Shown: positions 1-64,000 of the stretch, piece after piece | Position numbering within the stretch: the first letter of the stretch is position 1 | Layout of the letters: each line of letters begins with the position of its first letter | Source of the DNA: Ignavibacteriota bacterium | GTDB lineage: Bacteria; Bacteroidota; Ignavibacteria; UBA10030 | Assembly (NCBI GenBank): GCA_963701295.1 | Contig: OY969585.1 | Coordinates: forward strand, 512,827-576,826 | Direction: 5' to 3' | DNA length: 64,000 bases | Translations under genes and position numbers: made by a program | Notes under the pieces: generated by a model | The model's input: the letters and a program-made list of their open reading frames with translations, nothing else | Told to the model about the DNA's origin: nothing | Database searches by the model: none

Positions 1-2
1 CA

Positions 3-275
3 AAACAAGCTATCACTGTAGAACCGGATAACTCCGCGTACCTTGATACATACGGTTGGATTCTTTTCAAATTGCAGAAGTACGAAGATGCTGCGATGTA
101 CATTGAAAAGTCCATTGCAACCGGAAAGGCCAGTTCTGTTGTTCACGAACACCTCGGCGATGTTTATGAGAAGTTGGGGCAAAAGGAGAAGGCCCTAGAG
201 TTGTGGAAAAAAGCATTCGAGATGGATTCCAAGAACAAAGATGCAAAAGAAAAAATCGCGCGCGGAGCGAAGTGA
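3..275 (+). CDS. TPR-repeat protein, C-terminal part (5' end lies outside the window)
   Basis: The reading frame is open from the window edge. TPR-like helical motif ...EKALELWKKAFEMD... Stop TGA at 273-275. Confidence 0.6.
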   Translation, partial: KQAITVEPDNSAYLDTYGWILFKLQKYEDAAMYIEKSIATGKASSVVHEHLGDVYEKLGQKEKALELWKKAFEMDSKNKDAKEKIARGAK

Positions 276-1048
276 TGGTACAACGTTTTTCTTTCGCATT
301 GGTTCTTTTCTTTCTCTCGTTCATAGGATGCCGAACAACGAGCACGTTGAATCTAAGCAACCGATCTATCACTTCAGCGGAAGTTCAGGAAATCGCTCGT
401 ACACATCACGCACGTATTCAATCCATACAAGGTAAAGGGCGGATATCTGTTGAAACACAGGAGATGGCTCAAAGCGGTGCATTCATCTTAACACTTAGAA
501 AACCTGACTCCGTTCTCATCAATCTTCAAGGACCGTTCGGTATCAAAGTTGGATCAGCACTTGTAACCCGCACGGGATTTTCTTTCTATAATAGTCTAGA
601 GAATCAACTCATCACTGGTTCTACAAGCATAGAAAACCTGAATCGCATCCTTCACGTCCAACTAGATTTTGATGACCTGCTGAACATCTTTTCCGGCGGT
701 GGGTTTCTTGATGACGACCTCCGCTCACCCGACGAAACACGCATTGAAGACGACCAGTTTGTTTTCATCTATACTTCCCACAACTCCAGCCGGCGGTATT
801 GGATCGAACCAACATCTTTAAACATCCAAAGAATCCAGTTTTTGGATCGAAGCGGGAAGGTTACTCTTGAGCAGGCCTTCAATGACTTCGAGAATGTCGA
901 TGGGCTTGCGATGCCGTACGCCATTTGTATCACACAGCCAAAAACGCAGCAAATGCTAACTCTAAAGTATTCCGATATCATGGTGAACGTCAAACAACTT
1001 CAGTTCACCTTTACGATTCCACAGAACGCAGAACGAATTCGCTGGTAA
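275..1048 (+). CDS. Lipoprotein, DUF4292/LolB-like (putative)
   Basis: The ATG overlaps the upstream stop as TGATG. Lipoprotein signal peptide LVLFFLSFIGC. Bacteroidota-type TPR / DUF4292 / M23 gene neighbourhood. Confidence 0.5.
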   Translation: MVQRFSFALVLFFLSFIGCRTTSTLNLSNRSITSAEVQEIARTHHARIQSIQGKGRISVETQEMAQSGAFILTLRKPDSVLINLQGPFGIKVGSALVTRTGFSFYNSLENQLITGSTSIENLNRILHVQLDFDDLLNIFSGGGFLDDDLRSPDETRIEDDQFVFIYTSHNSSRRYWIEPTSLNIQRIQFLDRSGKVTLEQAFNDFENVDGLAMPYAICITQPKTQQMLTLKYSDIMVNVKQLQFTFTIPQNAERIRW

Positions 1049-2307
1049 TGTGCTCTCTGTCTCGCATCTTTCTCTTCATCCTGTCTCTCCTCTTCGTGCT
1101 TCCTGCTACTGCCCAAAAAACGGAACGGGAGATTAAACAGAAGGAAGATGAGCTGCAAAAACTTCGCAGCGACATTCAAGCGTACGAAAAGATATTAAGG
1201 GAGAGCGACAAGAAAGAAAAAGCCACGCTTGAACGCCTCAATAATCTCGAACGGCAGTCCATTCTTATCCGCCAATTGATTCAGAAACTTCGAGAAGAAG
1301 AACTTGGAATGACTGCAGAAATCGACACCGCCAAAACAGCGATTGCCGGATTGGAGGGACAACTTCAGTTTCTGAAATCTCATTATGCCAACTATGTCTG
1401 TTCGGTATATAAACATGGACGTGTGTACGATCTCGAATTACTTTTCTCTTCTCAATCGATCAACCAGCTTTCTATCCGCATTCAATATTTGAAGAAATTT
1501 TCCGAGCAACGCGCTAAAGACCTCAAAGAAATCGACGAAAACAAAGTAATACTGGAACAGAAGAATGAGCAGTTGCAAGTAAAGCTGCAGAGCGAACGAC
1601 AACTTCTGATTGAGAAAACCCGTGAAGAGGAAAACCTCAAGAGAACATTTTCCCGGCGACAAACAGTGCTCAAGAAAATTCGGAAAAATAAAAAAACATA
1701 TCAAAAAGAACTTAACCGCAAGATGGGAGCGTTTCAGCAAATTGAAAAACTTATTGCAGATCTGATTGAGAAAGAACAAATTCGGAAAGAACGTGAGGAA
1801 ACCGAACGTCGGGAACGTGAGATAGCAGAAGCGCGGGAACGCGAACAAGTAAAAAGTATTCCATCGCCCACACTAAAATCGGTTGAACTGAAGACCTCTT
1901 TTGCCTTTGCACAGCAAAGAGGAAAGCTCCGATGGCCAGTTACACATGGATCAGTGCAATCACGCTTTGGCAATCAGATCAATCCTGTTCTGAAAACAGT
2001 CACACAGAACACTGGTATCGACATAGCCACACCAGTTGGTTCCGATGTCCTTGCTGTTGCAGACGGAGAAGTAGCCGTACTGTCTTTCATTCCCGGTTTC
2101 GGTAATGTACTCATCTTAAATCACTACAACGGTTACCGTACAGTATATGCACATCTCTCAGATGTTTCAGTCACAGAGTCACAACGCATCACAGAGGGAA
2201 CGGTCATAGCAAAAAGCGGCGACACTGTAGCAGGTGCTATTCTCCACTTTGAAATTTGGAAAGAACGGGAAAAACAAAATCCTGAATGGTGGTTGGCAAA
2301 ACGTTGA
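1048..2307 (+). CDS. Coiled-coil M23 (LytM) metallopeptidase, EnvC-like murein hydrolase activator
   Basis: Signal peptide. About 250 aa of coiled coil rich in E, K and R. C-terminal M23 motifs GIDIATPVGSDVLAVADGEV ... HLS ... ILHFEIW. Confidence 0.8.
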   Translation: MCSLSRIFLFILSLLFVLPATAQKTEREIKQKEDELQKLRSDIQAYEKILRESDKKEKATLERLNNLERQSILIRQLIQKLREEELGMTAEIDTAKTAIAGLEGQLQFLKSHYANYVCSVYKHGRVYDLELLFSSQSINQLSIRIQYLKKFSEQRAKDLKEIDENKVILEQKNEQLQVKLQSERQLLIEKTREEENLKRTFSRRQTVLKKIRKNKKTYQKELNRKMGAFQQIEKLIADLIEKEQIRKEREETERREREIAEAREREQVKSIPSPTLKSVELKTSFAFAQQRGKLRWPVTHGSVQSRFGNQINPVLKTVTQNTGIDIATPVGSDVLAVADGEVAVLSFIPGFGNVLILNHYNGYRTVYAHLSDVSVTESQRITEGTVIAKSGDTVAGAILHFEIWKEREKQNPEWWLAKR

Positions 2308-2523
2308 TAATTTTCAGTATTCACCAGTCGTTATCGTGTCGCTCCAATCATCAAATCAAACCTCTATCCATTTATCCAAAGCATCAATACTCCACAAATT
2401 TCCGCACTTCCAAAAATATATTTATGGATTGTAATAAGTTTCTCTTTTCTTTACAAAAACGTCAAAGAGTAATTGTTGTTTTGCCCCCATCTTTTCCTTA
2501 CATTAGAATCAGGTGTAAGAATT

Positions 2524-2598
2524 CGGGGTGTGGCTCAGCCCGGTTAGAGCGCCTGCCTTGGGCGCAGGAGGCCGGAGGTTCGAATCCTCTCACCCCGA
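2524..2598 (+). tRNA. tRNA-Pro (anticodon UGG)
   Basis: Cloverleaf: acceptor stem CGGGGTG pairs with CACCCCG. Anticodon loop CTTGGGC. T-loop GGTTCGAATCC. Confidence 0.85.
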
Positions 2599-2819
2599 CA
2601 TATTCTTACATATTTTATAGCATTTTTACAACAATTCCGTTGTATGGTGCATTCAGATTCATTTTTGAGGCAGCATCTATCAGACATCTTCGTCAGTGCC
2701 GCCTTCTTGTTCTTTTGAGTGACTTGGTTTATTGACAATATCTTGGAAATTATCTACCATGAATCGCCGAAGTGTATTTTTGCTAATAGAAATAATAAGC
2801 TCCTCAAAAGGAGAGAGCA

Positions 2820-5519
2820 ATGGCTAAAGGGCCAGAAAATCCAAGAAGTGCTGAGCAGTTAAAAGAAGTCGCGATATTCCTGAAGCAAGCTGATAAACTT
2901 GTACGAGAAGGGAACCACGTTGCTGCATTGGAAGAGATTGCCAAAGCACGCGCACGGGATCCAAGGAATCTGTATGCTTTAGCATATGAGGAACGAGTCC
3001 GTTCTCTTGTCACGGCTCAGAAAGATAAGAAACCGGAGATGGGTTACACTTCTCCGCAACCTACAACACCTCAACCTCTTCCGGCTGCTTTAGAACACAT
3101 CTCGAACCTTGCTATTGTGGAAGCGCAACGTTCTGCTGCCGTTGCAGTAAAGCAAGAACAAGAAGTAATACTTCGCAAAAAGGAGGAAGAAGACCGCCGG
3201 AAGAATGAAGAGCTTCGGCGACAAGCCATCGAATCTAAGATTACCACCTTCCTCACACGCTCAAAGGATTATTTAGAAAAAGGAGACTTCGATCGTGCGC
3301 TGGATGAAATTGCGCGTGCATACCTGCTTGATCCTGCTAATGAAAAAATTCATGCAGCAGAAAACAACATACGGAAGAGGCAAGAAGAGACCCGATTACG
3401 TGATGAACAAGAACGACTTCAGAAACAGCAGGATGACGAACGCAAGCGCCAAGAGCTTCTGAGAGCTCAAGTGGCGCGCATGCAAAAAGAGAAGGAAGAA
3501 AAGCGGCGCAAAGAAGAAGAAGCGCGCAGACAGGCACAACAACAGAAGATTACCCAATATCTTGATCGTGCGGAAGATTTCCTCAATAACGGACATCTTG
3601 ATGATGCGTTAAGTGAATTAGCATTTGTCGTTGTAATAGATCCACTGAATGAAGAAGTCCTGGCATTAGAGCGAAAAATTCGTGATGCCCAAGAACAGGA
3701 ACAAGCAGAACAATTTGAGCAATACCGTAAACGGGAAGAAGAGCAGCGAAAAAAGCGAGAAGCAATCTTTGGAGCGATTCAAAAGCACATCGAAAATGCC
3801 GAACGGCTCGCCGGTCAACAAAAATGGTCGGAAGCGTTGCGAGTTATTACACGGGCATATGTATTGGATCCTGTGAATGATGCATTGCAAGCTTGCGAGA
3901 AACGTATTCAGGCAGCACAAGAAGAGGCATTGGATATTGCTGGAGAGCAACGCCGAGTTCAAGAAGAAACCGTACGCCGCCGACAAGAAGAAGAACTTCG
4001 CCAGCTTGAACAAGCAGAACGTGAACGTGCCGTACTCGGCGAGAGTGCTGAAACCGAAGCGAAACGACGTGCTGACAAGGAGAAGGTTTTCCTCTACCTG
4101 ACCAAGGCCCGTGGGTACCTGACCGATGGAAGATACGAAGATGCTCTCGGTGAAGTCGCGCTTGCATTTATCGTCAATCCGTTTGATGAAGATGTAAAAC
4201 AGATGGAGCAGGAAGTTATTGCGGCACAGGACCAGAAAAAAGCACAAGAAGCAGCTTCAGCGAAAGAGGATTTAGCAGCTATTCCTGCTGACGAGACCGC
4301 TGAACAAATTTCCAATTATATCGCGGAAGCATCTCGTTATGCATCCGAGAGTGAGTTCAGTAAGGCACTCGACGAGGTTGCAAAAGCATTCATGCTTGAT
4401 CCTTTAAATGAGTCAATCCAGAAATTCGAATCTCAACTTCAAAAAGAATTTCACGATTACCAAGAGGAACAGCATAAGATACAACAAGAAGAAGCTCGAG
4501 AAAATGCCATCATCAAACATCAAGCACGGGCAAAGGAATTTCTTAATCGAGAAGCATTTGACGAAGCATTGACAGAAGTTGCAGATGGATATTCCTACGA
4601 CCCAAACAATGCAACACTCATAGCTCTCGAGCAACAGATTCAAGATGCCTATCAACGGTGGCAAGGAAGGCAGGCAGAGGAAGAGAAAAATACTCAAATT
4701 GAAGATTTCCTTTTCAAAGCAAAAGAGTACCTCGCAAAGGAATTATTCGAAGAGGCTCTCAAGACTATCACACAAGCTATCGTATTGGATCCAAAGAGAG
4801 AAGCTTTAAAATCAACAAAAGGGGAAATCGAAAAGGCACAAGAAGCATTCAAGAAACGGAAGCAGTCAGAAGAAAGCAATAAAGTCATCCAAAAACACAT
4901 CTTCCGTGCGAAGGAATGCAGGGTCCTCCGCAGCTACGAAGAAGCCATTGACGAAATCGATCAAGCGCTCACAATCGATTCTTCACGGGAAGATTTACTC
5001 CAGCTTAAAAATCAATTACAACAGGAGTTTACCGAGTGGCAAGCACAGAAAGATCAGAATACCCAACAGACATCGCTCAAACAGCATCTCCGTCAGGCAC
5101 GTGAACATCTTACTAATAAAGTATACGATGAAGCGCTTATGGAGATTGCCCTTGGATTATCGATCGATCCCAAAAACTCAGATCTCGTAGCACTTGAAGA
5201 AGAGGTTATCAAGACCCAGGCAGATGCTGAGCTGGCAGAGAGTGAACTTGCCGCGAAATCATCCGAATCTAGTTTCAAAAATGAGGAACGAGATCAGTTG
5301 ATATGGATTCATTTACGGGCGGCAGACGAACTCCAGAAACAAAATGAATTTGCTCAAGCACTTGATGAATTGGCGAAAGCATATGTCATTGACCCGTTGA
5401 ACAAGGAAGTCAAAAAAGCAGAACTCCGCGTACGGCAAAATGAAATCCGACATGCACAACAGACCGGTCAGACACTAAAATTGATTTACCCAAACGAAAA
5501 ATCAATGGGCGGAAGCTGA
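2820..5519 (+). CDS. Repeat protein: about 11 TPR-like units (A-x-YL-x-G-x-[FY]-[DE]-x-AL-x-E[IV]-x-x-A[YF]-x-[LI]DP-x-N) separated by ER/K-rich single-alpha-helix-like spacers
   Basis: 899-aa ORF with an RBS (AAAGGAGAG). The roughly 35-aa motif is visible about 11 times in the translation. No transmembrane segment or signal peptide. Confidence 0.7.
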   Translation: MAKGPENPRSAEQLKEVAIFLKQADKLVREGNHVAALEEIAKARARDPRNLYALAYEERVRSLVTAQKDKKPEMGYTSPQPTTPQPLPAALEHISNLAIVEAQRSAAVAVKQEQEVILRKKEEEDRRKNEELRRQAIESKITTFLTRSKDYLEKGDFDRALDEIARAYLLDPANEKIHAAENNIRKRQEETRLRDEQERLQKQQDDERKRQELLRAQVARMQKEKEEKRRKEEEARRQAQQQKITQYLDRAEDFLNNGHLDDALSELAFVVVIDPLNEEVLALERKIRDAQEQEQAEQFEQYRKREEEQRKKREAIFGAIQKHIENAERLAGQQKWSEALRVITRAYVLDPVNDALQACEKRIQAAQEEALDIAGEQRRVQEETVRRRQEEELRQLEQAERERAVLGESAETEAKRRADKEKVFLYLTKARGYLTDGRYEDALGEVALAFIVNPFDEDVKQMEQEVIAAQDQKKAQEAASAKEDLAAIPADETAEQISNYIAEASRYASESEFSKALDEVAKAFMLDPLNESIQKFESQLQKEFHDYQEEQHKIQQEEARENAIIKHQARAKEFLNREAFDEALTEVADGYSYDPNNATLIALEQQIQDAYQRWQGRQAEEEKNTQIEDFLFKAKEYLAKELFEEALKTITQAIVLDPKREALKSTKGEIEKAQEAFKKRKQSEESNKVIQKHIFRAKECRVLRSYEEAIDEIDQALTIDSSREDLLQLKNQLQQEFTEWQAQKDQNTQQTSLKQHLRQAREHLTNKVYDEALMEIALGLSIDPKNSDLVALEEEVIKTQADAELAESELAAKSSESSFKNEERDQLIWIHLRAADELQKQNEFAQALDELAKAYVIDPLNKEVKKAELRVRQNEIRHAQQTGQTLKLIYPNEKSMGGS

Positions 5520-5546
5520 TAACAGTACATACAACGAGACGACAAC

Positions 5547-6866
5547 ATGGAACCACAAGATATATTGACCACTCAACAATTCGTTGTCGATCGATTGCAT
5601 GATATTCAGCGAAAAGCGGAAACCAGTAAGTTCACTGATGCTCTTACGACCATAAAAGAAGTAAAGACGGCGGATTCAAAGAACATATACCTTATCGCCA
5701 TTGAAAAACAGATTGCAAAATTATGTGATAGTTCGTTGCCGGAGGAAAGCCGTTCTGGAATTGTAAGATCACTTCCTTCCATGATTGATCGCGCTATCAG
5801 CGATATCCAACGCCGTGCTTCAGTTCCTAAAGTAGATGATTCACAAAAGGAACAAAAGGAAGCCGCTCTCGAAAAACTAAAAAATCAGTATTTTCAACGT
5901 GCAGATGATTATGTTGAAAAACAAGAATATCAACGCGCACTGGAAGAAATCAGACGTATTTATATTATCGAACCGGGAAGCGTTGTTGCTAAGGAATATG
6001 AACAAAAGATTGAACAACTCGCTGCTTTGCATGCCCGCAACGAAGCAGAAGCAGCAACTTCAGCAGAAATAAAAGGAACTAAAGCAGATATAAAAGAACC
6101 GCAAGTAGAAGTCAAGAAGCCAAAAAAGACAGTTCCAGACATTGAGCCTCCAAAAGAAAAAGTCGCGTTGCAACCTGAAGGAAGTTCAAAGAAATCAAAA
6201 TTATCCATATTGATAGCAGCTGCAGCGGTAGTGATTCTTGCTCTTGGGGCATGGATTTTTTTCTCTCGTAATTCCTCAAGTGGTACACAGACAAATCAAC
6301 AACAGATACAACCACCATCGCCTCGGCAGGATAGCGTGATTATACTTTCACCCACAACTACTTCAACTCCTCAATCCGGAAAGGGATCTGCTCCTATTGC
6401 AGAAACATCGAAACAACCTGCAAAAATTGAAAAGAAACAACCAGAAGTGAAACCTGTTCAACCTGCTGTAGCAACAACGCAACCAACGAATACGAAGCCA
6501 CTAACTGGGCAGACTCCTTCCGCTACGCCAACACAACAACCTGCACAACAACCCAGCACGACAGAAAGCGCCCCAGCACCAATGCCTTTTGTCGCAATCG
6601 AAAATCCACCTGAGATTATTCGTCGTGAGCCCGCAAAGTACCCGGAAATTGCTATCAAGATGGGAATTCAGGGAAGGGTTACAGTTGAAGTCACTGTCGA
6701 TGTTCAAGGGAAACCGATTCAGACGAAAGTAGTGAAAAGTTCGAGCGATGTCTTTAATGATGCAGCTATTGAAGCTGTCATGAAGTATACATTTAAACCT
6801 GCAATGCAATCTACTGGTCCGGTAACCGCAAAAGTATATATACCTATTGATTTCCGCTTAAAGTGA
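5547..6866 (+). CDS. TonB C-terminal-domain protein with a long N-terminal cytoplasmic extension carrying two copies of the same TPR-like unit, one TM helix and a Pro/Thr/Gln-rich linker
   Basis: TM helix LSILIAAAAVVILALGAWIFF. P/T/Q-rich spacer. C-terminal TonB-type domain ...IIRREPAKYPEIAIKMGIQGRVTVEVTVD...KVYIPIDFRL. Confidence 0.7.
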   Translation: MEPQDILTTQQFVVDRLHDIQRKAETSKFTDALTTIKEVKTADSKNIYLIAIEKQIAKLCDSSLPEESRSGIVRSLPSMIDRAISDIQRRASVPKVDDSQKEQKEAALEKLKNQYFQRADDYVEKQEYQRALEEIRRIYIIEPGSVVAKEYEQKIEQLAALHARNEAEAATSAEIKGTKADIKEPQVEVKKPKKTVPDIEPPKEKVALQPEGSSKKSKLSILIAAAAVVILALGAWIFFSRNSSSGTQTNQQQIQPPSPRQDSVIILSPTTTSTPQSGKGSAPIAETSKQPAKIEKKQPEVKPVQPAVATTQPTNTKPLTGQTPSATPTQQPAQQPSTTESAPAPMPFVAIENPPEIIRREPAKYPEIAIKMGIQGRVTVEVTVDVQGKPIQTKVVKSSSDVFNDAAIEAVMKYTFKPAMQSTGPVTAKVYIPIDFRLK

Positions 6867-6875
6867 AAATAAAAA

Positions 6876-6910
6876 GGCTTCTTCATAATCAAGAAGAAGT
6901 CTTTTTATTT
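6876..6910. terminator. Bidirectional rho-independent terminator between the convergent TonB-like and RND genes
   Basis: Hairpin GGCTTCTTC-ataatcaa-GAAGAAGTC followed by TTTTTATTT. Preceded by an A-run that serves the opposite strand. Confidence 0.6.
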
Positions 6911-6935
6911 AATCTTGTTGTGACTCTATCGATGC

Positions 6936-9900
6936 TCACTGAATCATTTTCGCGGAGGACTTTGTTCGCTTTATATATTCAGGAACATGTTTTAGATCTA
7001 CCTCTTGCCCATTGTGCCTTCTTTTAAAAAGTGCCGATGGTTTTTTAAAGAATGCTGGGATTTTTTCTTTCCATTCATCTATTTTCATATAGACAACAGG
7101 TACAACAATTAATGTTAGGAACAATGAGCTTGTTAAACCACCGATGATTGCCCATGCTAGACCAGATTTAAATTCTGAACCAGAAGAAGTCGATAATGCA
7201 ATTGGCATCATACCAAAAATCATCGTAAATGTCGTCATTAAAATTGGTCGCAATCGGGATTTAGCAGCTTCTAATAAAGCGTCATGAACTGATAAGCCTT
7301 GTTCCGACCTGGTCTGAATGGTTCTATCAACAAGCAGAATTGCATTCTTGGTCACTAGTCCAACCAACATAATAATACCGAGGATGGTAAAGATACTAAG
7401 CGATTTCCCAGTAACTGCCAGTGCAATCATTGCACCGATTATTGCCAGTGGAATTGCAAATAGAACAACGAAAGGATAGACATACGAATCGTACAAAGCG
7501 ACCATAATCAGATAGACAAATAGAATGCCGGTTAACAAGGCAAGAAAAAGGTTGATGAAGCTGTCACCACGCATCTTTTCCATGCCAAGGTACGAGAGGG
7601 TAATTCCGGTTGGAAGCTGCACGCCCGCAATTTTATTTTTAAAATCTTGCATAATCGTTCCTGTCGGCCTGCCTAATGTTTGAGCATACACATTCACCAT
7701 GCTGATGCGATCTCTTCGTTCCAATTTTGTCGGTCCGGAAGACATAAATACATTGGCAAATTGTTTCAGTTCAATCAATTGGCCGCGATTGTTCATAAAG
7801 GTAATACCGCCGATACTTTCAGTACGCGAACGATTGTATTCATCAAACTGAATGCGAATATCATATTCGTTTGTACCATCACGGTACTTCGATTCATCGT
7901 CTCCGGTTAATGCCACACGCAGTGTCGTACCGACATCCGCAACAGATAAACCAAGCTGTGCCAACTTTGCGCGATCAATCGAAATCTGCATCTCAGGTTT
8001 TCCAGATTCAGAAGAAAGGCGGACATCAGTTGTTCCTTCTATAGAACTTAAGACATTCTTGACTTGATCTGCAGCTTGCGCAATAAGTTTGTTATCGGTT
8101 CCGTTAACTCCTATTTGAATAGCAGATTGATCTGAAGAGCCAAATATACCGATTGGATTTACATACACTTTTGCTCCCGGAATCTGACGCACTTTTGCTT
8201 TGATTTCTTCACCCACTTGCAATGTGGTTTTTTTACGATTCTCTTTTGGGATAAGCGCCACATTAAACTGTACCAGGTTATTGCTTGACAAAGTAAGAGA
8301 GCCACTTTCCTGTGCTCCGACCCCTGTAAAGACCTTTTTTATTTCCGGCATTTGAGATAGTATCTTTTCTATCTGTAATCCCGCCTGGTTGGTCTGTTCC
8401 ACAGAATATCCGGGCATAAATTCAACAGATACACCAAATTCACCACGATCCGTCTGAGGCATAAATTCATTACCTATAAGTCCAAAGGCGGGAATCAACA
8501 ATGCTAAAATAAATATGCCGGTTGCTCCGAGAGCAACCTTTCCTTTGTTCACAAGAGACCATTTTAGCATTTTTTGATAGAAATCAGAGAACCTGTGATA
8601 AAACCTTTCAAATGCAAGCGCAAATCTTCCCAGCAACGTCCGGTCCGTCAATCGTTCTAATTTTGCAAAACGCGATGCAAGCGTTGGTGTAACAGTAAAT
8701 GATACAAAGAGGCTCATTAAGGTCGCGCCTACGACAACAAGTGCATATTGCCGCATAATTTGTCCCACAATGCCAGAAACTAATGACAACGGTAAGAACA
8801 CCACCACATCTACCATAGTGATTGAAAGTGCTGCTAAACCGATTTCATTTCTTCCGCGTAACGCAGCAGTACGAGATTCTTCTCCTTTTTCTATGTGATG
8901 ATAAATATTTTCTAAGACAACTATTGAATCGTCTACAAGAATACCAATCACGAGCGACAAACCGAGCAGTGTCATTATATTCATGGAAAAATCAAATGCA
9001 TACATGAATATGAAAGTCGCTATTAAGGAACAAGGAATCGCGACTAGTACAATAAGCGAATTCCGAATGCTGTGTAAAAAGAGCAGCATCACGATAGCTA
9101 CCATCAGAACTGCCAGCATGAGGTCTTTTTTCACGGCATTCGCAGATTCCATCGTAAAAGTTGAGCTGTCTTGAGCAATATCAAAAACAATTCCCTGCTC
9201 TTTGTACTCCGCTTGAATTTTCTGCAATTCTTTCCGCACTAATTCACTAACACTCACAGCATTGGCGTCGGATTGCTTGACAACTTGAATTCCTACAGAT
9301 GTTCGTCCATTCACACGGTTCATTTGTTCATACTCTTTGATTCCATCCTGGACTTCTGCAATATCCCGCAAACGTATATCACCGCCTTGGCGAGAATGTC
9401 CCACAACAAGATCCCTGAGATCTTCAATAGATTTGAACTTACCTGCGATACGCACTACAAATTGTGCATCCTCATCTTTTATTTTCCCTGTTGGAAAATC
9501 CATATTGGCTGAACGTACCGTTTGAACAACCTGCATAATAGACATACCGTATGCGCGTACCTTATTCGCATCCATGTTCACTTTGATCTCGCGTTCTTCA
9601 CCGCCCGTGAGAGATACTTGAGCAACGCCGGCAATCTTGGATATTCTAGGTTGTACGCGATCCTTTAGGAATTGAAAGAATTCCCGGGAGTCCATTTGAC
9701 TGGTAACTCCCATTTTTAGAACGGGAATTTCATCGAATGCGATCTTCGATACAGTAGGCGTTTTTGCGTCTGTCGGAAGATTGGCAAGAATCGCATTTAC
9801 TTTGCGAGATGCATCTTGTACTGCAAAGTCGATGTTTGCATCCTGTTTAAATTCGATAATAACGAGAGACATACTCTCATACGACCTGGAACTTACAGCA

Positions 9901-10133
9901 TCAATTTTATCTATTCCGGACACGGCATCCTCAATAACTTTTGAAACATTGTTTTCTACCTCATATGGAGATGCACCGGGGTAAATCGTTTGCACCACGA
10001 CGACAGGAATGGACATTTTTGGAAGTAACTCATAATTCAACTGGAAGTAACTAAATAGTCCCAGCACGGCTATTACCGTGAAAGCTACAACTACAAGTGT
10101 GGGACGTTTTATAGATAATTCTGTAATCGTCAT
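6936..10133 (-). CDS. RND efflux transporter, AcrB/HAE1-like inner-membrane pump
   Basis: 1065 aa. 12-TM RND architecture with two large periplasmic loops. Operon position after the membrane-fusion gene. Confidence 0.9.
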   Translation of the reverse strand: MTITELSIKRPTLVVVAFTVIAVLGLFSYFQLNYELLPKMSIPVVVVQTIYPGASPYEVENNVSKVIEDAVSGIDKIDAVSSRSYESMSLVIIEFKQDANIDFAVQDASRKVNAILANLPTDAKTPTVSKIAFDEIPVLKMGVTSQMDSREFFQFLKDRVQPRISKIAGVAQVSLTGGEEREIKVNMDANKVRAYGMSIMQVVQTVRSANMDFPTGKIKDEDAQFVVRIAGKFKSIEDLRDLVVGHSRQGGDIRLRDIAEVQDGIKEYEQMNRVNGRTSVGIQVVKQSDANAVSVSELVRKELQKIQAEYKEQGIVFDIAQDSSTFTMESANAVKKDLMLAVLMVAIVMLLFLHSIRNSLIVLVAIPCSLIATFIFMYAFDFSMNIMTLLGLSLVIGILVDDSIVVLENIYHHIEKGEESRTAALRGRNEIGLAALSITMVDVVVFLPLSLVSGIVGQIMRQYALVVVGATLMSLFVSFTVTPTLASRFAKLERLTDRTLLGRFALAFERFYHRFSDFYQKMLKWSLVNKGKVALGATGIFILALLIPAFGLIGNEFMPQTDRGEFGVSVEFMPGYSVEQTNQAGLQIEKILSQMPEIKKVFTGVGAQESGSLTLSSNNLVQFNVALIPKENRKKTTLQVGEEIKAKVRQIPGAKVYVNPIGIFGSSDQSAIQIGVNGTDNKLIAQAADQVKNVLSSIEGTTDVRLSSESGKPEMQISIDRAKLAQLGLSVADVGTTLRVALTGDDESKYRDGTNEYDIRIQFDEYNRSRTESIGGITFMNNRGQLIELKQFANVFMSSGPTKLERRDRISMVNVYAQTLGRPTGTIMQDFKNKIAGVQLPTGITLSYLGMEKMRGDSFINLFLALLTGILFVYLIMVALYDSYVYPFVVLFAIPLAIIGAMIALAVTGKSLSIFTILGIIMLVGLVTKNAILLVDRTIQTRSEQGLSVHDALLEAAKSRLRPILMTTFTMIFGMMPIALSTSSGSEFKSGLAWAIIGGLTSSLFLTLIVVPVVYMKIDEWKEKIPAFFKKPSALFKRRHNGQEVDLKHVPEYIKRTKSSAKMIQ

Positions 10134-10155
10134 TGTTCTATTCCTTTATTTCACA

Positions 10156-10659
10156 TTACTTTCGGATAATCACTGGAGCATTATCGCTTAAATTATTCTG
10201 CCCGTTCATAACCACCAATTCACCTTCCTGCAAGCCATTCAAGATTTCGATGTTCGTACCAGCCTCTTTTCCCGTTACAACAGAACGAAGTTTCGCTCTA
10301 TCATTCTCAACAATGTAAATTTTTGCATCCTTTACACTTCCGATAATAGATTCACGAGGTATCACAATCAGATTACCGGAAGACTTTGGCATGAACATGA
10401 CCCGTCCAAACATACCGGCTTTTAATTGCTGCTTGGAATTTTTAAGCACTACTTCCACCGGATATGTATGACCTTCATCCCCCTTCGAGGAAATACTAAA
10501 GATTGAACCTGTGAACACTGCATTGGGGAATACATCCGTTGTTACATCAACTTTTTCACCAACCTTTAAACGAATAACATCTTTTTCCGCAACATTCACT
10601 TTTACTTTTAAGCGGGAAATATCGACCACATTAGCCATCGAGAGTCGCCTGCGGTGCAC
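10156..10659 (-). CDS. RND membrane fusion protein (HlyD/AcrA family), C-terminal part; the gene is split by a frameshift
   Basis: Beta-barrel and membrane-proximal-domain motifs VVDISRLKVKVNVAEKDV. The reading frame overlaps the upstream fragment. Confidence 0.6.
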   Translation of the reverse strand: MHRRRLSMANVVDISRLKVKVNVAEKDVIRLKVGEKVDVTTDVFPNAVFTGSIFSISSKGDEGHTYPVEVVLKNSKQQLKAGMFGRVMFMPKSSGNLIVIPRESIIGSVKDAKIYIVENDRAKLRSVVTGKEAGTNIEILNGLQEGELVVMNGQNNLSDNAPVIIRK

Positions 10660-11221
10660 CCATCACCATCGAACCGATATTCACATTGCGGGCAGTTACA
10701 ATCCCAGAAATAGGAGTCGTAATCTTTGTATCGCTTAATTGACGCCGTGCGACAATGTACTGCGATTCGGCCGATTGATAACTCCATCGTGCCTGCTCAA
10801 TTTGAGAATCAGAAATAGATCCCTCTTTATAGAGTGCCTCATATCGTTCAAGATCCTTTTTTGCCTTTTCGTACGTCACATCTGCTGCTTTATACGCGGC
10901 TTCCTTAAGTTCGCTGTCAACTTCGACAAGCACTGAACCTGCTGGTTTATAATCACCAACCTCAGCATCCACTTTTACCACACGTCCTGATGTTTCGGAA
11001 ATCACCGCCACATCATTATACGCCACAATCGTGCCAACCTGCGAAAAGCTATCAGTCACATCTTTCCTTGTCGCTGCTATCACGGAGACAGAATAGGATG
11101 TTGCAATCGTCGTGGTTGCACTATTTTGCCCGTCACTTTTCGCTTTGTTACACGAATAGAAGCCAAATACGAGAGCAACTAGCACCAGTCCTAAAGTGAT
11201 ATATTTTATTGTTGTATTCAT
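10631..11221 (-). CDS. RND membrane fusion protein (HlyD/AcrA family), N-terminal part (lipoprotein signal, coiled-coil hairpin); ends in stop ...GAPQATLDG*
   Basis: Lipoprotein signal peptide MNTTIKYITLGLVLVALVFGFYSC. The sequence continues in another frame as ...ANVVDISRLKV. A 1-nt indel lies near 10640. Confidence 0.6.
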   Translation of the reverse strand: MNTTIKYITLGLVLVALVFGFYSCNKAKSDGQNSATTTIATSYSVSVIAATRKDVTDSFSQVGTIVAYNDVAVISETSGRVVKVDAEVGDYKPAGSVLVEVDSELKEAAYKAADVTYEKAKKDLERYEALYKEGSISDSQIEQARWSYQSAESQYIVARRQLSDTKITTPISGIVTARNVNIGSMVMGAPQATLDG

Positions 11222-11346
11222 TGTTCTTATCCTTTTAGTAATAATTTTATAATTACTCACCTATTGCTTTGGAAAGCTGCGCGATGGCAAGTTCGTAATC
11301 GACTAATGATTGCGTTAAATTTAATTTTGCCTGAAGTAATGCTACT

Positions 11347-12600
11347 TCAGCATCTTGAAGTTCTGAATTTGTAGCAAGGCCCTGTTTGTATTTCCCATCC
11401 AGTGACCCTATAATTTTCTTCTGCCTGATTCACGCCTTGTTCCGAAACTACTTTTCGTTCTTTTGCTTTTTGAATATTCAGATAGCTCTGCGTTACTTCT
11501 AATGTAATGCCGTCCTTCGTCATCGAAAGCCCTTCTTGCGCCTGCGCTAATTGTGCTTGCGCCTGCGTTGTTTGGTGCCCGGTTTGATTCCAATTCCAGA
11601 GATCAAAAGAAACGGCAACAGATACATCCCATGAATTTTGAAACTCATCAAGTACAGGAAAATAGCGTTGATTCGGACGATTGTAATAATAATTTCCAAC
11701 TAAGTATATTTGCGGCCACCATCCACCGCGAGCTGATGTCAATCCTGCTTCGCCTGCCTTTACACGAGCATTCATACCTAATACTTCCGGACGTTTTTCA
11801 AATGCAGTTTTAATTAATTGATCTGCTGGCGCCCAATCCCGGTCTGTAATATTTATAGTAGAAGCGAGTTCTATTTCAGTTTGTAACGGAAGCCCCAGCG
11901 TATTGTTCAACATATACATTGCCAATTGCACAATATTTTTTGCATCTATTTGACGAACCATTGCATCAGAAAGCTGAACACGCACTTTCATAACATCGTT
12001 AGTCGTCAGGAGTCCTTGTTTGAACAAATTTTCTGCATCGACGGTATGCGACTTTATTTGATCGACATTCTCATCGACAAATTTTTTAAATTCGATTGCA
12101 CGATATAAATTCCAATATGATGCTTTGATATCATAAAGAACATCCGCTTCATCTTTTTTTAGATCTTCTTTTGTCGCCTCTGCCGTATATCCCGCTGCAT
12201 TGATGGCTCCTGATATTTTTCCCCCGGTGAATAGCGGCTGTTGAAGTGTTCCTTTTAGTCCATAATTATTAAGAATTGTAGGGGAAAGCACCATGCTCAC
12301 ATCGCTTGGCGGAAAACCCATACCAAAAGAGTTAGCTGGAAGCGTCACCGCCTCCGGCGGAACATTGCTTAATCGCGTATACGTTCCATTAAATTTCAAA
12401 GACGGCAGTCCAAGTGTATTAACCTCACTCGCTTTTGCATCTGCCGCATGTACTTTAAATTGCGATGTTCGGAGCGCCTTGCTGTTATCCATTCCAATTT
12501 GAACTGCCTGTTCAATCGTTAAAGACATTTTCTGCTGCGCGAGCAGAGGAAGCGCAAACAGACAAAGTGTTGTTATTCCTTTTATGAATCGTAGTATCAT
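11347..12600 (-). CDS. TolC-like outer-membrane efflux protein; the C-terminal roughly 30 aa continue in another frame to a stop at 11253
   Basis: Signal peptide MILRFIKGITTLCLFALPLLAQQ with an RBS (AGAGGA). TolC repeats. The frame break is at about 11400: ...NYRVT|GSLDGKYKQGLATNSELQDAEVALLQAKLNLTQSLVDYELAIAQLSKAIGE* is read in a different frame. Confidence 0.7.
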   Translation of the reverse strand: MILRFIKGITTLCLFALPLLAQQKMSLTIEQAVQIGMDNSKALRTSQFKVHAADAKASEVNTLGLPSLKFNGTYTRLSNVPPEAVTLPANSFGMGFPPSDVSMVLSPTILNNYGLKGTLQQPLFTGGKISGAINAAGYTAEATKEDLKKDEADVLYDIKASYWNLYRAIEFKKFVDENVDQIKSHTVDAENLFKQGLLTTNDVMKVRVQLSDAMVRQIDAKNIVQLAMYMLNNTLGLPLQTEIELASTINITDRDWAPADQLIKTAFEKRPEVLGMNARVKAGEAGLTSARGGWWPQIYLVGNYYYNRPNQRYFPVLDEFQNSWDVSVAVSFDLWNWNQTGHQTTQAQAQLAQAQEGLSMTKDGITLEVTQSYLNIQKAKERKVVSEQGVNQAEENYRVTGWEIQTGPCYKFRTSRC

Positions 12601-12631
12601 TGTTTCCTCTTGTCTAATTATTGTCCAACCA

Positions 12632-13306
12632 TCATCCATGTGTTAAAGCCGCATATTCAGTACGCCCACGATTTGTGAGGATCGATTCAAACAATAATGT
12701 ATTGGATATTTCTAGCGTATGTTCTAAATCGATATTAAACCGTTTTTTCCACATTTCACCTTCATTGTCTATCCGAAATAAAAGAGCTGTAGTATTGGAC
12801 CAAAGAATTACACCGAGTTCAATAGGGTTGAAATTCGGACACAGCACACCTTCTTCCACACCGCGTTGCAAAACGCTATTAATAACATTCCACACCTTTT
12901 GCCCATCTGCATCACAGCTCTGTTTCATTTCATCAGAAACTTGCTTGTAAAAATGTGGGGATTGTAAAAAATTAGTCATCCGAAAGAATTTTCTTTCTTT
13001 GTAAAAATAATCTACGTACGTTGCTTCAAGTTTTACCATCTTCTCAACCGTAGAGATATTGGACAATCCAATACGTTCAAATTCTGCATGTAGTCCTTCC
13101 ATCCCACGCATCATCACGCCAAGATACATATCTTCTTTGCTTTTATAGTAAAGGTATAATGTTCCCTTACTCAACTCTGCTGCTTCAGCGATTTCATCCA
13201 TAGTTGCTGTTGCAAGTCCTTTTTCAAAGAAGACCTTCTGAGCTGCATCTAAGATTTCCTCTTTTCTATGCTCTTTTTCTCGCTCTTTTCGCTCTATTAT
13301 ACCCAC
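12632..13306 (-). CDS. TetR/AcrR-family transcriptional regulator; likely regulator of the efflux operon
   Basis: N-terminal TetR helix-turn-helix EILDAAQKVFFEKGLATATMDEIAEAAELSKGTLYLYY. Located directly upstream of tolC. GTG start. Confidence 0.8.
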   Translation of the reverse strand: MGIIERKEREKEHRKEEILDAAQKVFFEKGLATATMDEIAEAAELSKGTLYLYYKSKEDMYLGVMMRGMEGLHAEFERIGLSNISTVEKMVKLEATYVDYFYKERKFFRMTNFLQSPHFYKQVSDEMKQSCDADGQKVWNVINSVLQRGVEEGVLCPNFNPIELGVILWSNTTALLFRIDNEGEMWKKRFNIDLEHTLEISNTLLFESILTNRGRTEYAALTHG

Positions 13307-13573
13307 TTTATCACCTTTTAATTACTGACCCATAGTCATTCATTACGATACAGTATAATAAAAGTTTCATCTTATGTCAACTATTTTCTATTAAGATTTT
13401 CTAATGAATCAGAAATAATATCTAGTTTTCAAATCAATAATCTTTTACTAAAATACCATAGGAAGATAGAAATGTTGCAAGAATTTCGGCGATTGGAGAG
13501 GAATTATCGGTCGATAACTAAAAAAGACATGAGGTTTTGACCATGTCCTTTTAACATACAGAAAGATTGAGAT

Positions 13574-15004
13574 TTATTGCTTTTTCTTCTGAAGATACTG
13601 ATGAATTTCATTCGCAGCTATCTTCCCATCGCGCATCGCAAGTATCACAGTTGCACCGCCGCGAGAAAGATCACCACCCGCAAAAATTCCTTCCCTGCTT
13701 GTGCGTTGAACATCATCCGCAATAACAACACCTTTCCGCCCTGTTTTTAAACCAGGAGTTGTCGATTGAATGATAGGATTGGGCGATTGTCCAACAGCTT
13801 CAATAACATTTTGCACTTCAACGACAAATTCCGGTTCGGTGGATGGAATGGGTTTACGGCGCCCGGATTCATCCTGTTCACCATGTTCCATTTTCTGGCA
13901 CTCGATGCTACGTACGTTTCCGTTTTGATCGCCAAGAATACGAGTCGGATTCGTCAGCATCATAAATTCAATACCCTCTTCCTCTGCATGATGAACTTCT
14001 TCCGCACGTGCAGGCATTTCCGTATGTGAGCGGCGATAGATTAAGTATGCATGTTCCGCTCCAAGACGTTTTGATGTGCGTACTGCATCCATAGCTGTGT
14101 TACCGCCGCCGATCACTGCGACACTTTTCCCGACTTTAATCGGCGTATCATACTCAGGAAATTTGTATGCCTTCATCAGATTGACGCGTGTGAGGAATTC
14201 ATTCGCCGAGTAAACACCATTGAGATTCTCGCCAGGAATTCTCATAAACTGCGGCGTGCCAGCACCGGTTCCAAGAAAGATTGCATTGAAGCCCCACTCT
14301 ACTAAAAACTCGTCGATGGTCGCGGTGCGCCCAACTAGAAAATTTGTTTCGATCTTAACACCTAGAGCTTTTATGCGCTCTACTTCCAAATCAAGAACAG
14401 TCCGTGGAAGGCGAAACTCCGGAATACCGTATCTTAGCACTCCGCCAACTGCATGGAGCGCTTCAAAGATCGTCACTTGATAGCCGAGCTTCGCTAGCTC
14501 AGCGGCGCATGTCAAACCAGCCGGACCCGAACCGACGATTGCGATTTTCTCAGAGCGATGCTCATTAATAACTGGCAGAGAAAATAATTTATGTTTCAAT
14601 TCATAATCGGCAACGAATCGTTCAAGCTTGCCGATCGCTACGGGATCATGCTTTTTGCCAAGTGTGCAAACCTGTTCGCACTGCTCCTCTTGCGGACAAA
14701 CGCGCCCGCAAATAGCCGGCAGATAATTCGACTCACGAATCTTGTTGACGGCGCCAACATAGTCTTTCTGATAGACCAATTGAACAAAGGAACGAATATC
14801 GATATTGACCGGGCAGCCTTCCTGGCAAATAGGGTTCTGACATTCAAGACAACGGGCCGCTTCGAGCAAAGCTCTTTCTTCATCTACTCCGAAAGACACT
14901 TCGGTGAAATTGCGTTTTCGCTCATTGGGTTGCTGCTCGAGAGAAGATTGTCTCGGAATTTTCATCCTCTCGGAGGGTTTCATCTTATTCACATTCGTCT
15001 TCAT
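13574..15004 (-). CDS. nfnB: NfnB: NADH-dependent reduced-ferredoxin:NADP+ oxidoreductase large subunit (GltD-like, 2x[4Fe-4S] + FAD)
   Basis: Cysteine clusters CLECQNPICQEGCPV. Dinucleotide-binding motif IVGSGPAGL. The start ATG overlaps the nfnA stop as ATGA. Strong RBS (GGGAGGG). Confidence 0.8.
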   Translation of the reverse strand: MKTNVNKMKPSERMKIPRQSSLEQQPNERKRNFTEVSFGVDEERALLEAARCLECQNPICQEGCPVNIDIRSFVQLVYQKDYVGAVNKIRESNYLPAICGRVCPQEEQCEQVCTLGKKHDPVAIGKLERFVADYELKHKLFSLPVINEHRSEKIAIVGSGPAGLTCAAELAKLGYQVTIFEALHAVGGVLRYGIPEFRLPRTVLDLEVERIKALGVKIETNFLVGRTATIDEFLVEWGFNAIFLGTGAGTPQFMRIPGENLNGVYSANEFLTRVNLMKAYKFPEYDTPIKVGKSVAVIGGGNTAMDAVRTSKRLGAEHAYLIYRRSHTEMPARAEEVHHAEEEGIEFMMLTNPTRILGDQNGNVRSIECQKMEHGEQDESGRRKPIPSTEPEFVVEVQNVIEAVGQSPNPIIQSTTPGLKTGRKGVVIADDVQRTSREGIFAGGDLSRGGATVILAMRDGKIAANEIHQYLQKKKQ

Positions 15005-15879
15005 GCCATACCCTCCCGTTTGCAAACGTGAGGCTCTTCTGTAAATCGGTCAACTGATATTTTTTCCATATCAGTATAGTTTCGATTGCGCAAGAGCATT
15101 TCGTCGAAATCTACTTCATGCCCTTCAAACTCTGGACCATCAATACATGCAAATTTCATTTGTCCATTTATCGACACACGGCATCCGCCGCACATACCTG
15201 TACCGTCCACCATCACGGCATTTAAGCTTACAACTGTTCGCACATTATATGGCATCGTAAGATTGGACACCGCCTTCATCATTGGCAATGGACCAATAGC
15301 GTAGACCAGGTTAATTCCAAGATTGGTATCGAGTAATTCCTTAAGTTGATCCGTTACAAATCCTTTACGTTTGTATGAACCGTCATCTGTTGTGATATAT
15401 AATGTATCAGAGACTTGTTGCATTTCTTTTTCGAGAATCACCAACTCCTTAGACCGTGCACCAACAATCGTGTAAATTGTATTCCCTGCTTCCTTTAATG
15501 CCTTTGTTATCGGATACAATTCAGCAGTGCCAACACCACCGCCTATACAGGCAATTGTTTTTCCCGTTTCGATTGGCGTAGGATTCCCCAATGGACCCAT
15601 AAGATCCATAATGTACTCTCCGGCATTTTTCGCAGCGAGCGCTTTTGTTGTTTTTCCAATGGCTTGCACTATTAAAGTAACAGTGCCCTCTTTGAGATTG
15701 CTGTCAACCAATGTGAGCGGAATACGCTCACCGGTTTCTTCTACACGAATGATGACGAAATTTCCCGCTTTTCGTTTTCGCGCTACATATGGTGCCTCAA
15801 TTATATATTTTGTAATGGTCGATGCAAGAATTTCTTTTTGAATAATCCGATACACAACAACTCCTTCATTTTTTTTCAC
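15001..15879 (-). CDS. nfnA: NfnA: small subunit (PyrK/SudB-like, FAD + 2Fe-2S)
   Basis: PyrK-like fold. C-terminal motif CGGCRV...C. Adjacent to and co-oriented with nfnB. Confidence 0.8.
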   Translation of the reverse strand: MKKNEGVVVYRIIQKEILASTITKYIIEAPYVARKRKAGNFVIIRVEETGERIPLTLVDSNLKEGTVTLIVQAIGKTTKALAAKNAGEYIMDLMGPLGNPTPIETGKTIACIGGGVGTAELYPITKALKEAGNTIYTIVGARSKELVILEKEMQQVSDTLYITTDDGSYKRKGFVTDQLKELLDTNLGINLVYAIGPLPMMKAVSNLTMPYNVRTVVSLNAVMVDGTGMCGGCRVSINGQMKFACIDGPEFEGHEVDFDEMLLRNRNYTDMEKISVDRFTEEPHVCKREGMA

Positions 15880-16130
15880 TGAACTAGAAAAGCACTATTA
15901 TGTCTGCAACCTTTATGCCGCTTTTTACAAAACGTGAGCTGTCAAAATCTTTGTCAGTTAGCCTTCTTCAATATAATTTATCGGGAGATCTTCTCAAATC
16001 CTATACACTGCTTCTAACAATTGAGAACGAGAGCATGAAAATAATCTTGCCTTTGCGTACACAATTCGATATCTTGATACAGCTACAATAAGCCTGTTAT
16101 GCAAATAACGGGCTTTATTGTCTATTTCAT

Positions 16131-16205
16131 GGTGGCCATAGTTCAGTTGGTTAGAACGCCAGGTTGTGGCCCTGGAGGTCGTGGGTTCAAATCCCACTGG
16201 TCACC
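16131..16205 (+). tRNA. tRNA-His (anticodon GUG) with an extra 5' G(-1)
   Basis: Acceptor stem GTGGCCA pairs with TGGTCAC. Anticodon loop TTGTGGC. The G(-1) pairs with C73. Confidence 0.85.
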
Positions 16206-16315
16206 CTAAGTGCATTGAGTGATTTGCGGTTTGATGAGTATATGATTGCGTGTATAGGTGACTTTTCTTTTTCTTCCAATCATTAAATCGTCAATCAGAA
16301 AATCTACAATGACTC

Positions 16316-16388
16316 GCCCCTATCGTCTAGAGGCCTAGGACACGGGCTTTTCAAGCCTGGAACACGAGTTCGAATCTCGTTGGGGGCA
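16316..16388 (+). tRNA. tRNA-Glu (anticodon UUC)
   Basis: Acceptor stem GCCCCTA pairs with TGGGGGC. Anticodon loop TTTTCAA. T-loop GTTCGAATC. Confidence 0.85.
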
Positions 16389-16457
16389 CAAGGGTTTTAG
16401 CATTTTCCTCTCCTAATTGCTAACACTTCTGCTAACACTTTTCTGCAGGAGTGCACT

Positions 16458-17537
16458 ATGGCTTCCTTGATTAAACGTTCTAACGGTATCTACTATTTCA
16501 TTACTCAATTCAATGGTGTGCGTCGTTGGATTAGTACGGGTGAGAAAACTCGTGAGAAAGCTCTCAAGAGAATCCCTTCCCTCAGCTTCGAACACAGACA
16601 CAAAAACAAAATTCCCAATCTTTCTGACTACATAGAGCAATTTCTCAGCATCGGATGCAATAGCTATCGAGAAGGAACGAAAGAAATTTATGAAAGAGCA
16701 ATGTATTCCTTTCTCGATTGCGTGGGTAATAAAAAGCTCTCTCTCATTAGCATAAAAGATATTGATAAGTACAGACAAGCAAAGCTTCAAATTATTCTCC
16801 CTACTACTATGAATATTTATCTTCGAACTCTCAAATCCGCATTTAATAAAGCAGTTCAATGGGAGCTCTTGCAGCATAATCCTTTTTCAAGACTACCACT
16901 CTGTCCTGTTCCTCAACGAGCTCCACAGTTCTTCACTCTCGATCATTTTAAAGCATTGACAAAAACGATCAAGGAACCATGGCTGTTGCAGGCCATCCAT
17001 CTTGCAGTCTTTACCGGAATGCGAAGATCCGAGATAGTAAATTTGCAATGGAAGCATATTGATTTTTCAAGGGAGTTAATTATTGTCGAATCGGATGCAA
17101 ATTTTCAAACAAAGACCGGAAAACGACGGCTTCTTCCGATGAACTCTATAGTATTTCAAATGCTACGGTCTATGTTTATCACAAGAACAGGAGAATATGT
17201 CATTATGTTGAATGGAAAGAAGTTGCGAGACATTTGGCTTTCAAGGAGATTTAAACAATACATCTGCAAAATGAATATTGACATTTCCATGCATTTTCAC
17301 ATTCTTCGTCACACTTTCGGCAGTTGGCTAGCACAGGCCGGAGTGCCTATATACGAAATACAAGCACTTATGGGTCATTCAAACATAAGGGTTACAATGT
17401 CGTATAGCCACTTAATACCGAAACAATTGAGAGCGAGCGTTGAGATGCTTGTACCGTTTGATCAATTAATTCATAACGGACAACCCTGCGAGGACATTGA
17501 TCCTCGCAAGACTTCTTCGCAAGCCATCGTTTTCTAG
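16458..17537 (+). CDS. Tyrosine recombinase / phage-type integrase
   Basis: C-terminal catalytic motifs ...HILRHTFGSWLAQAG...LMGHSNIRVTMSYSHL. Located 70 bp downstream of tRNA-Glu. Confidence 0.85.
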   Translation: MASLIKRSNGIYYFITQFNGVRRWISTGEKTREKALKRIPSLSFEHRHKNKIPNLSDYIEQFLSIGCNSYREGTKEIYERAMYSFLDCVGNKKLSLISIKDIDKYRQAKLQIILPTTMNIYLRTLKSAFNKAVQWELLQHNPFSRLPLCPVPQRAPQFFTLDHFKALTKTIKEPWLLQAIHLAVFTGMRRSEIVNLQWKHIDFSRELIIVESDANFQTKTGKRRLLPMNSIVFQMLRSMFITRTGEYVIMLNGKKLRDIWLSRRFKQYICKMNIDISMHFHILRHTFGSWLAQAGVPIYEIQALMGHSNIRVTMSYSHLIPKQLRASVEMLVPFDQLIHNGQPCEDIDPRKTSSQAIVF

Positions 17538-18488
17538 GTGGCAATAGATTTCGGTAGTGCTCAAATTTTTATGGCCCAGTAGCTTTTGAACTTCATAGAT
17601 GGGGGTTTGTGCTTGTGTAAGCCAAGAAGCACAGGTATCTCTGAGATTATGAAAATGATAATGTTCTGACAAACCACTTTTGTGGACATATTGTTTAAAA
17701 ACTCTTGTGATATAATGAGGTTTCAGTGCTTTTTCCTCTTTATTGACAAACACATATCCCTCTGTTTTCCTCAGCGTAAGTAGCATTTTTTTGATAAATG
17801 GATGCATCGGTATTGTTCGGGGATGCATACCTTTTACACGAAACGTACCTCTATTACGTATTCGGATCAGAGAATTTTGAAAATCTAGATCTTCCCACAT
17901 TAAATTACAAATTTCACCTCTTCTCATACCTTCATGAACTGCGATTATAATAATATTTCGGAATTGAATATCATTTACGCTATCCAATAATGTTTTAAAG
18001 TCTGTTTTTGTAAAATATGTTGGCTCCTTATCAGGGACTGGTATTTCCTTGCAGCGCTGGGCGGGATTATCTGATACTAATCTCCAGTTCACTCCCAAAT
18101 TAAATGCTGCCTGAATAGTGCGAAGATAAATATTAACTGTCACAGGCTTCACATCTGCTAAACATTTTTGTTTAAACTTTTCGATTAACAAGGGCGTCAC
18201 TCCAATTAACGCTATATCTCCCAGGGCATGGATTAATTTATCAAAGCTCCGTTGATAGATCGATAGAGTACCAGAAGATAAATTTGTCGATACATATTGA
18301 CAGACCAATTTTTGAAAGGCACTTAAGGTCATAAGTTTTGGTCTTTCAAGACTACTCGAGATAGTTTCGGCGATTCTTTTGGCTTCTTCTTGATCCCGGG
18401 AACGTGTAGAACGCCATCTACGATTTCCTTCAAAATCGTAAAATGCAATATAAAAGATCCCATTATTCCGTTTAAAGAGAGAAGCCAT
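17466..18488 (-). CDS. Tyrosine recombinase / integrase, a paralogue of the upstream gene; its 3' end overlaps that gene by 72 nt
   Basis: Motifs HNLRDTCASWL...LLGHKNLSTTEIYCHL. The N-terminus MASLFKRNNGIFY resembles MASLIKRSNGIYY of the neighbouring gene. Confidence 0.85.
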   Translation of the reverse strand: MASLFKRNNGIFYIAFYDFEGNRRWRSTRSRDQEEAKRIAETISSSLERPKLMTLSAFQKLVCQYVSTNLSSGTLSIYQRSFDKLIHALGDIALIGVTPLLIEKFKQKCLADVKPVTVNIYLRTIQAAFNLGVNWRLVSDNPAQRCKEIPVPDKEPTYFTKTDFKTLLDSVNDIQFRNIIIIAVHEGMRRGEICNLMWEDLDFQNSLIRIRNRGTFRVKGMHPRTIPMHPFIKKMLLTLRKTEGYVFVNKEEKALKPHYITRVFKQYVHKSGLSEHYHFHNLRDTCASWLTQAQTPIYEVQKLLGHKNLSTTEIYCHLENDGLRRSLARINVLAGLSVMN

Positions 18489-18560
18489 TGCTTTTATCTA
18501 ACCTTTACAATTACCCAACTTCATAACACTCTATTTTTGAAATTATGTGCATACGCTTAA

Positions 18561-19316
18561 TCATTTCTTTTTAGGGAAATGTTTATTTAAATATTCCTCA
18601 TCATTTTCAAACAACGATGCATTAATTTCTGCTCTTCGATTTATTTGATCAAACTCTTCATCAGAGATGCCTATCATTTGTGCTATGGAATAATTCAGTC
18701 TTTCCGATTCACTTTTAAAAACCCTTGGCGATTTGACCGAACCAGTAGGTGCTTGAATTGATGTAGGATCACTACTCCCTATTCCATATTGTTTTTTTAA
18801 CCTCTGAAATTCGGAATGAAAACCTAATTCCCAAGCTGGTCCCGAAATCATAACGCTTGCTGGTGAAGAAGGTTTAGGTTTGCGTGTGCTATTATATACC
18901 AGCCTATGGCAATCTCTGCATCCCAGCGTTTGCTCGCCCGGAGGCAGATAAAGAATACTCACTGTTTGGTTGCAAGTATTACCGTTTTCCCTCTCAAAAG
19001 GACAAGTTAGATAGAGACGTTCACCTCCACGCGATAATTTAGAAGGATAGGTCAATATTGAATAATCAAATTCATCAGTTTTTGGACTGTTTCCAGAATA
19101 AGCCGGATACGTTACATCGATATAAAACCTCCCTTGCCAATCCACAGTTGTTCTCCCCCAAATACATATTCTACCTACTTCACGATCTGTAGGAGGGTTC
19201 GTTATTTGAGTGATTTCACCAATATTTTCAGAAAATAAACCTGAGTCACAGAGTTCTCTAATGTTCAGCGTCCAGCAATCTTCAACTCTAAATTTTGAAT
19301 CATATTTTCCAGTCAT
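18561..19316 (-). CDS. Hypothetical protein with Cys/His clusters (island cargo)
   Basis: 251-aa ORF. No recognisable family. CxxC...CxxC-type pairs. Confidence 0.4.
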   Translation of the reverse strand: MTGKYDSKFRVEDCWTLNIRELCDSGLFSENIGEITQITNPPTDREVGRICIWGRTTVDWQGRFYIDVTYPAYSGNSPKTDEFDYSILTYPSKLSRGGERLYLTCPFERENGNTCNQTVSILYLPPGEQTLGCRDCHRLVYNSTRKPKPSSPASVMISGPAWELGFHSEFQRLKKQYGIGSSDPTSIQAPTGSVKSPRVFKSESERLNYSIAQMIGISDEEFDQINRRAEINASLFENDEEYLNKHFPKKK

Positions 19317-19368
19317 CTTACCTCCTAAATCTTTCTAAATTTTCAATAGAAATCATTTTTTAACCATT

Positions 19369-19920
19369 TTACTCTAAGAGCAAATTAGACTCAGAATTGT
19401 TCGTTTCCCCTGGTCTGGTTTCAGATATAACCGCTGACTGGGTCGAGTCTGTTTCTTCAGACTGTTTACCAGATTCCCTCCATTCACTTTCCACACGTTT
19501 TTTCACTTCTTGCAGATCCGTCAAATTTTGCCTGCAAAAATCAATGTGGCAGAGAATGAACTGCTTTGGAGTTATACCTACTACTTTTGCGATCGATCCT
19601 AAATTGCCAGGCCAGTACATTCTATTTCGTCGATCCTCTGGTCTCTGGGATATAAGCCATTGACTTATAATTGGGAACAATGTGAAATCACTAGCATCTA
19701 ATGAATAATCGCGATAATGTAATTTTAGTTTAGATTTCTCCATGTCAATTCGAAATAGATTTTCAAGCGTCGATAGTTTCAAGAGTCGAATTTTATGTCT
19801 TTTTTTCATCCTTTTTTTGGCCGCTGGTTTAACCGAAATGGCATCTCCTGATTCCTTGAAAATTTCCAATAATTGCACATTACTCATTTTATTCTCCTCT
19901 GTTTTTTCTATTGGTCTCAT
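19369..19920 (-). CDS. Hypothetical protein (island cargo)
   Basis: 183-aa ORF. The start may be at the internal Met (MSNVQLLEIF). Confidence 0.35.
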   Translation of the reverse strand: MRPIEKTEENKMSNVQLLEIFKESGDAISVKPAAKKRMKKRHKIRLLKLSTLENLFRIDMEKSKLKLHYRDYSLDASDFTLFPIISQWLISQRPEDRRNRMYWPGNLGSIAKVVGITPKQFILCHIDFCRQNLTDLQEVKKRVESEWRESGKQSEETDSTQSAVISETRPGETNNSESNLLLE

Positions 19921-20140
19921 TAATTTTCGTAATTGACATCATTTATATTCCTCATATGTCCAATATTTAGCCTTCCAGCAGAAAAAAGCAACTTTTTAAG
20001 TACATATAATTACACTTAATTATTTGAGTAATAGCCGTAATTCGCATGCTTTAGCAAATATTTTCCTAAATCTTCTTAATATTATCTCATATCCCCTTGT
20101 CATATTGGACAAAACGACTATTTCGATAAAGCCACATGGT

Positions 20141-20677
20141 TTATTTTACTGAACAAAACTCATGTTTTAATACATCGGACTTTCTTTTTGCTAGCCTTAG
20201 AGCAAGCTTCATGTATTTATCTGACTCACAATTATTAGGACATATGTATTTAATTTCTCGATCTTGAGTAATTTCAGCCAAACACTGCATATAAATTTTA
20301 ATTTCTGGATCGTTCCCTTGACCATTTTTCTTCCACCCACAATTATTTCTCCAGTACTTGCAATTTGCCAGATATTCCTTGATATCATGATCGGGACAAA
20401 TAACGATTATCGGTATGCTATAGTCAGTAATCGAACTCATAGCATGCGAACATGCTTCTAAAAGTGCTTTTTCTCGAGATCCATTAAATATGTACCCAGA
20501 ATTATTCAATTCCCTGTCAATTCCTACAATTACTAATCCCCATACCCATATATATTTTCCATTTTGTATGTTTTTTCTCAAGGCTGAAAGATAAATCATC
20601 TTTTTAAAAGGTCGATTTTCCTCGTTATAATTTTTAGTTTCTTTCAATTTTATAATCACTTTAATCCCCCTCCCCAT
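20141..20677 (-). CDS. Hypothetical cysteine-rich protein (island cargo)
   Basis: 178-aa ORF with many Cys residues. No recognisable family. Confidence 0.35.
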   Translation of the reverse strand: MGRGIKVIIKLKETKNYNEENRPFKKMIYLSALRKNIQNGKYIWVWGLVIVGIDRELNNSGYIFNGSREKALLEACSHAMSSITDYSIPIIVICPDHDIKEYLANCKYWRNNCGWKKNGQGNDPEIKIYMQCLAEITQDREIKYICPNNCESDKYMKLALRLAKRKSDVLKHEFCSVK

Positions 20678-21475
20678 TTTATCTAGTACAACACAAGTTT
20701 AATTTGATTTTTTTAATTCAGTATATTGTTGTTTGATTTGTCATTATTACTTCAGGTACAACAGTGTATACATGCAAACATCTTCGCACTTCGTGCGATT
20801 GCGAACACCTCGCAAATAACGCTCGTGTTCGCAAATTATGTATTTTTCTTCTTTCATTTTATCCTACCTTAGGGCGGATTTCAGCCAGCCCTTTTTTCTC
20901 AAGGGCTATTTTTCTATTAAACTCAAATTGTTACGTCTTATGAAAAGAAGTTATGAGCTTCTCTCTAGTTTTATCCTACCTCAGGTATGGATTCTTTACC
21001 ACATAGATCAAACTCTTTTAAGAAGATTGAATAGGCCGGGGTGCCCGTCTGCCTATGCGGATAACTTTCATATGTGAATTTATCCATTTTATGTGGTCCC
21101 AGTCCCGGTCTATAAACGACCCAGGAAGCACCGCTGGCTACTACTTGGATTTCCTTTTCAGGAAGAGCAATCCGTTAGAATCTTTTCGACATCGACATTG
21201 AGTTATTTTTTTCATTTAATTGCAATCTTATTTTGTTTAACATTTTCTGTTATTGTTGTCAATTTATAAAAGCTATATATAATGTTGATGAACATATTTT
21301 GTTCTTCTATACTATATATAGCCTTGAACAAAATTTTAGCAACTGAAATGAGTGTAAAAAGAGACGCCCATATAGGAACTTCCTATATGGAAAATCGAAG
21401 GAAAAATCAGTTTATGAAGAGATGGTTTGGTAGAAAAAACAATTCAGAACAATATAATGAACGACACCTCAATGA

Positions 21476-22111
21476 TCAGTCAGACAAGATTTCTACTTCT
21501 CCCGAAATAAAATCATCCAGCTTTATTTCCCTCTGACCTGAATTCTCAGTGTAAACTAAAGTCGGAACAACAATCACTATTTTCATAGGTTTGATACAGA
21601 GCTTCCTCCTGAATATTCTATTTTTCGCACCTAATCTTTTATCTTTCCTAAACGCTGTAACTAGGTTCATTAGATTCAAGAAATCTCTTATTTTTTTGTC
21701 AGATAGTGAATTGTCATTTTCAAGAATATTAATCTGACCATGTCTGAGTAATGCATAACACAGTGCTACTCGCAACAATTGGTTCCACATTTCATTAGTG
21801 ATTTTATCTGATAGACTATATCGCCATTTAGCCTGCTCATTATATTTTTTATCTATTTCAACATGTTCGAAACCCTCTGATGGCGCATCTCTATTATAAA
21901 TCCATCGACTACGCATTTTATCAATAAGGGTACTAATATCATCGTATGAGCACTTATGCTTGACAAGCCTGTCATTCATTTTTTCCATAATATCACTTGC
22001 AAAGATTCCTTTTTTTCTAATTTTCATATTTAGTTTATCTTCAACAAGGATTGCTAATAACTGCAAGGCTCGATATTCCATCTCTAATTCTTCAGTAGCC
22101 ATTTCACCCAT
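21476..22111 (-). CDS. Hypothetical protein (island cargo)
   Basis: 211-aa ORF with AT-rich flanks. Confidence 0.35.
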   Translation of the reverse strand: MGEMATEELEMEYRALQLLAILVEDKLNMKIRKKGIFASDIMEKMNDRLVKHKCSYDDISTLIDKMRSRWIYNRDAPSEGFEHVEIDKKYNEQAKWRYSLSDKITNEMWNQLLRVALCYALLRHGQINILENDNSLSDKKIRDFLNLMNLVTAFRKDKRLGAKNRIFRRKLCIKPMKIVIVVPTLVYTENSGQREIKLDDFISGEVEILSD

Positions 22112-22787
22112 AGGTCAATTCCTTCTTTTTCTGAGTTTGTTCATTCTTGTCTGACATCAATGCAGTGATACCAGACCCGTGTTCGTTAAACATATAGTAT
22201 GAATTTGATAATAGTCAAAAATCCTTTTACAGTTACTCGTTATGGACTCGAATGGCATTTCGCACTCTCGATACTTCCTTTAAAATCACTAAAACCATTT
22301 TGCGAGTTATGCATAAAATATCTTCTCTTTAAACTATCATCTTGAAAGTTAAGAATCAATAACGATTGCATTCAATGACAAGTGCCACCACAATTCCCCA
22401 TGTCAGAGGCCTTCAGTGCCAGATGATTTCCTGTTTCCTCTAACATTTTATCCAAAAAGTTTGGTGATCTATTTCAATCTGAAAATCACCAAATATTTGC
22501 TTAGTAAGGAGTTTATTTTAGATATATTTGTCTCATCACAGGTCCCTCTGCATACACTACAAACAATTGAAATAACCCCAAAAATGCTCCTATTACTGCT
22601 AAGAAGATTACGAGACCTAGCCATTCCCACATCATAATTGCTAATATCAGCCCTTCAAAAACTGCCATTACAACTAACTACACCATTGTTCCAGAAGAAG
22701 TGTCAGGTACTGCCCCCCGAATCATGGTCCAATTTGAATGTTAGTTTTTTGTTACATTCACATTATTGGAGCTAGGAGGAACAGACC

Positions 22788-23051
22788 ATGAAGAAACGAT
22801 TCACGGAAGCACAGATAGCATTTGCCTTGAGACAGGCGTCATCAGGGATACCCATTGGAGAGATCACCCGAAAGATGGGAGTCTCGGATGTGACATTCTA
22901 TCGATGGAAAAAGCTCTATGCAAATTTAGAAGTATCGGAGATACGGCGCCTGAAGCAGCTGGAGGAAGATAATCGCCGATTGAAACAACTTGTGGCAGAT
23001 TTGACACTCGATAAGCAAATGCTGCAGGAAGTATTATCAAAAAAGCTCTAA
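22788..23051 (+). CDS. IS3 transposase OrfA (helix-turn-helix)
   Basis: ...SSGIPIGEITRKMGVSDVTFYRWKK... plus a leucine zipper. Ends just after an A6G slippery site. Confidence 0.85.
   Translation: MKKRFTEAQIAFALRQASSGIPIGEITRKMGVSDVTFYRWKKLYANLEVSEIRRLKQLEEDNRRLKQLVADLTLDKQMLQEVLSKKL
23039..23045 (+). promoter_or_regulatory. Programmed -1 ribosomal frameshift site (A AAA AAG) linking orfA to orfB
   Basis: The heptamer AAAAAAG lies in the orfA frame. The -1 frame continues as KKALKPALRRELIQEV..., which is OrfB. Confidence 0.7.
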
Positions 23052-23071
23052 AGCCTGCCCTTCGCCGGGAG

Positions 23072-23890
23072 TTGATCCAGGAGGTGCAGGCAATCTATGG
23101 AGCAAGTGAACGGCGGGCTTTGAGAGTAATGAAATGGCCACGGTCAACACATCGCCAAAAAAGCGCTCGAGATCCGCAACTGCCATTACGGTTGCGCTTG
23201 CGGGAGTTAGCAGCAACACGCATAGCATACGGATATCGTCGGCTTCATGTGCTTTTAAGACGTGAAGGTTGGCAGATCAACCACAAAAGAGTGTATAGGC
23301 TATATCGTATGGAAGGCCTGTCAATACGTAAGAAAATACCTCGACGAAGAGTGGCTTGTGTAAAGCGGGAGATACGCCCGGCGGCATTGACGAGGAATGA
23401 GTGTTGGAGTATGGACTTTGTCTCTGATCAACTATTTGACAATAGACGTCTAAGAGTGCTGGTGATCTTAGAGAATTACACCAGGCAATGTTTAGCACTT
23501 GAAGTAAATGCAAAGATACGAGGTATCGATGTGGCAACGACGTTAGAACAAATCACACGTGAACATGGATTTCCGAAACAGATCAAGGTGGACAATGGAC
23601 CGGAATTTATCTCGAAGGATTTAGATCGATGGGCGTACTGGAATCATGTTGAATTGGATTTTAGTCGTCCGGGCAGACCATCGGACAATGCACTGGTGGA
23701 AGCGTTCAACTCTCGTTTTAGACAAGAGTGTTTAAATCAGCATTGGTTCCTGTCGCTGGAAGATGCAAAAGAGAAACTTTCTGCCTGGCGAAACGAATAC
23801 AATACCCAGAGGCCGCACAGCTCTTTAGGTTATAGAACACCGTTGGAAGGTAGGATGAAAACAAGCAATGCTGAAGCCTTTGCAGCATAA
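23072..23890 (+). CDS. IS3 transposase OrfB (DDE/rve integrase core); the OrfAB fusion arises by -1 frameshift
   Basis: rve-domain motifs ...WSMDFVSD...NGPEF...; the frame is open upstream back to the slippery site. Confidence 0.85.
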   Translation: MIQEVQAIYGASERRALRVMKWPRSTHRQKSARDPQLPLRLRLRELAATRIAYGYRRLHVLLRREGWQINHKRVYRLYRMEGLSIRKKIPRRRVACVKREIRPAALTRNECWSMDFVSDQLFDNRRLRVLVILENYTRQCLALEVNAKIRGIDVATTLEQITREHGFPKQIKVDNGPEFISKDLDRWAYWNHVELDFSRPGRPSDNALVEAFNSRFRQECLNQHWFLSLEDAKEKLSAWRNEYNTQRPHSSLGYRTPLEGRMKTSNAEAFAA

Positions 23891-23971
23891 AATCACAAAA
23901 AAACTTACATTGAACTTGGACCTGCGATGGGGGCAAGTACCCAATATACTTTTTACTAAATTTATATTGGA

Positions 23972-24340
23972 TCACTTTTTGGGGGGCAGGTCAGTCGCAT
24001 ACTTGACACTCTTGCCGATTAGATGCTGGAGGTAGGATTCAATATGTTGCTGCTGAATCCTGATAATGGCCGCTGGTTCGATTGAATCGACCGATATATC
24101 CTGACTTTGGAGAAATCCTTTCAGATCACTGATATAGGACTCAATGGAGTTTTCTGCGACCTTCTGCTTTTTCAAGGATTGAATAAAGGCACTTAACGAA
24201 ATAAAGTTCGATTCGGATGGTTGACTTTGATTCAACGAGATATCCTCTGGTTCGATTAACTCACCACTAGTCAGAAAAAATTCTTCTATAAGGCGATTTC
24301 CAAGCTCATAGATGCCAATAACAGCACTTTTAAAAATCAA
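23972..24340 (-). CDS. Hypothetical protein
   Basis: 122-aa ORF abutting the right end of the IS. Confidence 0.3.
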   Translation of the reverse strand: MIFKSAVIGIYELGNRLIEEFFLTSGELIEPEDISLNQSQPSESNFISLSAFIQSLKKQKVAENSIESYISDLKGFLQSQDISVDSIEPAAIIRIQQQHIESYLQHLIGKSVKYATDLPPKK

Positions 24341-24715
24341 TGTTATAGAATAACAGCGTTTTCAAAAAATTAGTGTTATTCGTTTGTTCACAGGCGGTTC
24401 TGATCTTTTGTGACCGCTGAATCAGAGAAGTTATTCTCTAATGATGGGGATACAATTAAAGGGATTCGAAAGGTGAAACAAGCAGGAATTTATTCCTGCT
24501 TGATTTTAAAGAAAATGATAATCGAAACATTACTCAACAATACAGATTATGAATGAAGGAAAGGATTACTCATCAAAAGATAAAAAAGGATGAGTCTTTA
24601 CCCTGTTTCCATCGGAACCATTGATATTTAGCATATGTTTAAATAGTATCGTCACTAATAATTTTGATGTAATCCGAAAAGCAAATATCAAAGAAACGAA
24701 AGGTGAAATTAATCC

Positions 24716-25654
24716 ATGATTGCCGTAATATTTGCTTCACGAATAAGTAAGTTCACGAGATCATTAATAGCAGTAGCCATCATCCTCCTATCGTTTCCTG
24801 CAGTGGGCAATGCGTGTGCATGTGGCTGCAATGTTTTCTCTGTCAGTTCAATGTGGGGGATGCCGACTTCTTCCGGCATCAGAATGGCTTTACTTTACGA
24901 TTATATGGATCAGCGCAATAACTGGTCTGACTGGCGAACCGCGGCATCAAATCTCAATAGCAATATTGAACTGCGAACGAATTTTTATACATTCGGATTA
25001 CAATATATGGCAGACCGGAAGTGGGGTGTGATGATTGAACTCCCTGTGTGGGATCGTTACTTCGTCACGACAGATGATGACGGTGTCACATCATCCGCAC
25101 AGCACACAACATTAGCGGATGTTAGGGTGATGGGCATGTATACAGGTTTATCTGAAGACATGTCAATGGGTATCCTCTTTGGTTTGAAGCTGCCAACCGG
25201 ATCTTTCAACCAATCACTTTTGGATAGGGATACACAGATTGGAACAGGAACAACGGATTTATTGTTGGGCGCGTACAGAATGGGACAGGAAAATGGATGG
25301 GGATGGTATACACAGGCATTGTTTCAACATGCACTGAGTCCGCGTGATGACTACCGACCTGGCGACAACTTCGATATAAGTATCGGGATGCATTATGATA
25401 ATCTTTTAGAGAGGTATAACATTATACCGATGGTGCAGCTTGTAGCATCCTTCCGAGGTATGGACAGCGGATTAAATGCAAGTCCCGATAATACGGGCTA
25501 TGAACGGTTGTACATTTCTCCCGGCCTCGAAGTTACTGCAATCGGTCATCTCAGTATCTTGGGAAACTTGAAGATACCCATCATGACACACGTGAACGGA
25601 TATCAACTTGTCGCACCAGCACTATCAACTGTAACCTTGAGTTACCGTTTTTAG
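24716..25654 (+). CDS. Outer-membrane beta-barrel protein (MetA-pathway/transporter-like family, putative) with an N-terminal CACGC motif
   Basis: Signal peptide. Alternating amphipathic beta-strands. C-terminal ...LSYRF ending in an aromatic residue. Confidence 0.5.
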   Translation: MIAVIFASRISKFTRSLIAVAIILLSFPAVGNACACGCNVFSVSSMWGMPTSSGIRMALLYDYMDQRNNWSDWRTAASNLNSNIELRTNFYTFGLQYMADRKWGVMIELPVWDRYFVTTDDDGVTSSAQHTTLADVRVMGMYTGLSEDMSMGILFGLKLPTGSFNQSLLDRDTQIGTGTTDLLLGAYRMGQENGWGWYTQALFQHALSPRDDYRPGDNFDISIGMHYDNLLERYNIIPMVQLVASFRGMDSGLNASPDNTGYERLYISPGLEVTAIGHLSILGNLKIPIMTHVNGYQLVAPALSTVTLSYRF

Positions 25655-25679
25655 ATTCAATAATTACAACTTTACATCT

Positions 25680-26732
25680 CTATTTTGAAAGAACGGTAAC
25701 GTGTCTTTCTTTAAGCCATAAAGAAACATTTACCAAACTGATAAGTACAGGTACTTCAACTAATGGGCCAATAACGGCTGCAAATGCAACACCGGAATTG
25801 ATTCCAAATACTGCAATAGAGACTGCTATTGCCAATTCGAAGTTATTGCTCGCAGCCGTAAAGGAAAGCGTTGCGGACTTTGCGTAATCGGCTCCCGCCT
25901 TCTTTGCTAGATAAAATGATATAAAGAACATCAAAACGAAATACACGACAAGAGGAAGAGCAATGCGTAATACATCCAGAGGAATTTTCACTATGTACTC
26001 ACCTTTTAGTGAGAACATAACTACGATCGTAAACAAGAGTGCAATGAGGGTTATCGGTGAGATTTTAGGAATGAACTTTTGCTCGTACCATTGCTTTCCT
26101 TTCAGTCGCAACATTGTGAATCGAGTAATTATTCCTGCAAAGAAAGGAATGCCGAGATAGATGAAAACGCTTTTAGCTATTTGTCCTATTGTGATATCCA
26201 CAGCAAATGTCCGCAAACCTAACCACGTCGGAAGCACCGTCAGAAACACATACGCATAGACAGAAAAGAACAGCACTTGGAAGATCGAATTGAAGGCAAC
26301 AAGTCCTGCAGCATATTCCGTATCACCTTTTGCAAGTTCATTCCAAACGATAACCATAGCGATGCAGCGAGCAAGTCCGATGATGATCAATCCTGCCATA
26401 TATTCTGGATATCCGCGGAGAAAAATAATAGCAAGAATGAACATCATCACAGGTCCAACAAGCCAGTTTTGGATCAGGGAAAGTGAAAGCACTTTTGTAT
26501 TCTTGAAAACATCGCCAAGTTCTTCATATTTCACTTTTGCTAATGGCAGATACATCATGAGAATCAAACCGATGGCAATAGGAATATTGGTCGTTCCGGA
26601 CTGAAAGGAATTCCAGAAGCCAACGATGCCTGGGAAGAAATAACCCGACAATACTCCAAAAACCATCGCGAGAAATATCCAGAGCGTCAGATACCGGTCA
26701 AGAAATGAAAGCCGCTTTATCACATTTTGCAT
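25680..26732 (-). CDS. acr3: ACR3-family arsenite efflux permease
   Basis: N-terminus [20 protein letters not shown] characteristic of ACR3/ArsB(Bsu). 10 TM segments. Next to arsC. Confidence 0.85.
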
Positions 26733-26741
26733 GTCAAGCTC

Positions 26742-27185
26742 TTAGTTTAATCTTGAGGGTTGTGGTTCAGCAATCCATTTTTCGATTTGAGCTTTTATTT
26801 GATTGCGGATATCTATTGTTTTGTGAAGTTTCTCTTCGAATGTCCCTTGCAGATTTGAAGGATCGGGAAAGCTCCAATGAAGCTTCTTTGCAATACCCGG
26901 GAATATTGGACATCGCTCACTGCTTGCTTCATCACAGACTGTAATGACATAATTAAAACGCCGTCCCTGCTTATAAAGATCAAACACATCTTGTGTCTTC
27001 TTTTGAGAAATATCAATTGCCATGTCCTTCATAGCTTCGATTGCAAGAGGATTAAGTATTCCGGGTTCAAGTCCGGCGCTTTCAGCAATGAACCTATTTC
27101 CTGCAAGATGGTTTAATAGCGCTTCTGCCATTTGGCTTCTCGCACTATTATGAACGCAAACGAAAAGAACTTTTTCTTTCTCCAT
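26742..27185 (-). CDS. arsC: Arsenate reductase, LMW-PTP / thioredoxin-coupled type
   Basis: P-loop [16 protein letters not shown] with downstream Cys residues. About 147 aa. Confidence 0.8.
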
Positions 27186-27329
27186 AGTATCTCCTTAACG
27201 ATTTAATGATTCCATTGAATATTCTTGCGGAAATATTTTAAGTCTGTTCCTGTCATTTAGATTACTTTCACGCAATGTAATATAATGGGAATAGACAATG
27301 GAGAGAAGTTACCTTATTGTTAACTTTTT

Positions 27330-28109
27330 TCAATTCTTCAACTTCTTGTATAGTGCATTCAATCTGTCTTGATAAAATCCTTTGATTGTGGTTTCTTCTT
27401 CAGCTAATGGTCTTACCGGCACTAAATCCATAACTTCGGCCGGTGTCAACCCAGATTCGTACATTGTCTTTGCAGCACCGTTAAGCATTTTTGGAATGGC
27501 ATCCTCCAGAGTATTATCCGATATGCCAAAGGATTTTGCTAGTTCCTGCAATTCATACAATTGAAACCAAAAATAGGTCGGTCCCATCGCTGTGGTAATT
27601 GCAAATGATTCTAGGAGTTCCTCCGGCACTTCCGGGCAATCACCTAGTATGCCGAACAGTTCGAGCACTGTCTTCCTTTTATCTTCACTTATAGTGCTGG
27701 AGAATGCAACCGGATTGTATCCGGCATTTACAACGGAGGGGGCGTTTGGATTAATACGAGCAATGTTTTTAAATCCACCGAGTCCCTCAGAGAGTTTAGC
27801 AATTGATACTTTTGGAGCTAGTGATATAACAAGCGCTGATGGATTCATAACGGATTTGATTTCCTGCAATATCTCACTAACTACCGGAGGGTGAAGTCCG
27901 ACAAGAACAATATCACACGATGCCGGTAGTTTTGCATTGTTGACTACCATTTCGATGTGTTGAAACTCGTTTTTTAGTTTATTCAAAACATCTGCATTGT
28001 TATCGCTCACGACGATCTTGTTCGGAAGTTTTCCGACACGGCTCCATCCCTTTAATATGATCTTTGCAACACGACCGCCGCCTATAAAGCCAATTGTCAA
28101 TTGTTCCAT
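27330..28109 (-). CDS. NADP-dependent oxidoreductase, pyrroline-5-carboxylate reductase (ProC)/F420-oxidoreductase-like
   Basis: N-terminal Rossmann motif IGFIGGGRVAKII. ProC-like C-terminal dimerisation region. Confidence 0.6.
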   Translation of the reverse strand: MEQLTIGFIGGGRVAKIILKGWSRVGKLPNKIVVSDNNADVLNKLKNEFQHIEMVVNNAKLPASCDIVLVGLHPPVVSEILQEIKSVMNPSALVISLAPKVSIAKLSEGLGGFKNIARINPNAPSVVNAGYNPVAFSSTISEDKRKTVLELFGILGDCPEVPEELLESFAITTAMGPTYFWFQLYELQELAKSFGISDNTLEDAIPKMLNGAAKTMYESGLTPAEVMDLVPVRPLAEEETTIKGFYQDRLNALYKKLKN

Positions 28110-28123
28110 ATCTGACTCTCCCC

Positions 28124-28531
28124 TTAATGTAATTTTTCAGTGTGATCTAATATCGTTCCGGCTATAACGGCTTGCACAGCTTCATCAATTGTTGTTATAT
28201 CCGTTACAACAGGTTTGATGTGTAATTGAAGCATACTTTGATACGCCCCGTTACCCATGCCGCGTGCAAGTAAAATCTGGCAATCCTTAATTGCTTCAGC
28301 CATACTGATATGCTTATTGTGGGATGACTCATCAAGGCCGTGTTGAGTGCCGGAATGATGATGTTCTTCGTGAGCGAAATTGTGATGGCCTATTTTCTCG
28401 CGGCGTTCTCTTTTAACAACTATGCCGTTTTCGACAAACAATACTTCATAGAACTTTGCTCTTCCGAAATGCTGACTGATTGTCAAGCCGTCATCTGTAA
28501 CGACCGCAATATTGATGTTTTTATTTTCCAT
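28124..28531 (-). CDS. NifX/NifB-C-terminal-like protein (dinitrogenase FeMo-cofactor biosynthesis family)
   Basis: IAVVTDDGLTISQHFGRAKFYEVL... pattern typical of the family. Confidence 0.55.
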   Translation of the reverse strand: MENKNINIAVVTDDGLTISQHFGRAKFYEVLFVENGIVVKRERREKIGHHNFAHEEHHHSGTQHGLDESSHNKHISMAEAIKDCQILLARGMGNGAYQSMLQLHIKPVVTDITTIDEAVQAVIAGTILDHTEKLH

Positions 28532-28543
28532 TTTGATATTCCT

Positions 28544-29245
28544 TTAGAATGATGAATAGAAAGTGTAGATTCCGCCAAGAATGACGAGAACTCCTGCAAT
28601 GCGTTTTATCCATAAAACGATATTCGATCTGTTTGTCCAATCGAGATATGCTTGTATACGGGAAGTAAGTCCGCCCGCTGCAACGATAACTCCGCAATGT
28701 CCGAGTCCGAAAGCGAGAAGCAACATTCCCCCTGCTATAACGTTTGTGCTCGACATCTGAAACACAATACCTAAAACCGGTGCCATAAATGCAAATGTGC
28801 ACGGACCAAGTGCTATTCCGAATATCAATCCGAGAACAAATGCAGACCAGAGCGCTGAACGATTCTGTATGGGACGTAGATTCACTCCTGTATCAGGAAG
28901 GCGAATAATGTCCATCAGGTACAGCCCAACGATAAAGAAAACAACTGCAACAGCATATTTTCCATATGCACCAACATCTCCCATAATTCTTCCGAGAGAT
29001 GCAGTGATAATTCCGAGAACAGCAATTGTCAGTAAGATTCCAACAGCGAAAACGAAAGCAAGAAATACACCCCGTGATGTCTTTTTCTCATTTTTTGATG
29101 TGAGGAAACCAATGATAAGTGGAATACTTGATAAATGACACGGGCTTAGAAGAATGCTTAATATTCCCCATGAAAAGGAAGCAAGCAATGCAAGTGCCAG
29201 GTTTCCGTATAGAGCTTCCGTGAGTGCTGTGAAGAGAGACTCCAT
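28544..29245 (-). CDS. ccdA: CcdA/DsbD-like transmembrane thiol-disulfide electron transporter
   Basis: 6-TM protein with two conserved Cys residues in TM segments (LSPCHL..., LGPCTF). Confidence 0.75.
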   Translation of the reverse strand: MESLFTALTEALYGNLALALLASFSWGILSILLSPCHLSSIPLIIGFLTSKNEKKTSRGVFLAFVFAVGILLTIAVLGIITASLGRIMGDVGAYGKYAVAVVFFIVGLYLMDIIRLPDTGVNLRPIQNRSALWSAFVLGLIFGIALGPCTFAFMAPVLGIVFQMSSTNVIAGGMLLLAFGLGHCGVIVAAGGLTSRIQAYLDWTNRSNIVLWIKRIAGVLVILGGIYTFYSSF

Positions 29246-29248
29246 CGG

Positions 29249-29686
29249 TTATCCTTTTGAGTTGGAATTAGGTTTCAAACCTTTCGATTGCAGGAAAGCA
29301 TCAATCTCTTTTTCCGGAAAATATCCTTCATGCCGCATAAGCTCTTTGCCGTTTGCATCAAGAAAGACTTGCGTTGGTATCAAGCGGATATTATAGTCTT
29401 TTGCAAAATGCGCTTGTTCTTCTTTCCATACATCGTAAAATACTATCTTGATTTGACTGCCGTATTTTTCTTCAACTGCTTTCATCACCTTTTGCATGGC
29501 TTTGCAGGGAATACAATTTACCGATCCGAGTTCAACGAATGTGATGAGCGGGTTGGCAATTGTTGCGCTGGTATCCTTCGTTACAGAAGTGGGTTTTGTT
29601 TTCTTCGTGGTTTTCTTTGATTGTGCAAATGCCGCTGAACCAAAAGCGATGCTTAGAATCAGAAATAATACTATTTGTCTTTTCAT
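29249..29686 (-). CDS. Periplasmic thioredoxin-fold protein (TlpA/ResA-like, CxxC = CIPC) with signal peptide
   Basis: Signal peptide MKRQIVLFLILSIAFGSAAFA. Active site VNCIPCKAM. Redox partner of CcdA. Confidence 0.7.
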   Translation of the reverse strand: MKRQIVLFLILSIAFGSAAFAQSKKTTKKTKPTSVTKDTSATIANPLITFVELGSVNCIPCKAMQKVMKAVEEKYGSQIKIVFYDVWKEEQAHFAKDYNIRLIPTQVFLDANGKELMRHEGYFPEKEIDAFLQSKGLKPNSNSKG

Positions 29687-29925
29687 GTGTGTGCTCCACT
29701 CAACCAAGAAAGGAGTTGTTCGTCTTTAGGAATTGAACCTGAACTCTTCACAGCGCCATCAACGACTAAGCCGGGAGTAGCGAGAATGCCGAATTTCATA
29801 ATTTCCTGCAGATCGGTCACTTTTTCGATTTCCAAATTAAGTCGATGCTTATCATTCAACGACCGGACTTTTTGTTCAAGTGTTTTACATTTCGCACAGC
29901 CTGAACCGAGTATTTGAATTTTCAT
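29683..29925 (-). CDS. Small thioredoxin-like 'redox-active disulfide protein 2' family protein
   Basis: MKIQILGSGCAKCKTLEQ... About 80 aa. Its stop overlaps the downstream start as ATGA. Confidence 0.7.
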   Translation of the reverse strand: MKIQILGSGCAKCKTLEQKVRSLNDKHRLNLEIEKVTDLQEIMKFGILATPGLVVDGAVKSSGSIPKDEQLLSWLSGAHT

Positions 29926-29946
29926 CTGTAGATTCCTACTATTTTG

Positions 29947-30972
29947 TTAATACACAAGGTTAAATACATACCCTACGATGATAATACCTACTGCAACGAC
30001 GCTAACAAAAATGAATATCAACGGCATTTTCAAAACTTTCCGCAATATAATTGTTTCAGGCAATGAGAGACCAATCACCGACATCATAAAGGCAAGCGTT
30101 GTGCCGAGCGATGCACCTTTTTCAAGCAGTGCATGAACAACGGGAATGATACCAGCTGCATTCGAGTAGAGTGGAACACCGATGAGGACAGCAATGGGAA
30201 CTGACCACCATGCGGACTTTCCCATAAGACTGGCCATGAAATTCTCCGGCACATATCCATGAATACCTGCTCCGACGGCTATGCCGACGAGAAGATATGG
30301 CCATACTTTTCCAACAATATCATTTACTGCGTCATAACCCGAGTGCATCCGGTCACGGAATGTTTGCACTGTTTCTTCCGGTGAAGCAGCATTGGAATGG
30401 ATTTGATAGACCCAATCTTCAACGAAATGTTCGACCTTCAACCTGCCAATGACGTAACCGGAAGTGATGGCGATGAGCAATCCTGTACTCACATAGAGCA
30501 AAGCTGTCTGCCAACCGAATAAACCGAATAACAATACAACGGCCACTTCATTGATCATTGGCGCTGCAATGAGGAAAGAGAATGTGACGCCAAGAGGGAT
30601 TCCCGACTCCACGAAACCAATGAAGAGTGGGATTGCTGAACATGAGCAAAACGGAGTGACAATGCCGAGCATACTTGCAAGAACATTGCCTGTAAAGAGA
30701 GATTTTCCTCCTAACATCTTGCGAGTACGTTCCGGGGAAAAGTATGTCCGCACAATACCGACTGCAAAAACCACAAGTGTAAGAAGCAATAATACTTTCG
30801 GCGCTTCGTAAACAAAGAATCTTACGGCTTCCATCAATCGTTGGCCTTGGACTAATCCTGTCAAAGAAATAAATGCGTCTGCAAGAGGCTGCAACGCTGT
30901 ATACAGTATAACCCAAAGCAGCAAAAGAATCGTTGCGGCGCTAAGCGTATATTGTTCAATCATCTTCTTCAT
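29947..30972 (-). CDS. arsP: ArsP-type permease (DUF318) with the TPFCSCS motif
   Basis: ...GIVTPFCSCSAIPLF... matches the conserved ArsP TPFcSCS motif. 8 TM segments. Confidence 0.75.
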   Translation of the reverse strand: MKKMIEQYTLSAATILLLLWVILYTALQPLADAFISLTGLVQGQRLMEAVRFFVYEAPKVLLLLTLVVFAVGIVRTYFSPERTRKMLGGKSLFTGNVLASMLGIVTPFCSCSAIPLFIGFVESGIPLGVTFSFLIAAPMINEVAVVLLFGLFGWQTALLYVSTGLLIAITSGYVIGRLKVEHFVEDWVYQIHSNAASPEETVQTFRDRMHSGYDAVNDIVGKVWPYLLVGIAVGAGIHGYVPENFMASLMGKSAWWSVPIAVLIGVPLYSNAAGIIPVVHALLEKGASLGTTLAFMMSVIGLSLPETIILRKVLKMPLIFIFVSVVAVGIIIVGYVFNLVY

Positions 30973-31217
30973 AATACACTCGTGTGCTCCAAGAGAATCT
31001 CTTTAAGCTTTTCTACGGTAGGCACAAAGCCCGCTATAGCGACCTTTTCGTCTATGACCAATCCGGGTGTCCGCATGATGCCGTAGGAAGCGATCTTCTG
31101 ATAGTCTTGGACCTTTTCAACGACAGCTTCGAGGTTCAATTCCTGTAACGCTTCCTTCGTCCGCTTTTCTAGTGTTTGACAATTCATACAGCCGGACCCT
31201 AACACTTTAATAATCAT
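30969..31217 (-). CDS. Second small thioredoxin-like redox-active disulfide protein
   Basis: MIIKVLGSGCMNCQTLEKR... It is a paralogue of the gene at 29683-29925. Confidence 0.7.
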   Translation of the reverse strand: MIIKVLGSGCMNCQTLEKRTKEALQELNLEAVVEKVQDYQKIASYGIMRTPGLVIDEKVAIAGFVPTVEKLKEILLEHTSVL

Positions 31218-31235
31218 TTTCCTTCCTTTCGCAGA

Positions 31236-31583
31236 TTAGATTTTGCAGATTTTCTTACGGTCTACTCGATGAAGTTTTATTGCATCTTCCTGAATTGACT
31301 TATCATCATCGAACGATTTTTTGATAAGCCCAATTAATGAACGAGTGAACTTATATTCCGATTTATCATTCAATCGAAAATTCACCCATTTGCCATCCTT
31401 TGTATCGAGCAAAAGACTTGCATCTCTGAGGATTGTCAAATGTTTTGACACAGTCGAATTGGAAAGATCGAGCACCTCTCGAATCTCGCACATACACAAT
31501 TCCCGTTCAGCAAGCATCTTAACGATACGGATGCGATTGGGATCGCTCAGGGCTTTAAAGATATTGACATAATCACGTTTCAT
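31236..31583 (-). CDS. arsR: ArsR/SmtB-family metalloregulator
   Basis: LSDPNRIRIVKMLAERELCMCEIREVLDLSNSTVSKHL. Winged helix-turn-helix with a CxC metal site. Confidence 0.85.
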   Translation of the reverse strand: MKRDYVNIFKALSDPNRIRIVKMLAERELCMCEIREVLDLSNSTVSKHLTILRDASLLLDTKDGKWVNFRLNDKSEYKFTRSLIGLIKKSFDDDKSIQEDAIKLHRVDRKKICKI

Positions 31584-31654
31584 AGATACTCCTTCATTTC
31601 GTCAACTAACGAAATATAAATACTCTTTCAGAATAAAGCAAGGGCATCACTCTC

Positions 31655-32563
31655 CTATCGCGAAAGACTCTTCAGATGTCTTAATGCACCATCAGTTAGC
31701 CCCAATGCTTGAGCGGCCTTTCTTTGGCAATTATTGTGCTTTTCCAATGCTTGTTGTATCAATCTCCTTTCCATCCTTGCGACGGAATATTTTAGTGTAA
31801 ATTCCCTTCCTTCCTCAGTCATCAGATTCATTTTAGCAAGTTGAATTCTGTCCTTCTGCCTAATTGCTTCATCATCAGGCATAACTTGGAGGGTTTTGAC
31901 AAATGATTTGAGCTCAAGAATATTTTCATTCCATCTGTTACGCTGAAGCAATTTGACGAAGTTATTATCCATTGGATTTCTTCGCTCTATTTGAAATTGA
32001 GTGAAGAAATGTTGTGCAAGCTCAGGAATATCCTCCTTCCGTTCTTTGAGTGTCGGCACGTAGATCAATTTGTATTTTGCGAGAATCTTTGAAAGCCCAG
32101 GGATAATGGAACCTGATTTGAATAGCCGTTGTGGATGTTTGTTAAATACGAAGATCAATCTGCATCGAACTGGGCGTTCATCCTCCGTGCCAAGTCGAAT
32201 CACTGTTCTGCTAAGGATAGCTTTCACCAATTGTTCTTGCAGGAATTTCGAAGCACTATCAATGTGTTTTAGAACTATAGTAGTCGGCAATTCGAGAACG
32301 CTGCGGCGGGTAGTCGGAAGCTCCGGTGGACTGCCTCCAAGTAATCTGACACGTTGATCTCGTTCACTTAGTATATTGAAATTGACGGTTTCGAGTTCAC
32401 GGTCCTTCAACAACGAATGGGCGTGAATGCGGGAAGACAAAAGAGATTTGCCGACTCCCAGGTCGCCGGTGATAACAAGCGGAAAGGTATCCGCCGATAG
32501 TTTTGTGAGGGAAGCTCTGATGCGCTTGATTGCTGGACTCCCCCCTATCAGGTGGTCTGGCAT
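31655..32563 (-). CDS. Sigma54-activator-like (AAA+ plus Fis-type HTH) regulator without a receiver/sensor domain and without GAFTGA; Walker B degenerate
   Basis: LIGGSPAIKRI...ITGDLGVGKS (Walker A). C-terminal HTH ...CQRKAAQALGLTDGALRHLKSL. LLGGSPPELPTT occupies the place of the ESELFGHEKGAFTGA region. Confidence 0.65.
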   Translation of the reverse strand: MPDHLIGGSPAIKRIRASLTKLSADTFPLVITGDLGVGKSLLSSRIHAHSLLKDRELETVNFNILSERDQRVRLLGGSPPELPTTRRSVLELPTTIVLKHIDSASKFLQEQLVKAILSRTVIRLGTEDERPVRCRLIFVFNKHPQRLFKSGSIIPGLSKILAKYKLIYVPTLKERKEDIPELAQHFFTQFQIERRNPMDNNFVKLLQRNRWNENILELKSFVKTLQVMPDDEAIRQKDRIQLAKMNLMTEEGREFTLKYSVARMERRLIQQALEKHNNCQRKAAQALGLTDGALRHLKSLSR

Positions 32564-32842
32564 TAAGCAGCATTTCAGTTATGTGATAGATTACTCGACA
32601 CGACCGTCCCAAACAACATGAAACAATGCATGAATTATTCATACGATACCCGATGCTTAAAGAGCTACAATGACTCTGTTAGACGGGATTAATGCTAAAG
32701 TGATTGTTTGAAGCAGAAAGTAAAGCGGCGTGTCTAAAAGATAGTGTCTGAAAAAAAGTTTGTCAAGGAAAATCATCCTTAAGACCATGAGGATTTTTCC
32801 TCATGTCATTAGGGTTTCCCCTAAAGTGGGTTAGGGATTTCC

Positions 32843-33181
32843 CTAATATATAGAATCAGAAAGAAATTCAACTCCATCATCCAACTTGATAGATGCAATG
32901 GCACGGATAATTTTCTCAAGTTCCTTACGCTCGCTTGAAACATTGACACCAAGAAAATCAATATCCTTAGTGGGCCTTGCTTTCTCAATATTGTAAGCGA
33001 GAAGAAGGAAGCCGCCTTTTAACACAAACTTCTTTACATACTTTGATGCTGCAAGACGTGCAAGAAAGCGCTCCTGAATGTATCGCAGTAATAGAAAATT
33101 AAAATCAAGGTTTTCTTTTTCAGAAATATTTTTAAGGCGCGCTAGAACTGATGCGGAAACATTGGTAGTCGGTTTTTTCAT
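32843..33181 (-). CDS. AbiEii/AbiGii-family nucleotidyltransferase toxin, truncated (N-terminal about 112 aa only)
   Basis: N-terminal AbiEii motif. Full-length proteins are about 280-300 aa. The ORF ends at a cluster of palindromes. Confidence 0.55.
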   Translation of the reverse strand: MKKPTTNVSASVLARLKNISEKENLDFNFLLLRYIQERFLARLAASKYVKKFVLKGGFLLLAYNIEKARPTKDIDFLGVNVSSERKELEKIIRAIASIKLDDGVEFLSDSIY

Positions 33182-33771
33182 CCCATAATCACCTTCACAT
33201 ATTGAGAGATGATACCTTTTACTCGACAAATTTCTGCGAACTTCATCAGTTTATTGAGATCACGATTGCGTTTTCGGAGATACGTTTTGAGACCCTCCAT
33301 TACGATATCTTCACCGAGTTTGTTCCTGAACCGGAAACAATCACAGATAGTTTTTTCAACACCGTAGAGTCGAATATGACCAGCTTTGGTTTCGTGGTGT
33401 TCAATCCCTGTTTTGTACTGAGCTTCGGAAAAATAGAAAGACTCCGTCGGTGGATGAGAAAGCTTGATCGGTTTATTCGCTCTTGGAATGGCATACGTTA
33501 TAACTGTAGGAACGAATGTCGTAAGCTCGTGAAACGCGAGCGCTGAAGAAAGGCTGATAACTGCTTTCGGGATAGCAAGACAGACTTCTACGAGTCCGCT
33601 CGATTCACCAAGCTCAAGCTGCGAAAGCCGATATAGGCCAGCTTTCACCTTTACGATGTCGCCTCCATCAACTGCCTTCAGGATTTCCCTTGTGTGGATA
33701 CCGCTCGCTTTCATTTCCTTCATTCGAGCGTAACCCTTATGGGCTTTGAGATATTTTAGTATTTGATTCAT
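33178..33771 (-). CDS. AbiEi-family antitoxin/transcriptional regulator (type IV TA system)
   Basis: MNQILKYLKAHKGYARMKEMKASGIHTREILKAVDGGDIVKVKAGLYRL is the AbiEi N-terminal winged HTH. Its stop overlaps the toxin start. Confidence 0.65.
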   Translation of the reverse strand: MNQILKYLKAHKGYARMKEMKASGIHTREILKAVDGGDIVKVKAGLYRLSQLELGESSGLVEVCLAIPKAVISLSSALAFHELTTFVPTVITYAIPRANKPIKLSHPPTESFYFSEAQYKTGIEHHETKAGHIRLYGVEKTICDCFRFRNKLGEDIVMEGLKTYLRKRNRDLNKLMKFAEICRVKGIISQYVKVIMG

Positions 33772-34188
33772 ACGGATGGTTCTAATTAGCTGCACATAAT
33801 ATAAACGTGCAGTAGAAAAGAAGCAAGAGGCTGGCAAAGATTTAATCAAAAACGCCTGACGCATTACCAGACGCCAGTCGTTTAGGGAGTCTAACTATGC
33901 GCTGTCGGGGAGACGGCACGGGAATATTGTATGAAATGTTCTGGTTTTTGTCAATTAATATTTTAGATGAAAAATAAAGACCCCGGCACATTTATAAGTA
34001 CCGGGGCTCAAGGGGAAGGGGGTAAAGAACCACTGCGCGCCAACACAGTGATGCTACTGAAAAATAGCCGTTGATATCTTCGGGGGATTGATATCAATTT
34101 ACCCCCTTTTTAATTTCCGATTCATAAACTTTTTATTGCTTGGCATAATGATATTTACTAACAAAGATTTAAATAGTCAATTTCTCGT

Positions 34189-34542
34189 TTATTCAAGTAT
34201 GCCAAACGCTTGTTGCTCTATGGGAACAATTCCCTGTAATACATCCATCATATTTCGCGCACCGTCAGGATTAAACGAATGCACAACAACTCTCTCATGT
34301 AGTTTATCTTTCGTCATTTGTGAAATAAATTTCGCTACCGCGAATCCGCTTACTTCATCGCTTGGACAAAATATCTCCCCGCCTAAATCGTGATCGAGGC
34401 TTACTAAGTCATAAGGAGAATTTTGTTCCAGCATTTCTATTGCTTGTTCCACCGTTTCTACCTTGGTCAATTCATCTTCGACAAATTTAATCTCTGCCTC
34501 TTTCATTCTATCTTTGTCGTCATCGAGAAATAATACTTTCAT
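34189..34542 (-). CDS. Stand-alone receiver (REC-like) domain protein
   Basis: MKVLFLDDDKDRM...DLVSLDHDLGG... Acidic pocket and DxDL pattern of a CheY-like fold. 117 aa. Confidence 0.5.
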   Translation of the reverse strand: MKVLFLDDDKDRMKEAEIKFVEDELTKVETVEQAIEMLEQNSPYDLVSLDHDLGGEIFCPSDEVSGFAVAKFISQMTKDKLHERVVVHSFNPDGARNMMDVLQGIVPIEQQAFGILE

Positions 34543-34686
34543 TTTGATTTACAACTTAACGAATGGCAACTTTACTGACAGATCAATTCTTCTTCGCCTG
34601 CTTCTCCATCCCTCGATACCAGTCATGTCGAGCTTGAGCGCCTGGTTATACCGCTTGCTTTAAATAACCGCAAGAGAAGAAAAAGA

Positions 34687-35008
34687 ATGCCACCGAACAC
34701 GAGAAAAACGGATGCGCCATACCATCCGATGACCCAAGGAAAGATCGAACGGTATCATCGCTCGATGAAGAATGAAATCAATTTGCAGAAGTATTATATG
34801 CCGTGGGAGTTGGAACAGGAGATCGAACGATTTATTGATTACTACAACAACAAACGATATCACAGCCCTGGACAATGTCACCCCAGCTGATGTATATTAT
34901 GGCAGGCAATGTGAAATTATTACTAGGAGGGAACAACTTAAACAACAAACTTTGAAAGCACGAAGACGGTACAATTTATCACAACAAACGGCTCAAATCA
35001 TCTCTTAG
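34687..35008 (+). pseudogene. IS481-family transposase C-terminal fragment, 5'-truncated and internally frameshifted
   Basis: ...HPMTQGKIERYHRSMKNE...DYYNNKRYHS|ALDNVTPADVYYGR... The C-terminal motifs are split across two frames. No N-terminal DDE region is present. Confidence 0.7.
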
Positions 35009-35010
35009 AA

Positions 35011-35299
35011 AATATTTAATTCTGTCCATTTGACTTTGAAGACATACATTTTATCTCCCTCCATCAAACACCAATAACCTTTTTTTAATCCGTTAATCTC
35101 AATGCCATCTTTGCTTCCAAGATCTTGAAGCCAATATTTTCCTTCACTATCACAGTAAATCCCGGCATGAAATCTTAGAAGAGGAATCAGTTAGCACGAT
35201 ATCGTTCAATGGATCTCTTCCGATTGACAATGCACGAATTCCGAACAGTGATTTTTCTGCGTACAGGACACCGTTTTTATAAATTGCTAATGAATACAT
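35011..35299 (-). pseudogene. FHA-domain small protein with a frameshift near 35165
   Basis: Reverse-strand translation gives MYSLAIYKNGVLYAEKSLFGIRALSIGRDPLNDIVLTDSSSKISC in one frame, then HAGIYCDSEGKYWLQDLGSKDGIEINGLKKGYW...NIF* in another. Together these make an FHA pattern. Confidence 0.5.
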
Positions 35300-35779
35300 A
35301 CTCTCACCCTCATACTTAGATGATTTGAAATATAAAACTAAAAGATAATTATTAGGATGTTGCGCAAATAAGTGTTTCTGTTTCTTCGTAATGCATCTTG
35401 TTGATGGTTGTCTTTAAGTTCTCCTCCTCAATAGAGTCTCCCTACAAAATGGGTTGCATGAAATGTATATGTCCAGAGACATATTACATTTTTATCGAGA
35501 CAAATTTCCATAGTCATCTGATTTGACTGTGATTCTTCATTCGCATTCCATCGAAGATCAACGCCTGAAATTTTGTTCGATCCGCTTTCGCCACAGGGGG
35601 GATCCCAGATACACATTATTTCATCGACCTTGGTAAGCCTCCTAATCCTCCCAGAGCATCTTCCAGTTCGCCGTGTATTCCTTAATCAAGTCCAGCCCAA
35701 GGTGCGGGCTATTTGATGCTTGTGTAGAAGCCACGAGTACATCGCAACACTCATCAAAGGCGTAGTTTGGGTTTTCGAT

Positions 35780-35998
35780 CTACCAAAACCTCCACCAAGG
35801 TTTCCTTAATCCCTTAGCTATGAATTTGACATCTTTGTCTTTCATCCACATCGTAGCAAAAATCGAGGTGCCACAGTGCGGGCAATTATGCACCGGCTTT
35901 CCATTCGGGCTCACGATTTCTTTCTTACATTCGGGGCACGCAATACGATCTCTGAACTGCATAGACATTATCTCAGACAATCTCTTATCTTCTTTCAT
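35780..35998 (-). CDS. Small zinc-ribbon protein (CPECK...CPHCG)
   Basis: Start chosen at MKEDKRLSEIMSMQFRDRIACPECKKE... The longer upstream extension contains a duplicated segment. Confidence 0.4.
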   Translation of the reverse strand: MKEDKRLSEIMSMQFRDRIACPECKKEIVSPNGKPVHNCPHCGTSIFATMWMKDKDVKFIAKGLRKPWWRFW

Positions 35999-36233
35999 AA
36001 TATCATTCCTCCTTTTATTTGTTTTTTTCCCGATTTGTCCACGAACGAATATGACAGTTAATTTATATAATTTGCGCAGGATATACAAATTTGGTTTGCG
36101 GGCAATACGATCTCTGAGTCGAATGGATATCATTTCTCCCCTTTATTAATATTTACATCACAATTCGGCCATATTGTTATTTGTCGCAAAGAGGCGATCT
36201 CCAGCTGTCAATACACATGACCCTGGATTGTTG

Positions 36234-39200
36234 CTATTCGCCACAACCCTCCAACCGAAATAAATAGAAATTGCCTAAGAAATCGCCGCAGGCGATGAGA
36301 TGGCTGTCCGGCGAAATGCTCACGGCAAATACTTCTGCATCACAACAGTAGCTAAGTATTACCTGTCCTGTCCGGCGATCCCATACCTTGACGGTATGAT
36401 CAAAGCTACCTGATATGATAAACCTGCCATCTGATGAGAACGCACATGTTACGACGGTGTCTTGGTGACCCACCAAGGTGGTGAGCGGCTGTCCTGTGTG
36501 GCGATCCCACAGTCTGACGGTGTGATCGTAACTGCCGGAGACGATCCATTGGCCATCCGGTGAAACTGCACATGCCGTGATACTTCCCGTGTGACCGGTC
36601 AGGGTGGCAAGATCTTTTCCTGTTCGGCTTTCCCAGAGTTTTAATGTGGTATCGTTACTACCGGACACAATCAAACTCCCCTCCGGGGAAAAAGCACATG
36701 ACTCAACGGAACTCCGGTGCCCACGCAACGTTGCCAGTTCGTGTCCCATCTTTGCATCCCAGAGTTTGACTGTCGCATCACCACCGCCGGACACAATGCG
36801 GCTGCCCTCCGGCGAAAAGGCACACGTGTTGACGCTTGTTTCATTATGCCCGATGAACGTCCAGAGCTGTTCGCCATTTGAACTGTCCCAAAGTTTCAGG
36901 GTCTTGTCCTTGCTACTCGAAACGATGCGGCCTCCATCTGGCGAAAAGTGAGAACATGTTACTTCATCGTCGTGCCCGGCCAGCGTTGCAAGCTCCCGGC
37001 CTTGGCGGCCGTCCCAGATCTTCAGGGTCTTATCTTTGCTGCTTGACACGATCCGCGCACCATCCCGCGAAAATGCCAGGTGACTGATACACGCGTGATG
37101 TCCTGCCAAGGTAGCCAACTTTTTGCTGCCTTTGGTATTCCAGATTTTGAGCGTGTTGTCGGTACTGGTCGAGACGATATGCGAGCCATCCGGTGAGATC
37201 GCGCATGACTTGGCGCCCTCGTAATCATTTGCCAAGGTTGCCAACTCTTTTCCAATTACGGCATTCCACAGTTTAAGTGTGGAGCCTCCTGACACTATCA
37301 AGTTTCCATCTGAAGAGAATTCACAAGTGGATACACTGCCGTCGTGTCCTGTAAAAGGTGGCATCTCTTTTCCCGTCGCGGTATCCCAGACCTTTATACC
37401 AACTCCGGTCCCGCAGACTATGCGGCTGCCATTCGGCGAAAATTCGCAACTATGTATCTCAGAAATACCGTGGTTTTCTCCCGTGAACAGTGTTCGCTTC
37501 TCACCTGTCTTGATGTTAGTTAACGTCAGTGTTTCATTCCAATTGAAACCTACATTTTCCCTGTTCTCTCCCAATGCCAAGAAGTTACCATCTCGCGAAA
37601 GACGACAGAAGCCAAGTGCAATACCTTGTTGCCTTGTCCGCGTAGAGAATGCGACTTCTCCAGTGTAAATGGACCGGATTTTTAGGATACCATCGATATT
37701 ACTATACGAAGCAATGCGATCACCGTTAGCCAAGTAGGTACAGTAATCGACACCGGATTCATATCCGGTCAGAGTTCCCTGCAACTTCTCGGTGGCCCGA
37801 TTCCAGACCTTGACAGTTTTGTCTTTACTGCTCGACGCGATGAATTTCCCATCAGGAGAGAACTGACAGCAAGTCACGGTGTCGGTATGGCCGGAAAGTG
37901 TGACGATTTCGCTCCCGGTATCTACATCCCAGAGCTTGACGGTTTTGTCTTTCCCCCCGGACACGATGACCTTTCCATCCGGTGAAAAGGCGCATGTCTC
38001 GACACTCTCCGTGTGCCCAGTTAGCGTCATTAGTAAATGAGATTCCATGAGTTGCGGTTCCCGGCATTGGCGGAGAAATTTGCCACCACGCGCTAGGAAT
38101 CGCTTCCGCAGGGCGTCGAATGCGTCACTTATTTGACCTGATTTCCAGGAAAGGTTGTTATACAGGTATTGAAACGCATTCCGCGGGTCTGAGCGTAGAC
38201 GATGCTGCTCCAACATAACGGTATTATAGTATGTAGCGATCTCGGTCGGATTGGCTATAGGTGGCTTTAATTCCAGCGCTCTTTGGTAATCTGCTAACAA
38301 ATCATTTAGCAAATCTCCTTTCACTTTGGCTTCAAGGAACAATAGGTCGCTCAACGTCGCGTTCAGAACATCTCTGTCTCCAGCGTTGATCTCCTGGAAG
38401 GGAAGCTCTACCAAAGCGTGGATATCGCTGCCAATCCAGGTTTCATTGCCGGTGGGATCAGCCTTCCACAGAAAGAACCGGGCGAGACGGGCGTGGTATG
38501 CTGGCCTGAGATAGCGCTGTTTGATTGCTTCGCCGATCTGCCGTTGGTAATAACTCATCAGCACTGTGTTATCGGCTGCGCGCTCAACCAGATACGGAGC
38601 CAAGTCATGGTAGAGTCTGAGCCAAACGACCACCGGAATTCCTTCCGCCTCCGGGGATTTGGCAGAGCGCGCTTTCAGGTCGTCCATGACGTCTTGGTCA
38701 GAAAGGAGCACGATGATTTCACTCTCGGACAATCCATTCCGGGCGGCGGATAATAGGCCAAGAAAGGTCTTGACTAACAGTTCCCCATGGTGGCGCTTGT
38801 CTTGCAGCCTGGTGAGCATATTATCTACCATCCCAGCTACATCCTCGGCAAGAACCGACACATCGTCCCAGGATTTCCACCTTCGAACCTCTTCAAAGGC
38901 CAGCTTCAAGTAGAGAGGATAAGGACATTTTCGGAATCCCGCCAACACGCGCTTCTGCTGCTGTTTTGTCAGCGAGCGATGGACATCGTGGAGCCAATGC
39001 TGCAACACCTGTGCCCCTTCCTTTTGCCGCATGTGATCTAGGCGAAGGAACATCCGTTCAGAATCCCGCGATTTTCTTGACATGTTGGTCGACATCCTAC
39101 TCAGCCACGTCACAGTTTTCTTGAGCATCTCCCGAACGAATGTCGGCCGTTCATCTTCGGACTCTATTAGGGATGCGACAATGCGCACATACGGCGGCAA

Positions 39201-40559
39201 GACTCTTGGCAGCCAGCTAATCATATTGGCCAAGTCAGAATAAGCCAACTCAGATACTTCGAGCTGATCGAGGGCGTCGAGAAAGATGATGAGTGGTCGC
39301 TGTGTTGTCGCTAAATCAAGGAGACGTATGAACTCCTTCTCCAGTTCTTTAGCTCCGGACGGGATGTTGCCAAGTTTCACATGATACGCCTCGCTGATCT
39401 CGCGAACCAGATAATATAGGAGTCCACGCATTTCTATCGAGTGAGGTGTGGCTCCAATGAAGCGTTGGATAACATAGGCGTGCGCCTGTGTGTCAACAGC
39501 TTCGCGCGCCGCCTTCGCCATCAGGGCGGATTTACCGCTACCCGTCGGGCCAAAGATAAAAAGGGTGTATTCGTTTTCGTTACGGAGGTAAGCCGTGATC
39601 TGGTTCAATTGAGTCTGTCGGCCTACGAAGTTCTTGCACCGATCTGCACCGAATTCCTGATGCGCTGATCGCTCGAGAGATAAGGCGTCGACGTCTGCTA
39701 GCCGTTGAAACTCCTCTTCCAGGATGTTCCTCAGCGACGCCAACGCATCGGCGGCGAACTGGGCGAGGTGTTCATTTAGCGTCGTGCCGTTCCATATGAC
39801 AGCATAATCGAAATGATTGATCCCGGGTTTCTGCCGGATTGCTTCCTTGAGGGCGCGCGCCTGTTCTATACCATCGTCAACGTAGGGACTATTATGAGGG
39901 AGTTCTTCGACATTCTCGATATTGCGCAGAAAGGCGACAACATGTTCCTGCTGATCCGGCAACGCTAGCGCTCCATGGATAATTTCTTGATGCGTAGCCG
40001 AGCACTCATATTTGATCCGGCGTTGGTCATTCATCGGCCATCCAAGATGGTTTATAGCGTCTAGCAAGATGGCGTGCAACGTCCGTTCTGTCTGGAACCA
40101 GGCGTCATAGTCTTTTTCCTCAGGCACATACTCACGGCGCGAGCGTAATAAATATTCTGGGGGCATGGCGTTGGTGTCGAGCCGGTACCAGTCCGCTAAT
40201 AGAGGACGGTGGGCGACTGGGACCGCGGAGCGAATCGTGTCGAATTCAGTTACCTCGATCTGCGGCGGCAACGGCAGCCACCCATAGCGGTCACCGAAGA
40301 GGATGAGGAAGTTCGGTCGGGGCGAAACGTCCTGGCACCGTTTGAGCTCAGTCAGGCAAATATTCATCGTTTGCTGGTCGAGCGCCGCTTCTTCGGTGAC
40401 CCCCCAGCGTAGGTCAATGGCCTGAAAGTGGCACTGGTTCGCCTCGCAGAATTTCTGCAGTTCAGGGAACACCTTCTCCTGGAGCGCGTTGCGTTCCTCT
40501 TTCATGTCGGCAAAAGTTGAGCTGACAAATACACGGAATATCTTGGTTTGTTTTTGCAT
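36234..40559 (-). CDS. STAND NTPase: DUF4062 N-terminal domain, NACHT ATPase and C-terminal WD40 beta-propellers (about 14 or more repeats); NWD1/TEP1-like architecture
   Basis: N-terminus IFRVFVSSTFADMKEERNAL... matches the DUF4062 pattern. Walker A IFGPTGSGKSALM. Many LxGHxxxVxxCAFSPDG...WD repeats. GC content is visibly higher than the surrounding DNA. Confidence 0.8.
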   Translation of the reverse strand: MQKQTKIFRVFVSSTFADMKEERNALQEKVFPELQKFCEANQCHFQAIDLRWGVTEEAALDQQTMNICLTELKRCQDVSPRPNFLILFGDRYGWLPLPPQIEVTEFDTIRSAVPVAHRPLLADWYRLDTNAMPPEYLLRSRREYVPEEKDYDAWFQTERTLHAILLDAINHLGWPMNDQRRIKYECSATHQEIIHGALALPDQQEHVVAFLRNIENVEELPHNSPYVDDGIEQARALKEAIRQKPGINHFDYAVIWNGTTLNEHLAQFAADALASLRNILEEEFQRLADVDALSLERSAHQEFGADRCKNFVGRQTQLNQITAYLRNENEYTLFIFGPTGSGKSALMAKAAREAVDTQAHAYVIQRFIGATPHSIEMRGLLYYLVREISEAYHVKLGNIPSGAKELEKEFIRLLDLATTQRPLIIFLDALDQLEVSELAYSDLANMISWLPRVLPPYVRIVASLIESEDERPTFVREMLKKTVTWLSRMSTNMSRKSRDSERMFLRLDHMRQKEGAQVLQHWLHDVHRSLTKQQQKRVLAGFRKCPYPLYLKLAFEEVRRWKSWDDVSVLAEDVAGMVDNMLTRLQDKRHHGELLVKTFLGLLSAARNGLSESEIIVLLSDQDVMDDLKARSAKSPEAEGIPVVVWLRLYHDLAPYLVERAADNTVLMSYYQRQIGEAIKQRYLRPAYHARLARFFLWKADPTGNETWIGSDIHALVELPFQEINAGDRDVLNATLSDLLFLEAKVKGDLLNDLLADYQRALELKPPIANPTEIATYYNTVMLEQHRLRSDPRNAFQYLYNNLSWKSGQISDAFDALRKRFLARGGKFLRQCREPQLMESHLLMTLTGHTESVETCAFSPDGKVIVSGGKDKTVKLWDVDTGSEIVTLSGHTDTVTCCQFSPDGKFIASSSKDKTVKVWNRATEKLQGTLTGYESGVDYCTYLANGDRIASYSNIDGILKIRSIYTGEVAFSTRTRQQGIALGFCRLSRDGNFLALGENRENVGFNWNETLTLTNIKTGEKRTLFTGENHGISEIHSCEFSPNGSRIVCGTGVGIKVWDTATGKEMPPFTGHDGSVSTCEFSSDGNLIVSGGSTLKLWNAVIGKELATLANDYEGAKSCAISPDGSHIVSTSTDNTLKIWNTKGSKKLATLAGHHACISHLAFSRDGARIVSSSKDKTLKIWDGRQGRELATLAGHDDEVTCSHFSPDGGRIVSSSKDKTLKLWDSSNGEQLWTFIGHNETSVNTCAFSPEGSRIVSGGGDATVKLWDAKMGHELATLRGHRSSVESCAFSPEGSLIVSGSNDTTLKLWESRTGKDLATLTGHTGSITACAVSPDGQWIVSGSYDHTVRLWDRHTGQPLTTLVGHQDTVVTCAFSSDGRFIISGSFDHTVKVWDRRTGQVILSYCCDAEVFAVSISPDSHLIACGDFLGNFYLFRLEGCGE

Positions 40560-40822
40560 GGTAAATCTCTTTAGTTATATAATACTTGTGGTAGTGTTTT
40601 TATGATGCTTTTTTTCACCCAGCATCACCTGTTCTGCAGTCACTCTTTAGGGCGGGTCACCGTCCACTTGATAAGTACGCCGCAGAAACGGGAACACAAA
40701 GCACACTAGGTGGTCGCGTTCCATATGCATGTCACGAAAGGTGCTGTTGATAGATACTCGCCCTGTTTTTCCTCCTTCAGCTATTTATTCCTTAAGGATA
40801 TATACTCACAAGTAATGTACAC

Positions 40823-42442
40823 TTAGATATGTTCCACTTTTACAAACTTCATCAGCGTAAGCCATTCTTGTGTTTCCTGCAACATTAGTTTCTCTGTATC
40901 GTGTAAAAGATCCTTGAACTTCTGAATTGTTGTCGTCTCAGCGAATTTGTGATCAAGTCCATTCAAAGCTGCGGCCATATCCTTGCTTCTTTTTTCCAAG
41001 CGAGCGTATTCACGATGAGTACGGATACCACCAATGGAGGCACCAACGACAGGCAGCACAATAGCGAGGAAGAATATTGGTTGCTCCAACCAGTTTGTCC
41101 CCTCCATATTGTTTAAGATCGTTGATAAAAGATGTATCGCTGCTATTCCTATTGCTATGAAAAATATTAGCATACCAAAATTTTCTAGCCTCTTGCTAAT
41201 CTTTCCAGTTTGATACGATTTCTTTAGGTGAAAATTAATTTGATCTTGGATGAATTGCTTCCGAATAAAGTCCACATGCGAATTTAAACTCTCTTTGCAG
41301 CATTTCTCCAAATTGCCTACTCCTCTTTCGATTTCATCAAATACGCGTATTGCCCAATCAATAGAACTCAATGATGATTTCATGTAACGTGGAATTATTA
41401 TTGGAGAGGGTTTTACTCCACATGAAATCAAAAAAATCGCTGAGCGAATACGCTCTACCAAGAACCTACTCTCTATCCATCTTTTGTGTGCTTGTTTCCT
41501 GTCTGTTTTGAATATGACTATAAATATGAAAAGCAAGACTATGAACTCAATGATAAAAGCAGGAAGAGATAATGAACGATTCAACATCCCCAGTGTAACG
41601 GCAGCAACGGCCAGTGGAGAAAGTATATACACCAGCAAACCCGCTGCAAGATAGCTCCTCTGATTGACCTTTGCTAAGATTGATGAATGTACATAGAATG
41701 GCAACAACTTTTCTCTGATACTATTTTTTACTTCATCAGGTATTCGCATACCTTCAGGCGTGTCAAACAAATTCCTGTAAACATTGTTGATATAAGTTTC
41801 ACGAACTTCCTCTCGAACAGAGAAACGATCGAACATATTAAGTCTTAATAAAGATTCACTATTTAATCCAATTCCTTTTTCTACTAAACAAATATTAGGA
41901 TCCTCTGATGAAAGGATAATGAGTGGACATTTCATTTTGCGCGTATAGGTTACTATATCAGCAGTCCCTCCCTTTCCTCGAGATGGCTTGCCATCCCATA
42001 TAGCGATGAGCATATCACAATGATCTACAATATATTGTCCAGTACCTTCATATGCTTTCTGACGATCTTTAGCGACATTTCTTTTCTCATGTAATTCCTT
42101 TAGCATGTCTTTTTTTATGATTATGTGATGATGGGATATCTGGTAGAGTTCTTCAAATTCTTTTTTTGATGTCAGGGTCTGAAAGTCTTTCACATATTCA
42201 TTCTTTGCAAAGGGCAGAATGACTTCAATTTCCGAATCAGGTGTCCTCATAATTTCATTTGCAACTAATCGATCCGCACCTTCCGCTAGCGCTGTGACAA
42301 CTGTAAATGCAAAAGGCGTTATAGACTTATACTTTGAAATCGGTTGATCAAACAACTCGTAGATTGAAGATTTTAGTATTTCCCTGACTTTGGAAGCAAT
42401 TATTTCGGGTTCCTTCAGGTACTCTATGACCTGTGACACCAA
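40823..42442 (-). CDS. SLOG-like Rossmannoid N-terminal domain fused to a C-terminal 4-TM SLATT-like membrane domain (predicted nucleotide-sensing membrane effector)
   Basis: N-terminal ...ALAEGADRLVANEIM...DHCDMLIAIWDGKPSRGKGGTADIV... is a LOG/SLOG/DprA-like motif. Four C-terminal hydrophobic helices. TTG start. Confidence 0.6.
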   Translation of the reverse strand: MVSQVIEYLKEPEIIASKVREILKSSIYELFDQPISKYKSITPFAFTVVTALAEGADRLVANEIMRTPDSEIEVILPFAKNEYVKDFQTLTSKKEFEELYQISHHHIIIKKDMLKELHEKRNVAKDRQKAYEGTGQYIVDHCDMLIAIWDGKPSRGKGGTADIVTYTRKMKCPLIILSSEDPNICLVEKGIGLNSESLLRLNMFDRFSVREEVRETYINNVYRNLFDTPEGMRIPDEVKNSIREKLLPFYVHSSILAKVNQRSYLAAGLLVYILSPLAVAAVTLGMLNRSLSLPAFIIEFIVLLFIFIVIFKTDRKQAHKRWIESRFLVERIRSAIFLISCGVKPSPIIIPRYMKSSLSSIDWAIRVFDEIERGVGNLEKCCKESLNSHVDFIRKQFIQDQINFHLKKSYQTGKISKRLENFGMLIFFIAIGIAAIHLLSTILNNMEGTNWLEQPIFFLAIVLPVVGASIGGIRTHREYARLEKRSKDMAAALNGLDHKFAETTTIQKFKDLLHDTEKLMLQETQEWLTLMKFVKVEHI

Positions 42443-42605
42443 TTTTGATCCGATAAGGAATATTGGATGGAGGCATGCTATTTTAGTTTCTCAAAATTAT
42501 AACGTATATGTATTTCTCGATTGGACAATCGCCTTACCTTTAGAAATGTTATTGCAATGACAAATCTTGGTTGGATATTAAGATAGGCACCGTAGTCCTA
42601 TTTGA

Positions 42606-45359
42606 TTATATGCTTACCTCTATCGGTGCTTTCCGCTCGAACGCCTCCAAAATAAGGTTATTCTTAACTTTGTCAAACGAGATCATCGTACCGGAAAGGT
42701 TGAACTGTTCAGGACAAGTACCTCGATATACACTGCCCTCGGATGTCTCGACGACCACAGGCGTTTCTATACAGTCCAGATCCACAGTGATACGTCTGAT
42801 CTCAGGAATACTGATACGCATCCAGCCGAGTGACTTCTCAACAAACTGGATATAGCCGTCATAGCCCAGCTTGTCAAAGTGCCCTACGATTGCACGGGGT
42901 TGTAACAGGAATTTCAGTAGAGAGGTGTCCCAATAAACTTGCTGGGGAATCAATGATGGTCTTTCCACCTCAGCAATCCGTTTGATCGTAAGGGGGGATG
43001 TTCTGTTGGTGCGGACGAGTGCAATCACAGCATCGCGGGTTACCAGACAGGGTCCCATCGTCAGGAACCTATAGTCATCATAATTCCCGAGCTTTCGTAG
43101 ACCTCCTGTGAAACAACCAATGTCTTTTGTTTCTATGGACATCTCGTTCTTCTTTGCGGTCATTGAGATAATCTGATCTGTCCTAATCTTGACTTCACCC
43201 AACAGATTATCGAGCACCGCAATTTCTTCGATAGTACCCCCTGCGGCATAGTCCAAAAGATAGCCAACTTGCCCTGTTTCGGAAATCTTGAAGAAAACCC
43301 TGTTGTCGTGAGAATCCACAAAAGTAGCATTCCAGCCCGTCAACCATATTTCCTTGCCACGCACGCTTGGTAACTGATACCAGGGCCAGCCATTCATAGA
43401 ATACTTTATGCCACTCCATTTGTCATCCATGCCCTTCTTCGCGTATTGCAGAGGCGTGCCCGGGAGGTAGGAAAAAGAGAGGACTTTCGAGTCCTTCGCT
43501 CCGATAGTAAAAGCTAGATCATTCGTTGCAAAAAGGAAGCGTTCAGAATTCGACTGAGTTTGTACACGCTCAGCCTGGACTTCCGACGCATCAGCTACCA
43601 CCTCCTGAGCCTGCTCCAGGAGAACTGCTCGCTGGGATGGTTCAACTTTCACAATCTCAGGAACGGGCGATGGTAACGATTTCGAGATATCTTTGGAGCT
43701 CGCTGCTTCCTTGTTTGCAGAAGGCCCCCCTGTTTTCCTGACCATATCGAAAATCCAGATATTTCGGTCGTCACCGCAGAACATCATGTTGCCTGATATG
43801 TGGGCTACATAGAAGAGACCGTCTTTTGCAAATCCGAGCCTCGGCTGTGTAGGTTGTGAGATGTCGTACACAAACAGTCGGCCACTATCGTTGTAGTATA
43901 GCCAATCATCGGATATATAGACTTGAACGCCAAAAAGGGTTTTGATTGTATGCTCTAAGGGCAGTTCGTAGCATGAATCGGACTCAAGCTCCTCTGGAAA
44001 ATTCTCGAGACTATACACGGCCAGTAGGGGACGAGAGGTTCTAAAGTCCTTCCCAAAAACGTACAATCGCCTGTTGCCAGAGACAATTCCTCCTGGGACA
44101 AGGCAACCGTCGGGGAACTCTACGGTTACCGTCTTGATCTCCACTACTTCTTCTTCCCTGAGGCGAACGATGCGTAATTGAGGATCTTTATAGTTGCCAA
44201 GAATCAAGTAGTCATCGAAGAGGGCGCCCGACCCTGCGCTGAAGTGAACAACACCGATTTCGCGAACATTCTTGCTGACTTCTTGCCGGTCAGAGAAATC
44301 GAGGACCTTAACGCCACAATTTTCTGAGTGGCACAAATCGATCACAATGTTCTTGTTATAGACAAGGAGTCCATTTCCGCAGTTATTGAAGATATTCCTG
44401 TGATAGTTCTCGAAAAACACTTCCTTCGGGTTCGTCGGATCCTTATAGTCGATGACTCTTATAGAAGCATCACGGCCTCGCAGCAATCCAATCTCCCCAA
44501 TGAGCTCAAACCACTTTGTGTCGATATAAGGAACAGGAAAGAGCGATATGAGTTTGGGTGACCGAGGGTCGGAGATATCAAACGCACGCATCCCGTCGTA
44601 CGTTGGCAAGAATGCGAGCGAACCGGATACAAGCAGGTTCATCGGATCCCCAGACTTCTTCTTGGAAATGAGATGCTCTTTCGCGGATGTACCAACAAGC
44701 TTCAATTCGACTGCTGTTCCGGATACCCACTCATTTTCAATAAGCGCGAAGCTGTCGTTTGTCGTGGTTTCATTGCTGACGATCGATTGAAAAGTCTCCG
44801 ATATTGGTGCAGGTTCATTCGATCTTGTTCCAATATGCTTCTGAGAAATAGATCGTTTCTCTGTTAATCGTTCTGATAGATTGCTACGTTGGCTGACAAC
44901 ACCATCAGTTGAATCCTTGTCTCTTAGCTCATCTGGAATCCCTTTGATTAGTTTTTTAAAATATGTGTTTTCATCAAGTTGGAACTTCAGGATTCCTTGA
45001 AGACGACTCATTCGCAAAACCATCCCCTCGGGCAACTTAACGTTTTCAAGAGAGACATAGAGAAAAGTCTTGTTTTTTATGATTGCGTAATTAATCTCAT
45101 CCTTGACATATTCTGATTCACGTGACCGCGCTGTGATGAAAACCAAAAATAATGAACAACCTTCTAATTGCTTCTCGATCACACTTGAAAACTCCGACGT
45201 AGCAACGATACCGTCGTCATACCAAATCCGGTAGCCCATAACATGCAGTCGTTTAATCTCTTTAAAAACGATATCACTGTCATCATGAGAATAGCTTACA
45301 AAAACATAGGGCTCTTTACCATCGTAAGCATCAAAAGGGGGTGAGATCTTAGTTGCCAT
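42606..45359 (-). CDS. TIR-domain protein fused to a large beta-propeller (LVIVD-like repeats)
   Basis: N-terminal TIR motif YVFVSYSHDDSDIVF...WYDDG...ESEYVKDEINYA. Recurring ...DISDPRSP... and ...YDISQPTQPR... motifs downstream. Confidence 0.75.
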   Translation of the reverse strand: MATKISPPFDAYDGKEPYVFVSYSHDDSDIVFKEIKRLHVMGYRIWYDDGIVATSEFSSVIEKQLEGCSLFLVFITARSRESEYVKDEINYAIIKNKTFLYVSLENVKLPEGMVLRMSRLQGILKFQLDENTYFKKLIKGIPDELRDKDSTDGVVSQRSNLSERLTEKRSISQKHIGTRSNEPAPISETFQSIVSNETTTNDSFALIENEWVSGTAVELKLVGTSAKEHLISKKKSGDPMNLLVSGSLAFLPTYDGMRAFDISDPRSPKLISLFPVPYIDTKWFELIGEIGLLRGRDASIRVIDYKDPTNPKEVFFENYHRNIFNNCGNGLLVYNKNIVIDLCHSENCGVKVLDFSDRQEVSKNVREIGVVHFSAGSGALFDDYLILGNYKDPQLRIVRLREEEVVEIKTVTVEFPDGCLVPGGIVSGNRRLYVFGKDFRTSRPLLAVYSLENFPEELESDSCYELPLEHTIKTLFGVQVYISDDWLYYNDSGRLFVYDISQPTQPRLGFAKDGLFYVAHISGNMMFCGDDRNIWIFDMVRKTGGPSANKEAASSKDISKSLPSPVPEIVKVEPSQRAVLLEQAQEVVADASEVQAERVQTQSNSERFLFATNDLAFTIGAKDSKVLSFSYLPGTPLQYAKKGMDDKWSGIKYSMNGWPWYQLPSVRGKEIWLTGWNATFVDSHDNRVFFKISETGQVGYLLDYAAGGTIEEIAVLDNLLGEVKIRTDQIISMTAKKNEMSIETKDIGCFTGGLRKLGNYDDYRFLTMGPCLVTRDAVIALVRTNRTSPLTIKRIAEVERPSLIPQQVYWDTSLLKFLLQPRAIVGHFDKLGYDGYIQFVEKSLGWMRISIPEIRRITVDLDCIETPVVVETSEGSVYRGTCPEQFNLSGTMISFDKVKNNLILEAFERKAPIEVSI

Positions 45360-45388
45360 AATTTAGCTCCAAATACTCTTTTAAAAAG

Positions 45389-47980
45389 TCAACTCAAGCT
45401 TGACACAATCTTATATTTTGCTTGTTTTAAAATATCAGGATATTTTCTTACGGAATTCCTGTCCTTCTCTTTGTTCTCTTCGGACAACTCGAGATACGGT
45501 TTCAGACAGTCATGTATTTTTTTTGAATCGTCTCGAGGTTTTCCACAGGTCCAACCATTTTCAATTTTATGGTCCATCCAGTCATTGTGTTCGGCTTCTG
45601 CAAGCATCTCAATGTTCGCTTCGATGATCTCCATAATCTCCACTATGGGTTGGGACTTTGAATAAGTCTCAGGTACTACATATAACCCTACCAGATCGAG
45701 TACATTAGGGATTCGAGCCGCGGCAGCCCGATTGTCGTCCTTGTAATCTTCTGATAATAAATCGAAATCCCGATTCATCTCTGACCGGATCCACTTTCCT
45801 TTTATTCCCGATTGCCAATAAAAATCGTGGACGAAGGGCGCCAGATCCTCCGCGTGGGTTTTGAACTTCAAATCCCGATTAACGATACCAATAAAATCTG
45901 CAGAATCTGCATGCATGGACAGGATCTCCTCAGACGGCAGATCGGATCTGCGTATTGAAGGAATGTCCTGCTTTTTCAACTGGAGGATAATTTTTTCTAA
46001 AGACCGGGCGCCATGTTTGAACCGATTGGTCTCAATGAGCGCTGAAAGGATACCATGGTCAATGGCCAGCGGTTCGGTTTCCTTCAATCCGAGCATTGCC
46101 CTGATCAGCAAGCCTCTTCTGACCGGGTAACATACGTCTTGGGAATCATCGATCCATTGTTGTTTTTTTGTATTGTAAGTCTGTTTCTGGTTCGGTCCGA
46201 GCACGTTCAAATACCCGCTAAGCCTGCTTATGAAGTCCGGACCTTTTTTCAATTTGAATTCATTCCACTTCTTTTCATCTGTCTCTTTTGGACCGAAGTT
46301 CTCCATATCATAGCTGGTACCGCCCGCGAACACAAAAACGCTTTTCCCAATCGGGTGTGAAATCTGACCCTCGAGAAATTTCCCATCTTGCATCGGCGCC
46401 AGAAGGTACTGCAACCATTGGTATTCCTTGGAATCAAATTCATCCCAGAACACAATCGGTAAAGTACCCTGAAGCACTTTATCTCTCACCTGATGGAAAG
46501 CCCCAATTAAAGCATCGGGATCCTTGAACTGAGATAGGTTAAATTCCAAAATGGGAACGTCTTTGCCGAGAATCCCTTTTGCGATCTCGCAGATTCCGAA
46601 GCTCTTGCCTGCTCCTGGAGGTCCGAACACAGCAAGGCTGAGCGGTTTCTTGCCTTTATCGTGATCTTTATAATCTATGATCATCGCGCGAATATTCCGC
46701 AGGCTTTCGATTTCATTTCGATCCGCGGTGTACAGTTTTCCAAATCGGGCACACGGAACCTGGGTCAACGCCTTGGGACCTTTAACAGCAACCCTACGGC
46801 CAATGCCAAAGAGTGGCCTTGGGTTTTTATGGATGCCTTCCAGAACAGCTGTCATAATCGTCCAGGTCTTGCGTTCTAGCTCGATAGACTTTTTGGGATT
46901 CGGTATCTGAATTATGGGATACCAAAATTTCGGATTCAGGACATCCTTAATCACATCGACGAGTGGGAATCCGGGGTTACTGCATCCCGCAGTCCCGTGC
47001 CCCGAGAGGTGCATGGTCCGCATCGCTGAAAGTCCTGCACGGATGCCTTCATAAATTGAATCTGAATGATTCGGTTGGAGTAGACGATCGATGATTCCTG
47101 AAGTGAGGCAGGCCATATAGCCGAGACCTTGTCCTTCAATTGGATCGCTCCATTCACGTTCAAGGTGTTCCGGATCGTAAACAAGATGAAAGATTTTCTC
47201 GCTAACGTTGTTTTCCACATGGAGCGCGCCTTCCGATCCGAAGTGAACAATGAGATGCCGGCAATTCAGCAGGGAATTAATTTCTGAATTGAAGCACAAT
47301 TCCTCTGCAAGTTCCAGAGCTGTTCGCTCCCACGAAATTCCCCTGCTCACTTTCACTTCTTCCCGTCGGATATCCCCGATTGAAACCACAACCACCAGCT
47401 TGTCGCGGAACTGGGTACTAAGATACCTCCACAGATCACCCTGACCCACTGGGCTTGACATTTTTAGGACAATCCACTTCAGTTCTTGTATCTCCTTTTT
47501 CAGAATCGACTTTGGCCATGCTCCCTTCTGTGTATTTTGCCTGAACCCAAGTCCACCGTCATCGATTACTACGACTGTGGGTTTGTTCGACGTTTCGGCT
47601 GCATGTTCCACGTAAGAGAAAGAAGATTCTATTTGACTACCATATCCTAGGGGCTGTGCCATTCTCCAAACTTTTTTATCCTTTTCAAAAGGAAACGGTT
47701 TCCAGAGTGCGTATCCATTCAAGGCCGCAGGAAGCTTTTTAAAAATATCATCTCTTAATCCGAACTGAACGTCAAACGGATTTTGAAGTTCTTTACTCTC
47801 AGATCTCTTTTTCCCTATTTCTTCGAGGATTCGAAAAAGAAGTCCAGCCCCGCCGTCTGTCGTTTGCTCCTGAGTTCCTGTTTTTTCTATAGCATTGGGA
47901 ACAAGACGTTCGCCCATATAAATTTGATGATCAACGACCACATCACCAGTAACTAAAACCGTTCTGGAGTTTCGAGGCAT
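45389..47980 (-). CDS. AAA+ ATPase with a C-terminal RyR (ryanodine-receptor-type) domain and a long N-terminal Rossmann-like region
   Basis: Walker A VFGPPGAGKSFG and Walker B IVFWDEFD. C-terminal EHNDWMDHKIENGWTCGKPRDDSKKIHDCLKPYLELSEENKEKDRNSV is the RyR-domain signature. Confidence 0.7.
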   Translation of the reverse strand: MPRNSRTVLVTGDVVVDHQIYMGERLVPNAIEKTGTQEQTTDGGAGLLFRILEEIGKKRSESKELQNPFDVQFGLRDDIFKKLPAALNGYALWKPFPFEKDKKVWRMAQPLGYGSQIESSFSYVEHAAETSNKPTVVVIDDGGLGFRQNTQKGAWPKSILKKEIQELKWIVLKMSSPVGQGDLWRYLSTQFRDKLVVVVSIGDIRREEVKVSRGISWERTALELAEELCFNSEINSLLNCRHLIVHFGSEGALHVENNVSEKIFHLVYDPEHLEREWSDPIEGQGLGYMACLTSGIIDRLLQPNHSDSIYEGIRAGLSAMRTMHLSGHGTAGCSNPGFPLVDVIKDVLNPKFWYPIIQIPNPKKSIELERKTWTIMTAVLEGIHKNPRPLFGIGRRVAVKGPKALTQVPCARFGKLYTADRNEIESLRNIRAMIIDYKDHDKGKKPLSLAVFGPPGAGKSFGICEIAKGILGKDVPILEFNLSQFKDPDALIGAFHQVRDKVLQGTLPIVFWDEFDSKEYQWLQYLLAPMQDGKFLEGQISHPIGKSVFVFAGGTSYDMENFGPKETDEKKWNEFKLKKGPDFISRLSGYLNVLGPNQKQTYNTKKQQWIDDSQDVCYPVRRGLLIRAMLGLKETEPLAIDHGILSALIETNRFKHGARSLEKIILQLKKQDIPSIRRSDLPSEEILSMHADSADFIGIVNRDLKFKTHAEDLAPFVHDFYWQSGIKGKWIRSEMNRDFDLLSEDYKDDNRAAAARIPNVLDLVGLYVVPETYSKSQPIVEIMEIIEANIEMLAEAEHNDWMDHKIENGWTCGKPRDDSKKIHDCLKPYLELSEENKEKDRNSVRKYPDILKQAKYKIVSSLS

Positions 47981-48308
47981 GACATATCTCCTGATTAAAA
48001 AGTTGTATTTATACTTTACACGTCAGTTGCGTTGATAGAATAATATTTTTCATCTCCGAGGGAGCTCACACCAGTAGCAAATGTGAATGAAACACATAGT
48101 GAATCTTGTAATAAATCTCGATAAATACAATTAGTCGTTTTAGTATTGACTACACATTATGCAGAGGTTGTAAAAGAAGATTATTAGACAGAAATAATCA
48201 TCTTGAATCACACCGAATTTCTGCAAATCTTTATGAAAAATAGGGGATTTGAATATATACAGAATCGCTTGGTCTGTAATTAAGCGGTGAGATTGATGGA
48301 TGCATGAT

Positions 48309-48377
48309 CTGACCTGCCCCCCAAAAAGTGATCCAATATAAATTTAGTAAAAAGTATATTGGTACTTGCCCCCATCG
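48309..48377 (-). repeat. Solo 69-bp remnant of the IS3 right end (inverted copy of 23925-23994)
   Basis: ctgacctgccccccaaaaagtgatccaatataaatttagtaaaaagtatattggtacttgcccccatcg is the reverse complement of 23925-23994 apart from one indel. No transposase follows. Confidence 0.8.
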
Positions 48378-48418
48378 TGGCAACAGAACAAACTATATTA
48401 ATAATAAAGGAGAGAAGT

Positions 48419-48631
48419 ATGGCACAGGAATGTGAATTGCTTGTTAAGTGTGGTTTTTTCAAGAAGTATCAAACCACAAAGGATTTGGCTTGCAAAGGTT
48501 TTATAATGCAGTATTGCACTGGACCCAAAATGAACGAGTGTGTAAGAAAACAATACCGTCAAGAACATGGTACACCACCATGTGACGATTTGATGCCTTC
48601 TGGTCAGATGATTGTAATTGGGAATAATTAA
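48419..48631 (+). CDS. Small Cys-rich hypothetical protein (70 aa, 6 Cys)
   Basis: Strong RBS (AAGGAGAG) 6 nt before ATG. MAQECELLVKCGFFKKY... Confidence 0.4.
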   Translation: MAQECELLVKCGFFKKYQTTKDLACKGFIMQYCTGPKMNECVRKQYRQEHGTPPCDDLMPSGQMIVIGNN

Positions 48632-48745
48632 TTTGCAAGGCCTTCTTACTGCTGCCTAACCAACAGCTCAAGCTAACGAAATTAGCGTTAGCACATTAAG
48701 CTTGGTTTGCAACGGTGCAGCGCAGATTTGAAAGTGTGCTATGCT

Positions 48746-48786
48746 AATAAAAAAGAAAATCTCGATGCGCTACTTAACATCGAGAT
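48746..48786 (-). terminator. Rho-independent terminator downstream of the rhodanese-domain gene
   Basis: Perfect hairpin ATCTCGATG-n10-CATCGAGAT with a T-run on the minus strand (A-run 48746-48758 on plus). Confidence 0.55.
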
Positions 48787-48867
48787 GGTGATAAGAATGA
48801 CTGATTTATGTGAAATATTCTTTGGATATGAAAATTAAAGCAAAATATTATATATACAAGTTTTCGA

Positions 48868-49623
48868 TCAACACCCGCCCTGTATCTTCTTTTGAACCTT
48901 CGTAGCTTTTGGCTGCTTATTCTTTGCGTCGGCGATCAACCGAGAAATTATCGTAGAAGCGTTTACACGAAATGTATTTACATCTGTATCCCACCGAGTG
49001 CCTGTGTTAACTGATTTGGGTGTAAGAATGGTGTGCTGGAAATTTTCCAAACCACCTTGCAACATTGCGATATTCTCATATCCTAATTCTTGCAAGAGTA
49101 ATGCCGCCGTCCTACTATCGTCTTCATTTGCACCTATGACTACTTTGGTCACACGCCGATCTGAAAGAATCGGAGTCAATTCTTTTCCAAATAGGTCTTT
49201 TACTTGCACATTGATCGAGCCTGGCAAGGCGAGTACTGCAAATTGTTCTGGCAAACGCATATCCACAACTTGTACGCTGCTTTCCTTGTCAATGATGCGA
49301 TATGCAAGCTCATCAGGTGACATGATCTTCACATTATGCGATGCACTGTATGATGCACTTTTGACTTTTTCTATTAAGCGTGCTTGACGAGACGGCAAAA
49401 ATAAAAACACAATACCCAACAAAATAATGCCAGCTCCGGCAATTTTATGCTTCAATGGTTTGAATTCCAATGACGGTGCTGAGGATTTATTCAATCTTTT
49501 TTCTATCACCGTCGTGATTGTGAAAGCACCGACTGCTACAGCAATAAGGATGAATGCAAATAATCCTTGCGAAATTCCGAGTGAATCAAATACTTTAATC
49601 GGTCCCAAGTGCTGTCGATTCAT
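48868..49623 (-). CDS. Membrane-anchored rhodanese-domain (sulfurtransferase-like) protein
   Basis: Two N-terminal TM helices, then a rhodanese fold ...VVDMRLPEQFAVLALPGSINV... The start is uncertain; the ORF extends to 49701. Confidence 0.55.
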   Translation of the reverse strand: MNRQHLGPIKVFDSLGISQGLFAFILIAVAVGAFTITTVIEKRLNKSSAPSLEFKPLKHKIAGAGIILLGIVFLFLPSRQARLIEKVKSASYSASHNVKIMSPDELAYRIIDKESSVQVVDMRLPEQFAVLALPGSINVQVKDLFGKELTPILSDRRVTKVVIGANEDDSRTAALLLQELGYENIAMLQGGLENFQHTILTPKSVNTGTRWDTDVNTFRVNASTIISRLIADAKNKQPKATKVQKKIQGGC

Positions 49624-50062
49624 AAAAAGTATGATAGAGCGGATAGAGTTCGCCGAACGCAAATACGCCCAAAATTCCGCCACCAACAAAGAACATAGCA
49701 TCGATCTTTCCGATTGCTGCTGCGCAGACCGATGTTCCCGGACAATAGCCGCCTATGATGAATCCGAATCCCATTATCACTCCGCCAATAATTGCAGGCA
49801 TCAGCCATGTTGGGTTAACATAAATGGATTGGAGGTCAAGGTAACCGAAATATGCAAGCAGTAAACTGCCGCTCATTGCCGTTACGGCCGCGGTGAAGAA
49901 TACGCGCAGTACGGTGAAATCATAACCATAAAATACTCCTGCCAATCGGCGTGAAGAGGAAAAACCGGCTTGCTCGAGCACAAAACCGAATGCAATGCCG
50001 ATGAGCAAGCCAACAATCAAATTTAATTGATCGGAAATAAGTTCAGGAACGAATGGTCCCAT
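49595..50062 (-). CDS. YedE-like sulfur-transport protein (YeeE/YedE family, second half-gene)
   Basis: MGPFVPELISDQLNLIVGLLIGIAFGFVLEQAGFSSS... with a GGYCPG motif. Confidence 0.7.
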   Translation of the reverse strand: MGPFVPELISDQLNLIVGLLIGIAFGFVLEQAGFSSSRRLAGVFYGYDFTVLRVFFTAAVTAMSGSLLLAYFGYLDLQSIYVNPTWLMPAIIGGVIMGFGFIIGGYCPGTSVCAAAIGKIDAMFFVGGGILGVFAFGELYPLYHTFYESTALGTD

Positions 50063-50073
50063 GGTCGTTTCTC

Positions 50074-50586
50074 CTATATCCACAACTTGCGGAAGAAGTA
50101 TGCAATCATATATCCGGATCCGAAGATCGCCATCATTGTTATGAAGCCGGCTGTCGAAAGTACAGCCATGCCGGTAAGTGCAGCACCACTGGTGCATCCG
50201 CGAGCAAACTGAGCACCGATTCCGAATAAGGCACCGCCAATTGCTGCGAATATCCAACGCGATTTAACGCTGATGCACGGACCGCCTTCACTCACGAATT
50301 TTAGCCTATCCGAAATCAATCCGGAGAGAAATCCGCCAATAAGCACTCCGGCAATTTCAAAGACAATCCATGATTTTAGGGGATTGTCTTTTCCTGCACC
50401 GACGTACGATCCATAGAATGATGATTGCTCGGCGTGTGCTGGTGCGACACCGTCAACCGTTGCCACAACGATGCTTTTGATTGCTCCACTGGCACCGAGG
50501 CCACGGCCTGTTACAAAAATTGCTGCCAGCAGCACAAGTCCTAAAAAAAAGCCAGCAAGATACGGATTCATATACTTCGTTTTCAT
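50074..50586 (-). CDS. YeeE-like sulfur-transport protein (YeeE/YedE family, first half-gene)
   Basis: ...GIGAQFARGCTSG... motif. 4 TM segments. Adjacent to its YedE partner. Confidence 0.7.
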   Translation of the reverse strand: MKTKYMNPYLAGFFLGLVLLAAIFVTGRGLGASGAIKSIVVATVDGVAPAHAEQSSFYGSYVGAGKDNPLKSWIVFEIAGVLIGGFLSGLISDRLKFVSEGGPCISVKSRWIFAAIGGALFGIGAQFARGCTSGAALTGMAVLSTAGFITMMAIFGSGYMIAYFFRKLWI

Positions 50587-50618
50587 AATTATCTCCTCAA
50601 AGACTCTTTTTAGATTTT

Positions 50619-51239
50619 TCAGGCGATGATTGCTCGTCGGGTAAGTCTTCGTACCCGGTCAAGCATTGCTTTCAAGTTCGATGTAATCGTACTTCCAGTT
50701 GTGATCAGATAAATATGTGCAATGAAGAACACCACGAGTAAAAAAGCACCAAGTGTATGCAAAGTCGCTACCACTTTTAATCCGGCAATATTCAGACTGA
50801 TGACCTCGTATCGCTGGGGATAGCGGTAAAACATATACACGAGTCCGCTTGAAACCATCAATGGTATTACTATCACCTTCAATCCGGCATAGACAATTTT
50901 TTGCAGTGGATTCAATTTGCTCAGTAATGTTTTCTTTGTAGGATGCGGTGCATTGCGAAATATTCCAAAAATGTAATACTCCATCTGTGCACGAAGGTTT
51001 TTTCGCGTAGGCAAGTATTGCCTCCATTCACCCGTTGTGACATGCCAGAAAATGGCAAAGACAATCAAGACCAGAAATGCAATAGCAGCAATGTTGTGTA
51101 ATTTTACTGCCTGTTCAAAACCAAAGAAATGGATGCTGCCATGAATTTCAAATCCTGTGAACCCGAGAAAGATAATCAACAGTGCCTGCATCCAATGCCA
51201 GAAGCGCTCGAATCCCTTATAGACATATTCGCGTTTCAT
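50619..51239 (-). CDS. Membrane di-heme cytochrome b (PhsC/FdnI/hydrogenase cyt-b family)
   Basis: MKREYVYKGFERFWHWMQALLIIFL... with conserved His residues in TM helices. The ORF has an upstream extension to 51473. Confidence 0.65.
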   Translation of the reverse strand: MKREYVYKGFERFWHWMQALLIIFLGFTGFEIHGSIHFFGFEQAVKLHNIAAIAFLVLIVFAIFWHVTTGEWRQYLPTRKNLRAQMEYYIFGIFRNAPHPTKKTLLSKLNPLQKIVYAGLKVIVIPLMVSSGLVYMFYRYPQRYEVISLNIAGLKVVATLHTLGAFLLVVFFIAHIYLITTGSTITSNLKAMLDRVRRLTRRAIIA

Positions 51240-51532
51240 GTGTTGTTCTCCTTCCGCTTTCTTGATGATACTATGCGCACACCGCCATGAATCAACACAC
51301 CGGCAAACGCGATCAGAATTAATCCCGTGCCGATATATTCTACCCAAGAAGTATAATCTCTTCCGGGAACGTAGAATCCAGTAAGAGAAGCGATTCGCCC
51401 ATTGTCGCGTGTGTGGCATTCTGCACACGGCACGGTTTTGTTTTTCGGTGAAATCATATGATTCACCGGCCAAGTCATTTCAGTTTCAACGAAACCGTAC
51501 TTACCGCTATAGGGAAGATTAACCATCTTCAT
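51236..51532 (-). CDS. Small monoheme c-type cytochrome (CAECH) with a C-terminal TM anchor
   Basis: Start MKMVNLPYSGKY follows directly after the upstream gene's stop. One CxxCH motif. Hydrophobic C-terminal helix. Confidence 0.5.
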   Translation of the reverse strand: MKMVNLPYSGKYGFVETEMTWPVNHMISPKNKTVPCAECHTRDNGRIASLTGFYVPGRDYTSWVEYIGTGLILIAFAGVLIHGGVRIVSSRKRKENNT

Positions 51533-51539
51533 TCCTTCT

Positions 51540-52811
51540 TCAGATGCCCTGTTCCAATTGAACTCTTTCCAGTATCCTCCATCCCCTTCCTTTGTTGAAA
51601 CGGTTTTCGGTTGAATGAGATATTTGTATCTGAGTATCGTAAATTTGTTTTGCACGATGTATTTTAACCGGCACAATTTTCGAATCGGGATCATCATAAC
51701 TGCCGTAAAGTGTATTGATCTTCACAGGTATTGATGGATCAATCGTATCTCCGACCAAATAATGTGAAGCAGTTCCATTGAACCAGATATAGTCCGGTTT
51801 CAAATTCTTTCCCCATACAAATGATCCCTTGATAGACATATAGATATCAGTTCCATTGGAATCCGTTTCCTCATACGGCTTGCCATCCTTCAGCTTTCCT
51901 GCTGTCGACCAATCCCAATAGAGTTTTGTCGGATTCACTTTGGCATATTCTGGGATATGACAGGTCTGGCAGGCAACCTTTAAAGTATGCTTATTAAGAA
52001 TATCGTCTGTGTGAGGCAGCTCAGTGTGGCATTGCTCGCACTCGACGCGATTGCGGTTCATTGAAGAAACAGAATACATCTTGCCTAGCATTTGATGCTT
52101 GCGAGCGGTATGGCAATCCACGCATTGCATATCTTCACCATCTGACGCCATATGAACATCGACATCGCGCGAGGGATCGAATAATGCTTTTTCGAGATCG
52201 CCATGCTTCACATTATTACCGCCGCCGCCGAAGAAATGGCATGTGCCGCAATTCGCACGCATCGGCTTTCCGACATGCTGGGCCACATTTGTTAAATTCA
52301 CCGAAGCATCTGGCATTCCGGCTCCACCAACTGCTTTTATGTAGGTGTTGCTATTATCATGGCATGCGAGGCAGTCCACATTCAACGGATTCTTAAAGTC
52401 AAATTTTTCATCTCCCCAGCCGTACCCGATATGGCATTTGTTGCAACTTTGTTCATTGCCGGAAATACCAATACAAAAATTGTTCAGAATATTTTTCTTG
52501 CCGAGCGTCCGAATGCCTTTGCCTTCCACATACTCCTGCCGCTCCCAATTCCAATGGCTGGATTGCATCACTTCTTTATGGCGTTCATTATGGCAAGCAA
52601 TACATGCAGAAGTAACTTCCTGGGGTGTCGAAAAATGTTTTTTGAGTTGCGTAAATTGCGTATGATCGACAGATGGTGTTTCTTTCTGTCGGTACTTCAT
52701 GCGCAAGGTTGTAAGCGGTGTCGTTGGTGTGCCATGGTCAGTCAGGGTCAACATGACCGTCAACGAAAGCACAAGAACACCAAGCCCGACGCTGATAATC
52801 GTTTTTTTCAT
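51540..52811 (-). CDS. Multiheme c-type cytochrome (7 CxxCH motifs; octaheme tetrathionate-reductase-like family, putative)
   Basis: Signal peptide. CIACH, CNKCH, CLACH, CGTCH, CVDCH, CEQCH, CQTCH. Confidence 0.7.
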   Translation of the reverse strand: MKKTIISVGLGVLVLSLTVMLTLTDHGTPTTPLTTLRMKYRQKETPSVDHTQFTQLKKHFSTPQEVTSACIACHNERHKEVMQSSHWNWERQEYVEGKGIRTLGKKNILNNFCIGISGNEQSCNKCHIGYGWGDEKFDFKNPLNVDCLACHDNSNTYIKAVGGAGMPDASVNLTNVAQHVGKPMRANCGTCHFFGGGGNNVKHGDLEKALFDPSRDVDVHMASDGEDMQCVDCHTARKHQMLGKMYSVSSMNRNRVECEQCHTELPHTDDILNKHTLKVACQTCHIPEYAKVNPTKLYWDWSTAGKLKDGKPYEETDSNGTDIYMSIKGSFVWGKNLKPDYIWFNGTASHYLVGDTIDPSIPVKINTLYGSYDDPDSKIVPVKIHRAKQIYDTQIQISHSTENRFNKGRGWRILERVQLEQGI

Positions 52812-52829
52812 GTGAATGGATTCCTTGTT

Positions 52830-53294
52830 TTAAGAGGAAGAATCTTTATACTCAGAGATACTGAATGATCGTTGAATCAGTTTCTTAATATTCCCGCAAT
52901 CGGATGAAAGTTGATACACTTTGCAGGCACGGCATTCGCGTGTTGCACAATCGGTGTTCTTTTGCTCGAAGGTCCAGCACCCAGCATCATGCGAGCCGTA
53001 TGCAGGGCAGTCATTTCGTTTTTCTGGAGGGCAACTCACTATTTCCCAGCAAGGTATCAAAGAATGAATCCTGCGAATACCTTCCATACTGATTTTCTGT
53101 TCGTTGATGGCGTTGCGAATACATCGAATGCGTTCAATATCATCTTCTGTATAGATGCGCTGATTGCCTGCACTCTTTTGTATAAGCACAAGCCCGCGTT
53201 CTTCATAAAGCCGGAGTATTTGGACTGATACCCCAAGCAATTTGGCAACTTCACCAATAGAATAGATTGTGGACTCTTTTGTCTCGGTTCTCAT
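52830..53294 (-). CDS. MerR-family regulator with a Cys-rich C-terminal sensing region
   Basis: YSIGEVAKLLGVSVQILRLYEERGL (MerR helix-turn-helix), followed by CWEIVSCP...C...C...CRAC. Confidence 0.7.
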   Translation of the reverse strand: MRTETKESTIYSIGEVAKLLGVSVQILRLYEERGLVLIQKSAGNQRIYTEDDIERIRCIRNAINEQKISMEGIRRIHSLIPCWEIVSCPPEKRNDCPAYGSHDAGCWTFEQKNTDCATRECRACKVYQLSSDCGNIKKLIQRSFSISEYKDSSS

Positions 53295-53481
53295 AGCTAC
53301 ATTTATAATTAGCAACTATTGTGCCGCATAAACATAGGCAATAATGCTAATTATAGCAAATTGAGCTTGGACTAAACGCAAAAATGGAAATAAGCTTTGA
53401 GCTTTATAAAAAATAGGAATGAACAAAAAAGAACAAATGCTGGTAAAATTACCTTATGCAGAAACTCTTGCAAAGCAATTA

Positions 53482-54025
53482 TCAGACAGTAAACCTGAAG
53501 AAAACCATATGCTGTAACTGAATTGTTTCTACAGAAGAGAAGCCCACTTGTTTTGCAGCTGAAAGAATTTCTTCAGTTTTGAGACGATGTTCTAATGGCG
53601 GACCGCTTTCTTCCTGTTTGTAAGGCCATTCGAGGATACAAACTTTTTGCTTTGCGACGCGTTTGGATTCAGAAAGTGCTTTGACAATATCGCTCAGATT
53701 CATGCAACACATGACCCAAATAGACAATATCACAAGAGCCATCTTTTAAAGGAATTTCCTCCACGACTCCATCGAGAAATGTTCCGGTCGGTACAAACTC
53801 TTTAGCTGTTTTCAGCATTTCTGGATTCGGATCGATCCCTGTGACATTCATTCCTCTCTTTGAAAATGCCTCTGCGAATATCCCGCTTCCTGTTCCTATA
53901 TCCAGAACAGTCAAAGCTTTAACACCTTCAAGACAGAGATCAACAACCCGATCTACTTCGAGTAATGCAACTCGTTGCGGGGCTCGAAGGCGTTCAATTT
54001 CTCCATTAAACCTGCGTTCGTGCAT
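53482..54025 (-). pseudogene. Class I SAM-dependent methyltransferase (UbiE/type-11-like), frameshifted near 53700-53730
   Basis: Frame A ...VLDIGTGSGIFAE...IVYLGHVLHE then stop. Frame B continues ...SDIVKALSESKRVAKQKVCILEW... Confidence 0.6.
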
Positions 54026-54043
54026 ATCGTCCCTTGAATAATA

Positions 54044-54298
54044 TTATTTCTCACTCCAATAGTGCATTACTTTAGCTTGTATATATTGCGCAAGTGCCAT
54101 ACGGACTATGCTGCTCGTGCATTCACTCTCGAACTTGCTACAAGCATTGCTCGCAATCTTTTCTGCTTCTTCTTTAGATCGTGCATCGTGAATGCGTTCT
54201 TCAATTCCGGAGCAGTGTTTTGCGATGAGCTCGGATTGGCGGGTCTGATTAAGTCGCAGAAATTGTTGCTCGTTGATTAGCTCTTCATTCCGTATCAT
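54044..54298 (-). CDS. Hypothetical small protein
   Basis: 84-aa ORF with no recognisable motifs. Confidence 0.3.
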   Translation of the reverse strand: MIRNEELINEQQFLRLNQTRQSELIAKHCSGIEERIHDARSKEEAEKIASNACSKFESECTSSIVRMALAQYIQAKVMHYWSEK

Positions 54299-54307
54299 TA
54301 TTTTTTA

Positions 54308-54670
54308 TTACTTTCCAAAGATCATCTTCATTCCAAGGAGCACAAGAAATACGCCGAATATTTTTCCGAGAATATCGTTTGATATTCCTGTCGCATAACG
54401 GGCACCAAATAAGCTACCGACAATAAATCCAGTCGCAATGATTGCTGCTACCTTAATATCCACAAACCCATGTTTGTAATAGGTCCACGCGGCAAGAATA
54501 CCGATGGGAGGAACAAGAAGCGCAAGCGTTGTTCCCTGCGCCTGCTGTTGTGAGAATCCGAAAAGAAAGACAAGTGCCGGAACAATCAAGATTCCGCCGC
54601 CTATCCCTACGAGTCCGCTCAGAATGCCAGCACCTAAACCTAAGAGTAGATATGCAATAATATTTCCCAT
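54308..54670 (-). CDS. TauE/SafE (TSUP)-like small membrane protein (single 4-TM unit)
   Basis: Gly-rich TM helices LLLGLGAGILSGLVGIGGGILIVP. Confidence 0.55.
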   Translation of the reverse strand: MGNIIAYLLLGLGAGILSGLVGIGGGILIVPALVFLFGFSQQQAQGTTLALLVPPIGILAAWTYYKHGFVDIKVAAIIATGFIVGSLFGARYATGISNDILGKIFGVFLVLLGMKMIFGK

Positions 54671-54790
54671 ACAATTGTGTCCTTTTTATTGCTTTATGAA
54701 TATTCCCCTGTTAATAAACAGGAGAATTGCAATAAAAACAAGATTTGGTCAATACGTTACAGAATTTGAGACTGTCTCTTTGATTTCATC

Positions 54791-54997
54791 CTATATATAA
54801 GATGCCGGACTGAAAGGATCAAGAGGACACTGCCTACCGAAATCTGTAACACCAAGAAAGAGTGCAGCAGCGGAACCAATCAATAAGTAATAACTCCTGG
54901 GGCTTCCTAGAAGAAAGAGTATGATCCCCAGGATTCCAATTCCCTTCAACATATTTCTAATCATGATTCGTTGTTGCATTTGATTCTCTTTAAGCAT
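54791..54997 (-). CDS. DUF2892 (YgaP-like) small membrane protein
   Basis: 2-TM protein ending ...GRQCPLDPF... Confidence 0.45.
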   Translation of the reverse strand: MLKENQMQQRIMIRNMLKGIGILGIILFLLGSPRSYYLLIGSAAALFLGVTDFGRQCPLDPFSPASYI

Positions 54998-55199
54998 CTT
55001 TCTTTTTTATCGTCGAAAGCTTCAGTGGCAGATACAACGGGCAGAACCCGATTGCGCTTGTCAATAAAAAGACCACGGCAAAGATGCCAAGAATAATGGC
55101 TGCCGTACCAGTGATTTGATTAGTGAAGTATAGAACGGCTATTACTGCAGCAACAAGAACGCGAACTACTTTATCGATTGAACCCATATTTTGTTTCAT
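54990..55199 (-). CDS. DUF2892 (YgaP-like) small membrane protein
   Basis: MKQNMGSIDKVVRVLVAAVIAVLY...GFCPLY. Commonly found near rhodanese and thioredoxin genes. Confidence 0.5.
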   Translation of the reverse strand: MKQNMGSIDKVVRVLVAAVIAVLYFTNQITGTAAIILGIFAVVFLLTSAIGFCPLYLPLKLSTIKKKDA

Positions 55200-55365
55200 G
55201 ATAATGCTCCTTTGTAATTGGATTGTTTATAAATAGGATGCAAGAAGCCCAAATAAGATTCCGTAGTCCAGAAAATATTTTATTCAAAATTGGCGAATCG
55301 TTTTCATTTCCCCATCATCGTATCTATAACAAAGAAAATGTAACGATAAATAAAGGAGAATAGCC

Positions 55366-55746
55366 ATGTCAGAACATCTCAACAAAGAATCTTTTCGTGA
55401 TAAAGTCTTTAACTTCGAAAAGAATAAAGAGTGGAAGTATGAGGGAAATCTTCCAGCACTTGTCGACTTTTGGGCACCTTGGTGTGGTCCGTGCCGTATG
55501 GTGGGTCCAGTCATCGATGAACTTTCCAAAGAATATGAAGGAAAAGTGAATTTTTATAAAGTGAATACAGACGAAGAGCAAGAGCTTGCAGGGATGTTCG
55601 GTATTCGAAGCATTCCATCACTGCTATTTATTCCAGTCACCGGAGAACCAAAGATGGCAATGGGCGCCTTACCAAAAAAGGAACTGAAAAGAATTATTGA
55701 CACTGACTTGATTCCATCCATCCAAGAAGCAGCGGTAGTTCGATGA
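55366..55746 (+). CDS. trxA: Thioredoxin
   Basis: WAPWCGPC active site. 126 aa. Confidence 0.85.
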   Translation: MSEHLNKESFRDKVFNFEKNKEWKYEGNLPALVDFWAPWCGPCRMVGPVIDELSKEYEGKVNFYKVNTDEEQELAGMFGIRSIPSLLFIPVTGEPKMAMGALPKKELKRIIDTDLIPSIQEAAVVR

Positions 55747-56066
55747 AACAAATTATTCATCAGTTCAAGGTGTACTTCACAGGTTCGATTTGGCGAAAAC
55801 GAATACCGTTTTCTCTCATCGGGGCTTTAGGTGGTTATGCATTATTATTTTATCAGGTGCCGTTCTGGGGCATATCCGATTTCAAGCAATCCATGGATAA
55901 GCACAGCATATGGTCTCGGCATGGGGTTTATCTTGACTATTGGAGAAAGAAAAAAACCACAATCTTAAGATTACAAGTTTGTAATGGATACCCTGTAAAC
56001 AAAATTGTGAATTCGTTTTATTGTTCTAACTTCAAATCGTATTACAGATTTATTAGATTTCATTAA
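55743..56066 (+). CDS. Hypothetical small membrane protein; a degenerate partial copy lies at 62872-63031
   Basis: ATGA start overlap with trxA. TM helix IPFSLIGALGGYALLFYQV. Confidence 0.45.
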   Translation: MKQIIHQFKVYFTGSIWRKRIPFSLIGALGGYALLFYQVPFWGISDFKQSMDKHSIWSRHGVYLDYWRKKKTTILRLQVCNGYPVNKIVNSFYCSNFKSYYRFIRFH

Positions 56067-56201
56067 ATATTTCAATGATTACGCTTTCACGATTTTGATT
56101 TTTAGGTAAAATGAATTACTGGTACCATCAAATTCAAGTAATATGAAAATCGCCTAACACGAAATTAAAACTGTTCGACCAAAGAGAATTTGTATTAATA
56201 T

Positions 56202-56948
56202 CTACATACGACGGATCTGATCTGCGTATCGACGACTGACAATAAGCTCGGTTTCTCTCTTGTCTTTGAGTTTCGCTTTGTATCGTCCGGCAAACCACTT
56301 GACAAACTCACGAATAAAATTCACATTGACGATGACAGCGCGATGAATGCGAATGAAATCAGACTTGTCCAGCTTGACCTCGAGTTCGGTGATTGTTTCA
56401 TCAATCATATACTCCCGGTCTGATGTATGGAGAAATGTGTATTTATCCTTCGCCTCAAAATAAACAACATCTGAAAGATCAAGGAGAAGTATCTTTTCTC
56501 CGATTTTTACTTTCATACGCTGCAGCGATGGTGATACAAGTTGCGACAACATTCGTTCAATGTTTTCATTAAATCGAAGCTTTGAATTTTCGAAGAGCCT
56601 TCGAATTTTTTCCACTGCCTTGTCGAGTCGCTTCTGGCCTATTGGTTTCAATAGATAATCGATTGAGTTCTCGTCGAATGCTTTCAATGCGTATTCGTTG
56701 TATGCTGTGGCAAAGACGATAAAGGGCTTTGTCTGTAACCGGCGGATGACTTCAAATCCGTCGCACCCCGGCATTTGAACATCCAGAAAAATCACATCTG
56801 GCCGTAGGGCAGATATTTTTTCAACAGCTTCTTCACCATTTTGTGCTTCAGCGACAATTTCTAGTTCCGGTTGATATTTCTGGAGCAGCTTTCGCAAGCG
56901 CTTTCGGGCAAGTTCTTCATCGTCCACAATGATTGTGCGAATATGCAT
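56202..56948 (-). CDS. LytTR-family response regulator
   Basis: REC domain IIVDDEELARKRL...DVIFLDVQMPG. C-terminal LytTR DNA-binding domain. Confidence 0.85.
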   Translation of the reverse strand: MHIRTIIVDDEELARKRLRKLLQKYQPELEIVAEAQNGEEAVEKISALRPDVIFLDVQMPGCDGFEVIRRLQTKPFIVFATAYNEYALKAFDENSIDYLLKPIGQKRLDKAVEKIRRLFENSKLRFNENIERMLSQLVSPSLQRMKVKIGEKILLLDLSDVVYFEAKDKYTFLHTSDREYMIDETITELEVKLDKSDFIRIHRAVIVNVNFIREFVKWFAGRYKAKLKDKRETELIVSRRYADQIRRM

Positions 56949-56956
56949 AGGTGGCC

Positions 56957-57979
56957 TTAAGAAAGAGGAATTGAGATATGTATGTGTGTGCTTCCATCGT
57001 GAAACATATTCAAGGCTGCCTTATTCCCGTAGATCAGTTTTAAACGCTCCCGGATACTTTTCAATCCGAATCCTGTTTCACTGGCTTCAATCGTAAAACC
57101 TTTTCCGGAATCAGTCACTGAAATAAGGCATTTGTCATCGATTTGTTTTGCTTCGACGCGTATTGTGCCTCCATCTACTTCGATTGCAATACCATGCTTG
57201 ATGCTGTTCTCAACCAACGGTTGAATAAGAAGAGCTGGCACGTCAATATTGTTGAGCCGATCATCATTTGTGATTTCGAATTCCAATCTATTCCCGAACC
57301 GGATTTTCTCAATCTGGAGATACGAACGAACAATTTCTAATTCCTCAGTAAGTTTGACAGTACTGTTTGCTGTGCATTGTAAGGTGTACCGGAAAAGTTC
57401 TGATAGTTTCTCGACCGTTGATTCTGCTGCTGCCGGATTTTCAGAGATGAGGCTGGCAATTGAGTTAAGAGTGTTGAAAAGGAAATGTGGATTGACCTTA
57501 GCTTGCAGCGCTTCTAATTCTGCCTGCGTTTTGAGACGCATGAGTTTCTCTTCTTGGATTTCTTTCTCCTTCAGCTTTTCTGCCATATGTTGTACCTTCC
57601 CTCGGAGTGAAAAATAGAGGAAAGCAATACCCCCAAAGACTATCGCAAGAAGGAGATTAAAAAGAAGAAGTCGGAAATGACCTTGCATATCAAGATTCAT
57701 TTTTAATATTATAGTTCCGATTTCAGTGCCGACAAATCCACCTATCAAAAAGAGAACAAACAGAGCGCCACTTCTAGGAATCAGAGAAAGCAGTTCAAGT
57801 CGGTGTAAAAAGATGTGAAGGAGGATTGAAATTGAAATACCGATGCAGTACGAAAAAACGAACGAGGCATATACGTAGATGATCCAATGAGATGGGTCTA
57901 TAAACGTCAACGCGGCTGCCACAATTACTGTGCTGACCAAACAAATCATTCCTGTTCGAATGAAATCTTTCTTCGTCAT
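56957..57979 (-). CDS. LytS/YehU-type sensor histidine kinase (5-6 TM + His_kinase + HATPase)
   Basis: ...VNPHFLFNTLNSIASLI... motif of the LytS family. Start at MTKKDFIRTG. Confidence 0.8.
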   Translation of the reverse strand: MTKKDFIRTGMICLVSTVIVAAALTFIDPSHWIIYVYASFVFSYCIGISISILLHIFLHRLELLSLIPRSGALFVLFLIGGFVGTEIGTIILKMNLDMQGHFRLLLFNLLLAIVFGGIAFLYFSLRGKVQHMAEKLKEKEIQEEKLMRLKTQAELEALQAKVNPHFLFNTLNSIASLISENPAAAESTVEKLSELFRYTLQCTANSTVKLTEELEIVRSYLQIEKIRFGNRLEFEITNDDRLNNIDVPALLIQPLVENSIKHGIAIEVDGGTIRVEAKQIDDKCLISVTDSGKGFTIEASETGFGLKSIRERLKLIYGNKAALNMFHDGSTHIHISIPLS

Positions 57980-59259
57980 AGTTGGACTCCAATTCCAAGG
58001 TTCAATGCATCGGTTGTAAATAACGAGCCAAATTCTGAGCCGTCTCTTCCCAGATATGCAGTATAACGCACATAGAGAGAATAATTCTCCCAAACTCTTT
58101 TAGTAATACTCTGGACCAAGACAGTGCTCAGGTCGGTCGCATTCATAAAACAGATCATTTCAAAGCTCCAGCTTTCTGCTGAAAAGAATCCACGCGCGAA
58201 CAGATAATCCTGCATTGTTCCACGCGGTGAAAGAGTTCTGAGCGACCAGAGCAGGTTCATGCGTGAAGGCTCAACCAACTCCGGTGGAACGGTGATCGTC
58301 CCTTTCTGGACCGCATTCTGAAATTTAACAAAGTTCATCCATCTATTCCATTCCTGCGAACTCAATCCTTCGGCATTGTGGTAATATTCTAACGCCAGAT
58401 TTAAGCCGTTATCAAATGTATATTGTCCACCAATTAACACCTTGTAAAAAATCTGTTTTGAATTATCATATAATGATATATATGGATCAGAAACAAAAAT
58501 CTGCTTCTCGTTATCAGTCGTAATGATCCGATGGTACTGATATGATGAACCCATTTTTGCGATACATTCACCGTGCAGCTCTAATTGATCACCAATAACA
58601 TAAGAGAAATTTACGCCACATTCGAGCCTGTCGCTTTGTTTGTAATGCCCAACGAGAGAAACGTCAAAGCCGCTCAGGAAAGTGTTAGCCCGGATTGCGT
58701 ACTCGTTAGTACCCCAATACAACGCGGAGTTTACTATCTGAACATCATTCAAATAGACAAATGTCAGCGAACTTTTTTCGTGATACGCGGTCAGGGAGAG
58801 GAGCGTTCTGCCGTCGTTCTGGTTGAGCCTGTCTGATGGATCGGAAGGGGAGCGTGGCGGCTCGACGACACCGGTAGGATTAAACGCATATCCTGTCCCC
58901 CACTTAAGGATTTTTTTTCCGATCAGAAGGTTCATCTCATCGGTAACAGAAATATCCGCTGAAAGTTCACGGATTCTATAATTGTATTCCGGTCTGCTTA
59001 TATCGTTCGTGATGGCAGTAAACCCAAACGAGCCACAAAACACACTATATCCGAGAGAAAGAGATGCAGTTCCCATTTGCCCAAACGTCGGCTGCGGCAG
59101 TATTCGATTATTGTAATTCAGAGGAGTTGTTGTATTGATCTTGTAGTACGTTCCTTCTTCCACAAACGAACAACCGGTTTCCAGAGGTTGAGCATAGATT
59201 GCAGGCATAGCGAAAAGAATTGTTTGCCAAACGATCATCAAGCGTGGTAATCGGGTCAT
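57976..59259 (-). CDS. Outer-membrane protein (predicted beta-barrel), hypothetical
   Basis: Signal peptide MTRLPRLMIVWQTILFAMPAIYAQ. C-terminal ...NLGIGVQL. Confidence 0.45.
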   Translation of the reverse strand: MTRLPRLMIVWQTILFAMPAIYAQPLETGCSFVEEGTYYKINTTTPLNYNNRILPQPTFGQMGTASLSLGYSVFCGSFGFTAITNDISRPEYNYRIRELSADISVTDEMNLLIGKKILKWGTGYAFNPTGVVEPPRSPSDPSDRLNQNDGRTLLSLTAYHEKSSLTFVYLNDVQIVNSALYWGTNEYAIRANTFLSGFDVSLVGHYKQSDRLECGVNFSYVIGDQLELHGECIAKMGSSYQYHRIITTDNEKQIFVSDPYISLYDNSKQIFYKVLIGGQYTFDNGLNLALEYYHNAEGLSSQEWNRWMNFVKFQNAVQKGTITVPPELVEPSRMNLLWSLRTLSPRGTMQDYLFARGFFSAESWSFEMICFMNATDLSTVLVQSITKRVWENYSLYVRYTAYLGRDGSEFGSLFTTDALNLGIGVQL

Positions 59260-60054
59260 CGAAGTTTTTCCAGATAATCTTTGTTGAAATACTTTGCCGG
59301 AATGTCGCGTTGTGTATATCCAGTAAAGGTCATAATTGTTGTCCTCCCTTCGCGAAGCGCATCGAAAATTGTCATCTGCGAAAGAAGGACTTTGTTGGAA
59401 ACAAGACTGTACTTATTATAGAGAATAGTCTTGTAATGTTTTCCTGAGGTTAAATAGATTTCCGCTTTCTTTGGACGGAGATTCTCTTTTGCTACCCAGT
59501 ACCTCGATTCTCTGATAGGTTGCGCCATCCCGTTTTGCCGTTAATTCAAGCATGAAACAGTGAACTCCATCTATGACTTCTCCACGTTTGAATGTTGCAG
59601 TATAATCATCCGCGTAATGTGTACGGGCAATGTCACCATTTGAAGCATCGCCCATCAGTCGTTGCAAAGGAGTAATACGGATCGGCTTCCGTGTGTTCGG
59701 CATGTAAATCCACATAGCATCGTCGAGCATAAGTAGGTACTGACCCTTGACATCGGCATTCAAGAACTTCACCAGCGTCTTATCGGCTCCTTTCATAGAC
59801 ACCTCGAAACTGCCTTCGTCCTTTAATTCCTCATCCACATAGTTTTTAATGTTCGTGATGTTTGTGTAAGATTCCCATCCGTTCCGGCTTAGATCAGACT
59901 GTTGCAGAATCTCTTCTGCCGTCGGTGTATCATTTTTGTGTTGTATCGATTGTTCCACTTGAGCGGAAGTTGTTTTAATCGCGAGGAGTATTACCACGCA
60001 CAAAGCTAAACAAATAAAGTTATATCTCATTTGATTTATCCTTTTCACACTCAT
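59256..60054 (-). pseudogene. LolA-like / outer-membrane lipoprotein-sorting-like protein with a 1-nt frameshift near 59505
   Basis: Frame A ...DGATYQRIEVLGSK...*. Frame B ...RYWVAKENLRPKKAEIYLTSGKHYK... One extra G in GAGGTACTGG. Confidence 0.5.
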
Positions 60055-61277
60055 ATATGTCCAAGAGCATCGACTATTTTCATACGGGATGCTTTGAGAG
60101 CGGGAATGATCGTCGACAAGACTGTTGTTACAATAATGAGCAGGAACACACCTGCAAAGATCTGGGGTACAAGGTCGACGAATAACGGATAGCCATTCGT
60201 GAATCCGGGTGGCGGCGGCATTGTCATTCCGGAATAATTGATCAAGAGTGATAACCCGAGCGCAATGATCAATCCAAGTCCGCCTCCGAGAATTCCAACG
60301 ACTAATCCTTCATAGAGGAAGTTCACAAGCAGCCTTACACGGGATGTGCCGACGGCAAGCTGGGTTCCAATTTCTTTCGTACGTTCAAATATGGACATCA
60401 TCATTGTGTTCGAACTGCTCAACACGACAATAACAAAGATGATAACCCCAAGGAATACAAAAATGGAATTGTATAATTGAACAACCGCTTTATAGAATGT
60501 CGCAAGTTCGTCCCACCTTTTTGAAACCGTATTGGGCAGAAGTTTGTCGAGAACCGAAGCCACCTCTTGTGTCTTTTCGGTTTCATCCAGAACGACAACC
60601 AGTTTTGAAACCTTTTGTGTGACAAGAAGCTGTTGGGCAGTATGCAGATTCACCATAAGCGCACGTTCATCGTATTCTGGGATTCCTGTCGAGTAAATAC
60701 CTGCAACCTTAACATCCATTGCGTTCAAGGCGCCTTTTGATGTTGTTGTCATGAGAGTGAGATACTCCCCGACTTTTGCTTTGAGAGTTTTCGCAAGTCC
60801 TCGTGCGACGATCACTTCCGCATCAGATTCGTTTTGTAGATTCTCCCCCAGAAACTTTCCGGTATCGACGTTCAGGGCAAATCCGGTAAGCTTGCTCTCC
60901 TTCTCCGGCTCAACACCGCGGCCAAGGAACACTGCAGACTTGTCGCCGTTCGAAAGGAGACCAGAGAATTCTATTCGTGCCATGGTGAATCGAACATGGT
61001 TCAGTGTGAGTATAATCCTAGTGATCTCCTGCACGTTATCTAGTCCAAACTGGAGTGGTTTTTCCTCTTCTACTTGAAAGAAGTCCTTGTGATAAATCTG
61101 AATATGTCCAAGCTGGCCACGGATGGTGCTTTCACGAAGTCCCCTGAAAGAAAACGAAATGAATCCACCGGCAAGAATGAGAGCCGTGGCACCGAATACG
61201 AGAACCAACCCTGTGATAATCGTCCTTCGTCGGTTACGAAACACATTCTTAAAAGCAAGTTTGATAAATTTAAACAT
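60051..61277 (-). CDS. ABC transporter permease, FtsX/LolE/MacB-type
   Basis: N-terminal TM segment, large periplasmic domain, C-terminal 3-TM FtsX domain. Confidence 0.8.
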   Translation of the reverse strand: MFKFIKLAFKNVFRNRRRTIITGLVLVFGATALILAGGFISFSFRGLRESTIRGQLGHIQIYHKDFFQVEEEKPLQFGLDNVQEITRIILTLNHVRFTMARIEFSGLLSNGDKSAVFLGRGVEPEKESKLTGFALNVDTGKFLGENLQNESDAEVIVARGLAKTLKAKVGEYLTLMTTTSKGALNAMDVKVAGIYSTGIPEYDERALMVNLHTAQQLLVTQKVSKLVVVLDETEKTQEVASVLDKLLPNTVSKRWDELATFYKAVVQLYNSIFVFLGVIIFVIVVLSSSNTMMMSIFERTKEIGTQLAVGTSRVRLLVNFLYEGLVVGILGGGLGLIIALGLSLLINYSGMTMPPPPGFTNGYPLFVDLVPQIFAGVFLLIIVTTVLSTIIPALKASRMKIVDALGHI

Positions 61278-61292
61278 TTTTTATTCTCCTCG

Positions 61293-61976
61293 TTAGGTTT
61301 GTCCGTCAACAATCTCGCCATCATGAAGCCGTATCACGCGTTTTGCATACTTTACCACAACAGGATCGTGTGTGGAAAACAGGAATGTTACATTGTCTTC
61401 TTCATTTAACGTACGCATCAGGTCAAGAATCTCCGCAGCGGTTGCAGAATCGATATTCGCAGTTGGTTCATCTGCAAGAACGAGCTGAGGATGGTTTACC
61501 AGAGCACGCGCGATTGCTACTCGTTGTCGCTGGCCGCCGGAAAGCTCATTAGGTTTATGATGGCGGTGTTCCCAGAGCTTGACTTCCCGCAGAATGCGTT
61601 CAACCAGAGTTCTTCGTTCTGCTGAACTCTTTGCGGTCAAGAGGAGAGGATATTCTACATTCTCATACGCCGTCAACACTGGGATAAGATTAAATGTCTG
61701 GAAAATGAACCCGATTTTTTCGAGGCGGAGTTTGTGATGGTTCGAACGACCGTTGTATGTGATCCTGACGCCATCAAAAAACACCTCCCCGCTTGTTGGA
61801 GAGTCGATGAATCCGAGAAGGTTCAGCAAAGTGGTTTTTCCACTCCCTGATGGACCACATATCGTAGCGAACTCACCTCGCTCCATTTTCATTGTAACGT
61901 TATGGAGTGCCGGAATGATTACTTTTCCAAGTTCATAGCGTTTCACAATATTTTCTGTTTGTATGAGAGCATTCAC
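61293..61976 (-). CDS. ABC transporter ATP-binding protein (LolD/MacB-type)
   Basis: Walker A GPSGSGKTT. Signature LSGGQRQRVAIARAL. GTG start with an RBS (AGGAGA); the ORF is open to 62042. Confidence 0.8.
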   Translation of the reverse strand: MNALIQTENIVKRYELGKVIIPALHNVTMKMERGEFATICGPSGSGKTTLLNLLGFIDSPTSGEVFFDGVRITYNGRSNHHKLRLEKIGFIFQTFNLIPVLTAYENVEYPLLLTAKSSAERRTLVERILREVKLWEHRHHKPNELSGGQRQRVAIARALVNHPQLVLADEPTANIDSATAAEILDLMRTLNEEDNVTFLFSTHDPVVVKYAKRVIRLHDGEIVDGQT

Positions 61977-61996
61977 AATGTGTATCTCCTGAATGG

Positions 61997-62647
61997 TTAT
62001 ATGAGTTCTTTTAATTCTTCCTTTGCTTTTGCCGCCATCCAAGATTCTGGAGTGAGTGAAACAGTCTTTTGAAGCAGCTCTTTTGCTTTCTTAGTTTGAT
62101 TATCATGCTTATATGCGATGCCAGCCCAAAGAAAGATTTTCGATTGAAGGCTCATATCGAAGTACGAAAATTCACGGCAGTTCAATAAATAGTCAAAGTC
62201 TTTCAATGCAATCGATAATCTCTTGAACATGGAAGGTAGTTGTACATTGTTGATACCTCTGACAATCCGAACTGTGACATTCGTCGGCATCAATTCGACT
62301 GCTTTATCCATTTCATCTATTCCTTTATCCACACGGCTCATCTTTGTAAATGGCCACCATGCATCCCTTGCCCGCATTGTCCAGAGACTACCGCGGTATA
62401 CTAATGCTACACCGTTAGTTGGTTCAAGCTCCAAGGCTTTGTCAAGATAGGTCATTCCTTTTTCGACAGCCTCCTTATTTCCATCGGCACCCTGGTCATG
62501 ATACACCCTCCCAAGTTGAACCAGCGTATGGACATCATTCGGATTTTTGGTCAGTGCATTCTCAAGGTCTTGAATTGTTACTTGTGCCATGGATGTGTTT
62601 ATTAATAACCATCCAAACATAATAGAAAATGTAATTGCGTGTTTCAC
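61997..62647 (-). CDS. Secreted TPR-repeat protein
   Basis: Signal peptide MKHAITFSIMFGWLLINTSMA. TPR-like helices. Confidence 0.6.
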   Translation of the reverse strand: MKHAITFSIMFGWLLINTSMAQVTIQDLENALTKNPNDVHTLVQLGRVYHDQGADGNKEAVEKGMTYLDKALELEPTNGVALVYRGSLWTMRARDAWWPFTKMSRVDKGIDEMDKAVELMPTNVTVRIVRGINNVQLPSMFKRLSIALKDFDYLLNCREFSYFDMSLQSKIFLWAGIAYKHDNQTKKAKELLQKTVSLTPESWMAAKAKEELKELI

Positions 62648-62871
62648 GGTGATACTCCTTTTAATAAGACATGTTGGTGAACTACGATGACAAAATAATA
62701 TTGAATGCGAGAGTAAAACAGAATAAACCGACGGAAGGACGAAAGAGGGGGATGAAATTCACAATAAGGCAATGAAATGCATCTACTGATAAAAAATTAT
62801 TGAAATTCGATCATCCCTACAATCAGTGGTTGCTCAATGGACCAAATCATTCTTCGATTTAAAAATATATT

Positions 62872-63031
62872 CTTCGGACCGATCTGACGAAAACGAATAC
62901 CATTTTCTCTCATCGGGGCTTTAGGTGGTTATGCATTATTATTTTATCAGGTGCCGTTCTGGGGCATATCCGATTTCAAGCAATCCATGGATAAGCACAG
63001 CGTATGGTGCAGGTATGGGATTTATCTTGAC
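62872..63031 (+). repeat. Degenerate direct-repeat copy (about 90% identical) of 55778-55937, part of the 55743-56066 gene; non-coding remnant with stops
   Basis: cgaaaacgaatacc(g/a)ttttctctcatcggggctttaggtggttatgcattattattttatcaggtgccgttctggggcatatccgatttcaagcaatccatggataagcacagc is shared by both copies. Confidence 0.75.
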
Positions 63032-63102
63032 AATCGGGAAACGTAAAAAGGAACGAACTTGAAGTCTACAATCAATTCGTTACAATATGTGGAAAGCTTT
63101 TT

Positions 63103-63285
63103 TTAATTCTGTTGCACTGCCTGCATTGGGCAAGAACTAACGCAATCCATACATTCTGCACATTTGCTGTCATCAATAAAGGGCAATCCTTTGCCGTCTT
63201 GAGATATCGCTTCCATAGGACAAACTCTAATAATAGGACAACGATGGTTCTGCGGACACAAATCAGGATTTATTGTAAGTGCCAT
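63103..63285 (-). CDS. Small 4Fe-4S ferredoxin-like protein
   Basis: CPQNHRCPIIRVCP and CAECMDCVSSCP Cys clusters. Confidence 0.55.
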   Translation of the reverse strand: MALTINPDLCPQNHRCPIIRVCPMEAISQDGKGLPFIDDSKCAECMDCVSSCPMQAVQQN

Positions 63286-63436
63286 AGTATAATTTTCAAA
63301 TTATTTAAGAATCCATATTTCTAATTCAAGTGTTCAGTAATAGGATGCAGAATTGGATAGAAAGGGTTCAAATAAGAAAAGAAAAATAATTATCAGTAGC
63401 AGAAATTAAGCAGCGCATTACGGCTATAGCAGGGGA

Positions 63437-63694
63437 CTATTTCTTTGTCATCATCGATGACAAACCAGCTATCAACTTTCTATGGGTTTGATTTGAAATG
63501 CCCGGAGCAGGACAATTCCGATAGAGGAATACGGTTTTTTTAAGTGAATCAAGTTGTTTGGAGCACTTCAGACAAGTTTGAAGATGTTTTTTGATTGCGC
63601 GGCATTTTCGGGAATTCAAATATTCATCCAGATTCTCGCAGACATACTTTGCCACTTCGGTACATCGCAATTTGTTTACAGATTTCGTTTTCAT
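63437..63694 (-). CDS. Zinc-finger anti-sigma factor (zf-HC2-like)
   Basis: ...HLQTCLKCSKQ... H/C motif. Its start overlaps the stop of the upstream sigma-factor gene. Confidence 0.55.
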   Translation of the reverse strand: MKTKSVNKLRCTEVAKYVCENLDEYLNSRKCRAIKKHLQTCLKCSKQLDSLKKTVFLYRNCPAPGISNQTHRKLIAGLSSMMTKK

Positions 63695-64000
63695 ATTTCC
63701 ATGTACTCCTGAAGTTGTTTACGAAGAAACACGCGTGCTCGGCGGAGCCTGGATTTTACTGCCGGAATAGAAACCTTCAGTATCTTTGCAGCTTCTTCTG
63801 ACGATCGGCCTTCAACGTCGCGTAAAATGAAAACAATCCGCTGCTCTATCGGGAGTTTCAGAATAGCTTTATCGAGAAGCTCACGAAGTTCCTTGTTCAC
63901 CAGTTCATCCTGCGGTGTCTCTGTTAATGATACAAACGTTTGAAGCGGTGCCCCATCGCTTTTATGTTCCGAATCTTTCTGTATGCTATCAGGTGATTCA
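63691..64000 (-). CDS. ECF (sigma-70 family) RNA polymerase sigma factor; its 5' part lies beyond the window edge
   Basis: Region-4 helix-turn-helix ...EQRIVFILRDVEGRSSEEAAKILKVSIPAVKSRLRRAR. The frame is open to position 64000. Confidence 0.7.
   Translation of the reverse strand, partial: ESPDSIQKDSEHKSDGAPLQTFVSLTETPQDELVNKELRELLDKAILKLPIEQRIVFILRDVEGRSSEEAAKILKVSIPAVKSRLRRARVFLRKQLQEYMEI

Follow-up and report, generated by a model that had tools for sequence, protein, structure and literature searches.

Two adjacent genes were identified at this locus. The first (2820..5519, + strand) encodes an all-helical protein of 899 aa without signal peptide or transmembrane (TM) helix, here called the rod, and has an AAGGAG-like ribosome-binding site 6-13 nt 5' of its ATG. 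The second (5547..6866, +) starts 27 nt after the rod gene and encodes a TonB-like protein of 439 aa. A tRNA-Pro (2524-2599) lies upstream of the rod gene; this tRNA and the TonB-like gene were the two neighbours named in an earlier note on this DNA and both were confirmed. A promoter-like site, TTGACA-17-TACCAT (2732..2760, +), was located upstream of the two-gene unit and agreed with 10 of 12 consensus positions, which is a consensus match only, to a consensus that may not be the one used by Ignavibacteria. No terminator was present in the gap between the two genes, and a hairpin terminator common to the TonB-like gene and a convergent RND gene was found only after the TonB-like gene (6867..6910, +). 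Based on the short gap and the position of the terminator, the two genes are proposed to form a co-transcribed unit. A tandem-repeat search found no DNA-level tandem repeat relevant to the rod gene, which indicates that the repeats of the encoded protein are old and diverged.

The rod contains exactly 11 repeat units, starting at aa 15, 139, 242, 318, 421, 495, 562, 625, 688, 751 and 826, where about 11 copies had been reported. An HMM built from the 11 units recovered every one of them far beyond chance (E = 1e-16 to 1e-21). In the six-frame translation of the window (the whole 64-kb stretch of DNA that was analysed), the same HMM found only two copies outside the rod, both in the next gene. 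The two peptides quoted in the earlier note were both found in the translation, at aa 144-177 and at aa 188-244. With a length of about 46 aa, the conserved unit is longer than the earlier estimate of about 35 aa; its helices A and B are followed by a D-P-x-N turn and then by the amphipathic beginning of a third helix. The motif [LI]DPxN had been said to end every unit, which was not the case for units 1 (RDPRN), 5 (VNPFD), 7 (YDPNN), 8 (LDPKR) and 9 (IDSSR). Pfam matches to TPR_2 (41.9 bits, cut-off 27) and TPR_14 (32.5 bits, cut-off 23.5) showed that the 34-aa TPR motif is present in the rod.

Unit 1 (aa 15-60; 2862..2999, +), the head unit, carries a variant motif (DPRNLYALAYEE), is the best conserved of the rod units (top-residue frequency 0.82) and is paralogous to unit 1' of the TonB-like protein. 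Units 2-5 form a conserved core (aa 139-466; 3234..4217, +) with ER/K-rich helices of 57, 30 and 57 aa between them. The core is a duplicated super-repeat of 179 aa, the two halves of which are 34% identical (E=1e-22). Units 6-10 form a C-terminal periodic array (4302..5207, +) with a spacing of 67-63-63-63 aa, in which long helices (42-46 aa) alternate with short helices (12-14 aa). The last unit, unit 11 (aa 826-871; 5295..5432, +), was identified with the unit HMM. The C-terminal tail was predicted to be disordered (pLDDT <50) and carries a conserved L-K-L-I-Y motif (aa 886-890; 5475..5489, +). L886 and Y890 are invariant, and the pattern [LIVMR][KRQ][LIVM][IVL][YF] was present in 111 of 120 homologs.

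The units had been described as separated by ER/K-rich stretches. This holds for three spacers that are both long and ER/K-rich; spacer 2-3 (aa 185-241, 57 aa; 3372..3542, +), which is SAH-like (single alpha helix) and was modelled by AlphaFold2 as a helix interrupted at aa 219-230 by a stretch of low confidence, spacer 3-4 (aa 288-317, 30 aa; 3681..3770, +), which lies within a continuous helix (aa 278-332), and spacer 4-5 (aa 364-420, 57 aa; 3909..4079, +), which lies within a continuous 82-residue helix (aa 354-435). These consist of 46-56% E+R+K, or 58-75% when Q is counted, and the end of spacer 1-2 is likewise charged. The remaining spacers are 17-29 aa long and are either Q/E-rich with conserved aromatics or contain segments predicted to be disordered.

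The best-register hydrophobic occupancy of a/d positions was 0.25-0.50 in the spacers and 0.29-0.41 in the three long ones, compared with 0.52-0.85 in the coiled-coil controls (GCN4, tropomyosin and the coiled coil of a neighbouring M23 peptidase), and the heptad pattern with hydrophobic a/d positions of a two-stranded coiled coil was not found in the rod spacers. A home-made SAH score based on i/i+4 salt bridges gave 0.30-0.39 for the long spacers, 0.07-0.14 for coiled coils and 0.67-1.08 for SAH controls, which places the long spacers at an intermediate level below classic SAHs, while the short spacers do not qualify. AlphaFold2 modelled the spacers as helices with a pLDDT of 45-93. By a/d occupancy and salt-bridge score, the three long spacers look like SAHs rather than coiled coils, as the earlier note had supposed, and they may behave as monomeric SAHs. 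A small hydrophobic patch is conserved in both 57-aa spacers, as is a Gly in spacer 4-5; AlphaFold2 is less confident at these sites, where the spacers may kink or pack against something. In a Fourier analysis of spacer hydrophobicity and conservation, the peaks were mixed, at 3.4-3.9 residues and near 7 residues; no clear seam emerged, and the analysis was not relied on.

SAH domains of the ER/K type occur in myosin VI and X, INCENP and the KER region of CAF-1, and have been described as rigid connectors, spacers and constant-force springs (PMC4183817, PMC5347031, PMC10335832). The three core spacers (30-57 aa) are similar to these in being about 50% E/R/K, almost free of Pro/Gly and without a heptad seam, and in lying between folded modules. 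They differ in their intermediate salt-bridge density (0.30-0.39 against 0.67-1.08) and in the hydrophobic patch of each 57-aa spacer.

AlphaFold2 modelling of the rod with 40 homologs produced an all-helical chain with a mean pLDDT of 80.7. The pattern is a long helix of 42-82 aa, a 3-aa loop, a helix of 12-14 aa, a turn and the next long helix, and the capping helix of each unit continues into helix A of the next. Disordered breaks were seen only at aa 70-88, 219-230, 480-490 and 808-819. The fragment aa 490-800 was modelled with a pLDDT of 93.0 and a pTM of 0.55. In a Foldseek search of the PDB the best matches were TPR proteins (E between about 1e-6 and 1e-4). The similarity is local only (TM 0.05-0.21, rmsd 40-70 A), and no spectrin or coiled-coil structures were among the matches. 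A PDB sequence profile search matched only designed consensus TPRs (E=3e-10), including a last repeat with its capping ('solvating') helix. The extended shape and the knot packing are derived from the predicted secondary structure, from a low pTM and from the rmsd of the Foldseek matches, and on this basis the models show the rod as an extended non-solenoid chain of staggered three-helix knots of 1.5 TPRs each. The summed helices would give a length of about 60 nm if the three predicted hinges are straight.

Canonical TPR proteins (Pfam clan CL0020; e.g. OGT, APC/C subunits, P58IPK and designed CTPRs) share with the rod unit the TPR-type helix A, helix B and following helix, and the 3Di matches of the rod are TPR proteins. 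Unlike in these proteins, the rod units are never adjacent and form no superhelix, the next helix A being stretched to 42-82 residues and the global TM being at most 0.21. The single hairpins are 63-124 aa apart and the models extended, and no superhelix of at least three adjacent TPR repeats was found in the rod, which bears out the earlier statement that this is not a standard TPR solenoid. The accompanying picture of isolated hairpins on spacers does not fit the C-terminal half, in which the third helix runs straight into the next helix A, with only about 17 intervening residues.

A total of 221 rod homologs were found at E<=1e-3. Among 120 homologs (35-97% identity), the spacing 103-76-103 was kept in all those that contain the region and in 75 of 85 rod ORFs from 62 loci, while in more distant rods it drifts by 1-8 residues (e.g. 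102-80-104, 99-76-103 and 103-69-103). There were no gaps or insertions in aa 139-466 across 40 aligned homologs. In 39 core sequences, which were chosen for exactly this spacing and have less than 70% mutual identity, the core spacers were about 31% identical pairwise, yet they remained about 50% E/R/K and about 14% hydrophobic with almost no Pro/Gly. The spacers predicted to be disordered vary in length (spacing 1-2, 111-150 aa; spacing 5-6, about 60-230 aa). The number of 63-aa modules also varies between homologs, whole modules being gained or lost between lineages. To our knowledge, the length constraint on the core spacers is tighter than that on any described SAH domain. Since the spacer length is exactly conserved, the idea of a ruler or scaffold, which the earlier note had listed among its options, gains strong support as the inferred function. 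With single TPR knots spaced by charged helices that are frozen in length and drift in sequence, the family offers repeat-protein and SAH research a clean test case for a 'molecular ruler' and a possible template for the design of rigid spacers. A helical-phase arithmetic (103-67 = 36 residues, 10 turns) was rejected as numerology, as the spacing variants of distant homologs follow no such rule.

No curated family was found to cover the rod; Pfam returned only the generic TPR_2 and TPR_14, NCBIfam returned nothing, the PDB contained only designed consensus TPRs, and literature searches found no paper describing a spaced-TPR rod architecture. This agrees with the earlier note, which did not recognise the protein as a described family. 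In their sources the homologs are labelled 'TPR repeat protein' or 'trichohyalin', and all homolog-bearing genomes in the genome scan were MAGs, with no cultured strain among them. Overall, the rods make up a family of their own that has no name, comprises about 125 clusters at 50% identity and is hidden behind these two labels and 'energy transducer TonB'.

The TonB-like protein has the layout of the TonB family, with a single N-proximal TM helix, a Pro-rich linker and a C-terminal TonB_C domain. The TM helix (about aa 217-239; 6195..6263, +) was identified by hydropathy and is preceded by a Lys-rich stretch, and the linker (aa 240-360) is rich in Pro/Thr/Gln. The TonB_C domain (aa 363-438; 6633..6860, +) was identified with Pfam (E=8e-22, 77.9 bits, gathering cut-off 24.6) and TIGR01352 (E=1.2e-17). 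The predicted cytoplasmic N-domain (aa 1-165; 5547..6041, +) contains two rod-type units at aa 25-56 and 114-155, which were detected by the unit HMM with E=2e-6 and 6e-10. BLASTP of the N-domain against rod aa 1-193 gave E=8e-11, which showed that it is paralogous to the rod head (unit 1, conserved helix and unit 2), and the N-domain is conserved across lineages. Homolog searches with the N-domain, as single sequence and as profile, returned only 20-23 short unnamed proteins and no full-length fusions, which probably reflects a word-index limit. The earlier note had missed that this neighbour carries rod-type units and is the obligate genetic partner of the rod.

In general, TonB proteins have no cytoplasmic domain (PMC8262864). 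A few other TonB homologs with cytoplasmic N-terminal extensions exist, namely Anabaena SjdR and the M56-TonB fusions in Bacteroides. What sets the partner protein apart from the family is an extension of 165 aa that forms a TPR-like domain of two units and has a dedicated soluble paralog of 899 aa as its partner, as well as a TM helix without His and the lack of adjacent exbBD. As read from the sequence, the TM helix (LSILIAAAAVVILALGAWIFF) has no His or SHLS-type motif, and no MotA_ExbB/ExbD genes were found in the 64-kb window or in six neighbourhoods examined, though such genes could lie elsewhere in the genome. A coupling to a proton-driven motor is therefore hypothetical.

Six-frame scans of the 62 loci showed that the partner gene lies directly downstream of the rod gene on the same strand in nearly all of them, in lineages that are 30-46% identical and differ in their other neighbours. 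In type A loci, the rod is followed by an N-domain-TM-TonB_C protein. Type B loci have two rod paralogs with the same core spacing, followed by a free N-domain of 160 aa, and the pair sits among two-component signalling genes. The type B partner has neither a TM helix nor TonB_C, so a covalent link to TonB is not required for the rod and the N-domain to occur as a pair. In type C loci, an N-domain-TM protein is followed by a rod-TM-TonB_C fusion (L059, L061 and P0295), and the TonB_C of the P0295 fusion scored 35.6 bits, above the cut-off. Across lineages, the N-domain partner is the only universally conserved neighbour. Most lineages also have TonB_C linked to this pair, and several have it as a fusion with the rod. 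In addition, a TonB-dependent receptor gene was found directly upstream in two deep lineages.

In the type C fusions the rod is N-terminal to the single TM helix, and a basic patch is on the rod side of this helix. Because the fusions put the rod N-terminal to the TM helix of an anchor whose TonB_C must be periplasmic, the sequence features place the rod in the cytoplasm and not in the periplasm. Since it adjoins or is fused to a TonB-type protein, the rod probably serves a TonB system of uncultured Ignavibacteria as a cytoplasmic arm that has not been described before. We consider the chances about even that it is a length-defined cytoplasmic scaffold docked to the TonB-type anchor. As the arm of this anchor, the rod would dock via head-to-N-domain pairing, via the C-terminal LKLIY peptide or via both, the mode of docking being a guess. 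The core knots (units 2-5) would be held apart by the fixed-length ER/K helices, which would set TPR-like binding knots at fixed distances, and the rod could then serve to position envelope-spanning TonB units, to cluster them or to connect them with a partner in the cytoplasm. The analysis shows the repeat anatomy, an extended model without a solenoid, the length invariance, the gene pairing with its fusions and a cytoplasmic location; a physical docking, a monomeric SAH behaviour and a scaffold or ruler function are what we infer. A conserved system in which a TonB protein has a cytoplasmic domain and its own rod of about 900 aa, in some cases as a fusion, points to bacteria in which TonB-type transducers are organised or regulated from the cytoplasmic side.

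A rather improbable alternative is that the rod forms filaments or dimers as a cytoskeletal element, in the manner of coiled-coil-rich proteins or spectrin. The charged helices of different chains would then associate in parallel or antiparallel orientation, and the knots would zip the rods into a sub-membrane lattice with TonB as only one anchor. The topology is spectrin-like; as in spectrin-repeat rods, including bacterial EzrA, the chain is elongated and made of three-helix knots whose last helix is continuous with the first helix of the next knot. The hydrophobic patch in each 57-aa spacer and the coexistence of two paralogs with the same core spacing in type B loci would also fit, and oligomers are compatible with a monomer prediction. 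The palindromic 103-76-103 spacing would put the units in register in an antiparallel dimer. As a sign of such a dimer it was rejected, since the tandem duplication of the 179-aa super-repeat is a simpler explanation and the next spacing is again about 74-76; the dimer is kept only as a rival. Moreover, the a/d occupancy of the long spacers is well below that of the coiled-coil controls. Unlike in spectrin, the knots are made from a 14-residue helix B and the ends of long helices and not from three equal helices of about 30 residues. The three-helix bundle of about 106 aa that defines a spectrin repeat was not found in the rod, with no spectrin matches in Pfam, the PDB sequence search or Foldseek and no coiled-coil structure in the latter, and the similarity is in connectivity alone.

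It is unlikely that the rod is a signalling scaffold not specific to TonB, with knots that would recruit several copies of a cytoplasmic client such as receiver-domain proteins and with the TonB fusion as one route to the membrane. Such a role would suit TPR units as generic peptide-binding modules and the type B partners without TonB_C. In two lineages with only 39% identity, represented by L004-type loci and by L009, the gene directly upstream of the rods encodes a receiver domain, and the L004 locus also has histidine kinases and a SpoIIE-type phosphatase. However, neither the window nor most type A neighbourhoods contain a receiver gene, and the only neighbour that is universally conserved is the N-domain partner, with linkage to TonB_C in most lineages and fusion of TonB_C to the rod in several. 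An ordinary TPR-repeat adaptor, with a standard superhelix and the charged stretches as low-complexity filler, is already contradicted and highly improbable; TPR_2 and TPR_14 pass their cut-offs and homologs are named accordingly, but the hairpins never adjoin, being 63-124 aa apart where a solenoid has 34 aa, the TM to TPR solenoids is 0.05-0.21, and the 'filler' is invariant in length and conserved in composition, unlike true filler. A periplasm-spanning or secreted ruler, an option raised in the earlier note for an elongated protein that adjoins a TonB-like gene, is likewise already contradicted and hardly credible given the lack of a signal peptide and TM helix and the fusions that put the rod and the basic patch on the cytoplasmic side of an anchor with periplasmic TonB_C.

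The reading as a length-defined scaffold docked to a TonB-type anchor can be extended, with little likelihood, to a new trans-envelope assembly of rod, N-domain protein and TonB_C anchor. In this assembly a periplasmic transducer would be coupled mechanically or spatially to a cytoplasmic ruler of about 60 nm, with the SAH segments setting exact distances or acting as springs between docking knots. If true, the TonB machinery would have a cytoplasmic counterpart of a kind unknown in model organisms, and the assembly might organise outer-membrane transporter arrays or a focal-adhesion-like structure in Ignavibacteria.

For the rod and TonB-like pair as a docked scaffold, the closest functional analogue would be Myxococcus GltI with GltG/GltJ. 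These proteins belong to the Agl-Glt gliding machinery of Myxococcus xanthus (PMC11761067, PMC3169522), in which GltI is a cytoplasmic TPR scaffold of about 1100 A predicted to bind several cytoplasmic N-domains of the TonB-like GltG/GltJ, offering several spaced docking sites and clustering envelope complexes (PMC11761067). Both systems combine a very long cytoplasmic TPR protein with single-pass TonB_C-type envelope-spanning proteins that have unusual cytoplasmic N-domains. There is, however, no detectable homology between them (NCBIfam gliding_GltJ, E=0.15 and 11.1 bits against a cut-off of 450), and no AglRQS, Glt or other motility genes were found near the rod gene in the neighbourhoods examined. 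The N-domains of GltG/GltJ are FHA and ZnR/GYF domains and not TPR-like units as in the TonB-like partner. Finally, GltI consists of contiguous TPR arrays, whereas the rod consists of single hairpins on helices of fixed length.

The rod protein (899 aa) was encoded by a single ORF on the plus strand (2820..5519), preceded by an AAGGAG-like ribosome-binding site and located downstream of a tRNA-Pro gene (2524-2599). Its composition was 15% Glu, 12.5% Ala, 9.5% Gln, 8.5% Lys and 8% Arg. With the D-P-x-N turns as anchors, 11 TPR-like units were found, and a profile HMM built from them (consensus kkIqkhLarAkeyltegefdeALdEiAkAyvlDPlNedllalEeri) matched each of the copies with E-values of 1e-16 to 1e-21. 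The repeat array described in the earlier note is thus real and both peptides quoted there are present in the protein, but the conserved unit is 46 aa long and not approximately 35 aa. A six-frame search of the whole window with the unit HMM showed only two further copies, both within the downstream TonB-like partner gene. No tandem repeat was found in the rod gene at the DNA level, which indicates that the repeats are ancient. The spacers between units measured, in order, 78, 57, 30, 57, 28, 21, 17, 17, 17 and 29 aa. The earlier claim of ER/K spacers of 30-50 residues between all units was overstated, as it applied only to the spacers of 57, 30 and 57 aa and to the end of the first one.

Family searches with the rod produced only generic TPR_2 and TPR_14 matches in Pfam and no match in NCBIfam, which agrees with the earlier note, where no described family was recognised. 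A PDB sequence search returned designed consensus TPRs only, one match spanning a terminal TPR repeat and its capping helix. The AlphaFold2 model of the full-length rod (40-sequence alignment, pLDDT 80.7, pTM 0.30) was all-helical with a regular pattern in which a helix of 42-82 residues is followed by a 3-residue loop, a helix of 12-14 residues, the DPxN turn and the next long helix. In this pattern, the capping helix of one unit would therefore supply helix A of the next, with shared helices predicted at aa 354-435, 531-576, 598-639, 661-702 and 724-765. Low-confidence breaks were limited to aa 70-88, 219-230, 480-490 and 808-819 and the C-terminal tail. A separate model of aa 490-800 was very confident (pLDDT 93, pTM 0.55) and showed the same pattern. 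Foldseek comparison of the models with the PDB identified TPR proteins by local similarity (E-values of 1e-6 to 1e-4), but with TM-scores of only 0.05-0.21 and rmsd of 40-70 Å. The predicted fold is therefore locally TPR-like and globally extended, unlike any solved solenoid, and the earlier suggestion that this is not a standard TPR solenoid holds. The contour length summed from the predicted helix lengths would be about 60 nm.

The rod family comprised 221 hits in a 90%-clustered database and about 125 clusters at E≤1e-30 in an exhaustive search of a 50%-clustered one. Every named source was a MAG of Ignavibacteria or Bacteroidota; fen and peat MAGs supplied the closest matches (96% identity), and the family is confined to uncultured Ignavibacteria. 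Mapping of the units onto 120 homologs with 35-97% identity showed that the spacings (unit start to unit start) 2-3, 3-4 and 4-5 were exactly 103, 76 and 103 residues in each homolog having the region, while spacings from 6-7 onwards were mostly 67, 63 and 63. Spacers predicted to be disordered varied widely in length, with 111-150 aa for spacing 1-2 and about 60-230 aa for spacing 5-6. The core (aa 139-466, units 2-5) had neither gaps nor insertions in the 40-sequence alignment; the farthest relatives deviated from the core spacing by a few residues (e.g., 102-80-104, 99-76-103 and 103-69-103). Among 39 cores selected for the exact 103-76-103 spacing and thinned to <70% identity (minimum pairwise identity 25%), the spacers shared only about 31% identity, yet E/R/K still made up about 50% of their residues and hydrophobic residues about 14%, with Pro and Gly nearly absent. 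The core consists of a super-repeat of 179 aa (unit-57-unit-30) in duplicate, whose halves are 34% identical (E=1e-22), and in the C-terminal half whole modules of 63 aa were gained or lost, giving 8-11 units in total. Overall, the models and alignments show the rod as a predicted extended chain of individual TPR-like knots and charged helices of invariant length.

In a composition test, the three long spacers fell between classic single alpha helices (SAHs) and coiled coils. Their salt-bridge score was 0.30-0.39 (SAH controls 0.67-1.08, coiled-coil controls 0.07-0.14) and the hydrophobic occupancy of heptad a/d positions was 0.29-0.41 (0.00-0.29 and 0.52-0.85 in the respective controls). In the C-terminal half, the short spacers were rich in Q and E, had conserved aromatic residues and did not resemble SAHs.

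The partner gene (5547..6866, plus strand) started 27 nt downstream of the rod gene with no terminator between the two, and was followed by a hairpin terminator (6867-6910). Its 439-aa product consisted of an N-terminal domain of 165 aa, a single transmembrane helix (about aa 217-239) with lysines just before it and no His within it, a Pro/Thr/Gln-rich linker and a canonical TonB_C domain (E=8e-22). The N-terminal domain holds two rod-type units and aligned with approximately residues 1-175 of the rod (BLASTP E=8e-11), from unit 1 (an N-x-Y-x-x-A-x-E variant) through a conserved helix to unit 2. TonB proteins normally have no cytoplasmic domain (PMC8262864). No exbB or exbD gene was found in the window or in the examined contexts.

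A total of 62 loci were examined (11 metagenome contigs and 51 species-level genomes), and in nearly all of them a gene for this N-terminal domain lay directly downstream of the rod gene on the same strand. The lineages were only 30-46% identical to each other and their remaining neighbours differed. Three architectures were seen: a rod followed by the N-terminal domain joined to a transmembrane helix and TonB_C, as in the window (type A); two rods, one a short paralog and the other long, plus a separately encoded N-terminal domain of 160 aa (type B), the rods being 34% identical with a common core spacing; and the N-terminal domain with a transmembrane helix followed by a fusion of rod, transmembrane helix, linker and TonB_C (type C; loci L059/L060 and L061, protein P0295 and several further 50%-cluster representatives). 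The fusion protein P0295, labelled 'energy transducer TonB' at NCBI, matched TonB_C with 35.6 bits. Gene order thus indicates that the rod gene is genetically inseparable from a gene carrying the paralogous head domain, and that this partner is in most cases, or through fusion, a TonB-type protein spanning the envelope. In the fusions a basic patch was located on the rod side of the transmembrane helix, and the rod itself has no signal peptide or transmembrane helix, which together place it in the cytoplasm as judged from sequence and contradict the periplasm-spanning role that the earlier note considered among others.

Other shared neighbours were confined to some lineages. In two deep lineages (L006-L008, 5033-7477; L011, 610-3228; L048, 11-2722), the gene immediately upstream of the rod gene encoded a TonB-dependent receptor (CarboxypepD_reg-Plug-barrel), and the receptor gene was itself preceded by an ECF sigma and FecR pair in L006-L008. 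In two other lineages with rods only 39% identical (L004, L029, L032, L040 and L054; L009, 7545-7937), a receiver-domain (Response_reg) gene lay immediately upstream of the rod gene or genes and in the same orientation. L004 additionally carried histidine kinases on the upstream side and, downstream, a PDZ-GAF-SpoIIE phosphatase.

The disordered rod tail carried a near-invariant peptide, (G)LKL[IV]Y (5475-5489, aa 886-890), in 111 of the 120 homologs. It was missing from the short paralogs of type B loci and looks like a candidate short linear docking motif.

The rod is structurally unusual and the comparative evidence is good; as to function, we can only infer that it docks to a TonB-type anchor and acts as a scaffold or ruler of defined length. 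The paralogous heads could pair with each other for docking, or the conserved C-terminal peptide could serve this purpose, alone or in addition, and the evenly spaced knots would offer binding sites by which TonB-type units are positioned or clustered, or tied to a cytoplasmic partner. GltI of Myxococcus offers the best precedent, being a cytoplasmic TPR scaffold of roughly 1100 Å predicted to bind several cytoplasmic N-terminal domains of the TonB-like GltG and GltJ (PMC11761067), although the Glt proteins have no homology with the rod system. Alternatively, the rod could be a self-associating cytoskeletal element, with which the palindromic spacing, the paralog pairs and small hydrophobic patches are consistent, or a signalling scaffold with no relation to TonB function, to which the type B loci would point. 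An ordinary TPR solenoid and a periplasmic ruler are contradicted by the Foldseek comparisons and the cytoplasmic location, respectively. The TPR hairpin, the SAH-like helix and TonB_C are each known building blocks. What appears to be new is the combination of single TPR knots carried on helices whose length is frozen, a two-unit paralogous domain at the cytoplasmic end of a TonB-type protein, and an apparently obligate gene pairing that is fused in some lineages; no description of this combination was found in family libraries or literature searches.

In the distant tail of the family profile search (P0225, P0227, P0274, P0257 and P0292), giant proteins of other lineages, such as P0225 (1601 aa) and P0227 (1474 aa), contained single TPR-like units arrayed at a similar spacing, with a period of 59-60 aa, so a module of one TPR plus an extended helix may be more widespread than the rod family. 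A Planctomycetota protein of 2938 aa combined two Ser/Thr kinase domains and a transmembrane helix with a long array of TPRs and with ankyrin repeats.

Elsewhere in the window, tRNA-His (16132-16206) and tRNA-Glu (16316-16389) were directly followed by two tyrosine integrase genes (16458..17537, plus strand; 17466..18488, minus strand), several minus-strand ORFs with no Pfam matches (18561..22111) and an rve-type IS transposase (23072..23890, plus strand), and the region 16132-23890 resembles a mobile element integrated at tRNA-Glu. On the minus strand, 33178-47980 may be a defence island, encoding an AbiEi-like regulator (33178..33864), a protein of 1441 aa that ends in WD40 propellers (36234..40559), a protein of 539 aa without Pfam matches (40823..42442), a TIR_2-domain protein of 917 aa (42606..45359) and a protein of 863 aa whose C-terminal part holds a RyR domain (45389..47980). 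The membrane-fusion protein gene of the RND efflux operon appeared as two overlapping minus-strand ORFs (10156..10659 and 10631..11260), where a single 350-aa gene is present at the syntenic locus L001; a frameshift or sequencing error may be the cause. Finally, a conserved envelope-related block upstream of tRNA-Pro (203-2307; 5838-9486 in L001) encoded a DUF4292/LolB-like lipoprotein (203..1048) and an EnvC-like M23 peptidase that has a long coiled coil at its N-terminus (925..2307). Its synteny was confined to close relatives, which places it outside the rod system, and in L001 it was preceded by a conventional TPR protein of 534 aa.

Follow-up and report, generated by a model that had tools for sequence, protein, structure and literature searches.

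The window analysed here is a stretch of 64,000 nucleotides (contig OY969585.1 of an Ignavibacteriota bacterium) in which the right end of an intact IS3-family insertion sequence (IS) recurs, inverted and alone, on the far side of an ars operon and a set of defence-type genes. This arrangement raises the question of whether the two ends belong to one Tn10-like transposon or are scars of IS-mediated insertion or recombination, both of which were put forward in the initial annotation.

The inverted repeat and the element that carries it

A repeat search of the window identified a perfect 54-nt inverted pair (23941-23994 and 48309-48362), which blastn extended to 23925-23994 against 48377-48309 with 98.6% identity across 70 columns (E 6.8e-30); by blastn, this pair is the sole strong repeat of the IS region within the window. 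The recurrence as first described, with a single indel, was reproduced at 69 of 70 identical positions (E 7e-30), and the similarity is far above chance. The one 1-nt indel concerns a G/C within the run TATATT-GG(G)-TAC, right at the junction of the repeat's two parts. The tip ...GGTCAG terminates at 23994 and the tip CTGACC... begins at 48309, and therefore both tips point into the intervening 24,314 nt, the inward-facing geometry noted from the start. No transposase lies beside the solo copy, the neighbouring ORFs having no Pfam or NCBIfam match, and beyond 48377 we observed neither an alignment to the IS above shuffled controls nor an IRL-like motif with up to two mismatches allowed. The copy is thus a solo end, as initially described, and not part of another complete element extending beyond 48377. 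It is also present at the matching place in a strain contig (L076, ERR10755942; 98.8% identical), which ends inside the solo copy, a break expected of repeats. The features of the two copies are as follows.

22706-23941, plus strand: IS-core, an intact IS3-family IS of 1236 bp with ends GGTAC...GTACC, the unit common to tail-less relatives
22706-22750, plus strand: IRL of IS-core, pairing with 23898-23941
22788-23051, plus strand: orfA, 87 aa, helix-turn-helix
23015-23890, plus strand: orfB frame with the DDE/rve transposase domain, open from 23015 (listed ORF 23072-23890)
23039-23045, plus strand: slippery heptamer A AAA AAG (-1 frameshift)
23898-23941, plus strand: IRR1, the cognate right IR of IS-core, whose last 17 nt (23925-23941) are the inner part of the 70-bp repeat
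23942-23994, plus strand: tail, 53 nt from the IRL of a canonical IS-Y-type element, ending ...GGGGGGCAGGTCA(G), tip rightward
48309-48360, plus strand: solo tail, 52 nt that match those of the intact copy throughout, inverted, tip leftward
48361-48377, plus strand: stub, the final 17 nt of IRR1 (GGTACTTGCCCCCATCG), past which IS homology is absent
48378-48751, plus strand: strain-specific DNA separating the stub from a conserved sulfur-gene cluster

The assignment of the intact element to the IS3 family rests on a match of OrfB to the profile NF033516 (IS3 family transposase) at 223 bits, against a cut-off of 160, on a match of OrfA to the N-terminal part of the same profile, and on precomputed Pfam matches at homologous loci in relatives (HTH_Tnp_1, HTH_21, rve and rve_3). 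The element also has the IS3 two-ORF layout with orfB in the -1 frame and a slippery site, and a simulated -1 shift at 23039-23045 yields a 367-aa OrfAB without a stop. Its left end had been placed at 22691; relatives place it at 22706. In the group A copies (L005, L006, L007 and L010; 84%) homology covers exactly 22706-23941 and the flanks are unrelated on both sides, which marks IS-core as a separate mobile unit; the family also moves without the tail. The termini of IS-core form good IRs of 40-45 nt but end in GGTAC...GTACC, where 5'-TG...CA-3' is expected of IS3, and the only canonical ...GGTCA end in the intact element is on the captured outer tail. A search for the target duplications that a transposition model would call for returned none: the 3-4-bp duplication of IS3 elements is absent from the intact element (left flank TCA, CAA after IRR1, TCG after the tail tip), and no matching 3-4-mers occur at the surviving junctions.

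Judged from its sequence, the 70-bp repeat is the junction of two IS3-family elements and not a plain IS end, with 17 nt from the right IR of IS-core and a tail of 52-53 nt taken from the left terminus of another member of the family. The earlier description of the repeat as the last 70 bp of the resident IS3 therefore applies to the element as it stands here, but the stretch itself is a hybrid, in which 52-53 nt are foreign to IS-core. The tail is identical at 49 of 52 positions to the left terminus (TGACCTGCCCCCC...) of a complete canonical IS-Y in L037, and its last 29 nt recur without a mismatch at IS ends of Ignavibacteriales and Bacteroidota MAGs (L041, L056, L012); the tail-end motif was found at 65 IS3-type ends from many phyla. 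Group B copies of IS-core carry a different 52-nt tail, which matches at 52/52 positions the right end of this complete IS-Y, located on the contig that carries them. The transposases of IS-core and IS-Y, both of the IS3 family, are only 43% identical. Taken together, these matches suggest that the tail acts as a second, outer right end of IS-core. Because the solo copy retains the identical core/tail junction, its source is the hybrid rather than an ordinary IS-Y end; IS-Y sequence diverges from the solo copy after nt 52.

A variable region beside tRNA-Glu

The two copies lie in a region whose main features, from left to right, are as follows.

16316-17537, plus strand: tRNA-Glu and tyrosine integrase, the left edge of the region variable among relatives
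23972-24340, minus strand: int', tyrosine recombinase N-terminal SAM-like domain, interrupted near codon 114 by the tip of the tail
25598-32778, minus strand: ars block with sigma-54 activator, ArsR, ArsP, thioredoxins, DsbD, FeMo-co-like protein, F420-type oxidoreductase, ArsC and Acr3
32843-33957, minus strand: truncated AbiEii (AbiEii') and AbiEi, left over from an integrase-AbiE island like that of L077
34189-48012, minus strand: defence-type genes (cREC_REC, STAND-WD40, SLATT, TIR, AAA-RyR)

The tRNA-Glu gene (16316-16389) is followed by integrase genes at 16458-17537 and 17466-18488, and the relatives L077 and L078 carry different DNA here, so that a tyrosine integrase beside a tRNA gene is combined with variable content. 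In L077, a 43-nt copy of the tRNA-Glu 3' end adjoins an integrase at the equivalent place. The region thus resembles tRNA-linked islands in having tRNA-Glu followed by integrase genes and content that differs among close relatives, but it differs from them in lacking a right-hand att repeat: no direct repeat of the tRNA-Glu 3' end longer than 14 nt was found within the window, including the far border. To the right of the stub, the strain-specific DNA contains an ORF for a 70-aa Cys-rich protein (48419-48631) without a Pfam or NCBIfam family match, and homology to relatives resumes at 48752 for L077 and at 48867 for L078. The variable region therefore extends from tRNA-Glu (16.4 kb) to about 48.75 kb and does not match the span between the IS ends (23995 to 48308). 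The synteny comparison suggested in the initial annotation bears out variation between relatives in this region, with limits at 16.4-48.75 kb rather than at 22.7-48.4 kb.

The genes between the two copies show internal truncations. The last 8 codons and the stop codon of int' are supplied by the tail, as seen by translation across the junction; the gene product matches the Pfam families Phage_int_SAM_4 and SAM_1 and only positions 2-58 of TIGR02225 (XerD), and its C-terminal remainder was found nowhere in the window. The match of AbiEii' (32843-33229) spans HMM positions 1-71 of 238, the remainder again not being found in the window, and 33841-33957 is 83% identical to L077 16667-16782, with homology to the L077 island ending at 33957. 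The ars block, whose limits were set by comparison with homologous DNA of other genomes, shares 87-92% identity with L098 and 89% with L097, where its surroundings differ, and in both of these genomes it occurs alone, without the defence genes. The AAA-RyR module is common to other genomes only up to 47993 or 48012 and occurs alone, without any IS relic, in L099 and L100. By this composition, the 24-kb segment is a mosaic in which four or more modules meet at the truncated genes int' and AbiEii', with no coherent transposon cargo. The ars and defence genes would then sit in a tRNA-Glu-linked plasticity zone rebuilt piecemeal, in which the 70-bp copy is a scar and no proof of one 24-kb transposon. 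This bears on annotation, where a solo IS remnant and the truncated integrase and AbiEii pseudogenes are affected, and on how the mobility of the ars operon is read.

Origin of the two copies

We propose, with a probability of roughly 0.6, that the solo copy at 48309-48377 is what decay has left of another copy of the hybrid IS end, in inverted orientation, after a three-step history in a plasticity zone. In the first step, by analogy with what is seen in relatives, an ISMex11-like IS-core would have transposed into the left terminus of an IS-Y-type element, 51-52 nt from the tip and with its right end towards the IS-Y tip. In the second, the resulting junction, consisting of the IS-core right end and the 52-nt IS-Y terminus, would have been copied to at least two places, either because IS-core and tail transposed together via IRL and the outer tip or because the nest transposed as a whole. 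In the third, IS-core would have been kept intact at 22706-23994, where the tail tip now abuts the truncated integrase gene, and a deletion would have left just the tail and 17 nt of IS-core at 48309-48377; both outcomes are seen in the window, and the events leading to them are our reconstruction. Both copies lie within the tRNA-Glu-linked plasticity zone (16.4-48.75 kb), which would have been rebuilt via successive insertions and deletions. With a single complete IS and a stub without an outer end, the pair is unable to move the segment now, and its remaining role is at most that of a 70-bp substrate for inversion by homologous recombination. The core/tail junction kept by the solo copy, the mosaic make-up of the segment with its separately distributed modules, and a second relic of this kind next to the ars block of L098 speak for this history. 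The suggestion of a scar of IS-mediated insertion or recombination is the better half of the initial interpretation.

A different origin of the junctions would be an inversion, in which once-longer inverted copies recombined and flipped the 24 kb, so that the present junctions are the swapped partners of two older simple insertions. Inverted IS repeats are classical inversion substrates, and the lack of a target duplication at either copy is what such an exchange predicts. However, when the inversion is undone, the integrase gene is not restored and no matching 3-4-bp duplications appear (flanks TCA, TCG and ATC). Nearly all genes in and outside the segment also share one strand, and a relative with the opposite orientation was not found; we regard this origin as unlikely.

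A compound transposon like Tn10 was the first half of the initial interpretation; in it, inverted IS copies would have flanked the int'-ars-AbiE-defence DNA and moved it via their outer left ends, and the right-hand IS would later have been deleted to 69 bp. The geometry is compatible, since accessory genes are bracketed by two inverted copies of one IS whose right ends face the cargo. An integrase gene that breaks off at the tail tip, and whose second half is missing from the window, is what one would expect of a compound transposon assembled elsewhere, and a compound transposon whose second IS decayed later would give an identical local picture. Moreover, in L098 the ars block adjoins a second relic of the hybrid end (18916-18978), with its tip towards Acr3. 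Against this, there is no target duplication, and the second copy is a 69-bp stub consisting only of the inner-facing right end, its outer end gone. The cargo looks pieced together, with truncations inside it (AbiEii' at 32843, the end of L077 homology at 33957) and an uneven G+C of 40-52%, and its modules occur apart elsewhere, as described above for ars in L097 and L098 and for AAA-RyR in L099 and L100. The breakpoints relative to the closest relatives are off the IS ends, at tRNA-Glu and 48752, and neither the cargo as one block between the same IS copies nor an empty site was found among the relatives compared. The compound transposon is likewise unlikely.

Slightly less credible is that the unit of 66-70 bp (tail and short stub, with TG...CA bounds) is a discrete product, whether a mobile element in miniature form or a defined trace of aberrant excision or strand transfer, and not what a random deletion left over. 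The idea draws on the relics in the window and in L098, which in different contexts share the tip boundary exactly, have inner boundaries at most 3 nt apart in IS-core (17 nt compared with 13-14 nt) and show no IS homology past the inner boundary above shuffled controls. At both ends of the unit, however, the IR motif points the same way (CTGACCTGCCCCCC... and ...GGTACTTGCCCCC, read along a single strand), and because these are direct copies, the unit lacks the terminal inverted repeats that a transposase requires and that are expected of a MITE. A target duplication is absent at both relics, only two examples are known, and other right-end relics of the family have stubs of 126, 135, 165 and 834 nt. 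An exact-match scan of metagenomes gave no hit.

The near-equal inner boundaries of the two relics are not predicted by random deletion, and they count against the history that we prefer.

Finally, the solo copy might be a lone IS-Y-type terminal repeat unrelated to the resident IS, given that its 52-nt tail is a terminus of the widespread IS-Y type, but this is refuted by the junction sequence, in which 17 nt of the IS-core right end are joined at the identical position in a 69/70 match to the intact copy.

Insertion of ISMex11-like elements into IS ends

The first step of the preferred reading, the insertion of IS-core into an IS-Y terminus, has counterparts in relatives. In at least eight independent cases (the window, L080/L083, L001/L082/L086, L092, L090, L030 and ISMex11 in CM4, AM1 and XJLW), a second IS3-type terminus lies 50-52 nt past the right end of the element in the same polarity. 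Primary nests that have a 4-bp target duplication and retain the remaining host IS on the other side number two, both in relatives. On the AM1 megaplasmid the host right end is invaded, with the duplication GGCC and the C-terminus of the host OrfB upstream; on plasmid p1 of Sphingomonas NY01 it is the host left end, with the duplication CAAG and the host orfA lying upstream in the opposite strand. Core and tail together are flanked by a possible 3-bp duplication (ACC) in L030 only. The full pattern of IR-targeted insertion, namely recurrence, one orientation, a fixed position, a target duplication and a remaining target IS, is thus found in relatives and not in the window's own lineage.

ISMex11 of Methylorubrum extorquens, also of the IS3 family, is the closest named relative found, with an OrfB 56% identical. 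It resembles IS-core in size (1227 compared with 1236 bp), two-ORF layout and IR pattern, and in three complete replicons another IS3-type terminus lies 50-51 nt past its right end. It differs in host phylum and in its termini, TGACG...CCTCA compared with GGTAC...GTACC in the window.

These cases lead us to suggest tentatively, at a little less than even odds, that the ISMex11-like clade is an "IS-end hunter" that inserts 51 nt inside either terminus of other IS3 elements, in one orientation and with a 4-bp duplication. The host IS would be disabled, and the invader would acquire another right end, outer and canonical, that would let it move on as a hybrid; the 70-bp repeat of the window would be such a hybrid end. 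If this reading is true, stubs of almost the same length in two unrelated relics would be a hint of a defined product of excision or abortive transfer. A solo IS end as such is ordinary, and the nesting in IS ends is the more interesting by-product of the analysis, as the structure of the repeat exposes an apparent preference by which ISMex11-like IS3 elements insert at one fixed position within other IS3 ends. Such a preference would yield hybrid ends at which IS boundaries are called wrongly, would inactivate resident ISs, and would supply alternative outer ends as well as short repeats, inverted or direct, from which rearrangements can start.

Several known systems share parts of this behaviour. 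IS4321 and IS5075 (IS1111 group) target one position, with one orientation, within the 38-bp repeats at the ends of Tn21-family transposons. The likeness lies in the fixed position and orientation within the terminal repeat of another mobile element, but these ISs belong to an unrelated DEDD transposase family with other chemistry and form no hybrid end. ISEcp1 uses alternative downstream sequences like its right end to extend the mobile unit; these are fortuitous and at variable distances, whereas here a true IS terminus forms the outer end and the distance is fixed at 51-52 nt. Insertions of IS911 and IS30 abut the target IR or form head-to-tail dimers, using the element's own ends, whereas here insertion is 51 nt inside the terminus, also into other IS3-family ends, and leaves a usable outer end. 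IR-targeted insertion by IS911 and IS30 is reportedly the subject of work by Loot et al. 2002, Rousseau et al. 2007, 2008 and Olasz et al. 1993, which PMC7986276 and PMC3299598 list or summarise. Circle-forming copy-out/paste-in ISs such as IS911 and IS30 are there described as attracted to DNA with IS ends, and the OrfA of IS911 as favouring targets without IS911 ends. A published account of end-nesting at a fixed position, including for ISMex11, was not found in the searchable literature. Compared with Tn10 and Tn5, the window has one 69-bp stub without an outer end, no flanking duplications and a cargo found nowhere else as a unit. The ISMex11-like clade itself spans Alphaproteobacteria to Ignavibacteriales and includes one deltaproteobacterial MAG.

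The inverted repeat as a junction of two IS ends

A repeat search of the window identified a perfect 54-nt inverted pair (23941-23994 and 48309-48362), and blastn aligned 23925-23994 with the reverse complement of 48309-48377 (70 columns, 98.6% identical; E 6.8e-30), which places the repeat well beyond chance and confirms the inverted recurrence, with a single indel, described in the initial annotation. The intact end and the solo copy at 48309-48377 differ only by one G/C, within TATATT-GG(G)-TAC, and the solo is the only strong second match to the IS region within the 64-kb window. The tip of the intact copy (...CAGGTCAG) finishes at 23994 and that of the solo (CTGACCTG...) starts at 48309, so that both tips point into the intervening 24,314 nt, as had been proposed. 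The solo was also correctly described as having no adjoining transposase; searches of Pfam and NCBIfam matched nothing in the neighboring 70-aa ORF, and alignment of the DNA past 48377 with the IS scored no higher than shuffled sequence. In L076, a strain contig 98.8% identical to the window, the sequence begins within the solo at the same site.

The resident element is an intact IS3-family IS with the following features.

22706-23941, + strand: IS-core (GGTAC...GTACC, 1236 bp)
22706-22750, + strand: IS-core left inverted repeat, pairing with 23898-23941
22788-23051, + strand: orfA, matching NF033516 "IS3 family transposase"
23039-23045, + strand: slippery A AAA AAG; with a -1 shift simulated here, OrfAB is open for 367 aa without interruption
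ending at 23890, + strand: orfB, matching NF033516, in the -1 frame relative to orfA
23942-23994, + strand: tail, the last 53 nt, an appendage outside IS-core

An identical OrfA is encoded at ten metagenomic or MAG loci, where the DNA is 82-84% identical to the window IS. In group A (L005, L006, L007, and L010) the homologous stretch covers 22706 to 23941 only, with unrelated flanks in differing contexts, and these limits define IS-core as the self-contained mobile unit. In group B (L001-L004 and L009) homology reaches 23994, with the final 52 nt far more diverged. Directly left of the IS, AGTGTCA (22699-22705) is the reverse complement of TGACACT (24004-24010), which lies 10 nt past the tail tip within the truncated integrase gene; this match is probably due to chance (roughly 1%).

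The tail ends in GGGGGGCAGGTCA(G). Scanning one genome per species for the exact pattern ATTGG-N9-10-GGGGGGCAGGTCAG yielded 65 loci in many phyla, against a rough chance expectation of about nine, and many of these matches were placed at contig ends. Judged by their surroundings, the majority are plainly IS3-family termini, with an orfA start 40-70 nt inside the motif or an OrfB C terminus (...GYRPPAPE) just before it. The genome and metagenome scans covered exact matches only, and on that basis the window tail gave 0 hits in JGI metagenomes. Matches to both kinds of tail were seen in an Ignavibacteriaceae MAG (L037, on a contig shared with L001), where a tailed group B IS-core is accompanied, 3.3 kb away, by a complete canonical IS3 element in inverted orientation. 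This element, IS-Y, encodes an OrfA of 92 aa and an OrfB of 272 aa that is only 43% identical to the OrfB of IS-core. The group B tail agrees at 52/52 positions with the closing 52 nt of IS-Y, which follow the orfB stop immediately, and the window tail agrees at 49/52 with the first 52 nt of this element, the left inverted repeat upstream of orfA; the last 29 nt of the window tail are in addition identical to IS ends in Ignavibacteriales/Bacteroidota MAGs (L041, L056, and L012). In the 70-bp repeat, 17 nt of the IS-core right inverted repeat are thus joined to 52-53 nt from a terminus that belongs to another IS. Its earlier designation as an IS3 right terminus is accurate for the last 70 bp of the element as it stands, but two IS ends are in fact combined in this hybrid. 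A palindrome within the repeat (CCAATATA...TATATTGG) was set aside as a structure because the junction itself partly produces it.

Two further arrangements of IS3 termini were seen. At L037 177-6078 (CAZYYD010000079), the complete IS-Y (-) and the IS-core with tail (+) flank two genes (443 and 659 aa); with its 52-nt identical, outward-pointing termini, this 5.9-kb arrangement is a candidate compound transposon. It showed no target duplication, and the first cargo gene has an 85% paralogue in the gene that follows downstream. In a Planctomycetaceae MAG (L018), two IS3-type terminal repeats stand face to face within about 60 nt (TGCCCTGCCCCC...GGGGGGCAGGTCA) and may represent a miniature IS3-derived element.

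Nesting of ISMex11-like elements inside IS3 termini

A scan of metagenome contigs with the IS-core right end gave 18 loci, and a scan of viral contigs for the double end gave 0 hits. The spacing of the two termini is given in the table.

Table. Distance from the last IS-core base to the second IS3-type "...CA" terminus of the same polarity
Locus; tail; distance
L001/L082, L086, L091; IS-Y right end; 51 nt
L092; third IS type; 51 nt
L090; right end of another IS-core; 51 nt
Window solo; IS-Y left end; 51 nt
Window intact copy, L080; IS-Y left end; 52 nt
L089/L096; another type; 23 nt
L030 (deltaproteobacterial MAG, distantly related element); canonical end; 51 nt

The nearest named relative of IS-core in PLSDB is ISMex11 of Methylorubrum extorquens (56% OrfB identity). 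Three ISMex11 cores, at least 99.4% identical, are present in complete replicons (CM4 pCMU01, the AM1 megaplasmid, and an XJLW plasmid), each with a different second terminus 50-51 nt downstream. By their sequence context, the AM1 megaplasmid copy and a copy on Sphingomonas sp. NY01 plasmid p1 are primary nests. In AM1 a canonical IS3 OrfB is represented by its C-terminal half, encoded to the left of the core and reading into it, with GGCC present on both sides as a duplication. In NY01 p1 the host IS orfA lies left of the core on the other strand, the 51 nt to the right make up the host left inverted repeat, and CAAG is duplicated; taking out the core and one CAAG regains a normal IS3 left end. 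As these relatives show, members of the ISMex11-like clade thus transpose into other elements of the IS3 family at a distance of 51 nt from either host tip, the right end of the incoming element being directed to that tip. The identical architecture suggests the same nesting origin for the lineage in the window. On Methylobacterium phyllosphaerae plasmid CBMB27-p1 (L105 1501-1660), a 135-nt ISMex11 right-end relic is followed by another ISMex11-type terminus just 18 nt on; like the 23 nt of L089/L096, this departs from the 51-nt spacing.

An attraction of IS911 and IS30 to IS ends is cited in PMC7986276 and PMC3299598. Insertion by the ISMex11 clade resembles it, but occurs inside the terminus and uses the ends of other family members. 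The fixed 51-nt nesting is a variant of the known IR-targeted insertion, and we found no description of fixed-position nesting inside IS3 ends in the searchable literature. Nesting at this distance gives ISMex11-like elements a second outer end, a by-product of more interest than the solo remnant, which is itself ordinary.

Origin of the solo copy

The solo and the intact copy are identical at 69/70 positions with the core/tail junction at the same position, and IS-Y sequence diverges from the hybrid past nt 52, from which it follows that the solo came from the hybrid and not from a plain IS-Y end. The core/tail junction was probably duplicated in this genome, and the copy at the second site then cut to 69 bp. 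Passage from a primary nest to a free hybrid could have occurred via unit transposition or an adjacent deletion. The locus L098, from another genome, holds one more relic of this hybrid end (18916-18978, 88% identical). Its tip also faces the ars genes, and 3 nt separate it from a fragment corresponding to window 25598-25815 (the Acr3 3' end). This relic and the window solo end no more than 3 nt apart inside IS-core (...TGCCCCCA and ...TGCCCCCATCG), and no homology was found beyond the inner boundary of the two. In the same L098 region (14842-18978, ERZ25039480 contig_111340), a 3.9-kb insert with a second ArsR, VKOR, and a hydrolase lies between duplicated Acr3 3' ends.

Other relics of the family are stubs of 126-834 nt; as these came from a right-end probe, no bias can be inferred from them, and an apparent over-representation of right-end-retaining relics was dropped as ascertainment bias, the metagenome scan pattern being the right end. 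The inner flank of the solo was rejected as a remnant of IS-Y orfA or IS-core on alignment scores equal to shuffled controls, and the 70-aa ORF beside the solo proved unrelated to a 70-aa ORF beside ArsR in L097. Within 48309-48631, the IS-Y left end of the solo points to this 70-aa Cys-rich ORF (start 48419), which takes the place of orfA in IS-Y, and by analogy a remnant IS promoter could drive it; a promoter search near the ORF gave only a weak -35/-10-like match (48377-48405). Identical-protein look-ups returned no record for AAA-RyR, a 312-aa ORF, or two OrfB start variants.

The 24-kb segment and its plasticity zone

The gene content of the segment between the tips is as first annotated, with an ars part (Acr3, ArsC, F420-type oxidoreductase, FeMo-co-like protein, DsbD, thioredoxin, ArsP, ArsR, and a sigma-54 activator) and a defence part (AbiEi, AbiEii, cREC_REC, a 1441-aa STAND-WD40 protein, SLATT, TIR, and AAA-RyR). 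The segment is a patchwork, and its G+C spans 40% to 52%. At about 50%, the G+C of the STAND-WD40 gene (36234-40559) exceeds the window mean of 42%, which suggests an origin separate from its neighbors.

The bracketing ends had been taken to mark either a Tn10-like composite transposon or a scar of IS recombination. The geometry would allow a former compound transposon, a reading to which the recurrence of ars/IS-end linkage in L098 lends some weight. Target-site duplications sought at 22706, 23941, 23994, 48309, and 48377 were absent, as were 3-4-bp duplications linking any of the four junctions; among hybrid copies at other loci, only a possible ACC at L030 was found. The modules also occur separately. 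The ars block (25706-31619) is found in L097, the contig of the close relative L077, across the sulfur cluster and with no IS relic; L098 holds a longer version (25598-32778) in a third context; and in L099 and L100 the shared part of the AAA-RyR module stops at 47993 or 48012, with no IS relic lying upstream. A tyrosine-recombinase gene (23972-24340) is cut by the tail tip after about 114 codons, AbiEii is cut at 32843 (HMM positions 1-71 of 238), and tblastn of the window recovered the remainder of neither, so that no simple insertion or inversion could be pieced together; undoing an inversion between the copies in silico restored no gene.

All tests that could be run favor piecemeal assembly in a tRNA-Glu-linked plasticity zone over a compound transposon, and the two hybrid-end copies are best regarded as two of many scars in that zone. 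The initial interpretation is thus partly supported: the repeat is a scar of IS activity, and a composite transposon is not shown. In the window, tRNA-Glu is followed by two integrases (16.3-18.5 kb), and a repeat of the tRNA-Glu 3' end (att) was sought at the far border of the island and was absent. The close relatives L077 and L078, about 85% identical in nucleotide sequence to the window in the sulfur-gene cluster, are collinear with it only rightwards from 48752 or 48867, and in L077 this place is taken by other integrase islands, among them a 43-nt copy of the tRNA-Glu 3' end; the synteny comparison proposed for the segment thus gave no support to a composite.

Further features lie outside the segment. 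A 7.1-kb block (55967-62879) missing from L077, L078, and L097 encodes a LytTR response regulator, a histidine kinase, a LolA-like protein, and a MacB/FtsX-type ABC transporter, and is flanked by a 181-nt direct repeat (55786-55966 and 62880-63060, 89%); it has the look of an insertion accompanied by duplication of the target. The YeeE/YedE-rhodanese gene (48868-50257), a single gene of 397-404 aa in relatives, is split in the window into 277 aa and overlapping upstream ORFs, which suggests a frameshift or pseudogene. The HlyD-type membrane-fusion gene of an AcrB/OEP efflux operon (10156-11260) is likewise present as two overlapping ORFs of 167 and 209 aa, suggestive of a frameshift.

Follow-up and report, generated by a model that had tools for sequence, protein, structure and literature searches.

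The TeTIR family, in which a TeTIR domain is combined with NACHT and WD40 or TPR modules, has been defined to include prokaryotic members (Hornebeck et al. 2026, bioRxiv 10.64898/2026.09.21.753143; Osinski et al. 2026, 10.64898/2026.05.01.722283), and the TeTIR-NACHT-WD40 architecture is already known from these 2026 preprints. Human TEP1, the vault/telomerase-associated protein 1, is an NADase whose activity climbs with concentration and is abolished by mutation of any one of six residues (F902, R914, R942, C959, R976 and E1008). Full-length human NWD1, NWD2 and NPHP3 share the architecture and showed no NADase activity in vitro; the TeTIR paper relates the prokaryotic members directly to TEP1 and finds NWD1 and NWD2 more divergent. 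TEP1-type NACHT modules form clade 16 in Kibby et al. Two DUF4062 proteins, Swarozyc (KpSwz) and Evangelion (Eva01), deplete NAD+ and defend against phage. bNACHT and Avs proteins and plant TIR-NLRs are tripartite effector-STAND-repeat sensors, some of them with TIR or SIR2 NADase effectors that oligomerisation on a phage or pathogen protein activates.

Here we describe a gene with this architecture in a 64-kb stretch of bacterial DNA (the window). The coding sequence is intact (36234..40559, minus strand), starts with ATG and, as an earlier note on this DNA had stated, encodes 1441 aa, arranged as a TeTIR (DUF4062) domain, a NACHT-type NOD and two sets of seven WD40 units. Its domains, its complete catalytic set and Walker motifs, an Apaf-1-like model of the NOD, its composition, the gene relics that flank it and the statistics of a RyR-domain partner make it probable that the product is a single-chain STAND immune sensor of the TeTIR/DUF4062-NACHT-WD40 family, which came from a GC-richer source and now shares a gene string with relics of an older TeTIR gene. 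This family comprises the prokaryotic counterparts of human TEP1, which lack its TROVE/VWA extension.

The N-terminal domain (aa 1-310; 39630..40559, minus strand) is a TIR-like domain with predicted NADase function. Its assignment to DUF4062, already made in the earlier note, is secure in Pfam (aa 9-104, 49.5 bits against a cutoff of 24.7). A single-sequence search retrieved the solved human TEP1 TIR-like domain (11gz_A, E 3.2e-12), as did a family profile search (E 3.3e-22), and the family profile matched 10wc_A weakly (E 0.008). The AF2 model (pLDDT 91.7) shows a five-strand beta/alpha order: strand A (7-14), helix A (17-40), strand B (44-48), an RWG loop (51-53), helix B (64-78), strand C (83-88), a family insertion (about 100-185), helix C (188-198), which E192 opens, strand D (207-214), helix D (231-243), strand E (247-254) and a long helix E (265-309). 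Residues F11, R23, R51, C68, R91 and E192 correspond to TEP1 F902, R914, R942, C959, R976 and E1008; all six are identical between the two proteins and invariant across 74 family members. The predicted catalytic glutamate, E192 (codon 39984..39986, minus strand; motif SATHQEI against SVTEMEV in TEP1), was equated with E1008 from the HMMER alignment after the family insertion had been taken out (SATHQE192I against SVTEME(1008)V). TEP1 numbering was derived from the 895-1113 construct and cross-checked through R942 = R51.

A STAND NOD module of NBD-HD1-WHD-HD2 layout follows (aa 311-830; 38070..39629, minus strand), supported by Pfam, motifs, AF2 and Foldseek. It holds a Walker A motif, GPTGSGKS (aa 337-344, 39528-39551), within IFGPTGSGKSALM, a Walker B motif, LIIFLDALDQ (aa 423-432, 39264-39293), and an NWD1-type winged helix at about aa 573-685. 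The earlier description of a NACHT P-loop stands as far as the motif and its STAND/NACHT-type class go, with AAA_16, NPHP3_N, HTH_NWD1 and nSTAND1 each above the Pfam cutoff, but the Pfam NACHT model itself falls 0.5 bit short (26.2 against 26.7). Where NACHT proteins have the Walker-B signature D[GAS]hDE, this one reads DALDQ, and a comparison with the PADLOC models for bNACHT and Avs gave no match. The AF2 model of the NOD (pLDDT 89.9) resembles ADP-bound Apaf-1, the top Foldseek match (1z6t_B, E 6e-9, TM 0.58/0.53); the best PDB matches also include Avs3, CED-4 and plant NLRs. Downstream lie the WD40 units (aa 838-1441; 36237..38048, minus strand; 385 bits in total), which repeat in the DNA with a 126-nt periodicity. 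A self-built repeat HMM resolved 12 clear and two degenerate units (964-1016 and 1395-1441), which bears out the earlier estimate of about 14 blades. Fourteen units are consistent with two 7-bladed propellers, presumed to form the ligand sensor.

The comparison with animal NWD1 drawn in the earlier note is justified by the HTH_NWD1 and NPHP3_N matches, but TEP1 is the more exact reference. Like TEP1, the protein has an extended TIR-like DUF4062 domain, a NACHT-type ATPase right after it and then WD40 units, with a direct sequence match, the identical F, R, R, C, R and E residues, the RWG loop and the NWD1-type winged helix. Unlike TEP1, it is bacterial and mobile, lies within a string of conflict genes rather than in a vault context, has a bigger insertion that follows strand C and precedes the catalytic helix (about aa 100-185), and its activity is a prediction. 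NWD1, NWD2 and NPHP3 share the DUF4062/TeTIR-NACHT-repeat order and the absence of an N-terminal extension, but are further from our protein than TEP1 is: the TeTIR domain of NWD1 is truncated and NPHP3 has TPR repeats and no catalytic Glu, whereas the full catalytic set is present here. KpSwz and Eva01 are likewise single-gene and horizontally mobile, but join DUF4062 to a short auxiliary domain in place of a NACHT-WD40 sensor (KpSwz senses the phage portal), match weakly in sequence (the 10wc_A hit) and do not have the RWG-loop-extended TeTIR form. With Apaf-1, the best structural match of the NOD, and with CED-4 the modelled protein shares an effector-NOD-double WD40 propeller layout, and by analogy the propeller autoinhibition logic of Apaf-1 is likely common to both; their effector, however, is a CARD adaptor and not an enzyme, their NB-ARC/AP-ATPase Walker-B signature differs, and sequence identity is about 11-12%. 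Relative to bNACHT, Avs and TIR-NLR sensors, the effector is a TeTIR and not a canonical TIR.

The gene is more GC-rich than its neighbours, as had been noticed (GC 0.520 against about 0.41 in the rest of the window). Its GC3 of 0.579 lies above that of the other 41 window ORFs (mean 0.399, sd 0.056, maximum 0.502), which gives z = 3.2, and its codon usage is likewise unlike that of its surroundings (codon bias B 0.367 against 0.217 ± 0.032 for the other window ORFs of at least 500 aa). In tetranucleotide usage the gene correlates with the remaining window DNA at 0.27, whereas 51 equally long windows give 0.91 ± 0.04 and never less than 0.81. GC and tetranucleotides, the checks proposed in the earlier note, both deviate, whereas the GC-normalised dinucleotide signature is no outlier (distance 40 against 50 ± 20). 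The closest relative (71% identity) comes from a genome of 58% GC in which the gene (GC 0.585) and its flanks have the same GC; its neighbourhood is unrelated to the one studied here, whose gene context is conserved with none of the relatives. These data support horizontal acquisition from a GC-richer organism, and a nearby IS remnant counts among the evidence. Composition, the native-looking 71% homolog and the relics that another family member has left on either side together argue, as the earlier note had proposed, that the gene was acquired separately; we infer in which direction and by what mechanism it was transferred.

The earlier note had also pointed to some 200 bp of GC-rich DNA upstream. 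The GC-rich part is 40640-40775 (GC 0.515; 40600-40760 has 0.49), bounded by AT-rich DNA on both sides: the 80 nt that adjoin the start codon (40560-40640) at 0.35 and 40776-40822 at 0.30. We considered this stretch as a leader of the gene and rejected the idea: it matches a relic of another DUF4062 gene and is most likely part of the resident locus rather than of the acquired gene. Relic A (40650..40784, minus strand; IAEGGKTGRVSINSTFRDMHMERDHLVCFVFPFLRR...) is a degraded 5' fragment from another TeTIR gene, a finding that is new. It matches positions 3-37 of the family HMM (E 4.4e-6 over the entire window in six frames, with 0 hits in 20 shuffles), is preceded by an RBS-like AAGGAGG site, has no start codon and terminates in a stop. 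Its subtype, FISSTFRDMHxERD-like, is unlike that of the intact gene (rank 102/121). Its continuation, relic B (35431..35685, minus strand), lies 5 kb off, beyond the far side of the intact gene: a stop-free piece containing ..KISGVDLRWNANEESQSNQMTMEICLDK.., of which residues 37-65 (about 35491-35577) match HMM positions 43-71 (E 2.2e-5), the domain segment next after that of relic A. No further downstream domain sequence is detectable past relic B. The two are the sole such HMM matches in the 64 kb; they share one strand and flank the gene in the correct order, which suggests that it inserted into a resident TeTIR paralog or replaced it. Against an insertion, the junctions bear neither a target-site duplication nor inverted repeats, and no recombinase marks them.

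A second gene of interest, 4.8 kb away with two genes between, encodes an 863-aa RyR-domain AAA+ protein (45389..47980, minus strand) of a conserved family of about 900 aa. It consists of an N-terminal domain, an AAA+/nSTAND5-like P-loop region (GPPGSGKS 453-460, WDEFD 512-516) and C-terminal tandem RyR domains. RyR domains bind or cleave 2'/3' cADPR, and the phage protein RyDEP uses the tetrad H75/W78/H100/D117 (Lopez Rivera et al. 2026, PMC13232231). The window protein has this H-x2-W ... H ... D ligand/catalytic tetrad, also compared with RyR Repeat12, at identical spacing (H798, W801, H823 and D840; predicted cADPR-binding), with H798 and D840 invariant; RyDEP, however, is a small phage anti-Thoeris protein, whereas here the tetrad lies at the C-terminus of a host AAA+ protein of about 900 aa. 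An RyR ORF occurs within 10 kb in 29/78 and 18/38 TeTIR-anchored genome loci (37-47%); 38 of 42 such ORFs near TeTIR-NACHT genes are on the same strand and 11 lie within 600 bp. Reciprocally, a TeTIR domain is found in 27/80 and 25/50 partner-anchored metagenome loci (34-50%), and many of the genes abut. Homology to the window protein extends over the full length of about 20 partners, whose hosts belong to distant phyla and include archaea. Further RyR neighbours carry fusions to RelA/SpoT and NUDIX, nucleotide-signal enzymes. We found no report of this linkage in the literature and regard it as new; it points to an undescribed two-gene immune module. Half of the TeTIR loci have no RyR gene and many TeTIR-NACHT genes are solitary. 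The window RyR protein shares only 36% identity with the RyR protein that accompanies the 71% homolog, so its gene and the one described here did not arrive as a pair.

Modelled on Apaf-1, plant TIR-NLRs and bacterial Avs/bNACHT proteins, we propose that the double WD40 propeller would keep the nucleotide-binding module closed and ADP-bound until a ligand, most plausibly a phage protein, releases its hold. Nucleotide exchange would then lead to oligomerisation, and the clustered TIR-like domains would become active NAD+ glycohydrolases relying on catalytic E192 and RWG-loop R51. The consumption of NAD+ would result in abortive infection or growth arrest, and the RyR-domain AAA+ protein may also read or process an ADP-ribose-type product. 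The NADase activity, oligomerisation, trigger, defence phenotype and any RyR coupling are thus proposed by analogy. The gene would have moved horizontally from a GC-richer lineage into this roughly 41% GC genome, landing in an existing conflict-gene string (RyR-AAA, TIR-propeller, SLATT and an older TeTIR gene), and most likely disrupted or replaced the last of these.

Other histories deserve weighing. We find it improbable that the gene is native, with its GC raised by family constraints such as amino acid content, WD40 homogenisation or codon selection. The ordinary dinucleotide distance, the DNA-level WD40 repeats and the somewhat raised GC3 of the neighbouring RyR and TIR genes (0.47-0.50) would fit this, but the excess is greatest at third codon positions, where protein constraint is weakest, extends through the non-repetitive TeTIR and NOD parts (0.49-0.60 in 200-nt windows over 38.4-40.4 kb); the 71% homolog has the GC of its own 58% GC host, and the unconserved context also speaks against it. 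A stronger contender, which we nonetheless lean against, is that the DUF4062 fragments are remains of separate tandem paralogs decayed by deletion, with the GC-rich gene as the survivor of an array. Two or more long family genes lie within 20 kb in 15/81 loci, arrays including fragments exist at loci L007 and L010, and 5' stubs without detectable continuation stand right upstream of full genes at L002, L018, L007 and L116. Relic detection is moreover biased, since beyond the first ~70 aa conservation is too low for relics to be found, and the unmarked junctions would also suit an array. Against this, the relics cover consecutive, non-overlapping HMM positions in order around a compositionally foreign gene, and relic A is of another subtype and operon-like, 40 nt after SLATT with its own RBS-like site.

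As to function, it is possible, if rather doubtful, that the system signals through two components instead of plainly depleting NAD+: TeTIR would make an ADP-ribose-derived product whose binding by the tandem RyR domains switches on the partner's N-terminal domain as the real effector, a Thoeris-like logic, or which the partner cleaves or sequesters, setting a threshold against self-activation. The strong two-way linkage, the full-length homologous partners from distant phyla, the preserved RyDEP tetrad and the RelA/SpoT and NUDIX fusions argue for it. However, TEP1 and KpSwz yield only linear ADPR and nicotinamide, no cyclic products; the RyR gene is missing at half of the loci, and here the two genes are non-adjacent with different histories; a search of the partner's N-domain gave no recognisable effector fold; and general defence-island clustering could inflate the co-occurrence. 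Least probable of all, in our view, is a non-enzymatic scaffold or regulator without an immune role, as proposed for animal NWD1 or NPHP3. The inactivity of full-length NWD1, NWD2 and NPHP3 would agree with this, and systems of the Kaur et al. type in multicellular bacteria may act in cell-fate control, but the six catalytic and substrate residues are fully conserved in 74 relatives, the family is patchy, mobile and found in prophage-adjacent and defence-gene contexts, and its frequent pseudogenised relics point to the rapid turnover typical of conflict genes.

The surroundings include TIR, SLATT, cREC and AbiEi genes. One neighbour in the gene string is a TIR_2 protein of 917 aa (42606..45359, minus strand; Pfam/defence profile matches) whose C-terminal region is LVIVD/beta-propeller-like; this location does not imply joint action. 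A profile match identifies a 539-aa SLATT_1 two-TM effector-type protein (40823..42442, minus strand), whose gene ends about 40 nt ahead of relic A; motifs suggest an N-terminal LOG/SLOG-like region. Just past relic B lies the IS remnant, a frameshifted C-terminal piece of an rve-type transposase (34687..35008, plus strand; rve_3, E 2.2e-15). Between relic B and the intact gene, the ORF list, a profile search and a D8 repeat delineate a small zinc-ribbon ORF (35780..36133, minus strand), which is not conserved beside homologs of the gene and has a better start and RBS at 35998 (about 72 aa).

The open reading frame at 36234-40559 on the minus strand, read from an ATG start, encodes a protein of 1441 aa that the earlier note had described as a DUF4062-NACHT-WD40 STAND NTPase with about 14 blades. 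This finding is correct and well described. DUF4062 (PF13271) is matched at aa 9-104 with 49.5 bits against a gathering score of 24.7, and the other Pfam scores are AAA_16 (55.8), NPHP3_N (31.3 vs 24.8), HTH_NWD1 (31.2 vs 27) and nSTAND1 (27.8 vs 27.1). The Pfam NACHT profile (PF05729) gives 26.2 bits in this protein, under its gathering score of 26.7, and a PF05729 match is present in most homologs in precomputed domain lists. Residues 838-1441 are WD40 repeats (385 bits). Taking about 14 repeats of about 42 aa as the mark of a double beta-propeller, we built a repeat HMM on the protein itself and counted 12 clear units (E 1e-8 to 1e-26) and 2 degenerate ones, so that the protein carries a WD40 double beta-propeller of 14 units; this part of the gene has a 126-nt periodicity at the DNA level. 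The gene is also richer in GC than its neighbours, as had been claimed. Its GC content is 0.520 and its GC3 0.579, against a GC3 mean of 0.399 (sd 0.056, maximum 0.502; z = 3.2) for the other ORFs of the window; measured against the other genes, its codon bias is 0.367, where the other long ORFs have 0.217 +/- 0.032; and in tetranucleotide profile it correlates only poorly with the remaining window sequence (r = 0.27, compared with 0.91 +/- 0.04 for 51 equally long windows). The compositional observation is therefore real. The GC-normalised dinucleotide signature of the gene is no outlier within the window, and scans for promoters and terminators returned nothing above shuffled expectation.

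Three 2026 preprints recast DUF4062 as a TIR-like NAD+ glycohydrolase, with Swarozyc (KpSwz, catalytic E97) and Evangelion as bacterial single-gene DUF4062 defence proteins and E1008 as the catalytic residue of human TEP1, the vault/telomerase-associated protein 1 (see Hornebeck et al., 2026, 10.64898/2026.09.21.753143; Osinski et al., 2026, 10.64898/2026.05.01.722283). The TeTIR family is defined by an extended TIR-like domain of 200-350 aa immediately 5' of a NACHT ATPase, with C-terminal WD40 or TPR repeats, and its prokaryotic members are without the TROVE/VWA extension of TEP1. The protein studied here has this layout, with aa 1 to about 310, Walker A at 337 and then the WD40 units. In a search of PDB sequences it matches the solved TEP1 domain (11gz_A) at E 3.2e-12 as a single sequence, and a family profile of 74 sequences does so at E 3.3e-22. 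A large family insertion at about aa 100-185 breaks the alignment to TEP1. We removed it purely as an alignment device, and the shortened query matched 11gz_A at E 5.4e-14 over chain residues 6-189, HMMER placing SATHQE192I of our protein on SVTEMEV of TEP1. Since the TEP1 crystal construct spans 895-1113 in a chain of 220 residues, chain index i is residue 893+i, and E192 is thus the counterpart of E1008; the same offset pairs the essential TEP1 R942 with R51, which serves as a cross-check. In phmmer, the active-site segment on its own failed to match the TEP1 chain. E105 was considered as the catalytic glutamate and rejected, because TEP1 has no Glu at that position and E192 aligns to E1008.

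Mutation of F902, R914, R942, C959, R976 or E1008 abolishes TEP1 activity. The corresponding residues F11, R23, R51, C68, R91 and E192 are all invariant in 74 relatives, as is the RWG loop (R51-W52-G53). The AlphaFold2 prediction for aa 1-310 (pLDDT 91.7) shows five beta-alpha units and a long C-terminal helix; E192 opens helix C. An hhalign comparison of the TeTIR alignment with a TIR_2 alignment of just 4 sequences gave no match and was uninformative. From these alignments, aa 1 to about 310 form a TeTIR/DUF4062 domain and a predicted NAD(P)+ glycohydrolase, and this putative enzyme is intact at residue level.

In the nucleotide-binding module, Walker A (GPTGSGKS, aa 337-344) is preserved, as is Walker B (LIIFLDALDQ, aa 423-432). 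The NACHT Walker-B signature is D[GAS]hDE (Kibby et al.); D428-A-L-D-Q432 fits four of its five positions, with Q in place of the last acidic residue throughout the family. For aa 301-830, the structure closest to the model (pLDDT 89.9) is ADP-bound Apaf-1 (1z6t_B, E 6e-9, TM 0.58/0.53 over about 555 columns), followed by Avs3, CED-4 and plant NLRs; with Walker A and the HTH_NWD1 and nSTAND1 matches, this gives the module the STAND order NBD-HD1-WHD-HD2. The protein thus has the layout of Apaf-1, an effector followed by NBD-HD1-WHD-HD2 and a double propeller, except that an enzyme domain stands where Apaf-1 has its CARD.

Kibby et al. assign TEP1-type NACHT modules to their clade 16. The PADLOC 2023 bNACHT and Avs models gave no significant match to our protein, its PADLOC matches being limited to HEAT-ARM_XIII on the WD40 part, mad8 as a weak P-loop match and Avs2 at E 0.005; it therefore lies outside the experimentally characterised bacterial families. 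Nor is it of the Swarozyc/Evangelion type. Those proteins join a DUF4062 core to a short C-terminal auxiliary domain, whereas ours carries 1100 aa of NACHT-WD40 instead, and the KpSwz chain 10wc_A matches it weakly, over aa 5-26 only. It is not a new kind of system, the TeTIR family having been characterised in 2026, to which it adds a bacterial representative. The most likely function, every step of which we infer by analogy, would be defence against mobile elements by an Apaf-1-like sensor that oligomerises and cleaves NAD+ once a ligand triggers it. Through this architecture bacterial immunity is connected with three human proteins of poorly understood function, TEP1, NWD1 and NWD2, and in the literature searched we found no experimental test of bacterial members with the full STAND architecture. 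Being intact and having lost none of the catalytic residues, the present gene lends itself well to work on the ligand of the WD40 propellers and on the way in which NACHT oligomerisation activates a TeTIR NADase.

More than 1,398 proteins match the family at E <= 1e-5 among the candidates scored. A scan of species-representative genomes, a set that does not include the genome of the window, was run with an alignment-based query (a single-protein query gave no matches) and confirmed at least 514 loci in many bacterial phyla and several archaeal lineages. The family takes a short form of about 780 aa without repeats, a WD40 form and a TPR form. The closest relative (71% identity) lies on a metagenomic contig of 58% GC, where its own GC of 0.585 is like that of its flanks (0.586 and 0.571) and its neighbours (ribosomal proteins, MreB, BrnT/A) are unrelated to those in the window. 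The composition of our gene, compared within the window, and this native-like relative in unrelated surroundings support its probable acquisition from a GC-richer donor, in line with the separate horizontal acquisition proposed earlier.

Other homologs lie in varied settings. One of 60% identity in the Desulfobacteraceae bacterium UBA2245 (L005/L006, 10001-13789) sits at a prophage edge, between an integrase/deaminase region and phage tail genes. Two loci (L007 and L010) hold arrays of DUF4062-NACHT-TPR/WD40 paralogs with TIR_2-NACHT, NUDIX and RelA/SpoT-RyR fusions, and are dense clusters of NAD- and nucleotide-centred conflict genes. A 46%-identical homolog (P0005 cluster, L008/L009) lies within 10 kb of genes for a Macro-domain protein and an NAD kinase; its surroundings also include a stop-free ORF of 499 aa at 16613-18109 with C-terminal RyR domains and, 10 kb downstream, a second DUF4062-WD40 gene.

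The site itself bears traces of another TeTIR gene. Run over the whole window in six frames, the family HMM gave only three matches, namely the gene itself and two relics, and 20 shuffled windows gave none. Relic A (40650-40784) is a 45-aa piece matching HMM positions 3-37 (E 4.4e-6), and relic B (35431-35685) an 85-aa piece matching positions 43-71 (E 2.2e-5). Both are degenerate, with S at the essential F11 position and RWN in place of RWG among the changes. The two merged had no match in Pfam, and their significance rests on the family HMM. In subtype the relic is FISSTFRDMHxERD-like, as in TEP1, and unlike the GC-rich gene, to which it ranks 102nd of 121 in similarity. Relic A begins about 40 nt after the SLATT gene and is preceded by an RBS-like AAGGAGG; it resembles the beginning of a gene resident in the SLATT gene string. 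Just past relic B lies a frameshifted C-terminal remnant of an rve-type (IS3/IS481-like) transposase (34687-35008, plus strand, E 2e-15).

The simplest reading, and one we hold to be probable, is that about 5 kb of DNA, the present gene included, broke into a resident TeTIR gene, which afterwards eroded. Relics A and B lie on its strand, one on each side, and represent consecutive parts of the domain, which is what a split gene would leave and what speaks against the decay of tandem paralogs. Such decay nonetheless stays a serious rival, one to which we give a lesser but substantial chance, since paralog arrays are common (at least two long family genes in 15 of 81 loci) and only relics of the N-terminal 70 residues can be recognised, the rest of the protein being too poorly conserved. 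Nor do the relic junctions show a target-site duplication or terminal inverted repeats, as might be expected of an insertion; "DPP" codons are common to both junctions, in sequence of too low complexity to interpret. In unrelated genomes, too, stubs of TeTIR 5' ends precede full-length family genes by 4-160 nt, with no downstream continuation detected, which also weighs against an insertion. They lie at 9889-9984 in the locus of the 71%-identical relative (L002), at 2746-2922 in L018, at 6066-6353 in the paralog array L007 and at 5581-5688 in the metagenome locus L116.

That the upstream stub is a leader or uORF conserved along with the gene was considered and discarded: the stubs have no start codons, vary in length and are mostly unrelated to the adjacent gene, and the upstream DNA of the window has no similarity to that of L002. 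They hint instead that family genes are repeatedly replaced, the break falling in their conserved 5' part. The pseudogene relics attest to turnover at this site. Under interruption of a resident gene, the split relic and the recurrent stubs would record rapid turnover of TeTIR-NACHT sensors by replacement. Under insertion and decay alike, the GC-rich 200 bp upstream that the earlier note had grouped with the gene are a pseudogene fragment and no leader: a GC-rich stretch is indeed present (40640-40775, GC 0.515), but the 80 nt adjoining the start codon are AT-rich (GC 0.35).

We regard the comparative association with RyR domains, which holds for between a third and a half of loci whichever family the search starts from, as a more valuable result than the gene itself. 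The window carries an 863-aa protein at 45389-47980 (minus strand) with C-terminal RyR domains (PF02026, 59.7 bits; PDB 6uhi_A, E 7e-24). Members of its family, of about 900 aa, consist of an N-terminal region of about 430 aa, an AAA+/nSTAND5-like P-loop and two RyR domains; for that N-terminal region, Pfam, NCBIfam and PDB sequences gave no match. L002 encodes a full-length homolog (15493-18201; 36% identity over 936 columns) 1.1 kb from the 71%-identical TeTIR relative. In an iterative search over all retrieved TeTIR-anchored loci, RyR-domain ORFs were present at 29 of 78 independent genome loci (37%), and at 18 of the 38 (47%) with at least 9 kb on both sides. They lie on the strand of the TeTIR-NACHT gene in 38 of 42 cases, and 11 ORFs are within 600 bp of that gene. 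About 20 are full-length homologs of the window protein (32-42% identity), from distant phyla that include Alphaproteobacteria, Chloroflexota, Acidobacteriota, Ignavibacteriota and methanogenic/halophilic archaea, and further RyR neighbours are fusions to RelA/SpoT and NUDIX. Reciprocally, a TeTIR domain was found at 27 of 80 metagenome loci anchored on the partner family (34%), many of them adjoining the partner gene, and at 25 of the 50 loci with at least 3 kb of flank (50%). No report linking RyR with DUF4062, TeTIR or NACHT was found in the literature searched, and the linkage is, as far as we know, unreported.

RyDEP, a small phage RyR-domain anti-Thoeris protein, binds or cleaves the Thoeris signals 2'/3' cADPR via H75, W78, H100 and D117 (Lopez Rivera et al., 2026, PMC13232231). 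The window partner has a tetrad of identical spacing (H798, W801, H823, D840), of which H798 and D840 are invariant in its family, and by this tetrad and its Pfam and PDB matches it carries an RyR domain predicted to bind ADPR-type ligands. This suggests that the partner may read, process or damp the NADase product. Together, the linkage and the RyR activities on cADPR described in 2026 yield a directly testable hypothesis of a new NAD-derived signalling pair, and of how RyR repeat domains arose in evolution as sensors of nucleotides. Several points call for caution: TEP1 and KpSwz make linear ADPR only; the RyR gene is absent from half of the loci; and the two window genes lie 4.8 kb apart with separate histories, the partner of the 71%-identical relative being only 36% identical. 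The partner gene is also mobile on its own, since metagenome locus L089 (966-3581) is 76% identical in nucleotides to window positions 45388-48003, over exactly this gene and between unrelated flanks. L089 was also considered as an "empty site" and discarded, the RyR gene alone being in common.

Tentatively, and against our own leaning, TeTIR-NACHT proteins and proteins with the N-domain-AAA+-tandem RyR layout might form a widespread, undescribed two-gene immune module of bacteria and archaea in which the RyR protein reads or processes an ADP-ribose-type product. If so, an NAD-cleaving, TIR-like STAND protein of the kind ancestral to TEP1/NWD1/NWD2 would be paired with RyR repeat domains, giving a prokaryotic precedent for the long-debated connection between cADPR and the ryanodine receptor of animals.

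Between the two genes lie a 917-aa TIR_2 protein with an LVIVD/propeller-like C-terminus (42606-45359, minus strand) and, adjoining it, the SLATT_1 gene (40823-42442, minus strand), whose two-TM product of 539 aa has an N-terminus that is LOG/SLOG-like by motif only. The two are a Thoeris-like sensor/effector pairing; PADLOC gave no system match for them above weak ThsB matches. On the other side, 34543-36233 is a stretch of debris made up of the IS fragment, the TeTIR relic and a small zinc-ribbon ORF (35780-36133, minus strand). This ORF has a better start with an RBS at 35998, and its first 45 codons resemble a partial duplicate of the real start, with a 35-nt direct repeat at 35940-35974 and 36102-36136; it was not found next to homologs of the TeTIR gene. 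Beyond it lie a stand-alone cREC_REC receiver of the cyclic-phosphate processing type (34189-34542, minus strand, E 1e-17), an AbiEi antitoxin-type gene (33178-33864, minus strand, PADLOC E 3e-61) that has no gene recognisable as its AbiEii partner alongside and, adjoining these, an RtcR/PspF-like sigma-54 activator without the CARF part (31655-32563). Another integrated element probably occupies 16132-23890, separate from the rest, where a tyrosine integrase (17466-18488), several ORFs of low GC (0.33-0.38) without family match and an IS3-type transposase (23072-23890) come after tRNA-His and tRNA-Glu. The window also carries multihaem cytochromes, a sigma-54-type regulator and RND efflux genes.
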